NCBI GenBank assembly: GCA_977016875.1
Contig: CDRNST010000067.1
Span: 2,294,001 to 2,358,000 of the forward strand
Direction: 5' to 3'
Length of the DNA: 64,000 nucleotides
DNA from: Pavona decussata
Taxonomy: Eukaryota
In this document: in pieces, positions 1-64,000 of the stretch
How the letters are laid out: each line of letters begins with the position of its first letter
Numbering within the stretch: position 1 is the stretch's first letter
Notes under the pieces: model-generated
The model's database searches: none
What the model saw: only the letters and a program-made list of their open reading frames with translations
Told to the model about the DNA's origin: nothing
Translations under genes and position numbers: made by a program

Positions 1-864
1 TTATTTAGTAATGCTGGTATGGAAAAAAATATTTGGGTCCCCAATCATGTTAATCCAAGGTAATTTCAGCTGCCAAGTATCTAAACATGTAATCACACTT
101 TTCTGCTGAAGTTTACCTTTACGCTTACAGTCTAATGAAAAAATAGCAATAATAATGAGGTTCTGAGACTTATTGGTAAATTCTTGCTTTCGTTCCGATC
201 TTTACATCCTTTGTTCTTGGAAACCCAGCAAAGTTAAACCTCGTATACATTGACGTTCTTTTAAAAGCTCCAATAGTTTTTCGACACAATCTTCTATCAG
301 CTTACAATTGTGACGTTTCATTTATCAGTGCACATGTCCAAAACACTCCAGATTTCCCTTCACTTAAGACGAAAAAAAAACTGTTTTTAAAATATTTGGC
401 TAAAGGCATAACCTTTTCATTGAGAATTGTCCAAAATATGTGCGACACTGAAAAGATCAACATTTATTGGATATGATACTTACAATCTATCAGCCATTCA
501 CAACAAAAGAAACAAACAAAAAGCTCTTACGACGTTTAAAATTATATATGATATGTCCCACCCTATTTGAAAGACCTCTTTTCGAGTGATATCGGGACAT
601 CGGTGTATAATCTTACAACTTCAAGGTGGAATTTAGCCTTACCAGCAATTGAAACAGATTAATACCGGAAAAGAAACCTAAATTGCTGAATATTTTCGTT
701 CATTTAGTCGGCGGCAAGTTTGTTGTATCGATCTTATTGTCTGTTTCGGTTTCGTTGGCTGGTTAATTCATTGCTTGCACATTCTAAAGATTTCCATTTG
801 CTTACTTTCTCCAAACATTTGAAGTAACAAATATGGCGCCCATATTTTGTAAAGTCTTGGCTTG

Positions 865-1845
865 TTACATCCAACCTTGCCCGGTTGAAACGGATAGCCT
901 CGCATTGACAGCCTCGCGGTTCCATACCGAACACTTGTTAAAAGTAGCACCTACTCGTTGTCGAATTCCTCGATACCTCCAGCAGAGAATTAATGGGTTT
1001 ATTGAGGAATGAAGAAAAACCAAGTACCCTGCAAAATAGTTAACAGCTAAGACAATAATGTGAGAACCGTAAGTTTCTTTTACCATAAATGAGATGAGAT
1101 TTGGTAACCAACAAAGAATAAATATTATGTGCACATAGAAAGCATTGTTGGTTGATTTTTTTACCCGAGCCATGTTTGGTGTCTGGTTGTTAGACTGAAC
1201 TTGTAAATGACTTTGTATTTGATTTCTGTGACGCCGCGCAACTCTGTAAATGTAGAAATACGTTACACTTGTCGCTAAAACGCCAGAGATTTCAAGACAA
1301 ACAGCCACCATGTCATTGTATTCAGGCAGTAAAATGAAAACTGTGGCTCCAATTGCGCTAGTTGTCCATAAAAATAATAAAGTAAATAGGACGTTTTTGG
1401 GCGTTATAAGTTGGCAATATCTTAAGTGCAAAGAAACAGCCAGCAGTCGGTCGACCGCAATGGCAGCAACCGAGAAAAATGATGACAACGCAAACAAATA
1501 AAGCAGGAACCAAAACATCGTCATTGTTATAGGACACAGGAAATCAAAACGACTGGGATGCTCAGCTTGTTCGGTCTTCAGCATCACGAAGGTTACTGCG
1601 ATAAACATTTGTTGCACTAATAACCCAACAGCTAAATCAGAGACAGCGAGGTTTAGAAACAGTGCTTTCATACTTATTGTGATGGACGAGGATTTCCAAA
1701 GGGCAAATATGACGACAAGATTTCCGATGACCGTGACCAAGGAAGAGACGATATTCAACCAACAAAGAGTCGTCATGAAAGGTTCTTGGTGTAGAACAAG
1801 TTCGACTGATTCCGCAAGCTTATAGTGGCAGACTGGGGCCACCAT
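865..1845 (-). CDS. Class A (rhodopsin-like) orphan GPCR, cnidarian adenosine/melanocortin-receptor-like type, copy 1
   Basis: 326 aa, 7 hydrophobic helices, GN (TM1), LAVSD (TM2), DRL (TM3), CWLP (TM6), INPLIL (TM7). The stop has changed TGA->TGG, adding 2 aa relative to the other copies. Confidence 0.93.
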   Translation of the reverse strand: MVAPVCHYKLAESVELVLHQEPFMTTLCWLNIVSSLVTVIGNLVVIFALWKSSSITISMKALFLNLAVSDLAVGLLVQQMFIAVTFVMLKTEQAEHPSRFDFLCPITMTMFWFLLYLFALSSFFSVAAIAVDRLLAVSLHLRYCQLITPKNVLFTLLFLWTTSAIGATVFILLPEYNDMVAVCLEISGVLATSVTYFYIYRVARRHRNQIQSHLQVQSNNQTPNMARVKKSTNNAFYVHIIFILCWLPNLISFMVKETYGSHIIVLAVNYFAGYLVFLHSSINPLILCWRYRGIRQRVGATFNKCSVWNREAVNARLSVSTGQGWM

Positions 1846-3045
1846 TTTGAAGTCAGATCGAAATGGGATGTTCGCTTTTGACTGGCCTATTATGAAAGCA
1901 TAAAAACAGAAGAATAAGAGAAGATAACTACTATGAATGGGTACCAGCTGTGTCGATTTATGAAATTAATTCCTGCTTTGTACGTAATATCTGTTTACTT
2001 ATTTAAATTCAAAATTAAATATGTTTTTCAGTTACAATGAAAGCTAAGTGTCAAGACTATGTTACACTTCACGCTCTTGAAAATAAATCAAGATAGTTTA
2101 ACCATTAAGTCTGGAAGTTTTTCCATTTAAAGACAAACTGATGAAGTTGAAAAGACCTCTCTGATTTTTTACCTTCGATTTAGAAACACAGCTAGTTATT
2201 TCAAGCAATTTAAAATGGGCATTTATCGTTTTCATATTGGTTTTTCTTCTGTGGGAAATTTAATTACCGATCCGCCCCTATTACGTTATCTTTTGTTGTT
2301 ATTTCTCGTTGATAATAAAACTACGTGCTGAAAAACTATGGATTGCAAACACCAGGCTTTTCTAGAACAAACTTTGTCAAGAACAAGATAGACACTTTGT
2401 AAACTGTCTCGCCTTTAATTTATTATTCTGTGTGGGTCTTTCCGTTCGAAAAAAAATTGTTTTTGATTAAATTACAGAGGACAGCCTTCTCGAATTCTGT
2501 ATTAAAAGAAACCAGTGCGGTAAAAACAAAACTATATAACACTTCAAGATGAAATGAACACGAGTAAAATCAACTCTGAGAAATACGGATTTTAGGATGG
2601 CCAAAGAAATTTGTAGAGTTTGATATTAAAAGGCTATTTCTAACGGACACTTTTTAAAGTTCAGCGATGACAGAATCTTGAGTGACTTAAATTTCAAATA
2701 TTAGACTAAAAGCTTTTTTGGCCATATGTGACATATGTGATAGAAAACGCATTTTTGGTCAAACTTTGAGTGGTATCTTACGTCAAGTTTTGAAATCATT
2801 GAGGGTCAGACACGTACAATCGCTCTGTTGTATGCGTCGGACCCACATACTAAACGAAGGTATAACGGAAAGCTTGTAATCTTGTGCCATTAGACCTGAC
2901 TATCTCTGGGAGATCAGATCAATCCCATTAACAACTGTCGTTCATTGTTCATATCAGCAGCCACAACTGTTGATCACACCAATCTATGAATCACTAGTTC
3001 TTCTCAGCACCATTTCTTTTTGACATTTCACTGATTAAATTTCAG

Positions 3046-3219
3046 TTGATGGCAACTGGTCAACATGAGGAGCCTGGAAGAAGTGCAGTGCCACTTGCGG
3101 GGGAGGGACTCAAAAGCGTTCTCGCTCCTGTACCAATCCTTCAGCGGCCCATGGAGGAAAACCGTGTTCAGGGCCAAATGAACAGATTCAAAACTGTAAC
3201 ACGCACGTGATGTGTCCAG
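3046..3219 (+). pseudogene. TSP1 exon copy with in-frame premature stop (VDGNWST*)
   Basis: TGA at 3066-3068 where the three sister copies have TGG. Splice sites ttcag/gtatat are intact. Confidence 0.85.
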
Positions 3220-6200
3220 GTATATCATACTCTAGTGATTCTTTGGCTGCCTAAACAGGCTCTTTAGGTGTGGATGCCACAACTCAAAATCTCTCGTCAT
3301 GGAAAAGGCTATCGTAATACATTACATAAGATGGAAACCCAAAACTGAAAAGTTTTTGCTTTTGTTGTTTAATTTTAATCAGTGTTCTTTATCCGCAACA
3401 AACCTAGGACGCCTTTAACGTTATTGGTTCTCTCGGCTCAGAGGCCCGTTTCTCCAAAGTCCCGGTAACTTAACGGGCCCGATAAGTGTCTTTGGTGAAA
3501 AAAGGTTTCTTAACAGAAATGAATTTTTCGTAGCTTTGAATACTAAATTTTAGAATTTTATGATTGTACGAAATCATTGGCCAAGTACCATGTCTGTAAT
3601 CACTGTGTAATCGCCGAAAAAAAGTTTAAAATATACTTGTTGGGCCGTAGCGAGGGAGCTTGAAGCAACCGATATACGTATGGGGCCTTTCGTTCACCTT
3701 TCTTGCAAAATGCTAAGCATTGTGGTTGCGGTAAGATCAAAATGACAAGGCATTGTCGTTAATTTGTAAACACAACAATGAAACGCGCTGTTCTGCTCTG
3801 CTCTGCTCGAATGTTCGAATCGACGTATATTTTCTCCGTCTTAACTATACCCCCAATTTTTCAAAATGTTTTTACTTCGTTTATATTTTCTAAACTAAAT
3901 CGCCTTTAATTTCAGGACGCAATATATTGGCATTATGTAATCTAAATGTCTTGAAAGTTGCGTTGTTGACTTTGATTACACAGGTTGATTATTCCAATTA
4001 TTCGCGATTTCGTCTCGAATTCCACATAGTGCCATGTCTGCCTTCAGATTTTTTATTAGAGTGGTAGCTAACAAGTCGTACAACCTATCAATTTAGAAGA
4101 AACTAGAGAAGTAATCTTTAGTTGCCACGCAATTCTTGTGGCGTAACTCGAACAGTTTTGTTGATGAGTGGTTCGTTTTGTCGTTTCTGCCAGATTGCCA
4201 AGTTCCTGACTCCGATGGGCGATGACCCAGGATACGTAAAAAGTGCCAGGATTCTAACATGATCATTTTTTAGGCTTAGGCACTCAGGCTACACTCTGAT
4301 TTGAAGACTACCTTATCCGAAAAGCAAAGAATGCATAGAAGGCCTGTGTTTGTAGAAAAATGGCCTTACATCGAATGGTTCAGTTTTCAAAACTTTGGCA
4401 GACTAAATAACGGTGGCTACCGTGCCGAAATCGCTGAGACAGCGTCTTTCCAATCGTGCAATCTTCCATATCGTCTGTTATTGGAATTTTGTTTTTCATC
4501 AGGGCAAAACTACATTTCAGCTGAACTTAGACTCTTCAATATTTGAATGACATTTCAAATATCTTGCTGGATATTGACCGTTTTCAAATGACAAGCTTAA
4601 CATGACAACAGTTTTGACACGTGATATTTTATCACCTTAATTATGTGACAAAAACATCCCACACCACTTAACAAAGATTCCGTGAGGCAATCGAACGGCT
4701 TATGCATGAGCATAAATTTTCGATCCTGAAAACGAAACCTGTTTTCTCAAGTGTATTAAGACTTGACCAGCCTTATTATTATGCACATTTTTATTTGAAG
4801 TGGGAAGCATTTTTCCAATCTCTGCGAAACCTGGCAAACAGTTTAATATCGGTATCCTTATTACTTTTCCAAAATTTGTTGTATCAGATTCTAGTCACGT
4901 AAAAACGACTCATAACAGTTATGATTTTTACTGAAAAATGGGGTACAGAAAGCGACATTATTCTTATTCTCATTCTGAAGATTTCCATTTGCCTACTTTC
5001 TCTAAACATTTGAAGTAAAAAATATGGCGCCCATATTTTGTAAAGTCTTGACTTGTTACATTCAACCTTGCAATGTTGAAACAGATAGCCTCGCATTGAC
5101 AGCCTCGCGGTTCCATACCGAACACTTGTTTAAAGTAGAAATTACTCGTTGTCGAATTCCTCGAAACCTCCAGCAGAGAATTAATGGGTTTATTGAGGAA
5201 TGAAGAAAAACCATGTACCCTGTAAAATAGTTTACAGCTACGACAATAATGTGAAAACCGTAAGTTTCTTTTACCATAAATGAGATGAGATTTGGTAACC
5301 AACAAAGAATAAATATTATGTGCACATAGAAAGCATTGTTGGTTGATTTTTTAACTCGAGCCATGTTTGGTGTCTGGTTGTTAGACTGAACTTGTAAATG
5401 ACATTGTATTTGATTTCTGTGACGCCGCGCAACTCTGTAAATGTAGAAATACGCTACACTTGTCGCTAAAAGGCCAGAGAATTCAAGACAAACAGCCACC
5501 ATGTCATTGTATCCAGGCAGTAAAATGAAAACTGTGGCTCCAATTGCGCTAGTTGTCCATAAACATAATATAGTAAATACGACGTTTTTGGGCGTTATAA
5601 GTTGGCAATATCTTAAGTGCAGAGAAACAGCCAGCAGTCGGTCGACCGCAATGGCAGCAACCGACAAAAATGATGACGACGCAAACAAATAAAGCAGGAA
5701 CCAAAACATCGTCATTGTTATAGGACATAGGAAATCAAAACGACTGGGATGCCCAGCTTCTTCCGTCTTCAACATCACGAACGTTACGGCGATAAACATT
5801 TGTTGCACTAATAACCCAACAGCTAAATCAGAGACAGCGAGGTTTAGAAACAGCGCTTTCATACTTATTGTGATGGATGAGGATTTCCAAAGGGCAAATA
5901 TGACGACAAGATTTCCGATGACCGTGACCACGGAAGAGACGATATTCAACCAACAAAGAGTTGTCATGAAAGCTTCTTTGTGTAGAACAAGTTCGACTGA
6001 TTCCACAAGCTTATGGTGGCAGAGCTGGGCGACCATTTTGAAGTCAGATCGAGCTGGGATGTTCACTTTTGACTGGCCTATTATGAAAGCAAAAGAATAA
6101 GAGAAGATAACTACTCTGAATGGGTACCAGCTGACTTGGTGTATGCAATTCCTGCTTTGTACGTAATATCTGTTTACTTATTTGAATTCAAAATTAAAGC

Positions 6201-9200
6201 TGTTTTTCAATTACAGTGAAAGCCAAGTGTCAAGACTATGTTACACTTCACGCTCTTGAAAAGAAATCAAGATAGTTTAACCATAAAGTCTGAAAGTTTT
6301 TCCACTTTAAGACAAACTCATGAAGCTAAAAAGACCTTTCTGATTTTATACCTTCGATATAGAAACACAGTTACATTTATTTCAAGCAATTTAAAATGGG
6401 CATTTATCGTCTTCACATTGGCTTTTCTTCTGTGCAAAATTTAATTACCGATCCGGCCCTATTCATTATCTTTTGTTGTTACTTCTCGTTGATAATAAAA
6501 CTACGTGCTGAAAAATTATGGATTGCTAACACCAGGCACTTTTCTAAAACAAACTTTGTCAAGAACAAGATAGACACTTTGTAAACTGTCTCACCTTTAA
6601 TTTATTATTCGAATTTGCGTCGGTCTTTCCGTTCGAAAAAAAATTGTTTTTGATTAAATTACAGAGGCTGTATTAACATAACCAGTGCGGTAAAAACAAA
6701 ACTATATAACACTTCAAGATGAATTTTGAAATGAAAACGAGTAAAATCAACTCTGAGAAATACGGATTTCAGGATGGCCAAAGAAATTTGTAGAGTTTGA
6801 TATTAGAAGGCTATTTCTAACGGACACTTTTAAAAGTTCAGCGATGACAGAATCTTCAGTGACAAATTTCAAATATTAAACTAAGAGCTTTTTTGGCCAT
6901 ATGTGAGATATGTGATAGAAATCGCATTTTTGGTCAAACTTTGAGTGGTATCTTACGTCAAGCTTTGAAATCATTGAGGGTCTGACACGTATAATCGCTC
7001 TGTTGTATGCGTCGGACCCACATACTAAACGAAGGTATAACGGAAAGCTTGTAATCTTGTGACATTAGACTATCTCTGGGAGATCAGATTAATCCCATTA
7101 ACAACTGTCCCTCATTGTTCATATCAACAGCCACAACTGTTGATCACACCAATCTATTATCTACTTGCTCTACTCAGCGCCAATTTGTTCTGATAATTCA
7201 CTGATTAAATTTCAGTCGATGGTAACTGGTCAACATGGGGAGCCTGGGAGAAGTGCAGTGCCACTTGCGGGGGAGGGACTCAAAAGCGTTCTCGCTCCTG
7301 CACCAATCCGTCAGCGGCCCATGGAGGAAAACCGTGTTCAGGGCCAAATGAACAGATTCAAAACTGTAACACGCACGTGATGTGTCCAGGTATATTATAC
7401 TCTAGTGATTCTTTGGCTGCCTAAACAGGCTCTTTAGGTATGGATGCCACGACTCAAATCTGTCTTCATGGAACAGGCTATCTTAATAAATTACATAAGA
7501 TGGAAACCCAAAACTGAAAAGTTTTTGCTTTTGTTGTTTAATTTTAATCAGTGTCCTTTATCCGCAACAAACCTAGGACGCCTTTAACGTTATTGGTTCT
7601 CTCGGCTCAGAGGCCCGTTTCTCGAAAGTCCCGGTAACTTAACGGGCCTGATAAGTGTCTTTGGTGATAAATGTTTCTTAACAGAAATGAATTTTTCTTA
7701 GCTTTGAATACTAAATTTTAGAATCTTACGATTGTACGAAATCATTGGCCAAGTACCATGTCTGTAATCACTGTGTAATCGCCGAAAAAACGTTTAAAAT
7801 ATACTTGTTGGGCCCGGTAAGTTACCAGGACCGTTTCGAGAAACGGGCCCCTGGCCCAATCAAAAGACTGAGAACTGTAACATCATGGGCCGCAGCGAGG
7901 GCGCTTGAAGCGACCGATATACGTATGGGGCCTTTCGTTCACCTTTCTTGCAAAATGCTAAGCATTGTGGTTGCGGTAAGATCAAAATGACAAGGCATTG
8001 TGGTTAATTTGTGAACACTACAATGAAACGCGCTGTTCTGCTCTGCTCTGCTCGAATGTTCGAGTCGACGTATATTTTCTCTGTCTTTACTATGCCCCCA
8101 ATTTCACAGAATGTTTTTACTTCGTTTATATTTTCTAAACTAAATCGCTTTTAATTTCAGAACGCAATATATTAGCATTATGTAAGCTTAATGTCTTGAA
8201 AGTTGCGTTGTTGACTTTGATTATACAGGTTGATTATTCCAATTATTTGCGATTTCGTCTCGAATTCCACATAGTGCCATGTCTGCCTTCACATTTTTTA
8301 TTAGAGTGGTAGCTAACAAGTCGTACAACCTGTCAATTTAAAAGAAACTAGAGAAGTAATTTTTAGTTGGCACGCAATTCTTGTGGCGTAACTCGAACAG
8401 TTTTGTTGATGAGTGCAGTTCGTTTTGTCGTTTCTGCCAGATTGCCAAGTTCCTGACTCCGATGGGCGATGACCCAGGATACGTAAAAAGTGCCCGGATT
8501 CTAACATGATCATTTTTTAGGCTTAGGCACTCAGGCTACACTCTGATTTGAAGACTACCTTATCAGGCTACCGTGCTGAAATCGCTGAGACAGCGTATTT
8601 CCAATCGTGCGATCTTCCATATCGTCTGTTATTGGAATTTTGTTTTTCATCAGGGCAAAACTGCATTTCAGCTGAGCTTTAATTCTTCAATATTTGAATG
8701 ACATTTCAAATGTTTTCCTGGATATTGACCGTTTTCAAATGACAAGCTTAACATGACAACAGTTTTGACACGTGATATTTTATCACCTTAATTATGTGAC
8801 AAAAACATCCAACACCACTTAACAAAGATTCCGTGAGGCAATCGAACGGCTTATGCATGAGCATAAATTTTCGATCCTGAAAACGAAACCTGTTTTCTCA
8901 AGTGTGTTAAGACTTGACCAGCCTAATTATTATGCACATTTTTATTCGAACTGGGAGGCATTTTTCCAATCTCTGCGAAACCTGGCAAACAGTTTAATAT
9001 CGGTATCCTTATTACTTTTCCAAAATTTGTTGTATCAGATTCTAGTCACGTGAAAACGACTTATAACGGTTATGATTTTTACTGAAAAATGGGGTACAGA
9101 AAGCGACATTATATTAAACTTGTTTGTGCTTATTCGATGACCCTTTTAAAAGAATTCGTTCGCCTTTTAATGATGTCTGTAGGTCAACAGTTAATTAAGG

Positions 9201-12200
9201 AAAATAGGTTACATGAAATGACAAATAAGTACCACATTTAAAGGCGAAATTAGGTAGGCACAGTTGTAATAAACATTTCAATGTCAAACGTTTTCACCAT
9301 TTCGAGACGTCATCAACCAAGAAATGTCACGTAACACTTCGGTTTGATTAAGAAAGTCAGACAGTTTATTGAATAAATTTCCACCGATAGTGCAAATTCT
9401 TTTATCGACAGAGAATATAGTTTCCTTAAAATCTTTGCTAGGGGTCTTTTAAGGTAAATAACCTAGCCTTAAGTTACTTGAGTTTGTTGGACATTTTATT
9501 TCATTTCAGATTTTTTATTATGCGAGTTTCAACGTGCCATTTAATACACTTTGAGTTGTTATACACGTTATTTGTCCTTACTGAGTTTTCTTTCTTCACA
9601 TAGGCACAATGGGCCACTTTCAACCTTCCCTTCCTATTTTCAACGCAGTTCTGGTCTTAACAGTTCTTAACTCACCTCTCTCCCCACGGCAACATTCACT
9701 GCCGTTCCGGTATACTAGTTACTATGTTAACGTTTTTCATTGATGTATAACAGATTATTAGAATCGGGAATGTGAAAAGTAAGGCACAAGTAGTTGCTGT
9801 AACTCTTTTGAATGTTTGGCAATGAAATTAAACAATCGATTGACTTTCATTAGTCCAAGTCATTTAGTACCACCTCCATTAAACAAGCGCTGAACATTTT
9901 TCACAATTTAGTGGACGGGGGCTGGGCTACCCTCTAAGAACGAATCTGCCACTATTTTTCCATGTGTTTCACAAGCAACCTGAGGGCTAGTTTTATCTCT
10001 ATATTTTTTTGCCGGTTAATCTTCTTCCTCTTCCGCTCTTTCTTTCTCCTCTTCACCCTTTTCTTCTCATGAGCAGCAACGGTGTCTCGAGTCAAACGAC
10101 CGCTCGGATGCTGATGCAGCAATATAATGACCTGACATTTTTTATCCTGGTTTTCAAGTGTTTGAAGATGTTGAGTTAAAAAGTCAAGCTCATTACTTGC
10201 CCATATTTTGGGTATATAATTTGCTTCATACAATGAATTCTTGCATTCCTGTAATCTAAGAAATATTTGAAGCAGTATTCAAACAGTGGCTCTGTTGCAC
10301 AAGAACAAAGTGTTGCGGAATACCACTACATCAAAAAAATCACAGGATTCATTGAGAATCACTAAAATATTGGCGAGTTGTATATGGAATACATAAATGG
10401 AGGATGGCAGGAAAAGGGTCAGGTTTGTGATAGAGCAGTAAAGAAAAGTGGGTTGGACCACAATTTACAAAGGTATCAGCACCATATCCAGATCCTAAAA
10501 ATCCAGGGCATTACATGCGTGTTTTTGACACGTCAGCCCGACTAAAGATGGAAAATTGAGAGAAGTAGATAATTTTGCCCCAAGGGCAAACATCAGAAAG
10601 CTAGTGACACATACAAGTTAAAAAAACTGTCCAATGATTTGTGCGTGGAGGAAGAATATGTGGCTTTGTACGTGAAACATATGGAGGAGCTCAGAACAGT
10701 AGCCAGTATTGGAGAAAATGAGAGAAGGAAGAAACGTCAAACCGAAAGCAGCAAGAAGTATGAAGAATGTGATAGGCCTCTTTTGATCCAGTCTGGAACA
10801 CTGCAAACACTCAATGCCGGTAAACGATCCGGATATCATAAATATCTGGCAAAGCACAGCTTACCCACTGCTAGAAGAAAAGATGATAAGGTGAAGAGAA
10901 TCACAGCTGACTATTATATTCGTAACAACACCAATTCACCAATTCAGGGCTGATGTAAACCATTTGAAAATGAATAAACTTCAATTAAAATGTTAAAATG
11001 ATAAAATTTTGTTCTACTTCAATCAAATTTATATTCTTACTTTTCTATTAATTTACGAGTTGGCTCATGATAGCTTTGATCTGTAAAACTAAGCCAAACA
11101 CCTAACGGCAAACCCTCGTTTCCTGTCCATCTTCAATAGGCCTTATCACGGTTTTCGACGCCATTTTGACGAGTAGGCAAACGTTTGTATGGAAATCGGA
11201 TGTCAAATAATTCTCATAAAACATCGCTTCGGAAAAATTCATGAATTGAAAACTTTTGGCACTAGGAAAAAGATTTTAAGAAAAAAAAATCGGAGGGATG
11301 TAGCTGTGCCAGAAAGCGTCCACTCGTGTTTTGAACTTTCCATACATTTGCCTGTATTTTTTTCCCGCGAACCATTTTTAGTAGGAGTTCACGGCTGGTT
11401 CGCTATACAGACAAATGTATGGAAAGTTGAAAACACAACTGGACGCTTTCTGGCACAGCTACATCCCTCCAATTTTTTTCCTTAAAATCTTTTTCCTAGT
11501 GCCAAAAGTTTCCAATTCACGAATTTTTCCGAAGCGATGTTTTATGAGAATTATTTGACATCGGATTTCCATAGAAACACTGTTATTTCAAACGTGTTTG
11601 CCTACTCGTCAAAATGGCGTCGAAAACCGTGATAAGGCCTATTGCCAAATAACTCTGCAAGGGACTGAAAAAAGATAAACACACTTAAACATTACAATTC
11701 ATAAGACGGAAACAAAACTTTCCCATTAGGTAACAAAACAGATTTCGTGTTACAATCAATGCTTTCACCATCGTTTTTCCATTTCTTCTGTCCCTCTGTA
11801 GACCTATGTTATCGGTTTTACATGGAGTTTAGTTACTTAGTAATTGCTGGTATGGAAAAATGTTGGTAAAAATATAAAAAAGAAAAAGGAAGTGATCAAA
11901 AATTGTGGAATTTGGATCCCCAAACATGTTAATCCAAGGCAATTTCAGCTGCCAAGTATCTAAACATGTAATTACACTTTTCTGCTGCAGTTTACCTTTA
12001 CGCTTACAGTCTAATGGAAAAATACAAATAATAATGAGTTTCTGAGACTTGGAAAAAATGAGTTCCTGAGACTCGGTTCTTGGAAACCCAGCAAAGTTAA
12101 CGCTCGTATACATTGACGTTCTTTTTTAAACTCCAATAGTTTTTCAATACAATCTTCTATCAGTACAAGCTCTCTAAAGTTAGCTAGCCCTGTATTTTGC

Positions 12201-15200
12201 TAAAACAGTCTACACATAAAACCAGTTGAAATATCCAACATTGTTTCCAGCATTAGAACGGCTCAAATGGTCTTGTTTTTTATGACAATATTTTTTGTCG
12301 TAAATTGTTTACACTTGCAATGTTTCATTCATTAAGCTTATATATAAATTAACACGAAAAATATTAAACTAGTACTGGACCGCAGTGCACATGTCTAAGA
12401 ACACTCCAGATTTCTCTTTTCTTGAGACAAAAAAAACTGTTTTTAAAATATTTGGCTAAAAGCATAACCTTTTCATTGAGAAATGTCCAAAATATGTGCC
12501 CGAACAGATCGAGATTAATTTGAAATGATAGTTACAATCTATCAGCCATTCACCAACAAGAGAAACAAACAAAAGCTCTTACGATGTTTAAAATTATAAA
12601 TGATATGCCCCACCCTATTTAAAAGACCTCTTTTCGAGTGATATCGGGACATCGGTGTATAATCTTACAACTTCAAGGTGGGATTTAGCCTTAACAGCAG
12701 TTAAAAAACATTACTACCGGAAAAAACCCTAAATTGCTGAATATTTTTGTTCATTCAGTCGGCGGCAAGTTTGTTGTATCGATCTTATTGTCTGTTTCGG
12801 TTTCGTTGGCTGGTTAATTCATTCCTTGTACATTCTGAAGATTTCCATTTGCCTACTTTCCCTAAACATTTAAAGTAAAAAATATGGCGCCCATATTTTG
12901 TAAAGTCTTGACTTCTTACATTCAACCTTGCAATGTTGAAACAGATAGCCTCGCATTGACAGCCTCGCGGTTCCATACCGAACACTTGTTAAAAGTAGAA
13001 ATTACCCGTTGTCGAATTCCTCGATACCTCCAGCAGAGAATTAATGGGTTTATTGTGGAATGAAGAAAAACGATGTACCCTGCAAAATAATTAACAGCTA
13101 AGACAATAATGTGAGAACCGTAAGTTTCTTTTACCATAAATGAGATGAGACTCGGTAACCAACAAAGAATAAATATTATGTGAACATAGAAAGCATTGTT
13201 GGTTGATTTTTTTACCCGAGCCATGTTCGGTGTCTGGTTGTTAGACTGAACTTGTAAATGACTTTGTATTTGATTTCTGTGACGCCGCGCAACTCTGTAA
13301 ATGTAGAAATACGCTACACTTGTCGCTAAAAGGCCAGAGATTTCAAGACAAACAGCCACCATGTCATTGTATCCAGGCAGTAAAATGAAAACTGTGGCTC
13401 CAATTGCGCTAGTTGTCCATAAAAATAATATAATGAGTACGACGTTTTTGAGCGTTATAAGTTGGGAATATCTTAAGTGCAGAGAAACAGCCAGCAGTCG
13501 GTCGACCGCAATAGCAGCCACCGACAAAAATGATGACACCGCAAACAAATAAAGCAGGAACCAAAACATCGTCATTGTTATAGGACATAGGAAATCAAAA
13601 CGATTGGGATGCTCAGCTTGTTCCGTCTTCAACATCACGAACGTTACGGCGATAAACATTTGTTGCACTAATAACCCAACAGCTAAATCAGAGACCGCGA
13701 GGTTTAGAAACAGTGCTTTCATACTTATTGTGATGGATGAGGATTTCCAAAGGGCAAATATGACGACAAGATTTCCGATGACCGTGACCAAGGAAGAGAC
13801 GATATTCAACCAACAAAGAGTTGTCATGAAAGCTTCTTTGTGTAGAACAAGTTCGACTGATTCCGCAAGCTTATGGTGGCAGAGCTGGGCGACCATTTTG
13901 AAGTCAGATCGACCCGGCATGTTAACTCTTGACTGGCCTATTATGAAAGCAAAAGAATAAGAGAAGATAACTACTATGAATGGGTACCAGATGAGTTGGT
14001 TTATGCAATTCCCGCTTTGTACGTAATATCTGTTTACTTATTTGAATTCAAAATTAAAGCTGTTTTTCAATTACAGTGAAAGCCAAGTGTCAAGACTATG
14101 TTACACTTCACGCTCTTGAAAAGAAATCAAGATAGTTTAACCATAAAGACTGGACGTTTTTCCACTTAGAGACAAACTCATGAAGTGAGAAAGACCTCTC
14201 TGGTTTATACCTTCGATATAGAAACACAGCTATTTAAAATGGGCATTTCAGTATCGATTTCAGATTGGCTTTTCTTTTGTGCAAAATTTAATTACCGATC
14301 AGGCCCTATTCGTTATCTTTTGTTGTTACTTCTCGTTGATAATAAAACTACGTGCTGAAAAACTAGGGATTGCAAACACCAGGCTTTTCTAAAACAAACT
14401 TTGTCAAGAACAAGATAGACACTTTGTAAACTGTCTCGCCTTTAATTTATTATTCGAATTTGCGTCGGTCTTTCCGTTCGAAAAAAAATTGTTTTTGATT
14501 AAATTACAGAGGCTGTATTAACATAACCAGTGCGGTAAAAACAAAACTATATAACACTTCAAGATGAAATTGAAATGAAAACGAGTAAAATCAACTCTGA
14601 GAAATACGGATTTCAGGATGGCCAAAGAAATTTGTAGAGTTTGATATTAGAAGGCTATTTCTAACGGACACTTTTAAAAGTTCAGCGATGACAGAATCTT
14701 CAGTGACAAATTTCAAATATTAAACTAAAAGCTTTTTTGGCCATATGTGAGATATGTGATAGAAATCGCATTTTTGGTCAAACTTTGAGTGGTATCTTAC
14801 GTCAAGCTTTGAAAATCATTGAGGGTCTGACACGTATAATCGCTCTGTTGTATGCGTCGGACCCACATACTAAACGAAGGTATAACGGAAAGCTTGTAAT
14901 CTTGTGACATTAGACTATCTCTGGGAGATCAGATCAATCCCATTAACAACTGTCCCTCATTGTTCATATCAACAGCCACAACTGTTGATCACACCAATCT
15001 ATGATCTACTTGCTCTACTCAGCGCCAAATTGTTCTGATAATTCACTGATTAAATTTCAGTCGATGGTAACTGGTCAACATGGGGAGCCTGGGAGAAGTG
15101 CAGTGCCACTTGCGGGGGAGGGACTCAAAAGCGTTCTCGCTCCTGTACCAATCCTTCAGCGGCCCACGGAGGAAAACCGTGTTCAGGGCCAAATGAACAG

Positions 15201-18200
15201 ATTCAAAACTGTAACACGCACGTGATGTGTCCAGGTATATCATACTCTAGTGATTCTTTGGCTGCCTAAACAGGCACTTTAGGTGTGGATGCCACAACTC
15301 AAATCTGTCGTCATGGAACAGGCTATCGTAATACATTACATAAGATCAAAACCCAAAACTGAAAAGTTTTTGCTTTTGTTGTTTAATTTTAATCAGTGTC
15401 CTTTATCCGCAACAAACCTAGGACGCCTTTAATGTTATTGGTTCTCTCGGCTCAGAGGCCCGTTTCTCGAAAGTCCCGGTAACTGAACGAGCTCGATAAG
15501 TGTCTTTGGTGATAAATGTTTCTTAACAGGAGTGAATTTTTCTTAGCTTTGAAAACTAAATTTTAGAATTTTACGATTGTACGAAAACATTGGCCAAGTA
15601 CCATGTCTGTAATCACTGTGTAATCGCTGAAAAAACGTTTAAAATATAGTTGTTGGGCCCGGTAAGTTACCAGGACCGTTTCAAGAAACGGGCCCCTAGC
15701 CCAATCAAAAGACTGAGAACTGTAACATCATGGGCCGCAGCGAGGGAGCTTAAAGCGACCGATATACGTATGGGGCCTTTCGTTCACCTTTCTTGCAAAA
15801 TGCTAAGCATTGTGGTTGCAGTAAGATCAAAATGACAAGGCATTGTGGTTAATTTTGTGGACACTACAATGCAACGAGCTGTTCTGCTCTGCTCTGCTCG
15901 AATGTTCGAATCGACGTATATTTTCTCCGTCTTAACTATACCCCCAATTTTACAGAATGTTTTTACTTCGTTTATATTTTCTAAACTAAATCGCTTTTAA
16001 TTTCAGAACGCAGTATATTAGCATTATGTAAGCTTAATGTCTTGAAAGTTGCGCTGTTGGCTTTGATTACACAGGTTGAATATTCCAATTATTTGCGATT
16101 TCGTCTCGAATTCCACATAGTGCCATGTCTGCCTTCAGATTTTTTTATTAGAGTGGTAGCTAACAAGTCGTACAAACTGTAAATTTAGAAGAAACTAGAG
16201 AAGTAGTCTTTAGTTGCCACGCAATTCTTGTGGCGTAACTCGAACAGTTTTGTTGATGAGTGGTTCGTTTTGTCGTTTCTGCCAGATTTCCAAATAAGTT
16301 GCTGACTCCGATGGGCGATGACCCAGGATACGTAAAAAGTGCCCGGATTCTAACATGATCATTTTTTAGGCTTAGGCACTCAGGCTACACTCTGATTTGA
16401 AGACTACCTTATCCGAAAAGCAAAGAATGCATAGAAGGCCTGTGTTTGTAGAAAAATGGCCTTTCATCGAATGGTTCAGTTTTCAGAACTTTGGCAGACC
16501 AAATAACGCTGGCTACCGTGCCGAAATCGCTGAGACAGCGTATTTCCAATCGTGCAATCTTCCATATCGTCTGTTATTGGAATTTTGTTTTTCATCAGGG
16601 CAAAACTGCATTTCAGCTGAACTTAGACTCTTCAATATTTGAATGACATTTCAAATGTCTTGCTGGATATTAATCGTTTTCAAATGACAAGCTTGACATG
16701 ACAACAGTTTTGACACGTGATATTTTTTCACCTTAATTATGTGACAAAAACATCCAACACCACTTGACAAAGATTCCGTGAGGGAATCGAACGGCTTATG
16801 CATCAGCATAAATTTTCGATTCCGAAAACGAAACCTGTTTTCTCAAGTGTATTAAGACTTGACCAGCCTAATTATTATGCACATTTTTATTTGAAGTGAG
16901 AAGCATTTTTCCAATCTCTGCGAAACCTGGCGAACAGTTTAATATCGGTATCCTTATTAATTTTCCAAAATTTGTTGTATCAGATTCTAGTCACGTGAAA
17001 ACGACTTATAACGGTTATGATTTTTACTGAAAAATGGGGTACAGAACGCGACATCATATTAAACTTGTTTGTGCTTTCAAAAGACTTCGTCCGCCCTTTC
17101 ATGACCCTTTCAAAAGACTTCGTCCGCCTTTTAATGATGTCTGAAGGTCAACAGTTAATTAAGGAAAATAGGTTACGTGAAATGACAAATAAGTACCACA
17201 TTTAAAGGCGAAATTACGTAGGCACAGTTGTAATAAACCTTTTTAATGTCAAACGTTTTCACCATTTCTTGACGTCATCAACCAAGAAATATCACGTAAC
17301 ACTTCGGTTTGATTAAGAAAGTCAGACAGTTTATTGAATAAATTTCCACCGATAGTGCAAATTCTTTTATCGACAGAGAATATAGTTTCCTTAAAATCTT
17401 TGCTAGGGGTCTTTTAAGGTAAATAACCTAGCCTCAAGTTACTTGAGTTTGTTGAACATTTTATTTCATTTCATATTTTTCATTATGCGAGTTTAAACTT
17501 GCCATTTAATACACTTTGAGTTGTTATACACGTTATTTGTCCTTACTGAGTTTTCTTTCTTCACATAGGCACAATGGGCCACTTTCAACCTTCCCTTCCT
17601 ATTTTCAACGCAGTTCTGGTCTTAACAGTTCTTAACTCACCTCCCTCCGCACGGCAACATTCACTGCCGTTCCGGTATACTAGTTACTATGTTAACGTTT
17701 TTCATTGATGTATAACAGATTATTAGAATCGGGAATGTGAAAAGTAAGGCACAAGTAGTTGCTGTAACTCTTTTGAATGTTTACCAATGAAATTAAACAA
17801 TCGATTGAGTTTCATTAGTCCAAGTCATTTAGTATCACCTCTATTAAACAAGCGCTGAACATTTTTCACAATTTAGTGGACGGGGGCTGGGCTACCCTCT
17901 AAGAACGAATCTGCCACTTCTTTTCCATGTGTTTCACAAGCAACCTGAGGGCTAGTTTTATCTCTATATTTTTTTGCCGCTTGATCTTCTTCCTCTTCCG
18001 CTCTTTCTTTCTCCTCTTCACCGTTTTCTTCTCATGAGCAGCAACGGTGTCTCGAGTCAAACGACTGATCGGATGCTGATGCAGCAATATAATGACCTGA
18101 CTTTTTTTATCCTGGTTTTCAAGTGTTTGAAGATGTTGAGTTAAAAAGTCAAGCTCATTACTTGCCCATATTTTGGGTATATGATTTGCATCATACAATG

Positions 18201-21200
18201 AATTCTTGCATTCCTGTAATATAAGAAATATTTGAAGCAGTATTCAAACAGTGGCTCTGTTGCACAAGAACGAAGTGTTGCGGAATACCACTACATCAAA
18301 AAAATCACAAGATTCATTGAGAATCACTAAAATATTGGCGAGTTGTATATGGAATACATAAAGGGAGGATGGAAAATTGAGAGTGGTAGATAATTTTGCT
18401 CCAAGGGCAAACATCAGAAAGCTAGTGACACAGACAAGTTAAAAGAACTGTCCAATGATTTGCGCGCGCGTGGAGGAAGAATATGTGGCTTTGTAGGTGA
18501 AACATATGGAGGAGCTCAAAACAGTAGCCAGTATTGGAGAAAATGAGAAAAGGAAGAAACGTCAAACCGAAAGCAGCAAGAAGAATGAAGAATGTGATTG
18601 GCCTCTTTTGATCCAGTCTGGAACACTGCAAACACTCAACGTAAACGATCCGGGTAAATATCTGGCAAAGCACAGCTTACCCACTGCTAGAAGAAAAGAT
18701 GATAAGGTGAAGAGAATCACAGCTGACTATTATATTCGTAACAACACCAATTCAGTCACTCTGCATACAAGAACTGATGAGACTGACCGTGATTCTGATC
18801 AAGACAGTGAATCAGGAAATGGATCTGATGATGATGAAGTTGTCCGAATTATTCCTGAAAGTGGACACGATTCAACAGATGAAGAACAGTTTTCTGACAC
18901 TGAGATTATTGAGATGGTTACTGGATCTCGCAGAAGAGCTGCCAGATTCTCTTCACGGTTTCAGGATTTTTATCTCTATTAATTTTTAGGATATTGATCT
19001 TGAAATTAAAAAAATTGCTTTTTAGTTGAATAGTTCAGTTCAAGGTACACACATAAAGTGATCATCTGGGAGTCAATTATTAAGGTAGCCGTCATGCTAG
19101 TCAAGGCAAATATTAAGCTGCAAAGGTTGGGAGGGGGGCTATGAAATTCCAGCCACCTTGGCCATGGAGGCCTTTCTAAAATTTAATGAAAAAATGGAGG
19201 GGAGCCATAAATAATTCCAGCTAAATGATTCTGTATCTTCATAGCCCCCCTTTCCATATCAAATGAACTTTCCCTTGGCAATGAAAATTTGGTTTTATCC
19301 GCCCCTTGTTTAGGTAGGCTACAATGCGTCTTTTGATTAAAAAAGTATACATATTATGTGATTCTACAGGGCTGATGTAAACCATTTGAAAATGAATAAA
19401 CTTGAATTAAAATGATAAAATTTTGTTCTACTTAAACAAAATTTCTATTTTTACTTTTGTATTAATTTACAAGTTGGCTTATGATAGCTTTGATCTGTAA
19501 AACTAAGCCAAACACCTGACCGCAAACTCTCGTTTCCTGTCCATCTTAAATTGCCAAATAACTCTGCAAGGGACTGAAAAAAGATAAACATACTTAAACA
19601 TTAAAATTCCTAAGACGGAAACAAAACTTTCCCATTAGGTAACAAAACAGATTTCGTGTTACAATCAATGCTTTCACCATCGTTTTTCCATTTCTTCTGT
19701 CCCGCTGTAGACCTATGTTATCGGTTTTACATGAAGTTTAGTTACTTAGTTATTGCTGGTATAGAAAAATGTTGGTAAAAAAATAAAAATAAAAAGGAAG
19801 TGATCGAAAATTGTGGAATTTGGATACCCAAACCTAGGTAATTTCAGCTGCCAAGTATCTAAACATGTAATCACACTTTTCTGCTGCAGTTTACCTTTAC
19901 GCTTACACTCTAATGAAAAAATAGCAATAATAATGAGTTTCTGAGACTTGGAAAAAATGAGTTCCTGAGACTCGGTTCTTTGAAACCCAGCAAAATTAAA
20001 GCTCGTATACGTTGACGTTCTTTTTTAAACTCCATCAGTTTTTCAATACAATCTTCTATCAGTAGAAGCTCTCTTAAAGTTAGCTAGCCCTGTATTTTGC
20101 TAAAACAGTCTGCTTTTAAGACCAGTTGAAATATCATTGTTGCCAGCGTTAGAACGGCTCAAATGGTCTTGTTTTTTATGACAATATTTTTTGTCGTAAA
20201 TTGTTTACACTTGCAATGTTTCATTTTTTAAGCTTATATATAAATTAACACGAAAAATATTAGACTAGTACTGGACCGCAGTGCACATGTCTAAGAACAC
20301 TCCAGATTTCTCTTTTCTTGAGACGAAAAAAAACTGTTTTTAAAATATTTGGCTAAAAGCATAACCTTTTCATTGAGAATTGTCCAAAATATGTGCCCGA
20401 ACAGATCGAGAATAATTTGATATGATAGTTACAATCTATCAGCCATCATGATTCACCAACAAGAGAAATAAACAAAAGCTCTTACGAAGTTTAAAATTAT
20501 AAATGAGATGCCCCACCCTATTTCAAAGACCTCTTTTCGAGTAATATCAGGACATCAGTGTATAATCTTACAACTTCATGGTGGAATTTAGCCTTAACAG
20601 CAGTTTAAAAAGATTACTACCAGAAAAAAATCCTAACTTGCTGAATATTTTTGTTCATTCAGTCGGCGGCAAGTTTGTTGTTTCGATCTTATTGTCTGTT
20701 TCGGTTTCGTTAGCTGGTTAATTCATTGCTTGTACATTCTGAAGATTTTAATTTGCCTACTTTCTCTAAACATTTGAAGTAAAAAAAATGGCGCCCATAC
20801 TTTGTTAAGTCTTGGCTTGTTCCATTCAACCTTGCAATGTTGAAACAGATAGCCTCGCATTGACAGCCTCGCGGTTCCATACCGAACACTTGTTAAAAGT
20901 ACAAATTACTCGTTGTCGAATTCCTCGATACCTCCAGCAGAGAATTAATGGGTTTATTGTGGAATGAAGAAAAACGATGTACCCTGCAAAATAGTTAACA
21001 CCTAAGACAATAATGTGAGAACCGTCAGTTTCTTTTACCATAAATGAGATGAGACTTGGTAACCAACAAAGAATAAATATTATGTGCACATAGAAAGCAT
21101 TGTTGGTTGATTTTTTAACTCGAGCCATGTTCGGTGTCTCGTTGTTAGACTGAACTTGTAAATGACATTGTATTTGATTTCTGTGACGCCGCGCAACTCT

Positions 21201-24200
21201 GTAAATGTAGAAATACGCTACACTTGTCGCTAAAAGGCCAGAGATTTCAAGACAAACGGCCACCATGTCATTGTATCCTGGCAGTAAAATGAAAACTGTG
21301 GCTCCAATTGCGCTAGTTGTCCATAAAAATAATATAATAAGTACGACGTTTTTGAGCGTTATAAGTTGGGAATATCTTAAGTGCAGAGAAACAGCCAGCA
21401 GTCGGTCGACCGCAATGGCAGCAACCGACAAAAATGATGACACCGCAAACAAATAAAGCAGGAACCAAGACATAGTCATTGTTATAGGACATAGGAAATC
21501 AAAACGACTAGGATCCTCAGCTTGTTCCGTCTTCAACATCACGAAGGTTACGGCGATAAACATTTGTTGCACTAATAACCCAACAGCTAAATCAGAGACA
21601 GCGAGGTTTAGAAACAGTGCTTTCATACTTATTGTGATGGATGAGGATTTCCAAAGGGCAAATATGACGACAAGATTTCCGATGACCGTGACCAAGGAAG
21701 AGACGATATTCAACCAACAAAGAGTCGTCATGAAAGCTTCTTGGTGTAGAACAAGTTCGACTGATTCCGCGAGCTTATAGTGGCAGAGCTGGGCCACCAT
21801 TTTGAAGTCAGATCGACCTGGGATGTTCACTCTTGACTGGCCTATTATGAAAGCAGGAGAATAAGAGACGATAACTACTCTGAATGGGTACCAGCTGACT
21901 TGGTGTATGCAATTCCTGCTTTGTACGTAATATCTGTTTACTTATTTGAATTCAAAATTAAAGCTGTTTTTCAATTACAGTGAAAGCTAAGTGTCAAGAC
22001 TATATTACACTTCATGGTCTTGAAAAGAAATCAAGATAGTTTAACCATAAAGTCTGGACGTTTTTCCACTTAAAGACAAACTGATGAAGTTAAAAAGACC
22101 TCTCTGATTTATACCTTCGATATAGAAACACAGCTATTTATTTCAAGCAATTTAAAATGGGCATTCATCGTTTTCAGATTGGCTTTTCTTTTGTGCAAAA
22201 TTTAATTACCGATCCAGCCCTATTCATTATCTTTTGTTGTTACTTCTCGTTGATAATAAAACTACGTGCTGAAAAACTATGGATTGCAAACACCAGGCTC
22301 TTATGAAACAAACTTTTTCAAGAACAAGATAGACACTTTGTAAACTGTCTCGCCTTTAATTTATTATTCTAATTTGCATCGGTCTTTCCGTTCGAAAAAA
22401 AATTGTTTTTGATTAAATTACAGAGGCTGTATTAATATAACCAGTGCGGTAAAAACAAAACTATACAGCACTTCAAGATGAAAACGTGTAAAATCAACGC
22501 TGAGTAGTACGGATTTCACGATAGCCAAAGAAATTTGTAGAGTTTGATATTAGAAGGCTATTTCTAACGACACTTTTAAAGTTTAGCGATTACAGAATCT
22601 TGAGTGACTTAAATTTCAAAATATTAAAACAAGAGGTAGTTTGGCCTTTTGTGATAGGAAACGTTAAGTCAAGCCTCGGAATCATCTCTCTGTTGTATGC
22701 GTCGGACCCACATACTAAACGAAGGTATAACGGAAAGCTTGTAATCTTGTGACATTAGACTATCTCTGGGAGATCAGATCAATCCCATTAACAACTGTCC
22801 CTCATTGTTCATATCAACAGCCACAACTGTTGATCACACCAATCTATTATCTACTTGCTCTACTCAGCGCCAATTTGTTCTGATAATTCACTGATTAAAT
22901 TTCAGTCGATGGTAACTGGTCAACATGGGGAGCCTGGGAGAAGTGCAGTGCCACTTGCGGGGGAGGGACTCAAAAGCGTTCTCGCTCCTGTACCAATCCT
23001 TCAGCGGCCCACGGAGGAAAACCGTGTTCAGGGCCAAATGAACAGATTCAAAACTGTAACATGCACGTGATGTGTCCAGGTATATTGTGCTCTAGTGATT
23101 CTTTGGCTGCCTAAACAGGCTCTTTTTGCGTGGATGCTACAATTAAAAATCTGTTGTCATGGAACAGGCTATCTTAATACATTACGGAAGATGGAAACCC
23201 AAAACTGAAAAGTTTCAAAAAAAAAATAATAAATGTTTTTGTTGTTAATTTTAATCAGCCTTTAATTAATGTTGTTGGTTCTCTCTTCTGCTCCATCAAA
23301 TGACTGGTCTGTAACGAGCATTGAGTGACATCATGTGCCGCAGCAGATATCCTTAAATTCGTGTTATACTGTGTTAACGTTTTTCATTGATGTATAACAG
23401 ATTATTAGAATTGGGAATGTGAAAAATAAGGCACAAGTAGTTGCTGTAACTCCGTTGAATGTTTGGCAATGAAATTAAACAATCGATTGAGCTTCATTAG
23501 TCCAAGTCATTTAGTATCACCTCCATTAAACAAGCGCTGAACATTTTTTCACAATCTAGTGGACGGTGGCTGGACTATGTGGGGAGACTGGGGCAAATGC
23601 AGTGTAACTTGTGGTGGAGGAACTCAAACACGTTATCGCTCCTGCACCAACCCACCCGCGGCCCATGGTGGCAGACCGTGCGCTGGTCTAAATCAGGTGA
23701 CTCAGGACTGTAACAAGGAAATCTTCTGTCCAGGTAAAAAGCTAAGGATTTCAAAATGTTGAACACGAAACATACGGGCATTTGAACACCACACCTCGTG
23801 TTCTTATTTAGATGAAATTATGAATCTATGTATCAACGTCATCGTCGTTCTTATCATAATGAACGTCTTAAGAAAAAAAAACCACAATTTTTGGTTTACA
23901 AGACATCATCATTATTATTATAATCACTGAGTGTGCATCGATCATCGTCCTTCGAACTTTCACTAACAACACCAAATTCCAAAATGAGGAAAGTAACCTG
24001 GATTCCAAAGCCTTTAGTTGTAAGCGACCTCTTGAGAATCGATAATTACCACTGCCAATAGCCCGACCTAAACCCATAAATATTTTTTCCAGTGTATGGA
24101 GGCTGGACGATGTGGGGACTTTGGGGCAAATGTAGTGTAACTTGTGATGGAGGAACTCAAATACGTAATCGATCTTGCACCAACCCGCCTGTGGCCCATG

Positions 24201-27200
24201 GTGGCAGATCTTGTGTGGGTCTGAATGAAATATCTCGAGAGTGCAATAAGCAAGTCTTCTGTCCCGGTAAAAAAAAAATTGGTACAAGTTAAATTTATTA
24301 GCAAGGAATTAATAAATCTTCACGCTTACACCTTCCTTCTTTGAATACCGAAGCTCGTGGGATGCAACGATTAAGTTCCACATTGAAAAGCGGTAAAGCA
24401 AAGTTAATAACCGTCTGCAAAGTATTCTATTAGAGAATTATGATGATAGCCATTTTGTAAATGACCATTCAGATTGACAACCTGAGACAACTGATCTGAA
24501 GCATAACACGAGTTGAAGACGCTAGTGCAGAAAAAACGACGAAAATACACCAGAGTTAGTGTTTAAACTACAACTAAACACCAACAAACTTTTAACTGTA
24601 ATCGTTAAGATTATCGTTTGTAAAATTTGTAAAAGATTTATGCTGATAAAGAGAAAGGTATATTTAGCCTAATTACGTCAAGCTTGTGTATTGGTCAATA
24701 CTAAGCATCAAACTTAGTTACAAAGATGCATTACTTCTTCCAATCCTGCAGTGGATGGAGGCTGGACGAGGTGGGGGGACTGGGGCAAATGCAGTGTGTC
24801 TTGTGGAGGTGGAACTCAAACACGTAATCGCTCCTGCACCAACCCGCCTGTGGCCCATGGTGGCAGACCTTGTGTTGGCCTCAATGAGACGAGTCAGGAC
24901 TGTAATAAGCAAGTCTTCTGCCCGGGTAGGAGACTAAGCGTAATCTCTCAATTAATCGTATGTTGGAAATGAGCAATTTCATTGTTCCCTGCGGTATTAT
25001 TGTAACACGGTCACTGCAAATCGTTATCGGGAATAATTTATTTGTTTCAGTGCTCGATACTAAAGTGGTATCACATTGGAGATCAAAGTCATTGCGACCA
25101 TTAAAGGCAGTGGTTATGAAATCCACCAAACTTCACTGTTGCGCATTAAACGTGCTTAAACCATAAGAGCAACTGACCGATATATAAAAATGCTGCATTA
25201 AGTTATTAAACCATGGTGTCTAAAAGAGAAAATTGTTGAAGGCTTTGGTGCTTTTATGCAATAGCAATACCTCTGGTAATCACCTTTCTGATTTGTAAGG
25301 TAACATAAGTTAGCCAGTCTCTTAAGAAACGTTAATTTTAATAAATCTCAGTTAAGCTTCCCTTTCTATTAAACCCGCTCTCTTATAAGCACCCCCTCCT
25401 CCTTGAGGCCAGAAAATCAGCAAGCCTTTTTCAAGGGTCTATAGTGTGACGAACATTGAAAACAATTACAACTCCTGTTGATATATGCGCGGTTGTTCCT
25501 ATATAAAATAGATATAACAACCTTTCTTCGTGTGCCCCTTAACACTTTGTTGGTGGCAAATGATCAGAAACAAATTGCAGCCTATACAGTCAATTTAACA
25601 AAACCTCCTCTGTGCTTTTGCTGAAAAATTCCTTTCGCGTTGAATACTTAATGTTCACTTATATATTATTTTTTCCAGTGGATGGGGGCTGGACACATTG
25701 GGGAGGCTGGGACAAATGCAGTGTTACTTGTGGTGGGGGAACTCAAACACGTAATCGCTCCTGCACCAACCCGCCCACGGCCCATGGTGGCAGACCGTGC
25801 GTTGGTCCGAATGAAATAAGCCAGGACTGTAATCAACATGTGTTTTGTCCGGGTAGGAAACAAGGTTTAACCTGTGAAAGAAATTTGCCAGTGTGTCTTT
25901 CCAGCACTTGCGTTGTCTCCCTGGTTCTCGTCTCCCGAGTAGCTTCCAGAAGAGGAATATGGGAGGTAGCCTCGTTGTTGCCATCGGGCAGTATGTCCCA
26001 GCCATGTCAATCGTTTCCTTGGAAGGAGAACAATGAGTGGGGGTTGTGCATTCCTCTGCATACTTCCCCATTTATAACTCTATCTTTCTAGGTTATCCCC
26101 TGTTTTAGAACGTTACTAGGCGTTTTCCTTCCTGTAACGTGGTACTCCAAACTTCTGCACCATATAATAGTGTTGTTATGACAACAGCCTGGTATATTTT
26201 CAACTTGGTGCTAAACGTCACCAATCCTATAGATTCTAATCTATCGGGAAAAAGGTATTTAGAGTATAAACCTATAATCTAAAAAAAGGCATTGTAAAAA
26301 CACAAGAGTGTCGACTTCGAGTTTCGTGTAACAAATTGGCGAAACTTTGGTGTCCGCTTCCGCTTAATAGGGTACGCCGCTGAATACATGTTCAGTCATT
26401 TTACATTTAATATTGGACGAAAATTGAGGAACCTAAGCTCGTGTCTACTTAATGTATCATTCGCTTACTACAGGTTTCTCTGTAAGATGAACAGTTCCTT
26501 GCATATTAAGAAGCGGAAGTGTACTTGCACTTCTGTATTTTTTTTTTTTTTTTTTCAGTGGACGGCGGCTGGACGATGTGGGGGGACTGGGGCAAATGCA
26601 GTGTTACTTGTGGTGGGGGAACTCAAACACGTAATCGCTCCTGCACCAACCCAACCGCGGCCCATGGTGGCAGACCTTGTGTGGGTCTGAATGAGATTAT
26701 TCAGGATTGCAACAAAACTGTCTTTTGTCCAAGTAAGATGGCAAACAAAGACACTAAACTTTATATTAATATTTGATGCCAAATTTAAAGTTTTAGTCTC
26801 AGGGCCTATTCCAAGCGCATGATATCTCAAGTTAACTCATGCTTTCATTTCAGAACAACACTATACTACACTATACTATACTGTTGTTAACTGTTAGCAA
26901 GCTTCAGGACTAGGCTCATTTTGCCATTTCTGCAACAATGATTGGCAAGCTTGTTGCCAAACGCATATTTTGGCATGAGGATGGAAAACTCGCGTACTCA
27001 ACTTAGCTTGATTTTATGCCAACTGCAATCAAAATTTGGGTTTAAGCAACTATTAGGTGAAGGTAATTGACCTTTGTTGTCTGTATGAATGCACCATACT
27101 TTTGTTCCTGTTGATTATTGCTGCATTTGACTTTGCTTATAATTGGTTAGTTGATGGAGGTTGGTCTTCATGGGACAGTTGGAGCCAATGTAGCGTGACT

Positions 27201-30022
27201 TGCCGCGGAGGAAAACGCATACGATTCCGCTCCTGTACCAAGCCACCAGCGTCCCACGGTGGGAAGACTTGCTCAGGTCAACACCTGCAAATCGAAAAAT
27301 GCAATAAAGATGTTTTTTGTCCAGGTAATAATGAAGTCGCATGATTGAAAAATTGTCTATTTCGATGTACCTTCTGTCTAGGAATGTTAGCACCACGCGA
27401 GAAAACTATCTTCTTTCACTATATAGGAAAAGTGCTCCTCGATGAGCAACTTGTAAATGTATGATTATACTTTGAATGTTCCTTTTCCCTTGACCAAAGC
27501 TGGTGTTCTAGACTTACCACATAACTGTAATTTATCGCAATCCAGTATTATCTTCGAAAACTAAATAAAGTACTATTCAACGCTTCAAATTATAATTTGA
27601 ACATCGTAAAAGAGATGTTTTTGTTTTAAGCCTGATGAATAAATGATTGATGTATTTTATCAGTCAGTGACTAAAAAAATATACCTATCATTTATTTGAA
27701 CATTATAAGTGTGTATAGCATAAGATTTTCCTTCTTTCTTTTCAGTTAATGGCGGTTGGTCTTTGTGGGGAAACTGGGGTCGCTGCAACGAAAAATGTTT
27801 AAAAACCAGAACAAGAACTTGCACCAGGCCTCCCCCGTCCAACAATGGCACAAAGTGCACAGGATCCCCAACGGAGAAAGTAAAATGTTCGTTTAATGAG
27901 TGTATGGGTAAGTAGTTTCTTCTTGAGCTCAACTGAGAATTAATTCGTTTCTCGTGTAAAGGCCCAATCTCGTACCCAGAGTCCTCAGGCTCATTGGCCA
28001 ACGGTTGGTCGCCAGGAGAGACTCTGGGGTACTTGAATTTTATTACCGCAGGATTTTTTCGGAAATGTTGCTCAGTAAACGGAGTGTTAAACAATGCCAA
28101 AACCGTCAAAGTATTTATGGTCGACCTTTCACAGTGCATAAAGCGATAATTTCCTTTTTGTGGTATCAGGATATAAATAAACACCTTGGAAAAGAGTACT
28201 AAAGGAGACAATGACTCAGACCATATGACATCCTTCGTTGATCTGTTTCTGAACTTGCATGATATACATTTCGCTTCAGAGCTGCATCATTCGGCACATG
28301 ATTAAATTACAAGGACTTATTAAAAGACGAAAAAGATAATGAAAAAATGGCGTTTTAGAATGAAATAGGTTCATAATCGTTTGATAAATGAACATCGCAT
28401 AAGGTAAATTCATTTGTGTTTTTGAATTAAAATGAAAAAAAATAGAACACAGTTCGAGCTTCAGAACGCCATCATTTTCTGGTTACATCAAGTCTTCTAG
28501 TGACTTTCCAACTCTCCATTCTATTCGCAAAAAAAAAGAAAGAAATAAGAGTACCTTGAACGGTTTCTCTTTGGATGCTGACACCCTTTCGCCAAGAAAT
28601 TCCCGTTTCAAACTGAGGAGCAAGTCAGTGATACAGTCGCAAGGATCATGCTGTTCTTTGTTCTTTGTCTTTGTGTTGTTATTGGTATGTAGAACAGACT
28701 GTAAGAATTTTAATTTTTTCTGGTTTCAAAATCAAGTGTATGATCATGACAGTAACACATGCGTTGATGACTCTAGACCAGTAAACAAGTTATTCCGGTA
28801 TATATACGATGATCATTTACTAGTGTAGGGGATAGCTCTGTACGTAGACTTACTTCATACTAGCAATCAGTTTGATCGTAGTCACAGAGCTATTTGAAAA
28901 CCTGGATAGCTTTGTAGTCAACACTTCAGATGAGTTTGTTTAAATCATGACATCAGTTTCAATAACCGGCCTTTGTATTTGAGATGAGTAGGAACACGCC
29001 TCGTGATCAGCGCCTTTAAAGTTGGTTAGAGAGAAACAACAATGCTCAGTTCTTACTATTAACGTTTCACAAATGTAGCAGTCACTTATTAGGGAAGTTA
29101 CAATTAGCAACAAACGACGAGTCTTAATTTTATACATTTCCTATATCATCATCTCGAATTCAGCAACTCCGATAGTTGGCAATCTCGTGAGTAAGGGAAA
29201 GCACCATAAAATGCGCATTTTTAACGCCTTCTGGATCTTAGATATGATTAATAGTTTTTTTTTTTTTAGATTTTAAAGATTAAACAAACAAAGGAGACCA
29301 TGACAAACAACAAGATGATTTGCAGCGAAATGACTGAAATTAACGGCACATCACAGTTATTTTAAATATATTTTGAATTCCTTATTGGAGAAATAACATT
29401 GATATCACCGAAAAGAACACATTAAAACGACAGAAAATTATAAACGTGATGGTTATTTGTTACAAGCAATCTTACTCATGCTAATTAACATCATCGGACG
29501 AGGAAAAGTTTACAGAAGTGGGCCTTGCTGGCAGACGATGGCCTACGTGTAACCGTACCCACCCCCAGAGGAAAAACGTTTTTCCTCCGGGGATGGGTAC
29601 GGCTACACGTAGGCCAACAGACGATCGCATACATGACATACATTTGTTACGCAAGAAAATGGATCGCCATACGAACGTCATTGAAATATTTACAATTTAC
29701 AACTATGAGTTGCTACTTGACATTTAAAGAGAAAAAGGACTTAACTTTGGTCTACTTTATATCTCTGTGTTAAAGTGCATTTTTGTTTTGTTTATCAGGG
29801 GGTAACGGAGGCGGTGGCAAAGGACTGGGACTAGAGGACTCCAGTGAAGGGGAATCTGGGAACGGTGCGTATTGGAAAGAATGGACGGAGTGGAGCACGT
29901 GCTCACACAGCTGCGGTGAGGGCAGCTTGAAGCTGCGAACCCGTGTGTGCTCAAGCGATGAACGCTCAGACTGCCTGGGAGAGAGTGTACAAGTGGAGTC
30001 ATGTTACTTACAACCCTGCTGA
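3046..30022 (+). CDS. Multi-exon TSP1-repeat extracellular protein (hemicentin/coadhesin/rhamnospondin-like repeats); 5' end not identified in the window
   Basis: Phase-1 AG/GT-bounded exons at 3046-3219 (has a stop), 7216-7389, 15061-15234, 22906-23079, 23560-23733, 24093-24266, 24752-24925, 25679-25852, 26559-26732, 27151-27324, 27746-27907, and terminal exon 29799-30022. Most encode WxxWxxWxxCSxTCGGGxxxRxRxC. AATAAA at about 30178 and 30339. No C-terminal TM segment. Confidence 0.88.
3442..3656. mobile_element. Harbinger-like MITE, right end deleted
   Basis: Same sequence as 7611-7850 but lacking the right TIR. Confidence 0.7.
5062..6036 (-). CDS. Class A orphan GPCR, copy 2
   Basis: Intact ORF, highly similar to copy 1. 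First ATG at 6036; the ORF-track start at 6066 is GTG. Confidence 0.93.
   Translation of the reverse strand: MVAQLCHHKLVESVELVLHKEAFMTTLCWLNIVSSVVTVIGNLVVIFALWKSSSITISMKALFLNLAVSDLAVGLLVQQMFIAVTFVMLKTEEAGHPSRFDFLCPITMTMFWFLLYLFASSSFLSVAAIAVDRLLAVSLHLRYCQLITPKNVVFTILCLWTTSAIGATVFILLPGYNDMVAVCLEFSGLLATSVAYFYIYRVARRHRNQIQCHLQVQSNNQTPNMARVKKSTNNAFYVHIIFILCWLPNLISFMVKETYGFHIIVVAVNYFTGYMVFLHSSINPLILCWRFRGIRQRVISTLNKCSVWNREAVNARLSVSTLQG
7216..7389 (+). CDS. TSP1 exon ([58 protein letters not shown])
   Basis: 174 bp, ttcag|...ccag|gtatat, open frame. Confidence 0.85.
7611..7850. mobile_element. Harbinger-like MITE
   Basis: TIRs ggcccgtttctcgaaa...tttcgagaaacgggcc with CAG/CTG flanks. Absent from the homologous intron at about 23285. 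Confidence 0.75.
7897..9718 (+). mobile_element. Probable non-autonomous Helitron or composite insertion (5' limit uncertain)
   Basis: About 1.8 kb absent from the homologous intron (23345-23366). Ends in hairpin acggca-N8-tgccgt (9686-9705), then CTAG (9715-9718) followed by T. Confidence 0.55.
9912..9937 (+). pseudogene. Truncated TSP1 exon at duplication junction (VDGGWATL*)
   Basis: The intron 3' end and acceptor match those of exon 23560. Homology stops after about 18 nt and runs into TAA. Confidence 0.75.
11135..11643. mobile_element. Fold-back (near fully palindromic) MITE
   Basis: aataggccttatcacggttttcgacgcc...ggcgtcgaaaaccgtgataaggcctatt, with arms over 200 bp. Empty site at about 19548 (catcttaaattgccaaat). 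Confidence 0.88.
12922..13920 (-). CDS. Class A orphan GPCR, copy 3
   Basis: Intact ORF with the same motifs. ATG at 13920 (copy-specific) or 13896 (shared). Confidence 0.93.
   Translation of the reverse strand: MPGRSDFKMVAQLCHHKLAESVELVLHKEAFMTTLCWLNIVSSLVTVIGNLVVIFALWKSSSITISMKALFLNLAVSDLAVGLLVQQMFIAVTFVMLKTEQAEHPNRFDFLCPITMTMFWFLLYLFAVSSFLSVAAIAVDRLLAVSLHLRYSQLITLKNVVLIILFLWTTSAIGATVFILLPGYNDMVAVCLEISGLLATSVAYFYIYRVARRHRNQIQSHLQVQSNNQTPNMARVKKSTNNAFYVHIIFILCWLPSLISFMVKETYGSHIIVLAVNYFAGYIVFLHSTINPLILCWRYRGIRQRVISTFNKCSVWNREAVNARLSVSTLQG
15061..15234 (+). CDS. TSP1 exon, cassette copy 3
   Basis: 174 bp, intact splice sites and frame. Confidence 0.85.
15456..15695. mobile_element. Harbinger-like MITE (copy of 7611-7850)
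   Basis: Same TIRs and same position in the cassette. Confidence 0.72.
15742..17683 (+). mobile_element. Probable Helitron or composite insertion (copy of 7897-9718)
   Basis: Hairpin 17651-17670, CTAG 17680-17683. Confidence 0.55.
17877..17902 (+). pseudogene. Truncated TSP1 exon at duplication junction (VDGGWATL*)
   Basis: Identical to 9912-9937. Confidence 0.75.
18470..18982 (+). pseudogene. Degenerate C-terminal ORF fragment with SAP-like helix-extension-helix and acidic tail, probably transposon-derived (shorter copy at 10639-10940)
   Basis: [41 protein letters not shown] followed by a D/E/S-rich tract. Stops and indels differ between the two copies. Confidence 0.45.
20826..21800 (-). 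CDS. Class A orphan GPCR, copy 4
   Basis: Intact ORF with the same motifs; first ATG at 21800. Confidence 0.93.
   Translation of the reverse strand: MVAQLCHYKLAESVELVLHQEAFMTTLCWLNIVSSLVTVIGNLVVIFALWKSSSITISMKALFLNLAVSDLAVGLLVQQMFIAVTFVMLKTEQAEDPSRFDFLCPITMTMSWFLLYLFAVSSFLSVAAIAVDRLLAVSLHLRYSQLITLKNVVLIILFLWTTSAIGATVFILLPGYNDMVAVCLEISGLLATSVAYFYIYRVARRHRNQIQCHLQVQSNNETPNMARVKKSTNNAFYVHIIFILCWLPSLISFMVKETDGSHIIVLGVNYFAGYIVFLHSTINPLILCWRYRGIRQRVICTFNKCSVWNREAVNARLSVSTLQG
22906..23079 (+). CDS. TSP1 exon, cassette copy 4
   Basis: 174 bp, intact splice sites and frame. Confidence 0.88.
23560..23733 (+). CDS. TSP1 exon
   Basis: ctag|tggacggtggctgg...ccag|gtaaaa; [29 protein letters not shown]. 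Confidence 0.9.
24093..24266 (+). CDS. TSP1 exon
   Basis: ttccag|...cccg|gtaaaa; [21 protein letters not shown]. Confidence 0.88.
24752..24925 (+). CDS. TSP1 exon
   Basis: ctgcag|...ccgg|gtagga; [21 protein letters not shown]. Confidence 0.9.
25679..25852 (+). CDS. TSP1 exon
   Basis: ttccag|...ccgg|gtagga; [21 protein letters not shown]. Confidence 0.9.
25880..26075 (-). mobile_element. Old 3' fragment of a non-LTR retrotransposon (RTE-like ORF2 C-terminus)
   Basis: Two frames give [12 protein letters not shown] and [26 protein letters not shown], the WLGH...RLP...GR..GR.RK.W.D signature of LINE ORF2 ends. Confidence 0.6.
26559..26732 (+). CDS. TSP1 exon
   Basis: poly-T cag|...ccaa|gtaaga; [21 protein letters not shown]. 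Confidence 0.9.
27151..27324 (+). CDS. TSP1 exon
   Basis: ttag|...ccag|gtaata; [21 protein letters not shown]. Confidence 0.88.
27746..27907 (+). CDS. Divergent short TSP1 exon
   Basis: ttcag|...atgg|gtaagt; [54 protein letters not shown]. Confidence 0.87.
29539..29616. repeat. 78-bp palindromic mini-element in intron
   Basis: tggcctacgtgtaaccgtaccca...tgggtacggctacacgtaggcca, self-complementary about the centre aaaacgtttt. Confidence 0.8.
29799..30022 (+). CDS. Terminal exon: Gly/acidic linker + final TSP1 domain + stop
   Basis: ttatcag| phase 1; [42 protein letters not shown]...CYLQPC*. Confidence 0.87.
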
Positions 30023-30936
30023 GGATCAGATTGCTGACTCAAGTGGAAAGGACTAGCAAGGACGAGGCAAAGATTGAATGCGAGTAAAGCGAGGAGCGCT
30101 CGCAAACGGGACCCCACAAATTTCGCTTTATTCGTATTCAAACTCAATTCGTCCGAAAAAAAAAAAAAAACTAATCAAATAAAGACTGAGTCAGAATTGA
30201 AAAGATATTTGTCTTAATTAGGTGAATGAACTCTTATCTTAACCTTTTTCGAAATAGATGTAATATCAACCGTACATAAAAGTTAGGTTAAAAAGTGTTT
30301 GGGGATTGATGTGAAAGAATTATTAACTAGAAAAAGGAATAAACGTTTGTGGTGTGCCTTTAGCAAATAAAAATAAAGGTTAAAAATTGAGTAATACATG
30401 AGTTGGTAGCATTATGCTAGGGAACGTTTGGCTCGTGATGATGGCCTTCATAAAATCCCAGCACGCATGGTATCTTTTCTAGTTCATGTTTTGTTCTTAT
30501 ACAGCTATTTCAATTAACGTTGTCGGATCAAAATAAAGCTAAAAGACAAGACTGCAATGTTTTGTGGGATTATTTTTTATGAATAATTTCATCAAAATCA
30601 TCCCTGCACGTGCAGGTCATTGTACTGCTAATTACAACCTATTGTTTTCTCCAGGCATGACTGATTTTGATTAATTTATTCATAAAAATCCCAAGCGACA
30701 ACGTTAGTTGAAATGACTGTATATTAGAGGAGATAAACAATCGATTGCCCTTGGATCTTCTTAGGCTTCACAGTTCAGCTGTTTTAAAAATTAAACATAA
30801 CATCACCACGACAAGGAAAAAAAATGCTTTAAAGCCCGACAGGGGAAACTTTCCAATAATTAGGTAGATTGTCTTTCTTTTATAAGAATCACTTAACAAA
30901 TCACTAATGAAAGGGTTCATTAATAATAACCTATTT

Positions 30937-31327
30937 AGGGCCTCCTTATATAAACCCGGTAAACCGGATTGCATGGCCCTGTAGGCGGGACAAATTTTGT
31001 CTTCTGTTCATATGGGAAATTTAATCCCGGTTACCGAGATGAAAAATGTCCAAAAGGCCCCCAAAATACCCGTGGAACCGCGTTCCGACTCGTCAGCGAC
31101 CTTACAAGCCATGCGCAGTTGAAAATGTTTCGTCACGGACAGTTCCGGAATCCGGGCTGGAGTGCTCATATGGGAAAAAAATCCAGCTCGGTTACCGAGA
31201 TCTCGCTAACTGGGCCAGCCCGCCTTCTCATATGAACACATCGAAATTTTTGTGAAGAAAAGAGTGGCGAGGCGAGATCTCGGAAACCGAGCCAGCCCGG
31301 TCAACCGGGCTCATATGAAGAGGCCCT
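30937..31327. mobile_element. MITE with imperfect TIRs
   Basis: agggcctccttatataaacccggt...accgggctcatatgaagaggccct, with internal repeats ggttaccgagat. Confidence 0.65.
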
Positions 31328-31542
31328 TTATTACAACGTAAATATCCCTACACTTTGAGAGCGCGTTCGACGTTACAAACAAGGTGATTTTCTGTAATCA
31401 TTAATATCTATTTGCTAATGAGCGATTGTTTAATACTCAGGGATTTTATTATTTGGAGCCAAACAAAAAGATAAATTGAGATGGAAGAAAGCATGATCAT
31501 TTTTGTTTTTAGAATGTTAATTAGTTGATTAACACCCTGGAT

Positions 31543-31596
31543 CACGTGCGCGGGGACAGTGGAATGTTAATTGCAATTAATATATGACGTCATATA
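31543..31596. promoter_or_regulatory. Candidate proximal promoter motifs: E-box CACGTG, palindrome ttaattgcaattaa, CRE inside palindrome tatatgacgtcatata
   Basis: Motifs lie 50-100 bp upstream of ATG 31645; function untested. Confidence 0.35.
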
Positions 31597-31644
31597 CACA
31601 AATTGTTGTAGTAATTTCGCAGTTTTGTTAAACAAGGTCAAGAA

Positions 31645-32637
31645 ATGGGTGCATCGTGTTTCGTTGTTTTCTGGCACAAGATTGTGTTATCTCCACCTGT
31701 GTGGTTTCTCGTGGAAGTATTTGCCAAGAAGCCGTGGAAATGGAGTCTTTACAGCTCATTAGCCCTGACTGGTTTCTTTCCACTTCTCGCGCTGTTGGTC
31801 TTTACACTGGGATCAGTAATATTCGGTTTATGCGCACTTGTCATTGTACATTGCGGATTCCTTGCAGTGGCACTTGGTTCCTTGATCTCGTCAGTCATCA
31901 TGATCTCTCCTGTGGCACTTTTGCTGACATTTTTCATTTACATGCTGTACAAATTTGTCGTCCTGGCTGTGCGTGCAGTACGCTGGGTTCTGGCTCTACC
32001 CAGTGAAGTATTAAAGCAAGCAAGGGCAAGTGTTTCCGGGCTAGCTAGAACTCTAAGTTTTTGGCAAAACGGCAAGAAAAAGTCGCCAAAAGATGCTTCT
32101 TCAGGAGTGCGTTCAAGGACAGAGCAGAGAATAAGGCGGAGAAATATACAGCAAAAAACTGAGCGACAGACAAAACTGGAAGAAACTAAGCAACAGCAAC
32201 GACGAATTGAAGATTCTGATACGGAAGAAGATTATGGAAATCATCGGCAGGCTTTCCATCCAAGAAAGAAATCGACGGGGTGGTTTGATTGGCTAAATCA
32301 GTCTGATAGCGACGGCAGTATTTCGGACAGTGATCAAAATGTTGGAGCTTGTCGTCACGGCTACGAATTGCAGCGATCGGGTTCACGAAGAAACTCCGCG
32401 CTTAGATGCAGAGTTTGCATGGAAAGAGGCTCTGCAAGTAGTTTATCTTCCAACGGTGAAACAGTAAAATTCACCTCAGGGTCTGGTTCGGACTCGTTCC
32501 ACACAGCAGATGAATGGCTCGCCGAAGATTTTAGTGGGAACGTGATTCCTGATTATAGAGATAGAGAATCTAAGCTGTACGACGCGCTTTTGAAAAGAGA
32601 CTTTTGCCAAGGTGCTGATACCTACATGTATTACTAA
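31645..32637 (+). CDS. Promethin/LDAF1 (TMEM159)-like membrane protein with long charged C-terminal tail, single coding exon
   Basis: 330-aa ORF. An approximately 80-aa uninterrupted hydrophobic region (FAKKPW...GFFPLLALLVFTLGS...VHCGFLAVALGSLISS...PVALLLTFFIY) resembles the promethin double hairpin. The family call is from pattern recognition only. Confidence 0.65.
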   Translation: MGASCFVVFWHKIVLSPPVWFLVEVFAKKPWKWSLYSSLALTGFFPLLALLVFTLGSVIFGLCALVIVHCGFLAVALGSLISSVIMISPVALLLTFFIYMLYKFVVLAVRAVRWVLALPSEVLKQARASVSGLARTLSFWQNGKKKSPKDASSGVRSRTEQRIRRRNIQQKTERQTKLEETKQQQRRIEDSDTEEDYGNHRQAFHPRKKSTGWFDWLNQSDSDGSISDSDQNVGACRHGYELQRSGSRRNSALRCRVCMERGSASSLSSNGETVKFTSGSGSDSFHTADEWLAEDFSGNVIPDYRDRESKLYDALLKRDFCQGADTYMYY

Positions 32638-34354
32638 GTTCTGATCTGGAGCATGGACAGACTTCATTGACCATCGTAATTAGCCTCAGTAATATCTATG
32701 TATTGTTTAAACGTTTGTCCGTTGCAAATACTGTAGCACAGTTACAAATATGTGAAAATGCCTGCACTCAGCTCTCGTTCTGTTTCACGAAAAAAACGAA
32801 AGTTGAGTTCAAATGTTGAATTTGTGATTGTACGACTTACATTAAATCAGCACATAAAGTCCTGAATGAAAAATATTTATTTGAAGTAGCGAGGTTATTT
32901 TTTATTCATAGAAAAAGAATTTTTGCTTATATCTCGCCAGAGTTGTGTTATTTGTGTTATTAGTAAAAAATTGTAAATACCTTAAAATTAAGAAAAATGA
33001 ACAAAAAAGAAAAAAGAAATTATCTTCTATATGTCTGATCATAACGTTTTGAAAATGGCAAATGGCAAAAGTGTGGTGGTTTTAAGCTCGCACGCGCATT
33101 GATGATGCGATCTTTTAGTAATCTGCGAGCGCGAGCTGACGCAAGCTCGTGCAAAACAGCGAACAAGTCAACAATACAGCGCAAAATACACCCCTGAGTT
33201 AGAAAAAGAAAAGCATTTCGAAGCAGACAGCCTCTGTAACAGGTTTGTAACCAAAGTATTTGTTATTCGTGCCTTCAAAGATAACGAGGTTGTAAATTTC
33301 ATCCAAGTGGTTCGCGTCAAAGTTTTAGCAAACAAGTCCTCTGTTCCAAAGTTCAAGCATGTCCAAATAGCGAATTGGGCGAATTCCTATTCGAAGACGT
33401 AAATATTGTCCGTCAAAATGTAAACTTCCATCTGGATTTTCTCGCATTTCCTTCGGAAACATTTCCTAAAAACTGCCCCAGAGGTTTATAATACCGGTAA
33501 TTTCCTCTAGTTATGGCTCAATTTTGACAAAAAAAAGTTAAGAGAAGTTTGTACGCAGTGGCAAAAACCACAACTTTGCGAAAAGCAAAGAATCTGCCTT
33601 TGAAACCCCTACCTTTTTTGCTCTTAAGCGATTTTCCTGGTGATATTCGACCCGCTGTGGAAATTTCAGGAGAATTGACCTAAAAGTGGCGAACATGTGG
33701 AAAACCCCCACTGCCCATAAAAGCTGTTTATAGTCGTGTTTCATTACCGCACTAGCGTTCACTAGCCCCTCAGCGCGAGATTCAGTCAATTTAAGTTTTG
33801 CTCTCCCTAAATCAACGATGCAATGAGATCTATGAAGTGGACACTCACGAAACAAAACATTCTCTACAAGGAACGAGCTCTGCCGTTCTTTCCCGGTTTA
33901 GAAAAATATTATCAAGGACCTCAAAATATCATTTAAATTTTTAATAATTGCTGGTGCAAAAAGTTGTGACGGCTCAAGGGAAAAATTACTTATGCACTTC
34001 ATCAAAGGAACGAAACAAATCTATGATCCATTATGAGGAAGCTGACTAATTTATTACATACAAAAAATAAACTTTTGTTGCCACGCGACTTAGAGTTCAC
34101 TTATAACGCGTAGGTTTTACATCATATTTGTGTACATTTGTTATTAGAAGCGTTATCACGTTTTTTTAAACTGAAAAGGAGACCTTTTAACACGTGGATG
34201 TAAGCCGCCGATTACACAGCATATTATTTTCGCATACAGCAAGTCAGACATATACACTTTGTCAGTAGACTGGTTAGTTAATGAATCAAAACCACTGAAA
34301 TGTGAGTTGCCAGTCTTTTGTAATGCTTGTATTCCTAAAAGGAAAATCCAGCGA

Positions 34355-37300
34355 ATGAAAATGAAATTCTTGGGGATTACTGAAACATCAAAGGTTCTAG
34401 TGCTCGCCAGTATATTTTTTCATGGTAAGTTAAATTTAATTTTTTTTCTCGCATTTATTTACCGGATTCATGCAAAAGCCTAAAAAAAAAACAAAAGAAA
34501 AACGTTCTGGGTGTAAAGTCTGTTCCATATGTGTCAGGATGTATTTCTGACTAGTTCCTGTGGTGGGTTACCAACTGCTCCATCGTAAAGGCTTTCAAGA
34601 AAGCATTTTGTCAGCTTTCCCGGTTTTCTCTTTATACACCAGAAAAGATGACAACCCGGTTGAAACCACGTGGCCATCAGGTTTCCGCACAGCCCGGAAA
34701 AACATGGCTTTGATTTTCACTCTGCTGCTCGTGACGAGCTTAAATTCAGTTGCTTACAAATTTTAAAAGCAGTTCATTTACTACTTCCCAACAGGGTCGT
34801 GGGGAGACTCAGATCCATGTTTCTCGAACCAGGTTCTTCAAGGCGACGACAGAAGCGCGGCCATACATGAAGAGTTTGCGTACAAATGTGATGATTGTCT
34901 CAACAAAGGCTGGTATCGTTTCGTCAGCAAAGGAATACCCATGGAGATGGCAACTGAAAGAGTGTCGGTGAATAGGTGAATGACACATACAGTTTGAGAT
35001 AAATTTGATTAGTAGCAGGTTGGACGGTAACATACCAAGGGCACCTAACCAAAATACTCAAACTACTGTTTCCTGTATTCATTTACAGATCATTTTATTG
35101 TATTCTGAATGTATATATCTGTAAACCAATACAGTTTCATCAGTTAGAATACTTTACCTGAAAATTTAATTGCCAGAAACAGCAGAAAGAACGGCACTTT
35201 ATTCGCCAAGGTTACCAGCTGCTGTCTGCTGTACGGTGTTACGCACGTCAAACGACTTATCTTTCAGATGGCTCGGCTTTCTTTGTTCCTTTTGGGAGAA
35301 TATATTCAATAATTCCTGGCAATCTGAGAAGTTGGTGGCGGCTTTGATTGTAACAGGCGAGAGCAGAGCGGAAACAATGGCTGATTCAACATATTCACAG
35401 TTCAATCCGAATTTCGTAGGCGACGATCCGTTGGTTGCTTTGAGGTACATAGCTGGCAATGACGAGTCCTGGGGATGGGGGATGAGGTACTCCCTATAAT
35501 GGACTGTACGGGGAGGCGCAACCCCAAAGAGGTGCCTTTTTCTATCAGGAAGTATATGAAAAGGTCACGGGAAGATATGTCATTTAGGTACTTAAAAGAT
35601 CCTTTTAAAATATCTCGATCTCGAACAGACCCACCCATAAGGGAGAGCTGCAATGTTTTCTACGCCTGGCATTTCAATAGGGTTCAACAGTACCATTTTC
35701 TATAGAAGCTATATGAAAAGGTTATCTTTTCTGTCAAAAATGGTATTTTAAAGGGTAAGGGTTTTGGACCTCGGGGCAGAGCCTGACTGTGTGAAACTTT
35801 GTTATGAGTACTCCCGAGAGGAAGAGTGGAGTACTTTCCTTCGTTTCATGTTCACTGATACATACCATGTGGCTCTGAGGCGTGTGACAAACAAAGCTGC
35901 CAACTCACTGCATTGGAAACGCGCACTTCTGGGCTGAGTTGCTCGAAGCATGGTTAGCGCTAACCATTGATTAAGAAGTATTAAAACCTATAGGTTGTCA
36001 TGGTATTTAACCTGGGTTAGCGCTAACCATGCTTCGAGCAACTGGGCCCTGAAGTTTAACCAAAGACTAAATCAAACGGTTCAGGATATGTTTGATAAAT
36101 AATGTAAATCATTGACCCGCGGCTTCAGTAAATTACAAGCACGCTAATGCGAAAATAGTCCCAAAAAGCTGCGGTAACAATTTCTACAGATAAATTTTCG
36201 CCATATTTCATAACTAAAAACAAAGTTACAAAGCTTTCAGTCCGTAATGAGTACAATGAACGACCAAAGTAGGATAAGGTATATCACAAACACTACACAG
36301 GGGGGATCCAGGATTTTTGAAGAGGGGGTGGCTGACCCGACAGAGCGATATCGAAAATTATGATTAGAATTAATAAAGCAACAAAATAGCACTATATCGT
36401 GATTTTATCGCGTAGTAGGCTGTGATCACAAACAAGCAACCCTACCAATTATTACACCCCAAACCAGTGAAGACCCCAGCATTCTCCTAGTTCTCTGCTA
36501 ATCTGGATTGTGTGTTCATGCATTGCGACTTTGTCGGCCAAGTCGGATTGTCGGACGGTAGTCATTGCGTTCCTAACCCATGTGTGTAGTGATCTTTCAG
36601 CCTCCGTGCTTCCCATCTGTAACACCGCAAGGATCGTTAAAAGTTCTCGGATATTAGGAAAGAACATGCTAGCATGTGTCTATGAGGCAAGTTGCTGAAA
36701 CTTCGTCTGACTCTGCTTGTCGCTTCCAGTAATTGGTCCAGCGCAACAGGTAATTTTGAAAGATTGACGGAAGTTGTCTTGCGTGATCCCACTTCTGTTG
36801 CAGTACCAGTTTACCAAAATCAGCCATGGCTTCTTCGGACTTCGTGACGATTACAGTAGGAATGAGAGCACAGAGTTTGTAATGTGCCTGCTTTTTTTTT
36901 GCTAAAGTGAGATTTCAGTTCTGAGAAAATTAGGCGCAGCAAAGGTATTGCCACTGTTCGCTTCCAGTACTGTACCACTGAATCTGTTGGGGGTGTTATC
37001 CCAATTCCGCTGTCTACGGCAAATACGCGGACATTGTTCAGGAGATCCAACTAGTTCTGAAAGAGTTAAGACCTTTTCGTACATGCGTTCGAACGACGAC
37101 TTTCGATTTCATTTCCAGTACACTTCAACTAGGTGGCCTTGTAGAGCAGCAACGAGCGGTCGAATTGGTTCCAAAAGTTCCTTTGCGCAAACAAGGCCCA
37201 AATATGTCCGAAGTTTGTCATGCTGTGCTTCAGTCCATTGTTTTAGTGTGTGTGTCCCAGCTCCATTCTTCATCATTAGAAGCGGTCGTCGAGTCAGTTG

Positions 37301-37818
37301 TTATACTTTTGTTCCCTTTTATAATTTCAACCTTAAACGACCCAGGCATGGCAAGCCACCCAATCCCTGGATCCGCCCCTATCACATTTGTGTTAGCGCT
37401 GGTGTGTAACACCTTTGAGTTCATTTCCCGCATATTAATTATTCAAGTGTGATATTTGCAAGCTTAAAACGACGCTACGTGTACCAAAATCAAAAGCAAG
37501 GTAAAATTATAGGTATTGTTGTATAGTTTATCCTGACTCATTTTTACTCTGTATAGGTGTGGGACGTACGCTTCAGTTTGGTTGAATCGTCAGCATCCCT
37601 CTTCTGACCAAGGTATCGTTATTGGTCAGACATGTGCCAATATTGCAAACTTAACAATGGAGTGTCCGTGGCCATGGATCATCAGAATAAAGAACTGTGG
37701 AGAGTTTTATATTTATGAACTGATACCCACGCCGTACTGTCCAATGAGATATTGTACCGTTAGGAAAGCCTTACAAGCAAGTCCAGCGGACATGGCACTG
37801 TTAGAAGGGGCCTCATAA
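34355..37818 (+). CDS. Secreted uromodulin/GP2/OIT3-like D8C (D10C) domain protein, 3 exons, about 170 aa
   Basis: Exons 34355-34424 (signal peptide, catg|gtaagt), 34795-34975 (DPCFSNQVLQGDDRS...KCDDCLNKGWYRF) and 37557-37818 (RCGTYASVWLNRQHP...IKNCGEFYIYEL...CPMRYC). Intron phases 1 and 2 are compatible. Confidence 0.85.
35477..35816. mobile_element. Decayed MITE-like repeat
   Basis: gg...gtactccctataatgg...gagtactcccg inverted termini. Confidence 0.45.
35932..36048. mobile_element. Short palindromic Harbinger-like MITE
   Basis: agttgctcgaagcatggttagcgctaacc...ggttagcgctaaccatgcttcgagcaact, with CTG on both flanks. Confidence 0.78.
36298..37381 (-). mobile_element. Internally deleted hAT DNA transposon in intron 2 of the D8C gene
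   Basis: TIRs cagggggga-tccagg / cctggatccgcccct. Transposase remnants YWKRTVAIPLL...SELKSHFS and the hAT dimerisation motif FPNIRELLTILAVL...STEAERS. TSD not recognisable. Confidence 0.8.
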
Positions 37819-38019
37819 GTAACGGACACTGCACTGTTAAAAAAGAAAAGTCTGAATAGACAATTCTAGAGAACATTGCAGTGGTCTGTCCCTTCATTCC
37901 TTCCATCATTCATTAACTTGCTTGTTCGTTAATTTAGTGAATTAATGTATTCATGAACCTGGAGAAGTTAGCCTTTCCTTCAAAGGCTGTCTCGTAAATC
38001 TGTTTTTTCTTTTTCTTTT

Positions 38020-38059
38020 TCTTCTTCTTCTTCTTCTTCTTCTTCTTCTTCTTCTTCTT
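38020..38059. repeat. (CTT)n microsatellite
   Basis: Direct reading. Confidence 0.9.
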
Positions 38060-39166
38060 TGCTTATCATTAGAATCTTGAGCAGTCAACACACACGAAAG
38101 TTCTCACTTTTCCAATTCTTGGTCACGTGGTCCTTATGTAGGCTTAGTTGTGCCAAGGAATGCCGAAACATTACGTAAGGCGCTCACTGATTTGTAACTT
38201 ACAGCTTACGCCTTCTCGCCGTAGACTCTTGCTTTCCCTGCACGAAACCCAAACAGAATGACTGGAAGGTTTCAAAACAGGTTAAGATACAAACAAATGC
38301 TTATAAAATTGGATCAAAACTTCTTGACAGACTGTCACAAATGCTTCAACATTATTATAACCAAAATAAACCCAATTTACCAGTTGTTGGCTTTCTAGTT
38401 TTCGGAGTTCTCCTGTTGACAGGATGATATCACTTTTCCGTCGCTTATTCAAAATTGAACAGCTTTTTATCCTTATTATTACTTCTCTTTTTCAATAAAG
38501 GCCTGTATTATTGTTGTCAAGGGTATGTTTTTAAAAAATAGTGATTGTGACAAAATCCTTTAACCATCCTAACAAGTAAGTGATAAAAAATAAGTACCGT
38601 AACCAGTCCTTCGCACAAATAACTGTGTAAAGTTCTTAATCCAAGCACGATCGTTACCGAGTCCAGTTGAGGAGACGATAGGAGCGGATATGCAACTGAA
38701 GATACACATTGTACTCAACGATAACAACGTGTTTTTGTACCGAGAAGAATTAAAACAAAATGAATGCTACAGTTAAATATGATATTAGCAGTCGGCACAT
38801 GCAACCTATCAGACACAAGTTAATGCTGTGCACTTCTGTTCATTTCCCCCCTTTTTAAAAGTGACAGATGATTTTTTTTGTTTTGCATTCACGATAAATA
38901 TCAGCTCAGTTAATTCACTTCCTTTCTAAAGCAAGTTGAGACTGTTACAATACAATATTTTTCAATAAAAAAAACTTGACGGAGTTATTGCTGGGGTAAG
39001 AACCGACATGACTTCCTTTGAAAACAAAGCCCAATTCTTAGAAAGTAGAAAATAAAAACGAATAAATAATTATTCACAACTTTTTTTAACATAGTTCAGT
39101 TCTTGCCTGATGTTCGTTAAAATCAATCATCAGTGTTCATTTATTTCATGCAAAAGCAACTCTCGC

Positions 39167-40147
39167 TTAGCGAAGTTCCAGTTCAATATTATTCGAATTT
39201 GTTCTGTTTATTTTTAACAAGTCCTTGAAGGCCTTTCGAAACATCTTATTTCTGCAACAATATATGACTGGGTTACAGAGAGAATTAAGAAAAACAAAAG
39301 AACCGCAAAGAGGTTGTGACAAAGTTATCACATTGAAAGCATTGCTACTGCTCTTGCGAAATGTAGTTATCATTCCAAGGAAAATGAATGAGGGAAAATA
39401 ACAGAAAACCAAAGTTACGATAATTATCCTTGTAGTCTTGAGAGCTTTGTTTTCTTTTGCAAAGTTAGCTATAGCTTCTTGTGAAACTTGCTCAGACTTG
39501 ATCTGTCTCTCGTGTCGACGCGTTACAAAATAAACGGAAATATGACACAATACAATCGTGACAATGTTAAAAAATGAAAAAGGGATACCTACGGTCTTAA
39601 TGACAATTTCTAAGTCTTCTGATATGCTGTACAAAATAGCAGGTAAACTTGCAATAACCCAAGAACAAACAACAGCTACTGTTACTGTGCGTGTTGTAAC
39701 AATTGTGGTATAATGCAAAGTGTACTTCATGGCTACCAAACGCTCCATACTAAGAAGATTCAGATGAAAGAGAGATGTGAAAATAGGAATAAAAAAGACG
39801 AACAAAGTCCTTTTGAAGAAGCTGCAGTATTGAGTTAAAGATACACCTTTTAAGACTTCAGTTTGAAGAGCAATGAAGGTAGGCTGAACTCCTACTCCGA
39901 CTAATACATCAGTCGCCGCCAAGCAAGCCAACAGAATACTGTAGTTGTTTCGGAGTCTGGGCATTGTTTTTACTGCCACTATCACCAACACATTCATAAC
40001 GATTGAGAATAGACAGCTGATGGCGTTTAGAATAATGGATGTTATTGCAAAGCCATTCTTTTCCACGCGGTATTGCATACTCCAAACCATCTCGTTCATA
40101 GGACAGCTTGGAATGGCGAATCCTTGCTTGGAATCACTGGCGTTCAT
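39167..40147 (-). CDS. Class A orphan GPCR, second family, copy A
   Basis: 7 TM helices, LAATD, ERL, CYFP, NPVIY. Start ccaccATG at 40147 (the ORF-track start is TTG). N-glycosylation sequon NAS. Confidence 0.93.
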   Translation of the reverse strand: MNASDSKQGFAIPSCPMNEMVWSMQYRVEKNGFAITSIILNAISCLFSIVMNVLVIVAVKTMPRLRNNYSILLACLAATDVLVGVGVQPTFIALQTEVLKGVSLTQYCSFFKRTLFVFFIPIFTSLFHLNLLSMERLVAMKYTLHYTTIVTTRTVTVAVVCSWVIASLPAILYSISEDLEIVIKTVGIPFSFFNIVTIVLCHISVYFVTRRHERQIKSEQVSQEAIANFAKENKALKTTRIIIVTLVFCYFPSFIFLGMITTFRKSSSNAFNVITLSQPLCGSFVFLNSLCNPVIYCCRNKMFRKAFKDLLKINRTNSNNIELELR

Positions 40148-41344
40148 GGTGGACAAATGTTTACGTGGTTACGTGTTTCCCGAAGCGAAACGAAAAAAAT
40201 TTTAGTATTAAATCGTTTAGAGTTTAAGTGAAATAATGTTTAGATTATTAACTCAAGAGACTGTTGTTGTACAGCATTAGCGGACAAAAGAATAGCTAAT
40301 ACCAATAGCGAGGAGGTTAAGAGGGTAAGGTTTTTTTTAACGTTTCAAACGTAACGTTTATAAAAATCAAGGCCGGACTTTTCGTTTTAAAATTTAACTT
40401 GGAAATTTTGGGTCACATGAAAAAAGAATATTCTCAAAATAATAAACCAAATGTCTTCCTTTAACCGATGAGTGTGTTCCACCGTTGATCAAAGAGTCTA
40501 ATCTCCTTCCTCGGTGTTACAAGTGGCAGGAGGATGATCATTGTTCCAACTGGCAGTTCTTGCAATTCACAAAACAAAAGTATTACTTTCGGGTGAAAGG
40601 AATTATTCTACCAACTATACAGTAGTGACGGGTATTGATTAATCCCTTAAAATTTTCAAGTGCTCGCAAAATGCTGCTCGACTAACTCAAAATGGTTTTC
40701 AAGGGTGCTCTTCAGGCGCTCGTAGATTTTTCGCAAGTGCTCGCCCCCATTTATTTTCGGAATCTCGTGAAAAACTGCTGACTGAAATATTTAAATTTTT
40801 GTGTAAAGTAGTGTATTTTCAGTTCAGAAAAAAACACCACTGGATGGAATTGATGTAACGTTTACTCTGTCGGTGGTAAGATGCGGATGAAAAAAATTGA
40901 GAATAAATAAAAATTCTTTAGAGCGTCAAGTTTGAGAGCTTCCGCTGACATTCAAAACTGAAAGCTAAACAGCAACTTGTTAAACTTTTAAAATGTGTCT
41001 ATTGCTTGCGGAAATTTCCTGAAGTGTTCGCTGCTCGTAAATTTATACAAATACTCCAGATCTGGGCACGTGACTCTTTAAGCAATATACAGTTACATAA
41101 GTTAAACACCAAGTTCATGTAACATTGAAAGCGTCGACGTACCTTCGATTCTGTCATTGGGTATCTATATGGATTATTGAAAACTTCTTTATGATTGCAG
41201 TGCGAATGATTTTTTTGTCGTTTAAAAACTATTCCCAAAGTAGCCAATATAAAGGTCATGTAATCTTTATAGCTCTCTTAAGTATAGTGATGGTAGTGAT
41301 GAATGGAGTCAGTTTGTTCGCTTTATGTTCACTGATACATACGA

Positions 41345-41620
41345 TAAGCGCTAATCGTATGGCCCCTACTAACAACACGCAATAACATATGTATTAAAGC
41401 GTTTCTTGTAACGTCCGTTTACAGAATATTTTAGCTATTTCGTCACTTCCATGGGACGTTAAAACTTAGGCACAAACATGTGCTATATATGCTGTCCTAT
41501 GTCAGTTGTATTCATTCCCTGAAGAAGTCTCCGATAGAGACGAAACGCGTCGGAAATAAACGAGAAGTATACAACTACAAGACGTCTTCCGTTGTGCTGC
41601 TCACTAGTCTTTGTTAAAAA
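41345..41620 (+). mobile_element. Probable Penelope-like element terminal repeat fragment
   Basis: Interrupts the duplicated block and contains a minimal hammerhead followed immediately by AATAAA. Limits approximate. Confidence 0.5.
41515..41555 (+). ncRNA. Minimal type-I hammerhead ribozyme (Penelope-associated type)
   Basis: Stem I ttcc/ggaa; core CUGAAGA 41519-41525; stem II gtctc-cgata-gagac; GAAA 41542-41545; palindromic mini stem III ACGCGU; cleavage triplet GUC 41549-41551. Confidence 0.82.
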
Positions 41621-41627
41621 GTTAAAA

Positions 41628-43855
41628 AGTGAAATTATTTCCGAATTTCACGAGTATACCATTTGATTACCTTTTTTAAAATATCATTGGTGACAAATTG
41701 CGCTCACAATCGTGACTTGTTTATTGTACGAGAACTCCAAGCATAAAGTTTAAAGCAAACATTTTGTCTAAAGTTCACAATTTTCAGCATTTCTCGACAA
41801 AAAGCCCTTTCAGATCCTTCTTGCTGTTTACAAGACCTTATAAATGTTTCAAAGTTGAGGCAACTGTCAAATCTTCCTTAGCACTAAGAAGATCCTAGAG
41901 GGCGGATCATCCCAGCGCCACGTGTTTGCTCTATTCAGTTTACATGCAAAAAGTTGCACTTGGCCCTGGCGCTAGGATCTTCCTAGAGATAGGTACTTCC
42001 TAGCTGAGAGATCCTAGCACTAGGAAGATCCTAGCACCATGTAAACTACTTTCGCTTGGAAGATCCTACAACTAGGGACAAAAAGAACAAACATGGCGGC
42101 AGCCGGGTGTTCAGCTGCTCAAGGCCGACAGTTACTCTTCTTTTCCTTCTTCACTTGGTAACCTTTTCAACCGAAATTTCTACATATTAAACTAAACGAA
42201 AAGTTGTTTCGCCTTCTCAGATCTTCCTAGTGCTAGGATCTTCCTCCCTCCATGTAAACAGCCCCTTATATGATTGGCTATAGTCATGACTGAACTGAAA
42301 ACGGCGCCCATGTAAAATGCGCTCAAAATTGCTCACGAGGCCATTTCTGTATTTGACTTCGTGTTAAGACGTTTTGAAGTATAAGTTGAGGCTAGAAGTT
42401 TAATATATGGCCAAAGCAAACTGGCCAAGATGAAATTCAAGCGAAAATATCAAAGTTAAAACTTTAAGAGCTGGCAAGGCACATGGTTGCGGACAACATC
42501 ACGGCTCGTTGTGCAGTGAAGATGAAGCGTTAGCCCGGCTGTCCTTGGTTGACTACATTACAGTTATGGAAATTGTAGACGTGGCCACTGCTAACCGCTA
42601 CACTGGACTGAATAAGCAGCTGAAGGGGAGGAATTCGACTGGTTGTCTGGTAAGGTTAAACTGGATTTCTTTGCCATCAGTCGTGTTAGATAGTTTTCGC
42701 TGTTCGTGTTCGTTCCCAGAGTCGTATGCTTCAACGCTTTGTTCTTGTCGATGGCCAGTTATTATTATTATTACTTCGATTTTGGAACTCCCTTGGCTTT
42801 TTGCTTCCTGACCACCGTTTTCCGGACTGAGTGGTTGGATAATCTTTTGTCAGGGCGCATTTCTTGTGAAAGTGAGTTTTGTTTCATGCTTTTCATAATT
42901 TTGCTGGTGGTATTTTTACCCATTCGGCTTTCTTGTACCATACGTCTGTTTTGGTGGGGTTGTCGATGCACGCTAAGTAGAAAGGACCAGATAACTTTAA
43001 ATCTTCAGGCCTCTTGGACAGGTAACTCTTAAAAAGAGCGACAGGGCACCGTGATTCACCAGTTGCGAACATTTGGTGTAGCACAGACCTCGGCTGAACT
43101 CGCAAACCTCCTTGTCGTGTTTTTGTCGGGCCTTCTGCGAAGGTTACAAACTCGTTGCCGTTGTCGTCTTTATTCAGCGTGAAACCCTCCACATTCATTG
43201 GGTAATGTTCTTGGCAGCCATGAAGACCAAGATGCCGTGACAGGAGCCACCACATCATATTAAGGAGTGACCTTGGAGATGAATTTCCAAGCCGTCCGCT
43301 TTCCCACAAAGCTTCTTCTTCCTCTCTTGTTAGGCTTCTTGACTTATTTGGCAATTTTCCTTTACCTTCATTTGTTGGCTTACGCGCCTTTCCCTCAGCT
43401 CAAGAACTTTTCGGGAATTGAAAAATTCTCTGTCCTTTATAATTGAAAAAGGATAACCTTTCTCATTCAAGTGGCGGTCAAGTGCTGCTTGCATCACCCC
43501 AGGTTCGTAGTCGGTTCCATCTTGTTTACGCACAAGCGGAAAAAAACAGCTCAAATACTTCATCCAACTGCTCAGGACGAACCGTCTCAGGGTTTTTCTC
43601 AAGGCCATTTTCGTCACACCAGTTCTCAAAAACCCTCATCCACTTAATTGTGCTCTTTCGCGTATTTAGGTCTTCTCCAGCGTCTTTTAATGCCGTAACT
43701 TCTTTCATCCGTAACATCTTTAAACCTGGACGCCATCTTAGCACCGAGATATAGGAAACGTTGCCATAGCAATTTTGTAATTTCACATGTGAAATTATAA
43801 ATTAACGCTGAAAGTTCGCGCCAAAATTAAGGAATAATTTGTTACCCATGATATT
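41628..43855 (-). mobile_element. Decayed Crypton (tyrosine recombinase, DUF3504/ZMYM-KCTD1-QRICH1-like) element
   Basis: Frameshifted ORF pieces at 42600-43740: VRKQDGTDYEP, LTREEEEALW, LGLHGCQEH, TKTRQGG, RCPVALFKSYLSKRP, LSNHSVRKT, ITGHR. Inverted repeats at 41680-41699 and 43836-43855. Confidence 0.85.
41872..42266. mobile_element. MITE remnant nested in the Crypton
   Basis: Multiple direct and inverted aagatcctagcact units; end catgtaaacagcccctta. Confidence 0.55.
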
Positions 43856-44007
43856 ATGTAAAGTTCTTAATTCAAGCACGATCGTTACTGAGTCCAGTTG
43901 AGGAGGCGATAGGAATGGATATATGCAACTGAAGGTACATATTGTACTCAAAGATAACAACGTGTTTTTGTACCGAGAAGAATTAAAACAAAGTGAATGC
44001 TACAGTT

Positions 44008-47000
44008 CTTCACCTTGGGCTGACACCTTGCCGTGGTGGTGAAGCTTGTGTATCTCAATGACCCAGAGAGCTGTGCCGGCGGGGACTGTGGTCCCTGGCA
44101 GGTCTAACCATGCCGGATTGGTCGAAGGGTAGAGGCCAGACGAAGAACAGCCCCTGGTCCTCCAGATTGGGGGTTGGGCGGCGGGCTGATAACCCGCTCC
44201 CAGAAAATGTTATTTATTACAGAAACTGAAACTAGAACTACCACTGCACCCTATCGGGAAGCAGGGGTAAAAGGTGTTAACACGCGGTTGGAACAACGTG
44301 CGAAGCAGCGAATGTCGCAGAAACCGCCGACGAAATTGCTATCGCCAAAAGCGTGTGTGAAGATCGAGCAATGAATGTAAGGACAATGTTTGAGACTGTT
44401 AAATGTGCCCAGGTGATCAAGGAGATGCAAAAGTATGGTATTAGCATTCTGGGAGTAAGTGAAATGAGATGGAACTCTTGTGAGAAAATGAGGGCAGCTA
44501 CAAGCGAAACTGTGCTATACTCAGGAATGGATGAAGGTGGAAATCACGAGAAGGGAGTTGGCTTCATTCTGTCCAAAGAAGCTGCACAATGTCTGCTGGA
44601 ACGGGAACCAGTGTCTGAGAGGATAATCAGAGCCAGGTTCAACTCGAGGTGGCAACAGGTTACCATCTTGCAATGCTGTGCCCCAACAAATGAGGCAAGG
44701 AGGAAGCGAAGGATGATTTCTACGACCAGCTACAGATGGTTTTGGAGCAGGTGCCATGCAGAGATGTGAAGATCGTCATGGGAGATATGAATACTAAGGT
44801 GGGGTAGGCAATACAGGCAGGGAGGAGGTGATGGGTAAGCATGGAGCAAGAGCTGAGATGAATGAAAATGGTGATAGATTGGCAGACTTCTGTCAGGCAA
44901 ATGAACTGGTAATAGGTGGAACGCTGTTCCCCCATAAGGAGTGTCACAAGCGGACATGGAGGTCTCCTGACGGCGGTATTGTGAATCAGATCGACCACCT
45001 AGCATTTAGCAAAAGATGGAGGAGCTCCCTGCGGGACGTTTGCGCGATGCACGGGGCAGACGTTAGGTCGGACTACCACCTGTTGATGGCAAAAGTCAGG
45101 CTAAGGATTGCCAAAGTGAGAAAGGGAGAAAGTGGCCGAGTGCATTTTGAGGCCAGGAAGCTTAAAGATCTGGAGGTTAAGAACGCATTCAAGCTAGCGC
45201 TGTACAATAGATTTGAGGGTCTGCAGCAGTTGATGGAGAAGGAGGAACTGTCAGTGGATCATGAATGGAGGCAGATCGAACAGGGTTACGTGGAGACTTG
45301 CGAGCAGGTACTGGGTAGGGCAAAGGCAAATAGGAAGGAGTGGATCAGCAAGGAGGCTTGGGAGATAATCAAGCAGCAAAAGGTGACAAAAAACCCCGCA
45401 AACATGTCCAGAACGAGAAACCAGAAGAGAGAGCCAAGTTTAAGATACCAAGAGTTCAACAGGGAGGTGAAGAGGAGGTGTAGGAGAGACAGGAGGGTGC
45501 ATGTGGAATCAGAAGCTTAGAGAGCTGAGAAGGCTGGAAAGAGAGGTGCCGTAAGGACTTTGTACGAGATCACCAGCAAGCTAAGTGGGAGATTCCAGAA
45601 TACGTGTAAGCCAGTGAGAAACGAGGCAGGCGTGTTACTTAGGACAGTAGAGGAGGAGATGCACCGGTGGAGGGAGCACGTTCAAACAGTGCTTAACCAT
45701 GAAGAGCCGCTCAACCCGCCAGAGATGAAGCCAAGTGACGAACTGAACATCAGGACAGGTCGCATCACACGTATTGAAATCAAGAATGCTATAAAGAAGT
45801 TAAAAAACGGGAAGGTTGCAGGAGGTGACAATATTCCACCAGAGGCAATTAAGGCGGGAGGGAATACATCAGAGGAGGTTCTTCTGAACCTCTGCAACAG
45901 GATATGGAGTGAGGAGAAAATACCAGAGGAGTGGAGGAAAGGTCTGCTAATAAAGCTGCCCAAGAAAGGTGATCTGAGCTGCTTTAAAAACTGGCGTGGC
46001 ATCATGTTGCTGAACATGGCAAGTAAGTTAATATGCAGAGTGATCCTAGAGCGCATCAAAACTGCGCTGGATGAAAAGCTGAGAGAGGAACAGGCGGGCT
46101 TCCGAGCGGGCCAAAGCTGTACGGATGAAATAACAACACTGCGAATTATTGTAGAGCAGAGTATCAAGTGGCAGTCCTCCTAGTACATCAACTTTATAGA
46201 TTTCGAAAAGGCCTTCGATAGTATCAGCAGAGATATTTTGTGGGGGTTGTTGCGGCATTACGGGATGCCTGACAAGATAGTCACCATCATCAGAGTTCTC
46301 TATGAGGGTTTCTCCGCAGAGGTGGTACACAATGGGCAGAAGAATCAACCATTGAATATGAGGACTGGGGTAAGACAAGGCTGCCTGCTATCTTTCTTGC
46401 TGTTTCTGGTCGCCCTGGATTGGGTGACGAGGACAGCCTTTGACAAGAAGAGAGGTATCTAGTGGACCTTTACGACATCGTTAGTAGACCTTGACTTTGT
46501 GATGATCTGGCCCTACTGTCGCTCAGAATACAGGATATGAGGGATAAGACCCGGGCCTTGGAGGTACAAAGTGAAGGTAGGCCTGATCATGAAGATCAAT
46601 GCCACCAAGACAAAGCCGATACGTATTGGTACTAAACGTGGCGATGGTGTGTCGGTCTCTGGGGAGCGGGTTGAAGAAGTGGACGAGTTCACATACCTTG
46701 GGAGCATTGTAAGCAAGAAGGGAGGCACTAATGAGGACATTCAGTCACGAATTGGAAAGGCAAGACAGGCATTTGCGATGCTGAGATCGATATGGCGATC
46801 CACGGCACTAACAACCAATACCAAGCTGAGAGTCTTTGGGTCAAATGTGAAGGCGGTGCTCTTGTATGGTTCTGAAACTTAGAGGCTGACCAAGGGACTG
46901 GAACAGAAGCTGCAAGTGTTAATCAATAAGAGCCCGAGAAACATTTTGCGGATTTGGTGGCCTAGACAAATCATGCAGCAACAAGAAGCTTTGGAGACAA

Positions 47001-47285
47001 ACAGGGCAACGACCGATAGAGGAAGAGATAACACAGCGAGCGTGGGGTTGGAACGGCCACACGCTGAGGAGACCAGATGGACATGTAGTCAAGAGGGCAC
47101 TGGAGTGGAACCAACAGGGGAAGCGAAAGAGAGGGAGACCCCAGCACACCTGGAGACACACGAGAATGGCAGAGTTGGTGGCGAAGCATCTTACGTGGAA
47201 CGAGGCAAAAGGTACTGCACAAAATAGGGTTAGGTGGCGCGCGCTATAGTTGAGAACCTATGTTCCAACTAGGAACGAAGAGGAT

Positions 47286-47354
<69 letters not shown>

Positions 47355-47421
47355 TAGTCAGTCAGTCAGTCGAAACTACTGACTGACTAGTCAGTCAGTC
47401 AGTAAGTAAGTAAGTAAGTAA
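44008..47421 (+). mobile_element. Full-length, mutationally inactivated RTE-clade LINE (APE + RT)
   Basis: 13-bp TSD gaatgctacagtt at 43995-44007 and 47422-47434, with an empty site at 38762. APE motifs NVRTM, LGVSEMRW, NQIDH, SDYH. RT motifs EEQAGFR, DFEKAFDS, GVRQGCLLS. Several stops and frameshifts. (TAAG)n tail. Confidence 0.95.
47286..47421 (+). repeat. (TAAG)n/(TCAG)n LINE tail microsatellite
   Basis: Direct reading. Confidence 0.9.
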
Positions 47422-47439
47422 GAATGCTACAGTTAAATG

Positions 47440-48129
47440 TACGGAGCCCCGTAAGGGATACACACTTTTTCTATTACTGCGAGTTTTACTGCTACTTTCA
47501 CTGCGAGTTTTACTGCCACTATCGCGGGACCAAGTGTCACTATTGCGGGATCCAGCGAAAACATGTGGCTGTAGCTATGCTTGTTGGATAAATCTTGTAG
47601 TTCGTCAAAAAGTGCAGGATACCGGGCGAAATTTTTTGAAAAAAAAAAAGCACACAACGGATTAAGAGCGACAATGTAACGGTGCCACATCTTACTCCAG
47701 CGATCAAAGGGAGAATCAGACTTCCAGAATGGGCACTACTTTGTCAACTTTTTCCCGGCAGTATTGATACCTTAGCATATGAGGCAAGATTGAGACGATC
47801 AAAGGAAATCAGAATTCGTACTAGCCTGAACATTTTATGACGAGGCGATTTTAAACGGCAGCCATTTCGATGACGATAACGAATCCACTTCAAGGTCGAG
47901 CAGGGGACTGGGTTGAGTTGCAAATTTTACCCAATTAATAAATTGATAGTACCATATGAGACATACGAAAAAACACGTTAAGATTAATAATTTAAAGCGT
48001 TCTCTGCTTAAAAGTTAAAAAAAGGTTAAAACGAGCTTTCGATTGCCAGTCTGCAATCTTTGACAAGGGATGAATAAAAAGCGCGAACATAAAATATATA
48101 CAGCTAAAAGTGTGGAAATAACAACAAAT

Positions 48130-48196
<67 letters not shown>

Positions 48197-48375
48197 TTCT
48201 CCGTCTAAATATCAAAGGTCTAACCGAACCACTCACTGTCAAAGATTGCAGACTGGCAATCGAAAGCACACCCGCGATACCTGTACCTGCACGATGATAG
48301 TAAGACAGTAATTTAAAGTGGCAGTAAAACTCGCAGTAAAAGAAAAAGTGTGTGCGTCCCTTATGGGGCTCCGTA
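47440..48375. mobile_element. Non-autonomous TIR DNA element
   Basis: About 55-bp TIRs tacggagccccgtaaggga...gcgagttttactgc / gcagtaaaactcgc...cccttatggggctccgta. Absent at the paralogous site about 38780. Confidence 0.85.
48132..48193. repeat. (AAT)n microsatellite
   Basis: Direct reading. Confidence 0.92.
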
Positions 48376-48836
48376 TCACTATTAGCGATCGGCACAGGCC
48401 AGCAATCAGAGACAAGTTAATGCTGTGCACTTCTGTTCATTCCCCCCCCCCCCCCCCCCCTCTTTTTAAAGTGACAGATGATTTTTTTTTTTGCATTCAC
48501 GAAAATATCAGTTCAGTTAATTCACTTCCTTTTCTAAAGCAAGTTCAGTGAGACTGTTACAATACAATATTTTTTGATAAAACAAACTTCATTGAGTTAT
48601 TTTTTTTTTGCTGGGGTAAGAACCGACACGACTTCCTTTGAAAACAAAGCCCAATTTCTTAGAAAGTAGAAAATAAAGAGAAAAGAAATAATTATTCACA
48701 ACATTTCCAACATAGTTCTTTCCTGATGTTCGTTAAAATTAATCATCAGTGTTTATTTTTTTCATGCAAAAGCAACTTTCGCTGATTAGAGTTTAAAAAA
48801 CTTTTACAGGAAAACACACAAAATTAACTGGTCTCA

Positions 48837-49817
48837 TTAGCGAAGTTCCAGTTCAATATTATTCGAATTTGTTCTGTTTATTTTTAACAAGTCCTTGAAG
48901 GCCTTTCGAAACATCTTATTTCTGCAACAATATATGACTGGGTTACAGAAAGAATTAAGAAAAATATACGAACTGCAAAGAGGTTGTGACAAAGTTATCA
49001 CATTCAAAGCATCGCTACTGCTCTTGCGAAATGTAGTTATCATTCCAAGGAAAATGCATGAGGGAAAATAACAGAAAACCAAAGTTACGATAATTATCCT
49101 TGTAGTCTTGAGAGCTTTGTTTTCTTTTGCAAAGTTAGCTATAGCTTCTTGTGAAACTTGCTCAGACTTGATCTGTCTCTCGTGTCGACGCGTTACAAAA
49201 TAAACGGAAATATGACACAATACAATCGTGATAATGTTAAAAAATGAAAAAGGGATACCTACGGTCTTAATGACAATTTCTAAGTCTTCTGATATGCTGT
49301 ACAAAATAGCAGGTAAACTTGCAATAACCCAAGAACAAACAACAGCTACTGTTACTGTGCGTGTTGTAACAATTGTGGTATAATGCAAAGTGTACTTCAT
49401 GGCTACCAAACGCTCCATACTAAGAAGATTCAGATGAAAGAGAGATGTGAAAACAGGAATATAAAAGAAGAAGAAAGTCCTTTTGAAGAAGTTGCAGTAT
49501 TGAGTTAAAGATACACCTTTTAAGACTTCAGTTTGAAGAGCAATGAAGGTAGGCTGAACTGCTATTCCGACCAATACATCAGTCGCTGCCAAACAAGCCA
49601 ACAGAATACTGTAGTTGTTTCGGAGTCTGGGCATTGTTTTTACTGCCACTATCACCAACACGTTCATAACGATCGTGAATGGACAGCTGATGGCGTTTAG
49701 AATAATGGATGTTATTGCAAAGCCATTGTTTTTCACGCGGTATTGCATACTCCAAACCATCTCGTTCATAGGACAGCTTGGAATGGCGAATCCTTGCTTG
49801 GAATCACTAGCGTTCAT
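48837..49817 (-). CDS. Class A orphan GPCR, second family, copy B
   Basis: Intact ORF; 19 aa differences from copy A by hand count. Confidence 0.93.
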   Translation of the reverse strand: MNASDSKQGFAIPSCPMNEMVWSMQYRVKNNGFAITSIILNAISCPFTIVMNVLVIVAVKTMPRLRNNYSILLACLAATDVLVGIAVQPTFIALQTEVLKGVSLTQYCNFFKRTFFFFYIPVFTSLFHLNLLSMERLVAMKYTLHYTTIVTTRTVTVAVVCSWVIASLPAILYSISEDLEIVIKTVGIPFSFFNIITIVLCHISVYFVTRRHERQIKSEQVSQEAIANFAKENKALKTTRIIIVTLVFCYFPSCIFLGMITTFRKSSSDALNVITLSQPLCSSYIFLNSFCNPVIYCCRNKMFRKAFKDLLKINRTNSNNIELELR

Positions 49818-51928
49818 GGTGGACAAATGCTTACTTGGTTACGTGTTTTCCGAATCAAAACGAAAACAATTTTAGTATTAAATTGTTTAGAGTTTTAGTG
49901 AAATAATGTTTATATTATTAACTCAAGAGACTGTTGTTGTACGGCATTAGCGGACAAAAGAATAGCTAATACCAATGGCGATAATTAAGAGGGTAAAGTT
50001 TTTCTTTAACGTTTGAAACGTAGCGTTTGTAAAAATCAAGGCTGGATTTCTCCTTTTTAAAATTTTTTTGGGAATTTCGGGTCTAATGAAATAAGAATAT
50101 TCTCAAAATATTAAACCAAATGTCTTCCGTTAACCGATGAGTGTATTCCACCGTTGATCAAAGAGTGCAATCTCTTTCCTCGGTGTTACAAGTGGCAGGA
50201 AGAACATCATTGTTCCAACTGGCAGTTCTTGCAATTCACAAAACAAAACGTTATTACTTTCGGGTGAAAGGAATTATTCTACCAACTATACAGTAGTGAC
50301 GGGTATTGGTTAATCTCTTAAAATTTTCAAGTGCCCGCCAAATTGCTGCTCGACTTACTCCAAATGGTTTTCAAGGGTGCTCTTCAGGCGCTCGTAGATT
50401 TTTCGCAAGTGCTCGCCCCCATTTATTTTCGGATTCTCGTGAAAAGCTGCTGACTGCAATGTTTAAATTTTTGTGTATAAGTAGTGTATTTTCAGTACAG
50501 AAAAAAAGTCACCACTGGATGGAATTGATGTAACGTTTACCCTGCCGGTGGTAAGATGCAGATGAAAAAAATTGAGAATAAATAAAATTCTTTAGAGCGT
50601 CAAGTTTGAGAGCTTCCGCTGATGTTCAAAACTGACAGCTAAACAGCAACTTGTCAAAATTTTAAAATATGTCTATTGCTTGCGGAAATAATTTCCTGAA
50701 GTGTTCCTTGCTCGTAATTTATACAAATACTCCAGATCTGGGCACGTGACTCTTGAAGCAAGTTTTGTATGCAGTTAGATATCATCGACACAGAACAAGC
50801 CAAGGACGGATGGACTGGGGGAAATAGATTGGTTTGCAAGTTCTACTGTTAAGTAAACATGATATTTGGAATGACTTGATGTTTTCATAAGTTAAATACC
50901 AAGTTCATGTAACATTGACTGCGTCGACGTAGCTTCGATTCTGTCATTGTGTATCTATATGGATTTTTGACAACCCATCAAGTCCGAGCTCCTTTGAGAG
51001 TGCAGTGCGAATGGTTTTTTTGTCGTTTAAAAGCTATTCCCAACGTAGCCAATATAAAAGTCATGGAATCTTTTTGTGAACGTTGGAAATTAGCATACGA
51101 GAAAAACATTAAACACCGCATACCGATAAGGAGGAGGTTTTATTGGGGTTTTAAAATCAGTGCACGTGATGTTTTATCGACCATTTGATAGGTCAATGGC
51201 TTATGAATTATTAATGATTTTTGAAGTTCACTGATACATACCATGTGGCCCTACCGACTCAGAATATCTTTCTGTAGACTAAATCAAAGTTTATTTGTTG
51301 TTGAATTATGTAAATCCTTTACCCGCGGCGTTTTAATTACAAGCATGCTGATGTTTTATCAGTTTTGTGCGGTTTGGATTTCAGCCGAAAACGGTGTAAA
51401 AACGTCGCGTTAATAATTGGCAAGCTAGAACTTTTGCCATATCACAAAGCTTTCAGTCCTAATTACATCCATTTTGAAATCACTGGTGATCCTTGGAATC
51501 TGATTGGTCCAAAATGGTGCAATTTATTCCCAAATTGCACCATTTTTTGCTCTAAATTGCATCCTTTCTTTAGCCCATCAAAATGGAAATGAAGTAACAC
51601 AAATAGAATATTAATATTGACAATGATACTCTGTGATTTCAAAATGGATGTAATTAAGTGGTAATTGAACTTCGTGTCGTGCAATTTTGGTTTGGTTTGA
51701 TTCTGAAATCACGCGTGTGATTTCAGACCAAATTGCACTCCACTCAGTTCAATTACCAATATAAATCAGAGAGTTTGTCACTGGCCAGTGCAATGTTAAC
51801 AGCGAAAGAAGGATAAAGAATTTGTGATAACAGATTAATTTTTGAGTGTAACTTAAGAAAATAACTAGCAAGGTAAAATTATAGGTATTGTTGGACAGTT
51901 TATTCTGACTCATTTTAACTCTGTATAG

Positions 51929-52171
51929 GTGTGGGACGTACGCTTCAGTTTGGTTAAATCGTCAGCATCCCTCTTCTGACCAAGGTATCGTTACTGGTCG
52001 GACATGTGCCAATATTGCAAACTTAACAATGGAGTGTGCGTGGCCATGGACCATCAGACTAAACAACTGTGGAGAGTTTTATATTTATGAACTGATACCC
52101 ACGCCTTACTGTATACTGTCCAATGATATAGGAAAGCCTTACAAGCAAGTCCAGCGGACATGGCACTGTTA
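51929..52171 (+). pseudogene. Duplicated last exon of the D8C gene, 3' part frameshifted
   Basis: Acceptor and 5' part match 37557 onward. The tactgt-atactgt duplication plus a deletion destroy the CPMRYC motif. Confidence 0.8.
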
Positions 52172-52866
52172 TAAAGCAAGTTCGGATATGGAATGGGTTT
52201 TTTTACCGTTCAGCCTGCGGTCAAATATTCTTCTTTTTGAAACACACAAGGGCGCATGCATTTGAAGGGAAAATTCTGCCTGTTCTCATTCCGGTTCTCG
52301 AATAACAGATTAGGTAGAATATCAGTTTCCAAAAGAACACACCTCTGCCTATTCCGATTAAACGTTTATCGAAAATCTGCCCAAACGAACGCAAATCTTT
52401 CTATTCTGAACAAACAGTGTATTCCGTTCATTTTGCCCTGGAGAACAGCATTCTCTTCATTCCAAAACAGGTCCCAAAAGAACATGAATACAGTCTATTC
52501 CATGTGTTCCTATTCCGGAACAGCCCCAAAAGAATGCGCTCAGTCAGTCCCTCGTTTGTATGTGAACCGACTGGTTCAACTAAGCGGATAACTTTATCCA
52601 GGATAGACTCGATTGAGAAAACCTCCCGTGCAATGTCTGAACGATACCACCTGATGGAATTGTGGGGTGTTCTAATTAGCATAAACATTTTGCGTGTTTT
52701 CCTCTCGTCTACGAGAAATATACAAATTTTACAAGAAAACCTTAAAATCCGCACATGCTTTTCTTTTCTAACAAGAAGAATGCAAATAAGCGCATAGCTA
52801 TATAGCTAAACCGTTTCCCAGAAAGCTGTTGGGTCAATCGAGTGTATTCCAACAAATCCATGATGT

Positions 52867-53150
52867 TAGAGCGGTTTTCAGTTGAGTGTCGGAAGTAATT
52901 TCGCGTTTGCTTTGGTTTTGCATTACTACGCTCTGTGATTGGTTAACAAAACTCGGGCCACTTTCTAAACCAATGGGAATCCAAACCAAAACCCGGCAAT
53001 CGTGTTTTCGCCGCACGCGTTCTCCCGCGTTTGGCGTCAGTTACGTGGATCTGCTTTGAATTCTGATTGACTCGTTGTCGTGTTGTTTACATCTTTTGTG
53101 ATTGGCCAGAGTAATCACTTTGGTTTTGGTTTTACGATACTCAATTGGTA
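52867..53150. repeat. Interspersed repeat (probable non-autonomous DNA element)
   Basis: Loose inverted ends ttagagcggttttcagttgagtgtcg / cgatactcaattgg...ccgccctaa. Related segments occur at about 54800-54960 and 56050-56160. Confidence 0.5.
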
Positions 53151-53659
53151 CCCCGCCCTAATCTAATGATCATAATTGAAGGTGCTTTCATGGCAACTGT
53201 GCATTGTTTGAGGGAAACAAACTCAAAGCGAATCTAGCAAAACCAGCCTGTTGTTGTTACAGCATTTTATTGACATCGTTCAGAAAGATCGTAGGAGTCT
53301 TTTTACAATAATATAATTCTTTTCAGCAGCGTTTATAAACTTATATATTATTCACGTATAGCTCTTTCTAATTTCAAAACACTTTGTAAATCCAATTAAG
53401 AAATTTTAAATTAAATTCTAGATAAAGTAAATGTATACAACGCCTTATAAGGCATGAATGAGAACGTATAAGAAAAGGGAAAACATGTCTGTATTGCAGC
53501 ACGTCAAAAACACAGAAAGAAATTACAATATCTACAAGCACTAATACGAGGACGGAGGATATCGGAAGGAAAGAGACGTCCGCAAGTAAGCGCTTCCGCT
53601 CATGAAGAGTCAATTGCCAACACAGCTCTGAGGTTTGTTGAATGACAGCTGGCTGTTGT

Positions 53660-56600
53660 TTAATTCAGACTTGTCTCCACCGGTTGCTTCAGTTTAGAAG
53701 ACGCTCGTTTTCTGGGTTCCAGTGTGAGAGAGGTTCGGTAAAGCATGTCCTCGTCCATAAGATTATCTTTAGAAGTCAAGTATTGGATAATCTGAAATAA
53801 ACACACAAAAATGTTATGAACAGTAAGAAAAGCTTGGCACGCTAGCTAAGTTGGTTGGCACGGAGGACACAACCTCCGCCGCTAATCCCGGAGATTAGCG
53901 ATTAAACATTCTCCACTGATTGTCCCACCTCTACGAATGAATGCAATGAAACGAGTACGACTGGGTTCACTAGGTCGATCAGCTGAAAACTCCCAGCTTA
54001 CGATTTAATACACCCACTTGTTTTAGTGGGTATGTTTTACTGGTTTGCGTGGAAGCTTTAATGACCATAATTTCAACTGAGAAATTATCAGTCACTGTCC
54101 AATATGGCGTCCGCATCGAAGAGAGCGTGAACCGTCAGTAATAATCCAGAGGAGCTTCTTAAGCGAAACCAGATGGAATATTTAGTAGAGAGAGTGATTT
54201 GGACCGTCAGCTCCAAAATGAGAGCAAAGAATCGAGGTAAGCAAGCAGTGAACTTTCACACAAGATACTTCACAGCCGCCATGCAATCGAGCAAATAGTT
54301 TTGAAATGCGAAGAAATACTTTTTAGATCAGCTTGTTACGCTCAAAATTTTGCTTATTTCATGAAACAAAAGTTCAAATTCATAGTTGGAAGTGCAGAGC
54401 TCAATACTTTTTGTTGGAATATATGTGACGTCCAAATGCAACAGCCAAATTTATCATGATGTATCCTCTGCATTCACGAGTTGCTCAAAAGAGCCTTTGA
54501 TTCTTGGCTGGTTCAGGCCTGTAGTCGACCATTGTTAACGAGTACTCCTGAACTGATGTAGCCGTTGGTTCACTACTCTCCTAACGCGAATACTAAGGGA
54601 ATACATTTTATACGGATCACACTGTTTACCGACCTTCTTATCGTGGTCCAGAGTGTACTTGTTCTGTTGATAATGCTTGATTTCCTGAATGACTTGAGCA
54701 ATCTGAAACCAACAAGCAGCAACACAATTCAGAGCCATTTAACCAAACATTCTGAGGGCCGGAGGGCTTCAAATTTACTGCCGAAAGCAATCTCGCTATC
54801 TCGACCAATTAGAAGACACAGGAAAACCAATCGTGACTTGCTAGCACGCGTTTTCCCGTTTTGTTTACGTGCTTCAAGTTCTGATCGGTTCAATTTACGT
54901 TTGGGGAAGAGCAATTTCTTTGGATTTGTTTTACCGCACTCATGTGGAAACCTTTCTACAGCATAGCAAACTGACAGATGTTGGAATTAACTGAAAAAAG
55001 GCGTACACAGTTTCAAATGAAGACCACTGACGCTTACTGAATATGCAAACATTAGAAAAACGTAGAAAGTTTTTATCCTTAGTTCAATGCTACAAGATAG
55101 TTTTTGGAATAGCTGGAATAAGAAGTGTAAACCGCCATGAAAGTATATGATATGTGCTGTACATAAATATGTTGCCATTATGTTATTTTAGGGTATAGCA
55201 AGTTTGTTTAAAATTAAATCCTCACCATTCTCATCTTGGAGAAATTAATGAGTCCATTTTCGTTGCTGTTTGGGGTACCATCTTCAATAAACGCTAAATC
55301 CGTCAGGTAGAAACCAAGATACGGAATGCAAGGTGGGTCCGCACTGAAGGAAACAAAAATAAAAACAAATATTAACACAAACTATGACATGGTATGGGAA
55401 GAATTGAAAATAAAGGATTGGAGGGATAAGGAAATAAAAGGCAAGACGAGGATACGAGAGGAAAGACAAAAGGACTAACTCTCCTTATTTTATTCGGTTT
55501 TGGCAACTCCATTTCGTTACATTCAGAGGCTCGCACCGTACATGGGTTGATTAAATAGGAACAAATGTAGCAGTAAAAGTGTTTTCCCAATAATAATTTT
55601 AAAAGAGCAGTCTTGTTTTACCACGCCAAACCCTATTACTCGTGTTAAACTTGTTAAACTGAACGACAAGTAACATTTACAGTCGTTACGTTGTCACAAC
55701 CAGATCGCAACCAAATTTTGCAATTTTCGGGGCACGGAAGGTGACGAACCTATTTCGGGAGGAAAGGGACACACTTTTCAACTGTAGTAACTATTAATTC
55801 TTTCTTTTCTTTTCTTTTTTTACTAAGGAGGTACAATTGATGGCATTTCACAAAAATTAAACACTTCATCTTAACTTGATTTATTCCTTGCACTCCTGTT
55901 GTACAAGAGGAATCACCTCAGAAATTAATTAGCAAAGGGGACGAAATAATTAAAAAATACGAGCCAGCTTCGTCAAAAACTTTGAATTAGTAAAAGCTGA
56001 TGCGAGCTAATACACACGGTATGTCGGTTGAAAAACATCAGGTGTCTTTTTTTAGCCAATCACAGCAAGCCAAACAGGTAAAAAACCGAAATAAATTGTG
56101 ACGAGGCTTAGGGGAGTTTTCTCGAGCTTTGTATCGGTTGTATGTTTTGGCTTCCTTTCACCTGCTGGAATTGACAACTTTTATTTTATTAAGGTTTAAG
56201 ACAGTCAATAAATCATTTCTGTCTACGTACCATCTGAGAGCTTCTCTCATGTTCTTAAAGCGCCCATCAGAGCTAACCAACTTTTGTAGCCGATCAATTA
56301 GCGTCCGCGTCTGTGACAAGACAAGGGTGGGATCAGCGGCAAACAAAGCTATTACATACTGTTCCATATCACAAACGTCTTTTGTGACTCCGAGGTTTTC
56401 TTGTCAGACTTCTATATTTGAATTTGCTATATATCTAGTCAAATCGTTTTCTGTCCAGGAAGCCTCGGAGTTGTGTTGGAGTTTTCCAACATGGGCGTGA
56501 CTCTCTCGTGGAAGAAAGTCTCCCATGGGGAGGGATTCTCATCAGCTGTAATTACTAGAGCCACTCTCCCACAAATGTGAATATCCATACTTGAAAACAA

Positions 56601-59600
56601 AAATGACACATCCTTGGGATGTAGAGCACTCAGTTACAAAGCGAAACTCGTATCTACCCCCCCCCCCCCCCCCAGTTACAAACACTTTTTTCCAATATCT
56701 TTCAAATTCTGCCCCAACGTTGATTCATGCTAGTTTCGACCATCCGGTCTCCTCTATGGCTTCGTAGCCCTTGTTTTGTGTTTATGAATGGACACATTTT
56801 AGCATTCGTCCACAGACTCAAACGATATAACCTCATTGCGCAGCAACATAATAAGAAGCAAAAAAGTAAGGTTTTGCCATTTGACTGATGACTCTCAGGG
56901 TCGTTCATCTACAGAATCACCCTGGACAACTACATGAAAAAAGTATCACTGGAACGAAGAGCTTTTGTCTCAACTTTACATAAACTGAACAGACTCAAGA
57001 GTTAATACTTCACCTGCAACAAAACAGGTGACACAGTTGAGTGCTTACCTGTTTAGATACCTTTTCCCAAGTCTTCTTAAGTCTGAAAATGGAACTGCTC
57101 ATGAAGGCCGAAGTGATTTCTAAAACGGAATTAAAATTGTGCAGATTGCGGCAAACCTCGCCTACCGCTGCCCACTTCTCGATAACGGTGGCGCGTGACG
57201 AGGGAGACTGGCGCCTAAGAATCTCTGAAGCCACAAGGGAACTTGTCTGTAAAAAAAACAACAACATAACGATATAAACAAACAGAAGAGTGAGGGCCGA
57301 TTAAAGGGAAAGGGCCAGTTATTTAAACAGAGTCTAACTTAGGGCCCGGGTTAAGGCAATCAGTAGCCTGCAAGCAAGCTCTCTTGGGGGTTGGGGGCGC
57401 CCCCTACCCCTAACAATACAATAATAATGTTTATTAGAGCTTGCTCGCAGGCAAGGCAATCAGTGGGCCTCCAAATCTGTTTATCAGTGGTTTATTTTAA
57501 GTAGATAAATAGTTTTCTAGTCTGGGATACAAGCCTTCTTGTTACCGTCAACAGCAGACAATGTTTAGATATGACTGTTAGCAAAATTGAAAATGGCTTA
57601 GAACGTGGATTTGGCCAATTTTTGTAGTAAATTACTATCCCGGTGTACTAAAACTGTCCTGGTTGTCTCTGACCATAGATGAACTGGGTTGGAATGGATT
57701 GCAACTTGAAAAACGTTAGACTAACGTTTTTGTAATACATTGAGAAGAGCACACTTACTTCATTGAATCGTTTAGTGACACGAAGAATGTTGGGCGCTCG
57801 TTCATTTTTATCCGGTTTCATCCAAGAAAGGTTGACGAATTCACTAAAAAAACAAACAAACAAAACACAACTTATAAATGTAGAGCTATTAAACATGCCC
57901 TGTTTCGTGCAAAGACGTGTCACAAAGTCTAAAAGCGTGCGTAGCTCCTTTGCGAGACATGCTGCCTGCGGGAAGGTGCACAAAGCAATGTTTCGTACAA
58001 CGTGCCCCGTGGACACAGGAATGAGCAGGTGAAGCGGTTCAAGATAATTACTACTTAATACCGCAGTCAGTGTTACTGCAGTCGTTATGAACAATTAAAG
58101 AATCGATGGTAGCAACGAAAAATTCTCAAAGAAAGTCCTTTGCATAGTTTATTATCCCTCAAAATAAAAAGTGAAAGATGACCTCCCATGGACTAGCATT
58201 CTACGTAGGTAGGGCTGGGTTATTTGTCAAAAGTACTAAAGCAAACAAAAAAAAAAAAAGAAAAGAAAGAAAGAAAGAAAGCAACAGTAACAACAACGAT
58301 CCACTTACTGTGAGGGAATCTTAGAAAAGATTAAGTGTTCCAAGAATGTGAGTTGTTCGGCGAGTTGAGTAGCGGAGATTTTATCAAACGTTGCTAACTC
58401 CTCAGCACTCGTGTTCTATAGAGAAAAGCAACATAGCCTTGATTACTTCCACTCGACTAAAGCCACATATAAGATACCCCTCTAAATAACCTCACACAAT
58501 AAGTGCCCTTTCAACATACCTTACGCTATCCGCAAAGCCAGCCGGATGACGAAGGTGCGTGTTTGGTGCCAAAAAATAAAAACAGTACCTGAAGCAGTGT
58601 TTATGAAAGCTGCCCAAAAATGATCCACTATTGTTTTATTTTTCCGGTCACCACTTAACAGTGAATGGTGTTTCTACTGGTTATTATCTTCCTTACAAAG
58701 GACTTCCAAGATACGAATCCCATCTCCAAATGTTACAATCAAGACGGCCACAATTGAACGAAGAAAATTGTCTTCTGTTCCGCAAGTAGATATGTGTTAT
58801 GATACAAATTTCTCTAACAATGAGCTATATAATACTTACCACGGGGTCCAAGGTTAACTCAAAACAAAGAGCGGCTTCTAATTCCTCGCGTTTTCGCTCA
58901 AGTGTCCTGGGAAAATTAAAACAAATCGTACACGAACTTTATCTCCATTTCCCTTGATCTGAAGCTACGTTACATTTTTCATTTGATCAGCTTAAATATA
59001 CCACAACATCAAGTAGACAACGAGAAAGGTAGCATCATCGGAACCTTGTTAAACGTCAAATAACAAATACGCGACTAAATTTCTCCACGTCCACGAGTAT
59101 ACGTGTTTGTTCATCTTATTTGCTGTAGCCGGACTGTATTTTTGCAAGGGGCGGGTGAGTGCGCGATGGGTATGAAGAATAAAAGGCAGGCTGGAGTACT
59201 AATGAACACTTGATCCACGCATTTCAAGCTTATTTTAGCTGGCAATTTACGCTCTTCAACAATGGTGACGGGAGAATTTCGTTCACACGTTGGTAGAATA
59301 TTTTGTACTTCATGATAGCCAAGAAAATGATGAAAAAGGCAAAAGGAAAAAAATAAACAAACAAACATTACTCACTTTATAATTGCCGTTGCAAACTTTT
59401 GCTCCAGATTGGTAGAAGCATCGTTGCTTATAATGTAATTCATTGACGAGATTAACTGGTCTTTTAACGTTGGATCGGCTTCAAAGTCCTGAATCGGAAC
59501 ACAAAAAATCAAACATCTGTATTAAGCATAAGAGTGGAATCAACAAAAACAATAACTATCTATAGCAAGACTTTCAGCCTTATGTGCCACATAGGCACCA

Positions 59601-62600
59601 GGATGATCAAGACTTACTTCAGGGTGTTTTGTGACCCAGTGTCGCAGGACTGTCAGAACTCTCATGGTGGCCATGTGGGTGTTAGAGGACAGCAACTCAC
59701 GTACGGTGTGACCTGCGTTTAACACACAATGTTAGATTTGCAGTGAAACGAACAGTTGGTCTTCTGTTTCAGTGGGGTCTTGCTCCACGTTGTTGGTTAG
59801 CTACTAGGGAACTTCAGACCAGAGTACGAGTACGACTTTCAAATTTCAAATTAGTCGCGTCCCCAGAACTCTCGCCCCTTCCCGTTGTTTACCAGCAGAT
59901 AAGGAGATGCTACAAACAAGATTGGTGTGACAAGCCATTATCTAAACCGCGCAGACTAGGTTTCAAGATTGAAATGTCGTAATTGTAGTCAAATCTGAAA
60001 GTCCCTAATGTGTTTTAGTGTACAGCTCTGTTAAAATCTTTTTCAGTAGCAAGCAGCTTACACAGGTAGCAGTCTCTTATCTTGATAGTCTAGAGCTCTT
60101 TGCACGGTTGGTGCTCGCTTTCTCGACTGTCAAGAAAGTGTCTGTCAGGGGCCTATAGCCAGCACGACAGCAGAAGCAGTTCAGTTGCTTCGCACTTTGA
60201 AACTTGTTCCACGTCATTTGAAAACATTAACTGATTCAATTAAAAGAGTATGTCAGGTTGACTAACAGTAAATTCGTTCCAAGGTTGTTTGTGCATATTC
60301 AAACATTTACATATAAGACGTCACAAGACGAAACAAAGCACAACACCTTGCCTGTTAGTATAATCCTGACACTAGCCCAGGTATTGATATTCATTTATGT
60401 AATATGTAGAGTAGTAGGATCTTTCCACTTACCAAAGCGAAATCGTGTGGGCGAGGTAGCCGCGTATGACGGAGACGCGCCCGCGGTGGCAGCGGCAAAC
60501 GCCGAAGCAGCAGATGATATACTGGACCTGCGCCGAGAGGGTCTTGATGACGTCACAACAACACCCGCACTGACACTGTTGGCAGAGGGTGAGAGAGGGG
60601 AGCGTGGGGAGCTGAGCGGAGACACGGGTGATTTGGGTGGCGGATAAGAACAAGTCTTAGGGGAACTGGGTCGCCGCTGAGATTTCAAACTCGATACTCT
60701 TTCCTCTGCGTCTTTGACGATTTTGTACAGTCTACACGGCGAGCTTGGTCTTCTGTTTGAATGAGTTATTTCAGGGCTTTGAGAGCCACTGTCAGTGATG
60801 ATTCCTAGGCAACTAACAGGAGGAGTGTCCGGACAGCGCTCACGATACCCACTCGGAGATGAACGCCGTCGACGATCCTTCGCTTTCTGGTAAAATACCT
60901 CGTCACCTTGTAAACTCAAATCGTTATCAACCACACCTCGTCTAGTTTTGTCCTCGTGGGTTTGTACTGAAACGAGACCGGACGGCGCTCGGTTTGTTTG
61001 AGCTGTGTCTGAGATGGCGTCGCTTGGTTGCGTCAGTGACCCTGATGAAGTAAATGCACGAGAGCGCTTGCTGCGCTGTTTAGGAGGAGCCTGAAGTTCA
61101 AACTTCAGGTCACCGAAAATGTCCTCATCGGGCGACGATGACAACAGAGAGTTCGTGTCCACACACGCCTTGTTTTTACCAATCCCCACCGACATAAAAT
61201 CAGACGAACTACTCTGGGCTCTAGTGCGAATGTTTCCCCGTGTTAAGAATGGTGAACTATGGTTTCTGATGCTGCCGTGACGAATGGGTGTTGGCGAATC
61301 CTCTTCTGGCGACTGGGGTGCGTCAGTGGTGGACTCTGGAAACTCGAAAGCTGCTGATTCGCCAAGAGCTGAAGGCGACGAGTGCCGCCTGTATGAGTGG
61401 TAGTTACTGGGGCATAGACGGTCAGGAGTACGCGCTGCTGGGACAGCTGACGCTTGATTGTTGTCTGACGGCATCTTTACGTCAGACACAGTAATGGAGA
61501 TAGACTGGGAAGGGGACGGTTGATTCTTTTCACCAAAGAACTTATTACGACCTGTAAAAAAGGTGAATGAACATGAACGATCAAATGACTACATAAAGTT
61601 ACGAGTTCTAGAATCATACGTTTTCTACATCATCACTGTTCTTTTAACAATTTTACATTGCATTTATTCATTCATCTTTTCTTCGACAAAAAATTTCACT
61701 TCGTCAGCTGCTGAAATGGTCACCTTTGATTTTGATTAATTTCACACTATTTAGCGAAGAAATGAAATATAAAAACATATAATCACAGGAAACACACTCC
61801 AAAAAATCATTGTGCAGCTACAAAGGTAGCTGAACTTTCTTGCTAGATGCTGTTTATTTACACACATTTATAGGAAAGGCAACATTGAGCTAAATTCGGA
61901 TGATTCGCTTAAATACTAAACTTTCCAGTAGTAAATTTACGGAGTTTTCAAAACTCCATCTTGCTTCGTGACCGGCAACTGCCCTCAAAGAAAACTGACA
62001 CAACCACTTCCGCACTGAACAAATAACAGTATAAAAATAAACGGGAGACCTCAAACGGTAACTTGAAGAATAGACAAAACAGAGCAAGACGGCCATGTTT
62101 AAACTTGTGATAGTACAGAGCACGGTATTACGATTACTATCCAATTACAATAAGAACATTCTGATCACTCGGTCAAGCCGCCTTCAATCAGAAAGTAACT
62201 ATTCCTCACGATCTTCGTTATTAGTTGACGTTCAACTGCGAGAAAGATCAAACCATCCGTTTTCTTTTCGCGGTCGTAAAGAAAAGCATAAAATTTTTGA
62301 TTCAATGTTTTTTTTGAAAAGATGCGGTATCGCTGAGCGTTTTACAGTAAAATGGCCCTAGCATTGCTTCTGCTTGGCGAAACAAAAAGCCAGTAGAAGT
62401 CAGTAACACCAAAACGCAGACAACTGACTAGGTTCACAAAATGAAGAAAGCAAGGCCGAGAATTGATATCATTGTAGAAACCAAGTTTTGGTTTATTACA
62501 AGATAGTTTGAACTTACAGTATTTCGGCTCTATTACAGGGTCATTGTCATGTGAAAGAGGCGACTTAAATATCATAGGCGTGTTAATATTACATAATATA

Positions 62601-63931
62601 GCTAGAATACTTGGTAATCAGAGGACAAGATCTAATTCTCTAGAGGCTTTAAGTCCTTCGTTAACTAGGTTCACCTGTTGCGAAAAAGGATTGCCTTACT
62701 CAATAGCTCATTTTAAAATGAATTTATCGCCGTTTCATTGATGTTTAGAGCAAAAAAACCGTCAGTAACACCAAAACACAGACAACGAAAAATAATCATC
62801 CAGCAAACTCACAGAGCAAAGCGCAAAGCTGTTTGTTTCCTACCAAGAGATACACGCTGAAGTAAAGGGTGGAAATACGTTACCTGAAGGTAGAAACATC
62901 CAAACTGTCCACGACACGGGAAAAGTTTAAACGAAAATTGTTGTTTCGCAAGGTTAAATACAACAATCATGGTGTACTCGATTAATTAGCTAATTAACCA
63001 CTACTAAGAGTTAATTAGAACGGACACAATTCATTTCATTTTGAGTAATGTAAATGACTTAGCACGTAGATAGCCTTATTGCAGGTTTGCGTTTTTTGAC
63101 GAGCTGCATGTCGTTAATGAGGTTATCAAAAACTGAAACCAACTTTGGACTGAAATGTAATTTTATTCTCCTTCGCTAAAGTTCTTAAGACTAAAAAATA
63201 TAATTATTTTCTACTAATTTATATTCACTTTTCTCTCTAATTGATAATGACGTAAGCAGCTGACATCGAAACTTGTTATCCCGATAATTGGCAAGAGTAC
63301 AAATAACGGGTGTTGTTTATTCGTCGCGGGGAAGTAGCATCAAACGTTGTGATTAGCTAAGGAACAACAGCTATTTCAAATAACGTTGTCGGATTAAAGC
63401 CTCGAGCTTGCGTGACAAAACCGAAAGTTAGTGTGAATAGCTGTAAATCTTTTGTAATTCGGCAGTAATGTCACGGTTATCAGTGCCATAGGATGGGTGA
63501 ATACACCATAAAAGTTTTCCTGTGTGAATTACTTCTTTTAGCTTCTTTAATGGCGTGCCATAGCCGAGTTTGGTCAATTTATTAATAAATTATCCATATC
63601 GCCTCGCGGTTTCGTCGAGGAGGCGTTAATTGAAAAAGTTGCGTCCGGCAAACTGCGTCACTCACTCACCTTTGTTCTTGTCCGGTTGCGGGCTCAGGGA
63701 CTCGGTGGGTAGTGATACTGATCGGACCTTGCGACTCACAGGGGAGAACAGATCTACATACAGGGAATCCTTGGGATTGTTAGAATAGTAAAACTGCAGA
63801 AGTGTATCAAGAAGCGCCGCAGCTGTGGTGAACACTCGGTAGGTGATCAGAAACGTGTTTAAGAAGTCCACACTCAGGAAACGAATATCCAACAGGCGTT
63901 CAAGCAGTCGCTCCAAACTGGCGTGACGGAT
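53660..63931 (-). CDS. RASGRF1: Ras-specific guanine nucleotide-releasing factor (RasGRF1/2 orthologue), 3' half: split REM domain + CDC25 domain
   Basis: Phase-compatible exons 63670-63931, 60433-61551, 59618-59712, 59376-59488, 58840-58906, 58309-58415, 57759-57843, 57049-57246, 56231-56310, 55226-55343, 54634-54702, 53660-53791. Motifs [62 protein letters not shown]...[15 protein letters not shown]. The 5' exons lie beyond the window, and the gene may be co-orthologous to RASGRF1 and RASGRF2. Confidence 0.92.
57364..57453. repeat. Short inverted-repeat element in intron
   Basis: gcctgcaagcaagctct...agagcttgctcgcaggc. Confidence 0.65.
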
Positions 63932-64000
63932 CTGAACGAAACAAACGAAAGAATATAACACTCTTACAAAGTCTGGCAGTGAGGTGACATATTTGAGAAA

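Follow-up and report, generated by a model that had tools for sequence, protein, structure and literature searches.

Organization of the locus

The window (the whole 64,000-nucleotide stretch of Pavona decussata DNA analysed here) contains a tandem array of four head-to-tail units, which are 92-96% identical in self-BLAST and have a period of ~7.9 kb. Each unit holds a GPCR gene on the - strand and a TSP1 exon on the + strand, with the exon situated in the receptor 5' flank, 1.1 kb upstream of where the GPCR coding sequence starts. The features of the array are as follows.

326..4961, repeat unit A: short, ~4.6 kb, 92-95% identity to the other units in self-BLAST
865..1845, - strand, GPCR A: intact intronless class-A ORF of 326 aa, 7tm_1 74.8 bits, ATG at 1843-1845
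3046..3219, + strand, TSP1 exon A: splice sites intact, in-frame TGA at 3066-3068 (W to stop), E-to-K change
4971..12830, repeat unit B: 7.86 kb
5062..6066, - strand, GPCR B: intact ORF, conserved ATG at 6034-6036
7216..7389, + strand, TSP1 exon B: intact, phase 1/1, TSP_1 53.8 bits
11134..11644, palindromic MITE-like dispersed repeat: about 470 bp, in unit B only
12831..20734, repeat unit C: 7.9 kb, unmatched by position in the 3-unit assembly of a relative
12922..13920, - strand, GPCR C: intact ORF, conserved ATG at 13894-13896
15061..15234, + strand, TSP1 exon C: intact, same peptide as exon B with 3 synonymous differences
20735..23215, repeat unit D: partial, last unit
20826..21830, - strand, GPCR D: intact ORF, conserved ATG at 21798-21800
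22906..23079, + strand, TSP1 exon D: intact, one T-to-M change

Unit A is without the ~3.3 kb of inter-unit sequence found in B and C, and the homology of unit D with the other units stops 136 bp past its exon. The inter-unit filler at 7600-11600 is unique to the locus with the exception of the MITE-like element, which has more than 40 genomic copies of 83-93% identity on both strands and gives an inverted self-match. A TE-mediated origin of the duplication, or of the filler itself, is not supported: the filler is otherwise locus-unique and this element is confined to a single unit.

All four receptor ORFs score well above the gathering cut-off of Pfam PF00001 7tm_1 (71.5-75.8 bits against 30.5), bearing out the initial annotation of four intact GPCR ORFs on the - strand. 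GPCR B and GPCR D match profile positions 1-259 of 260 in a single stretch, and GPCR A and GPCR C match the profile in two stretches, the best of which covers profile positions 1-128. The motifs DRL, CWLP and NPLIL are present in 4/4 predicted receptors, with L in place of Y in both DRY and NPxxY. The 602-Mb assembly contains no further close copies of these four GPCRs.

The four array exons, all 174 bp long and in phase 1/1, share a tttcag acceptor and a gtatat donor. Exons B, C and D reach 53.8-55.7 bits against the Pfam PF00090 TSP_1 cut-off of 21.6. Four 174-bp phase-1/1 TSP1 exons had been annotated on the + strand, and all four are present, only B, C and D being intact. The accompanying claim that each cassette adds an in-frame exon does not hold for copy A, in which TGA takes the place of the second W. 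Because of this stop codon, exon A is unable to add a TSP1 repeat and, judging from its sequence, is a disabled exon or pseudo-exon in the present haplotype; its orthologue in the 3-unit assembly is without the stop. Exon A offers the first acceptor past the upstream host exon U, and its constitutive inclusion would truncate the protein.

Exons of the host gene lie on both sides of the array.

About window -6432, + strand: signal-peptide exon
About window -5140..-4966, + strand: EGF-like exon
Window -2922..-2752, + strand: TSP1 exon U, TSP_1 43.2 bits
23560..23733, + strand: first TSP1 exon past the array, 174 bp, phase 1/1
24093..24266, + strand: TSP1 exon, 174 bp, phase 1/1, with RNA joints
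24752..24925, + strand: TSP1 exon, 174 bp, phase 1/1
25679..25852, + strand: TSP1 exon, 174 bp, phase 1/1
26559..26732, + strand: TSP1 exon, 174 bp, phase 1/1
27151..27324, + strand: TSP1 exon, 174 bp, phase 1/1
27746..27907 (boundaries approximate), + strand: shorter TSP1-like exon, phase 1/1, conserved with Orbicella
29799..30022 (start approximate), + strand: terminal coding exon with a Gly-rich linker and the last TSP1, stop at 30020-30022

The same C-terminal exon is found in Orbicella and other corals.

Unit number and recombination in related corals

Four other coral genomes, including that of Orbicella faveolata, carry one orthologous GPCR in antisense orientation between the same two TSP1 exons. 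In Orbicella faveolata, the NCBI model of the host gene (850 aa) spans the GPCR, and the exons are syntenic. The order of exon U, antisense GPCR and the array-type exon, hereafter the VDGNW exon, is kept in 7/7 coral genomes, the window included, with GPCR identity down to 67%. The unit number across these seven genomes is 1, 1, 1, 1, 2, 3 and 4, two of the relatives' contigs having identical proteins and possibly coming from one specimen, so that they are not independent. Arrays of 2, 3 and 4 units are confined to the window and its close relatives, and the number of TSP1 exons in the host gene differs between corals. Both parts are present in every unit of all seven genomes, which supports the proposed linkage between receptor and exon copy numbers. 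Such linkage arises because the repeat unit contains the GPCR and the exon in close proximity, and nothing special is required; as the exon lies within the receptor 5' flank, duplicates keeping that much flank carry the exon too.

Unit A corresponds in position to unit 1 of the 3-unit assembly (support 100/100), unit B to unit 2 (100/99) and unit D to unit 3, leaving unit C without a partner. The two units of the 2-unit genome are monophyletic (99/98). The junction between the post-exon sequence and the filler is common to the window and the 2-unit genome (L010 reverse strand 15759-16264 against window 7478-7984, 91.7%), and the first duplication is therefore older than the split from the 2-unit genome. 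An independent duplication in that genome was considered; the shared junction fits one ancestral duplication followed by concerted evolution better.

These comparisons make it scarcely credible that the array is an assembly artefact produced by merged haplotypes or by a collapsed or expanded repeat, the first of which the initial annotation had named as a potential refutation. The units are 4-8% apart and differ in addition by a 3.3-kb indel and the MITE insertion, units A, B and D have their positional orthologues in another assembly at ~98% identity, and the 2-unit array of a further genome shares the junction described above. Four DNA-type runs also contain 64-71% of the words sampled from 20700-26700, and no finding speaks for an artefact.

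In the 3-unit genome, the last unit is a mosaic of C and D. On the left, it differs from C by 1.9% and from D by 4.1%; on the right, the distances are 8.7% to C and 5.1% to D. The ratio of C-like to D-like sites is 56:17 to the left of ~22467 and 11:38 to the right (p=3e-9, the breakpoint having been chosen post hoc). Because this unit is a C/D mosaic, one GPCR and one exon have been lost together, in agreement with the earlier expectation that unequal crossover alters both counts. The right part is 5% from D, compared with ~2% for other orthologous pairs, and its sequence points to a history that is more complex than a single clean crossover. A gain in the window lineage instead of a deletion in the 3-unit lineage is disfavoured, GPCR C being only 1.0% from the mosaic GPCR at a C-D distance of 3.4%.

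Transcription of the host gene and fate of the array exons

Transcript evidence comes from assembled contigs of short-read RNA. GT..AG joints connect 23079 with 23560, that is, exon D with the next exon (runs X2 and X3), 23733 with 24093, and 24925 with 25679 (three runs). In runs X1 and X3, contigs have a loose end before 22903, and the 30-nt consensus of this end is exactly window -2784..-2755, at the end of exon U. The host transcript therefore begins upstream of the array and crosses it, given that RNA joins exon U to one of the array-type exons and a D-like exon to the one that follows. A start of the host transcript between 21.9 and 22.9 kb, which had been raised as an objection, is ruled out by the splicing of exon U onto an array-type exon in two runs. 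The GPCRs are thus nested genes, lying on the - strand of a host that is read from the + strand and whose exon U is joined in RNA to a VDGNW exon; every VDGNW exon is downstream of at least one GPCR.

RNA contigs of runs X1 and X2 cover GPCR D from 20700 to ~21905, and 21906-22709 has no RNA contig cover in runs X1-X3. Going by RNA cover, the GPCRs are transcribed as discrete units. A GPCR contig of run X7, which is certified RNA, is nearest to the 2-unit lineage at 20-21 of 30 variant letters and shows that a relative's orthologue is expressed; for the present genome it is no evidence of expression.

The contig joined to exon U has 3 mismatches in 106 nt to exon D, compared with 0-1 per 100-200 nt in other X1 contigs, which suggests that the copy joined to exon U differs from D. 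The mismatches to D predicted for this contig are 0 if the copy is C or D, 2 if it is B and 4 if it is A, and 3 are observed. Exons B, C and D may all be spliced into the host mRNA, which would lengthen the protein by as many as three extra TSP1 repeats that are identical or almost so, and exon A would be a decaying passenger.

It is also possible, if rather unlikely, that the array exons are silent passengers as a whole, the host mRNA keeping one VDGNW exon (D or any) so that only the receptor number changes. No VDGNW-to-VDGNW joint has been found among the contigs of four RNA runs, in which near-identical repeats collapse. One contig of run X1 'goes back 174' at exon 24093..24266, and no such exon-to-exon joint is seen in the RNA contigs for exons 7216 and 15061. 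A comparison of the exon B peptide with transcript-derived peptides, restricted by its length window, gives 9 matches with a best identity of 67%, and 0 from this species. Exon death is common: besides the stop in exon A, the same gene in another coral has stop-bearing degenerate TSP1 exons (L015 ~6045 and ~6537). However, acceptor and donor are identical and the frame is open in every one of the nine remaining copies, which come from three genomes, and the cysteines are all retained in 10/10 exon copies. Exons B, C and D have 4/174 variable sites against 91/1124 in their flanks (p=0.004), the nine exon copies have 16/174 against 224/996 (p=2.5e-5), and the flanks vary 3-4 times as much as the exons, a conservation that argues for use of the exon copies, although gene conversion could account for part of it. 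Moreover, the contig that links exon U to a VDGNW exon mismatches both D and C.

Tandemly duplicated exons frequently turn mutually exclusive. SCN exon 5a/5b is an example (PMC12772994), and the array exons might likewise be alternative exons, mutually exclusive or cassette, so that the array diversifies isoforms without lengthening the protein. The RNA of run X2 contains at least two exon variants at 23012, with a depth of 24.5 for C and 8.5 for T, but these two variants could be alleles. Alternative use is improbable, however, in that the peptides of B and C are identical and that of D is one residue off, leaving almost nothing to diversify, and phase 1/1 keeps the frame without exclusivity.

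Origin of the array and comparison with known systems

The locus probably arose when part of a secreted multi-TSP1 gene underwent tandem segmental duplication in a scleractinian coral, a receptor and an exon hitchhiking together. Comparison between genomes shows the ancestral state, a single intronless class-A GPCR that is antisense to the host gene and occupies the intron separating two TSP1 exons of one domain each. The host order is signal peptide, EGF-like exon, exon U, the GPCR-holding intron, the VDGNW exon, about seven TSP1 exons and the terminal TSP1. In the window lineage, the duplicated segment extends from downstream of the GPCR to 136 bp beyond the VDGNW exon, and unit number has later changed by unequal homologous recombination and gene conversion, each event adding or removing one receptor gene together with one symmetric exon. 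The linkage would be a matter of hitchhiking and not a functional partnership, and would be tolerated because the number of phase-1/1 TSP1 exons is free to vary.

A receptor and its adjacent TSP1 module could instead form a functional pair, co-regulated via the shared 1.1-kb region or interacting, and selected together. The arrangement of exon U, antisense GPCR and VDGNW exon is conserved in seven coral genomes, and receptor and host are both present in the same RNA runs. TSR proteins have been implicated in cnidarian symbiont uptake (PMC5446238), and the expanded GPCRs of corals are suspected of a role in signalling between host and symbiont (10.1101/2022.05.17.492263), both of which count for such a pair. 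However, conservation of the nesting is expected from inertia, and a dead exon beside an intact receptor in one cassette indicates that the parts are not kept as a pair. A functional pair is very unlikely. Equally unlikely is a shared bidirectional control region or antisense interference that ties the expression of the putative receptor to the inclusion or level of the TSP1 repeat, or a role of the repeat in the ligand system. If true, receptor and extracellular module would be matched partners that selection amplifies together, in the setting of symbiosis or immunity.

The components of the hitchhiking model are already known, namely opposite-strand nested GPCRs and tandem GPCR amplification in corals. 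MED12L contains an entire tandem P2Y-like cluster. Opposite-strand nested GPCRs include P2RY12 and P2RY13 in MED12L, GPR82 in CASK and CXCR6 in FYCO1 (PMC3933685). Like the coral receptors, these vertebrate ones are intronless class-A genes in antisense orientation within an intron of a host to which they are unrelated, and nested receptors may be tandem duplicates. In contrast, the vertebrate duplicates share one intron and no host exon belongs to the duplicated unit, whereas each coral unit carries a host coding exon. The LRRTM genes are nested in alpha-catenin genes and have been multiplied along with their hosts (PMC3933685). In both cases a nested gene and host sequence are copied as a block with linked copy numbers; however, whole alpha-catenin hosts were copied by genome or large-scale duplication, whereas the coral array involves one host exon and local tandem duplication within a single host gene.

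For extracellular proteins, Patthy reportedly described how symmetric class 1-1 module exons are shuffled and duplicated, and tandem exon duplication has reportedly been surveyed by Kondrashov and Koonin and by Letunic et al. The array exons conform to this pattern, one exon encoding one TSP1 domain in phase 1/1 that can be gained or lost without a frameshift. However, the coral segment is ~8 kb long and includes a complete independent gene, going beyond an exon with a short intron flank. Among orthogroups amplified in corals, GPCR is the most abundant domain, in 34/192 (Noel et al., bioRxiv 10.1101/2022.05.17.492263). The scleractinian rhodopsin-like GPCR families described there share with the present locus the receptor superfamily, the animal clade and tandem duplication, but nesting, thrombospondin, TSP1 and co-amplified host exons are absent from the text of that work.

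The locus is real and made by ordinary processes, and by itself it reveals no new mechanism. It provides a clean, datable case in which one recombination event shifts receptor dosage and, if the array exons are spliced in, also the number of domains in a secreted protein that is unrelated to the receptor. Genomes of related corals offer the single-copy ancestral state as well as the 2-, 3- and 4-unit forms. It bears on the growth of the very large GPCR repertoires of corals, and selection on the nested gene can drag the host exon number, or the reverse. At this locus, gene predictors will probably produce faulty models of the host gene and of the receptors alike.

A second nested GPCR pair is present within the same 64-kb window.

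Tandem units, receptors and TSP1 exons

The window is drawn from a 602-Mb assembly and is free of N. Self-comparison resolves four units, A to D, arranged head to tail with 92–96% identity, each with a minus-strand GPCR gene and a plus-strand TSP1 exon of the VDGNW type.

Repeat units (self-comparison), GPCR ORFs (ORF scan and Pfam 7tm_1) and TSP1 exons of the array
326-4961: unit A, shortened
865-1845, minus strand: GPCR ORF A
3046-3219, plus strand: TSP1 exon A, 174 bp
4971-12830: unit B
5062-6066, minus strand: GPCR ORF B
7216-7389, plus strand: TSP1 exon B, 174 bp
12831-20734: unit C
12922-13920, minus strand: GPCR ORF C
15061-15234, plus strand: TSP1 exon C, 174 bp
20735-23215: unit D, partial, stopping 136 bp past its exon
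20826-21830, minus strand: GPCR ORF D
22906-23079, plus strand: TSP1 exon D, 174 bp

The four GPCR ORFs comprise 326–334 codons and have in common a conserved ATG ('MVAQ/MVAP') as well as DRL, CWLP and NPLIL motifs; all match Pfam 7tm_1 at 71–76 bits (cut-off 30.5). They are the sole close copies genome-wide, the next paralogue being 49% identical, and their nearest named relatives are Orbicella, Oculina and Porites coral proteins labelled adenosine-A2a-like or melanocortin-receptor-like, which places the source among the scleractinian corals. For pairs of GPCR copies in the window, dN/dS ranges from 0.16 to 0.76, and for the copy pair of a two-unit relative (L010 and L013) it is 1.45. All frames are intact, and the ratios mark evolution that is relaxed or diversifying, the usual course of young receptor duplicates. 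The L010 and L013 GPCRs (10001-10996 of each locus) show 24 non-synonymous and 5 synonymous differences, and diversifying selection after duplication is possible for this pair.

Each array exon encodes one TSP1 domain, has a tttcag acceptor and a gtatat donor, and is in phase 1 at both ends. The initial annotation stated that each cassette adds one in-frame exon; this is wrong for one of the four cassettes, A, in which TGG has become TGA at 3066-3068. Across B, C and D, 4 of 174 exon sites vary, versus 91 of 1124 in non-coding flanks (p=0.004); with nine copies drawn from three genomes, 16/174 exon sites vary versus 224/996 in the flanks (p=2.5e-5). The three changes between exons B and C are all synonymous, and every copy retains its splice sites and all cysteines.

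The inter-unit filler is unique sequence, barring a MITE-like insertion in unit B. This palindromic dispersed repeat of ~470–510 bp (11134-11644) is absent from unit C and has more than 40 genomic matches on both strands at 83–93% identity. The inter-unit region of unit C holds a 161-aa acidic/Ser-rich ORF (18497-18982, plus strand), only part of which is common to unit B and for which a Pfam search gave no match.

The host gene and its transcript

Upstream host exons were located by comparison with Orbicella in the 20 kb preceding the window (negative positions).

Exons of the host gene outside the array (plus strand)
~-6432 to -6076: first exon, with ATG, signal peptide, basic/Pro-rich and poly-Asp/His linker, and TSP1-like segment
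~-5140 to -4966: EGF-like exon
-2922 to -2752: exon U, 171-bp TSP1, phase-1/1
Starts at 23560, 24093, 24752, 25679, 26559 and 27151: six 174-bp TSP1 exons, phase-1/1
Near 27746: shorter TSP1-like exon
Stop at 30020-30022: terminal TSP1 exon

This exon content indicates that the host encodes a secreted protein consisting almost wholly of TSP1 repeats, and the upstream exons place the entire array between exon U and the remainder of the gene.

The RNA test region was 20700-26700, with four runs as assembled contigs. Contigs of runs X1–X3 cover the GPCR ORF and the exons but leave 21906-22709 and most introns bare. These runs represent RNA because GT..AG joints are present. Joints 23079->23560 and 23733->24093 occur in X2 and X3, and 24925->25679 in X1–X3; the joint ~24263->~24749, between exons 24093 and 24752, occurs in X2 and X3 without canonical ends.

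In X1 and X3, a contig reaching the start of a VDGNW exon carries, upstream of it, 30 letters identical to -2784..-2755; these positions close exon U and are followed there by a shared CAG. Exon U is thus joined to a VDGNW exon in RNA, so the host transcript begins before the array and runs across it. The initial annotation regarded a transcript start at 21.9–22.9 kb as contrary to its reading; the U-to-VDGNW contigs in X1 and X3 place the start elsewhere. Over 106 nt, the U-joined contig of X1 differs from exon D at 3 positions, versus 0–1 mismatches per 100–200 nt in other X1 contigs, and given this excess the U-joined exon is probably neither D nor C. The exon spliced to 23560 in X3 is D-like. 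The contigs suggest that at least two array exons are present in spliced RNA, though not necessarily in one molecule. The RNA contigs gave no joint that leads from a VDGNW exon's end back to its own start, a weak negative since near-identical repeats break short-read contigs.

One X1 contig joins the end of exon 24093-24266 to its own start (it 'goes back 174', side 86 nt) and has a 2-nt insertion behind 24113, which suggests that another individual or allele has, and expresses, a tandem second copy of the exon. X1–X3 contigs at 25725-26587 cover nearly the whole intron 25852-26559, unlike most introns; intron retention, an alternative 3' end and a separate transcript are candidate explanations. 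A mechanical ORF (25612-26091) runs through exon 25679-25852 into the following intron.

Array history in corals

Orbicella faveolata (MZGG01000205.1) has a single orthologous GPCR gene, 67% identical, nested antisense in an 850-residue NCBI gene model with many TSP_1 matches; the order is exon U, GPCR, VDGNW-type exon and more TSP1 exons. Three further coral assemblies show the same single-copy order. Arrays occur in two closer relatives. The units of the two-unit relative share a contig, are 11.4 kb apart and come with a reverse-transcriptase insertion; those of a three-unit relative (L012 and L001) also share a contig, spaced ~8.0 kb. Every unit of both relatives has an intact exon.

In a maximum-likelihood tree of units (2572 columns, outgroup Orbicella), window units A, B and D group with units 1, 2 and 3 of the three-unit genome (support 100/100, 100/99 and 88/95, respectively), and unit C has no partner there. 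Both units of the two-unit genome cluster together (99/98). Despite this clustering, the junction between post-exon sequence and inter-unit filler is common to that genome and the window, which argues for a single old duplication followed by concerted evolution.

Unit 3 of the three-unit genome reads as a C/D mosaic. Left of D-coordinate ~22467, 56 informative sites are C-like versus 17 D-like, and divergence is 1.9% from C and 4.1% from D; to the right, 11 are C-like versus 38 D-like, and divergence is 5.1% from D and 8.7% from C (Fisher p=3e-9, with the breakpoint picked post hoc). A mosaic of this kind is what remains after units C and D cross over unequally, with exon C and GPCR D lost in one step.

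The TSP1 exon number of the host gene varies among corals, and some copies are dead. In the single-copy locus L015, stops and lost cysteines mark two downstream TSP1 exons of the host (~6045 and ~6537, minus strand) as degenerate, indicating that TSP1 exon birth and death are ongoing in this gene.

Linked copy number and other features of the window

Receptor number and exon number change together, as the initial annotation proposed, and this linkage is real; it stems from the repeat unit, which contains both. The array exon sits on the opposite strand, 1.1 kb upstream of the receptor start codon, so a duplicate keeping that 5' flank also takes the exon. One cassette, A, has a live receptor beside a dead exon.

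The ingredients are ordinary: nested opposite-strand GPCRs, coral tandem GPCR amplification, and symmetric TSP1 exon gain and loss. Human opposite-strand nested GPCR pairs include MED12L/P2RY12+P2RY13, CASK/GPR82 and FYCO1/CXCR6 (table, PMC3933685), and LRRTM genes nested in alpha-catenin genes are also covered (PMC3933685). The rhodopsin-like GPCR is the commonest domain among coral-amplified, largely tandem, orthogroups (Noel et al., 10.1101/2022.05.17.492263), where nesting and TSP1 go unmentioned. TSR proteins have been tied to cnidarian symbiont uptake (PMC5446238). A full-text literature search found no description of a host exon amplified together with a nested gene, which is no proof of absence. 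The locus is real and well resolved.

A second pair of 7tm_1 ORFs (329 aa; 39167-40156 and 48837-49826, minus strand) lies within a direct repeat, 94.7% identical (39167-41085 and 48837-50761). This pair is more distant from GPCRs A–D and is not among the genome matches at E<=1e-60. The stretch 44000-48000 has high G+C (0.46–0.50) with strong GC and AT skew, and probably represents a retroelement fragment. It includes two ORFs, 44828-45520 and 45560-46183, of which the second has an RVT_1 match below threshold (27.8 bits, cut-off 29.6).
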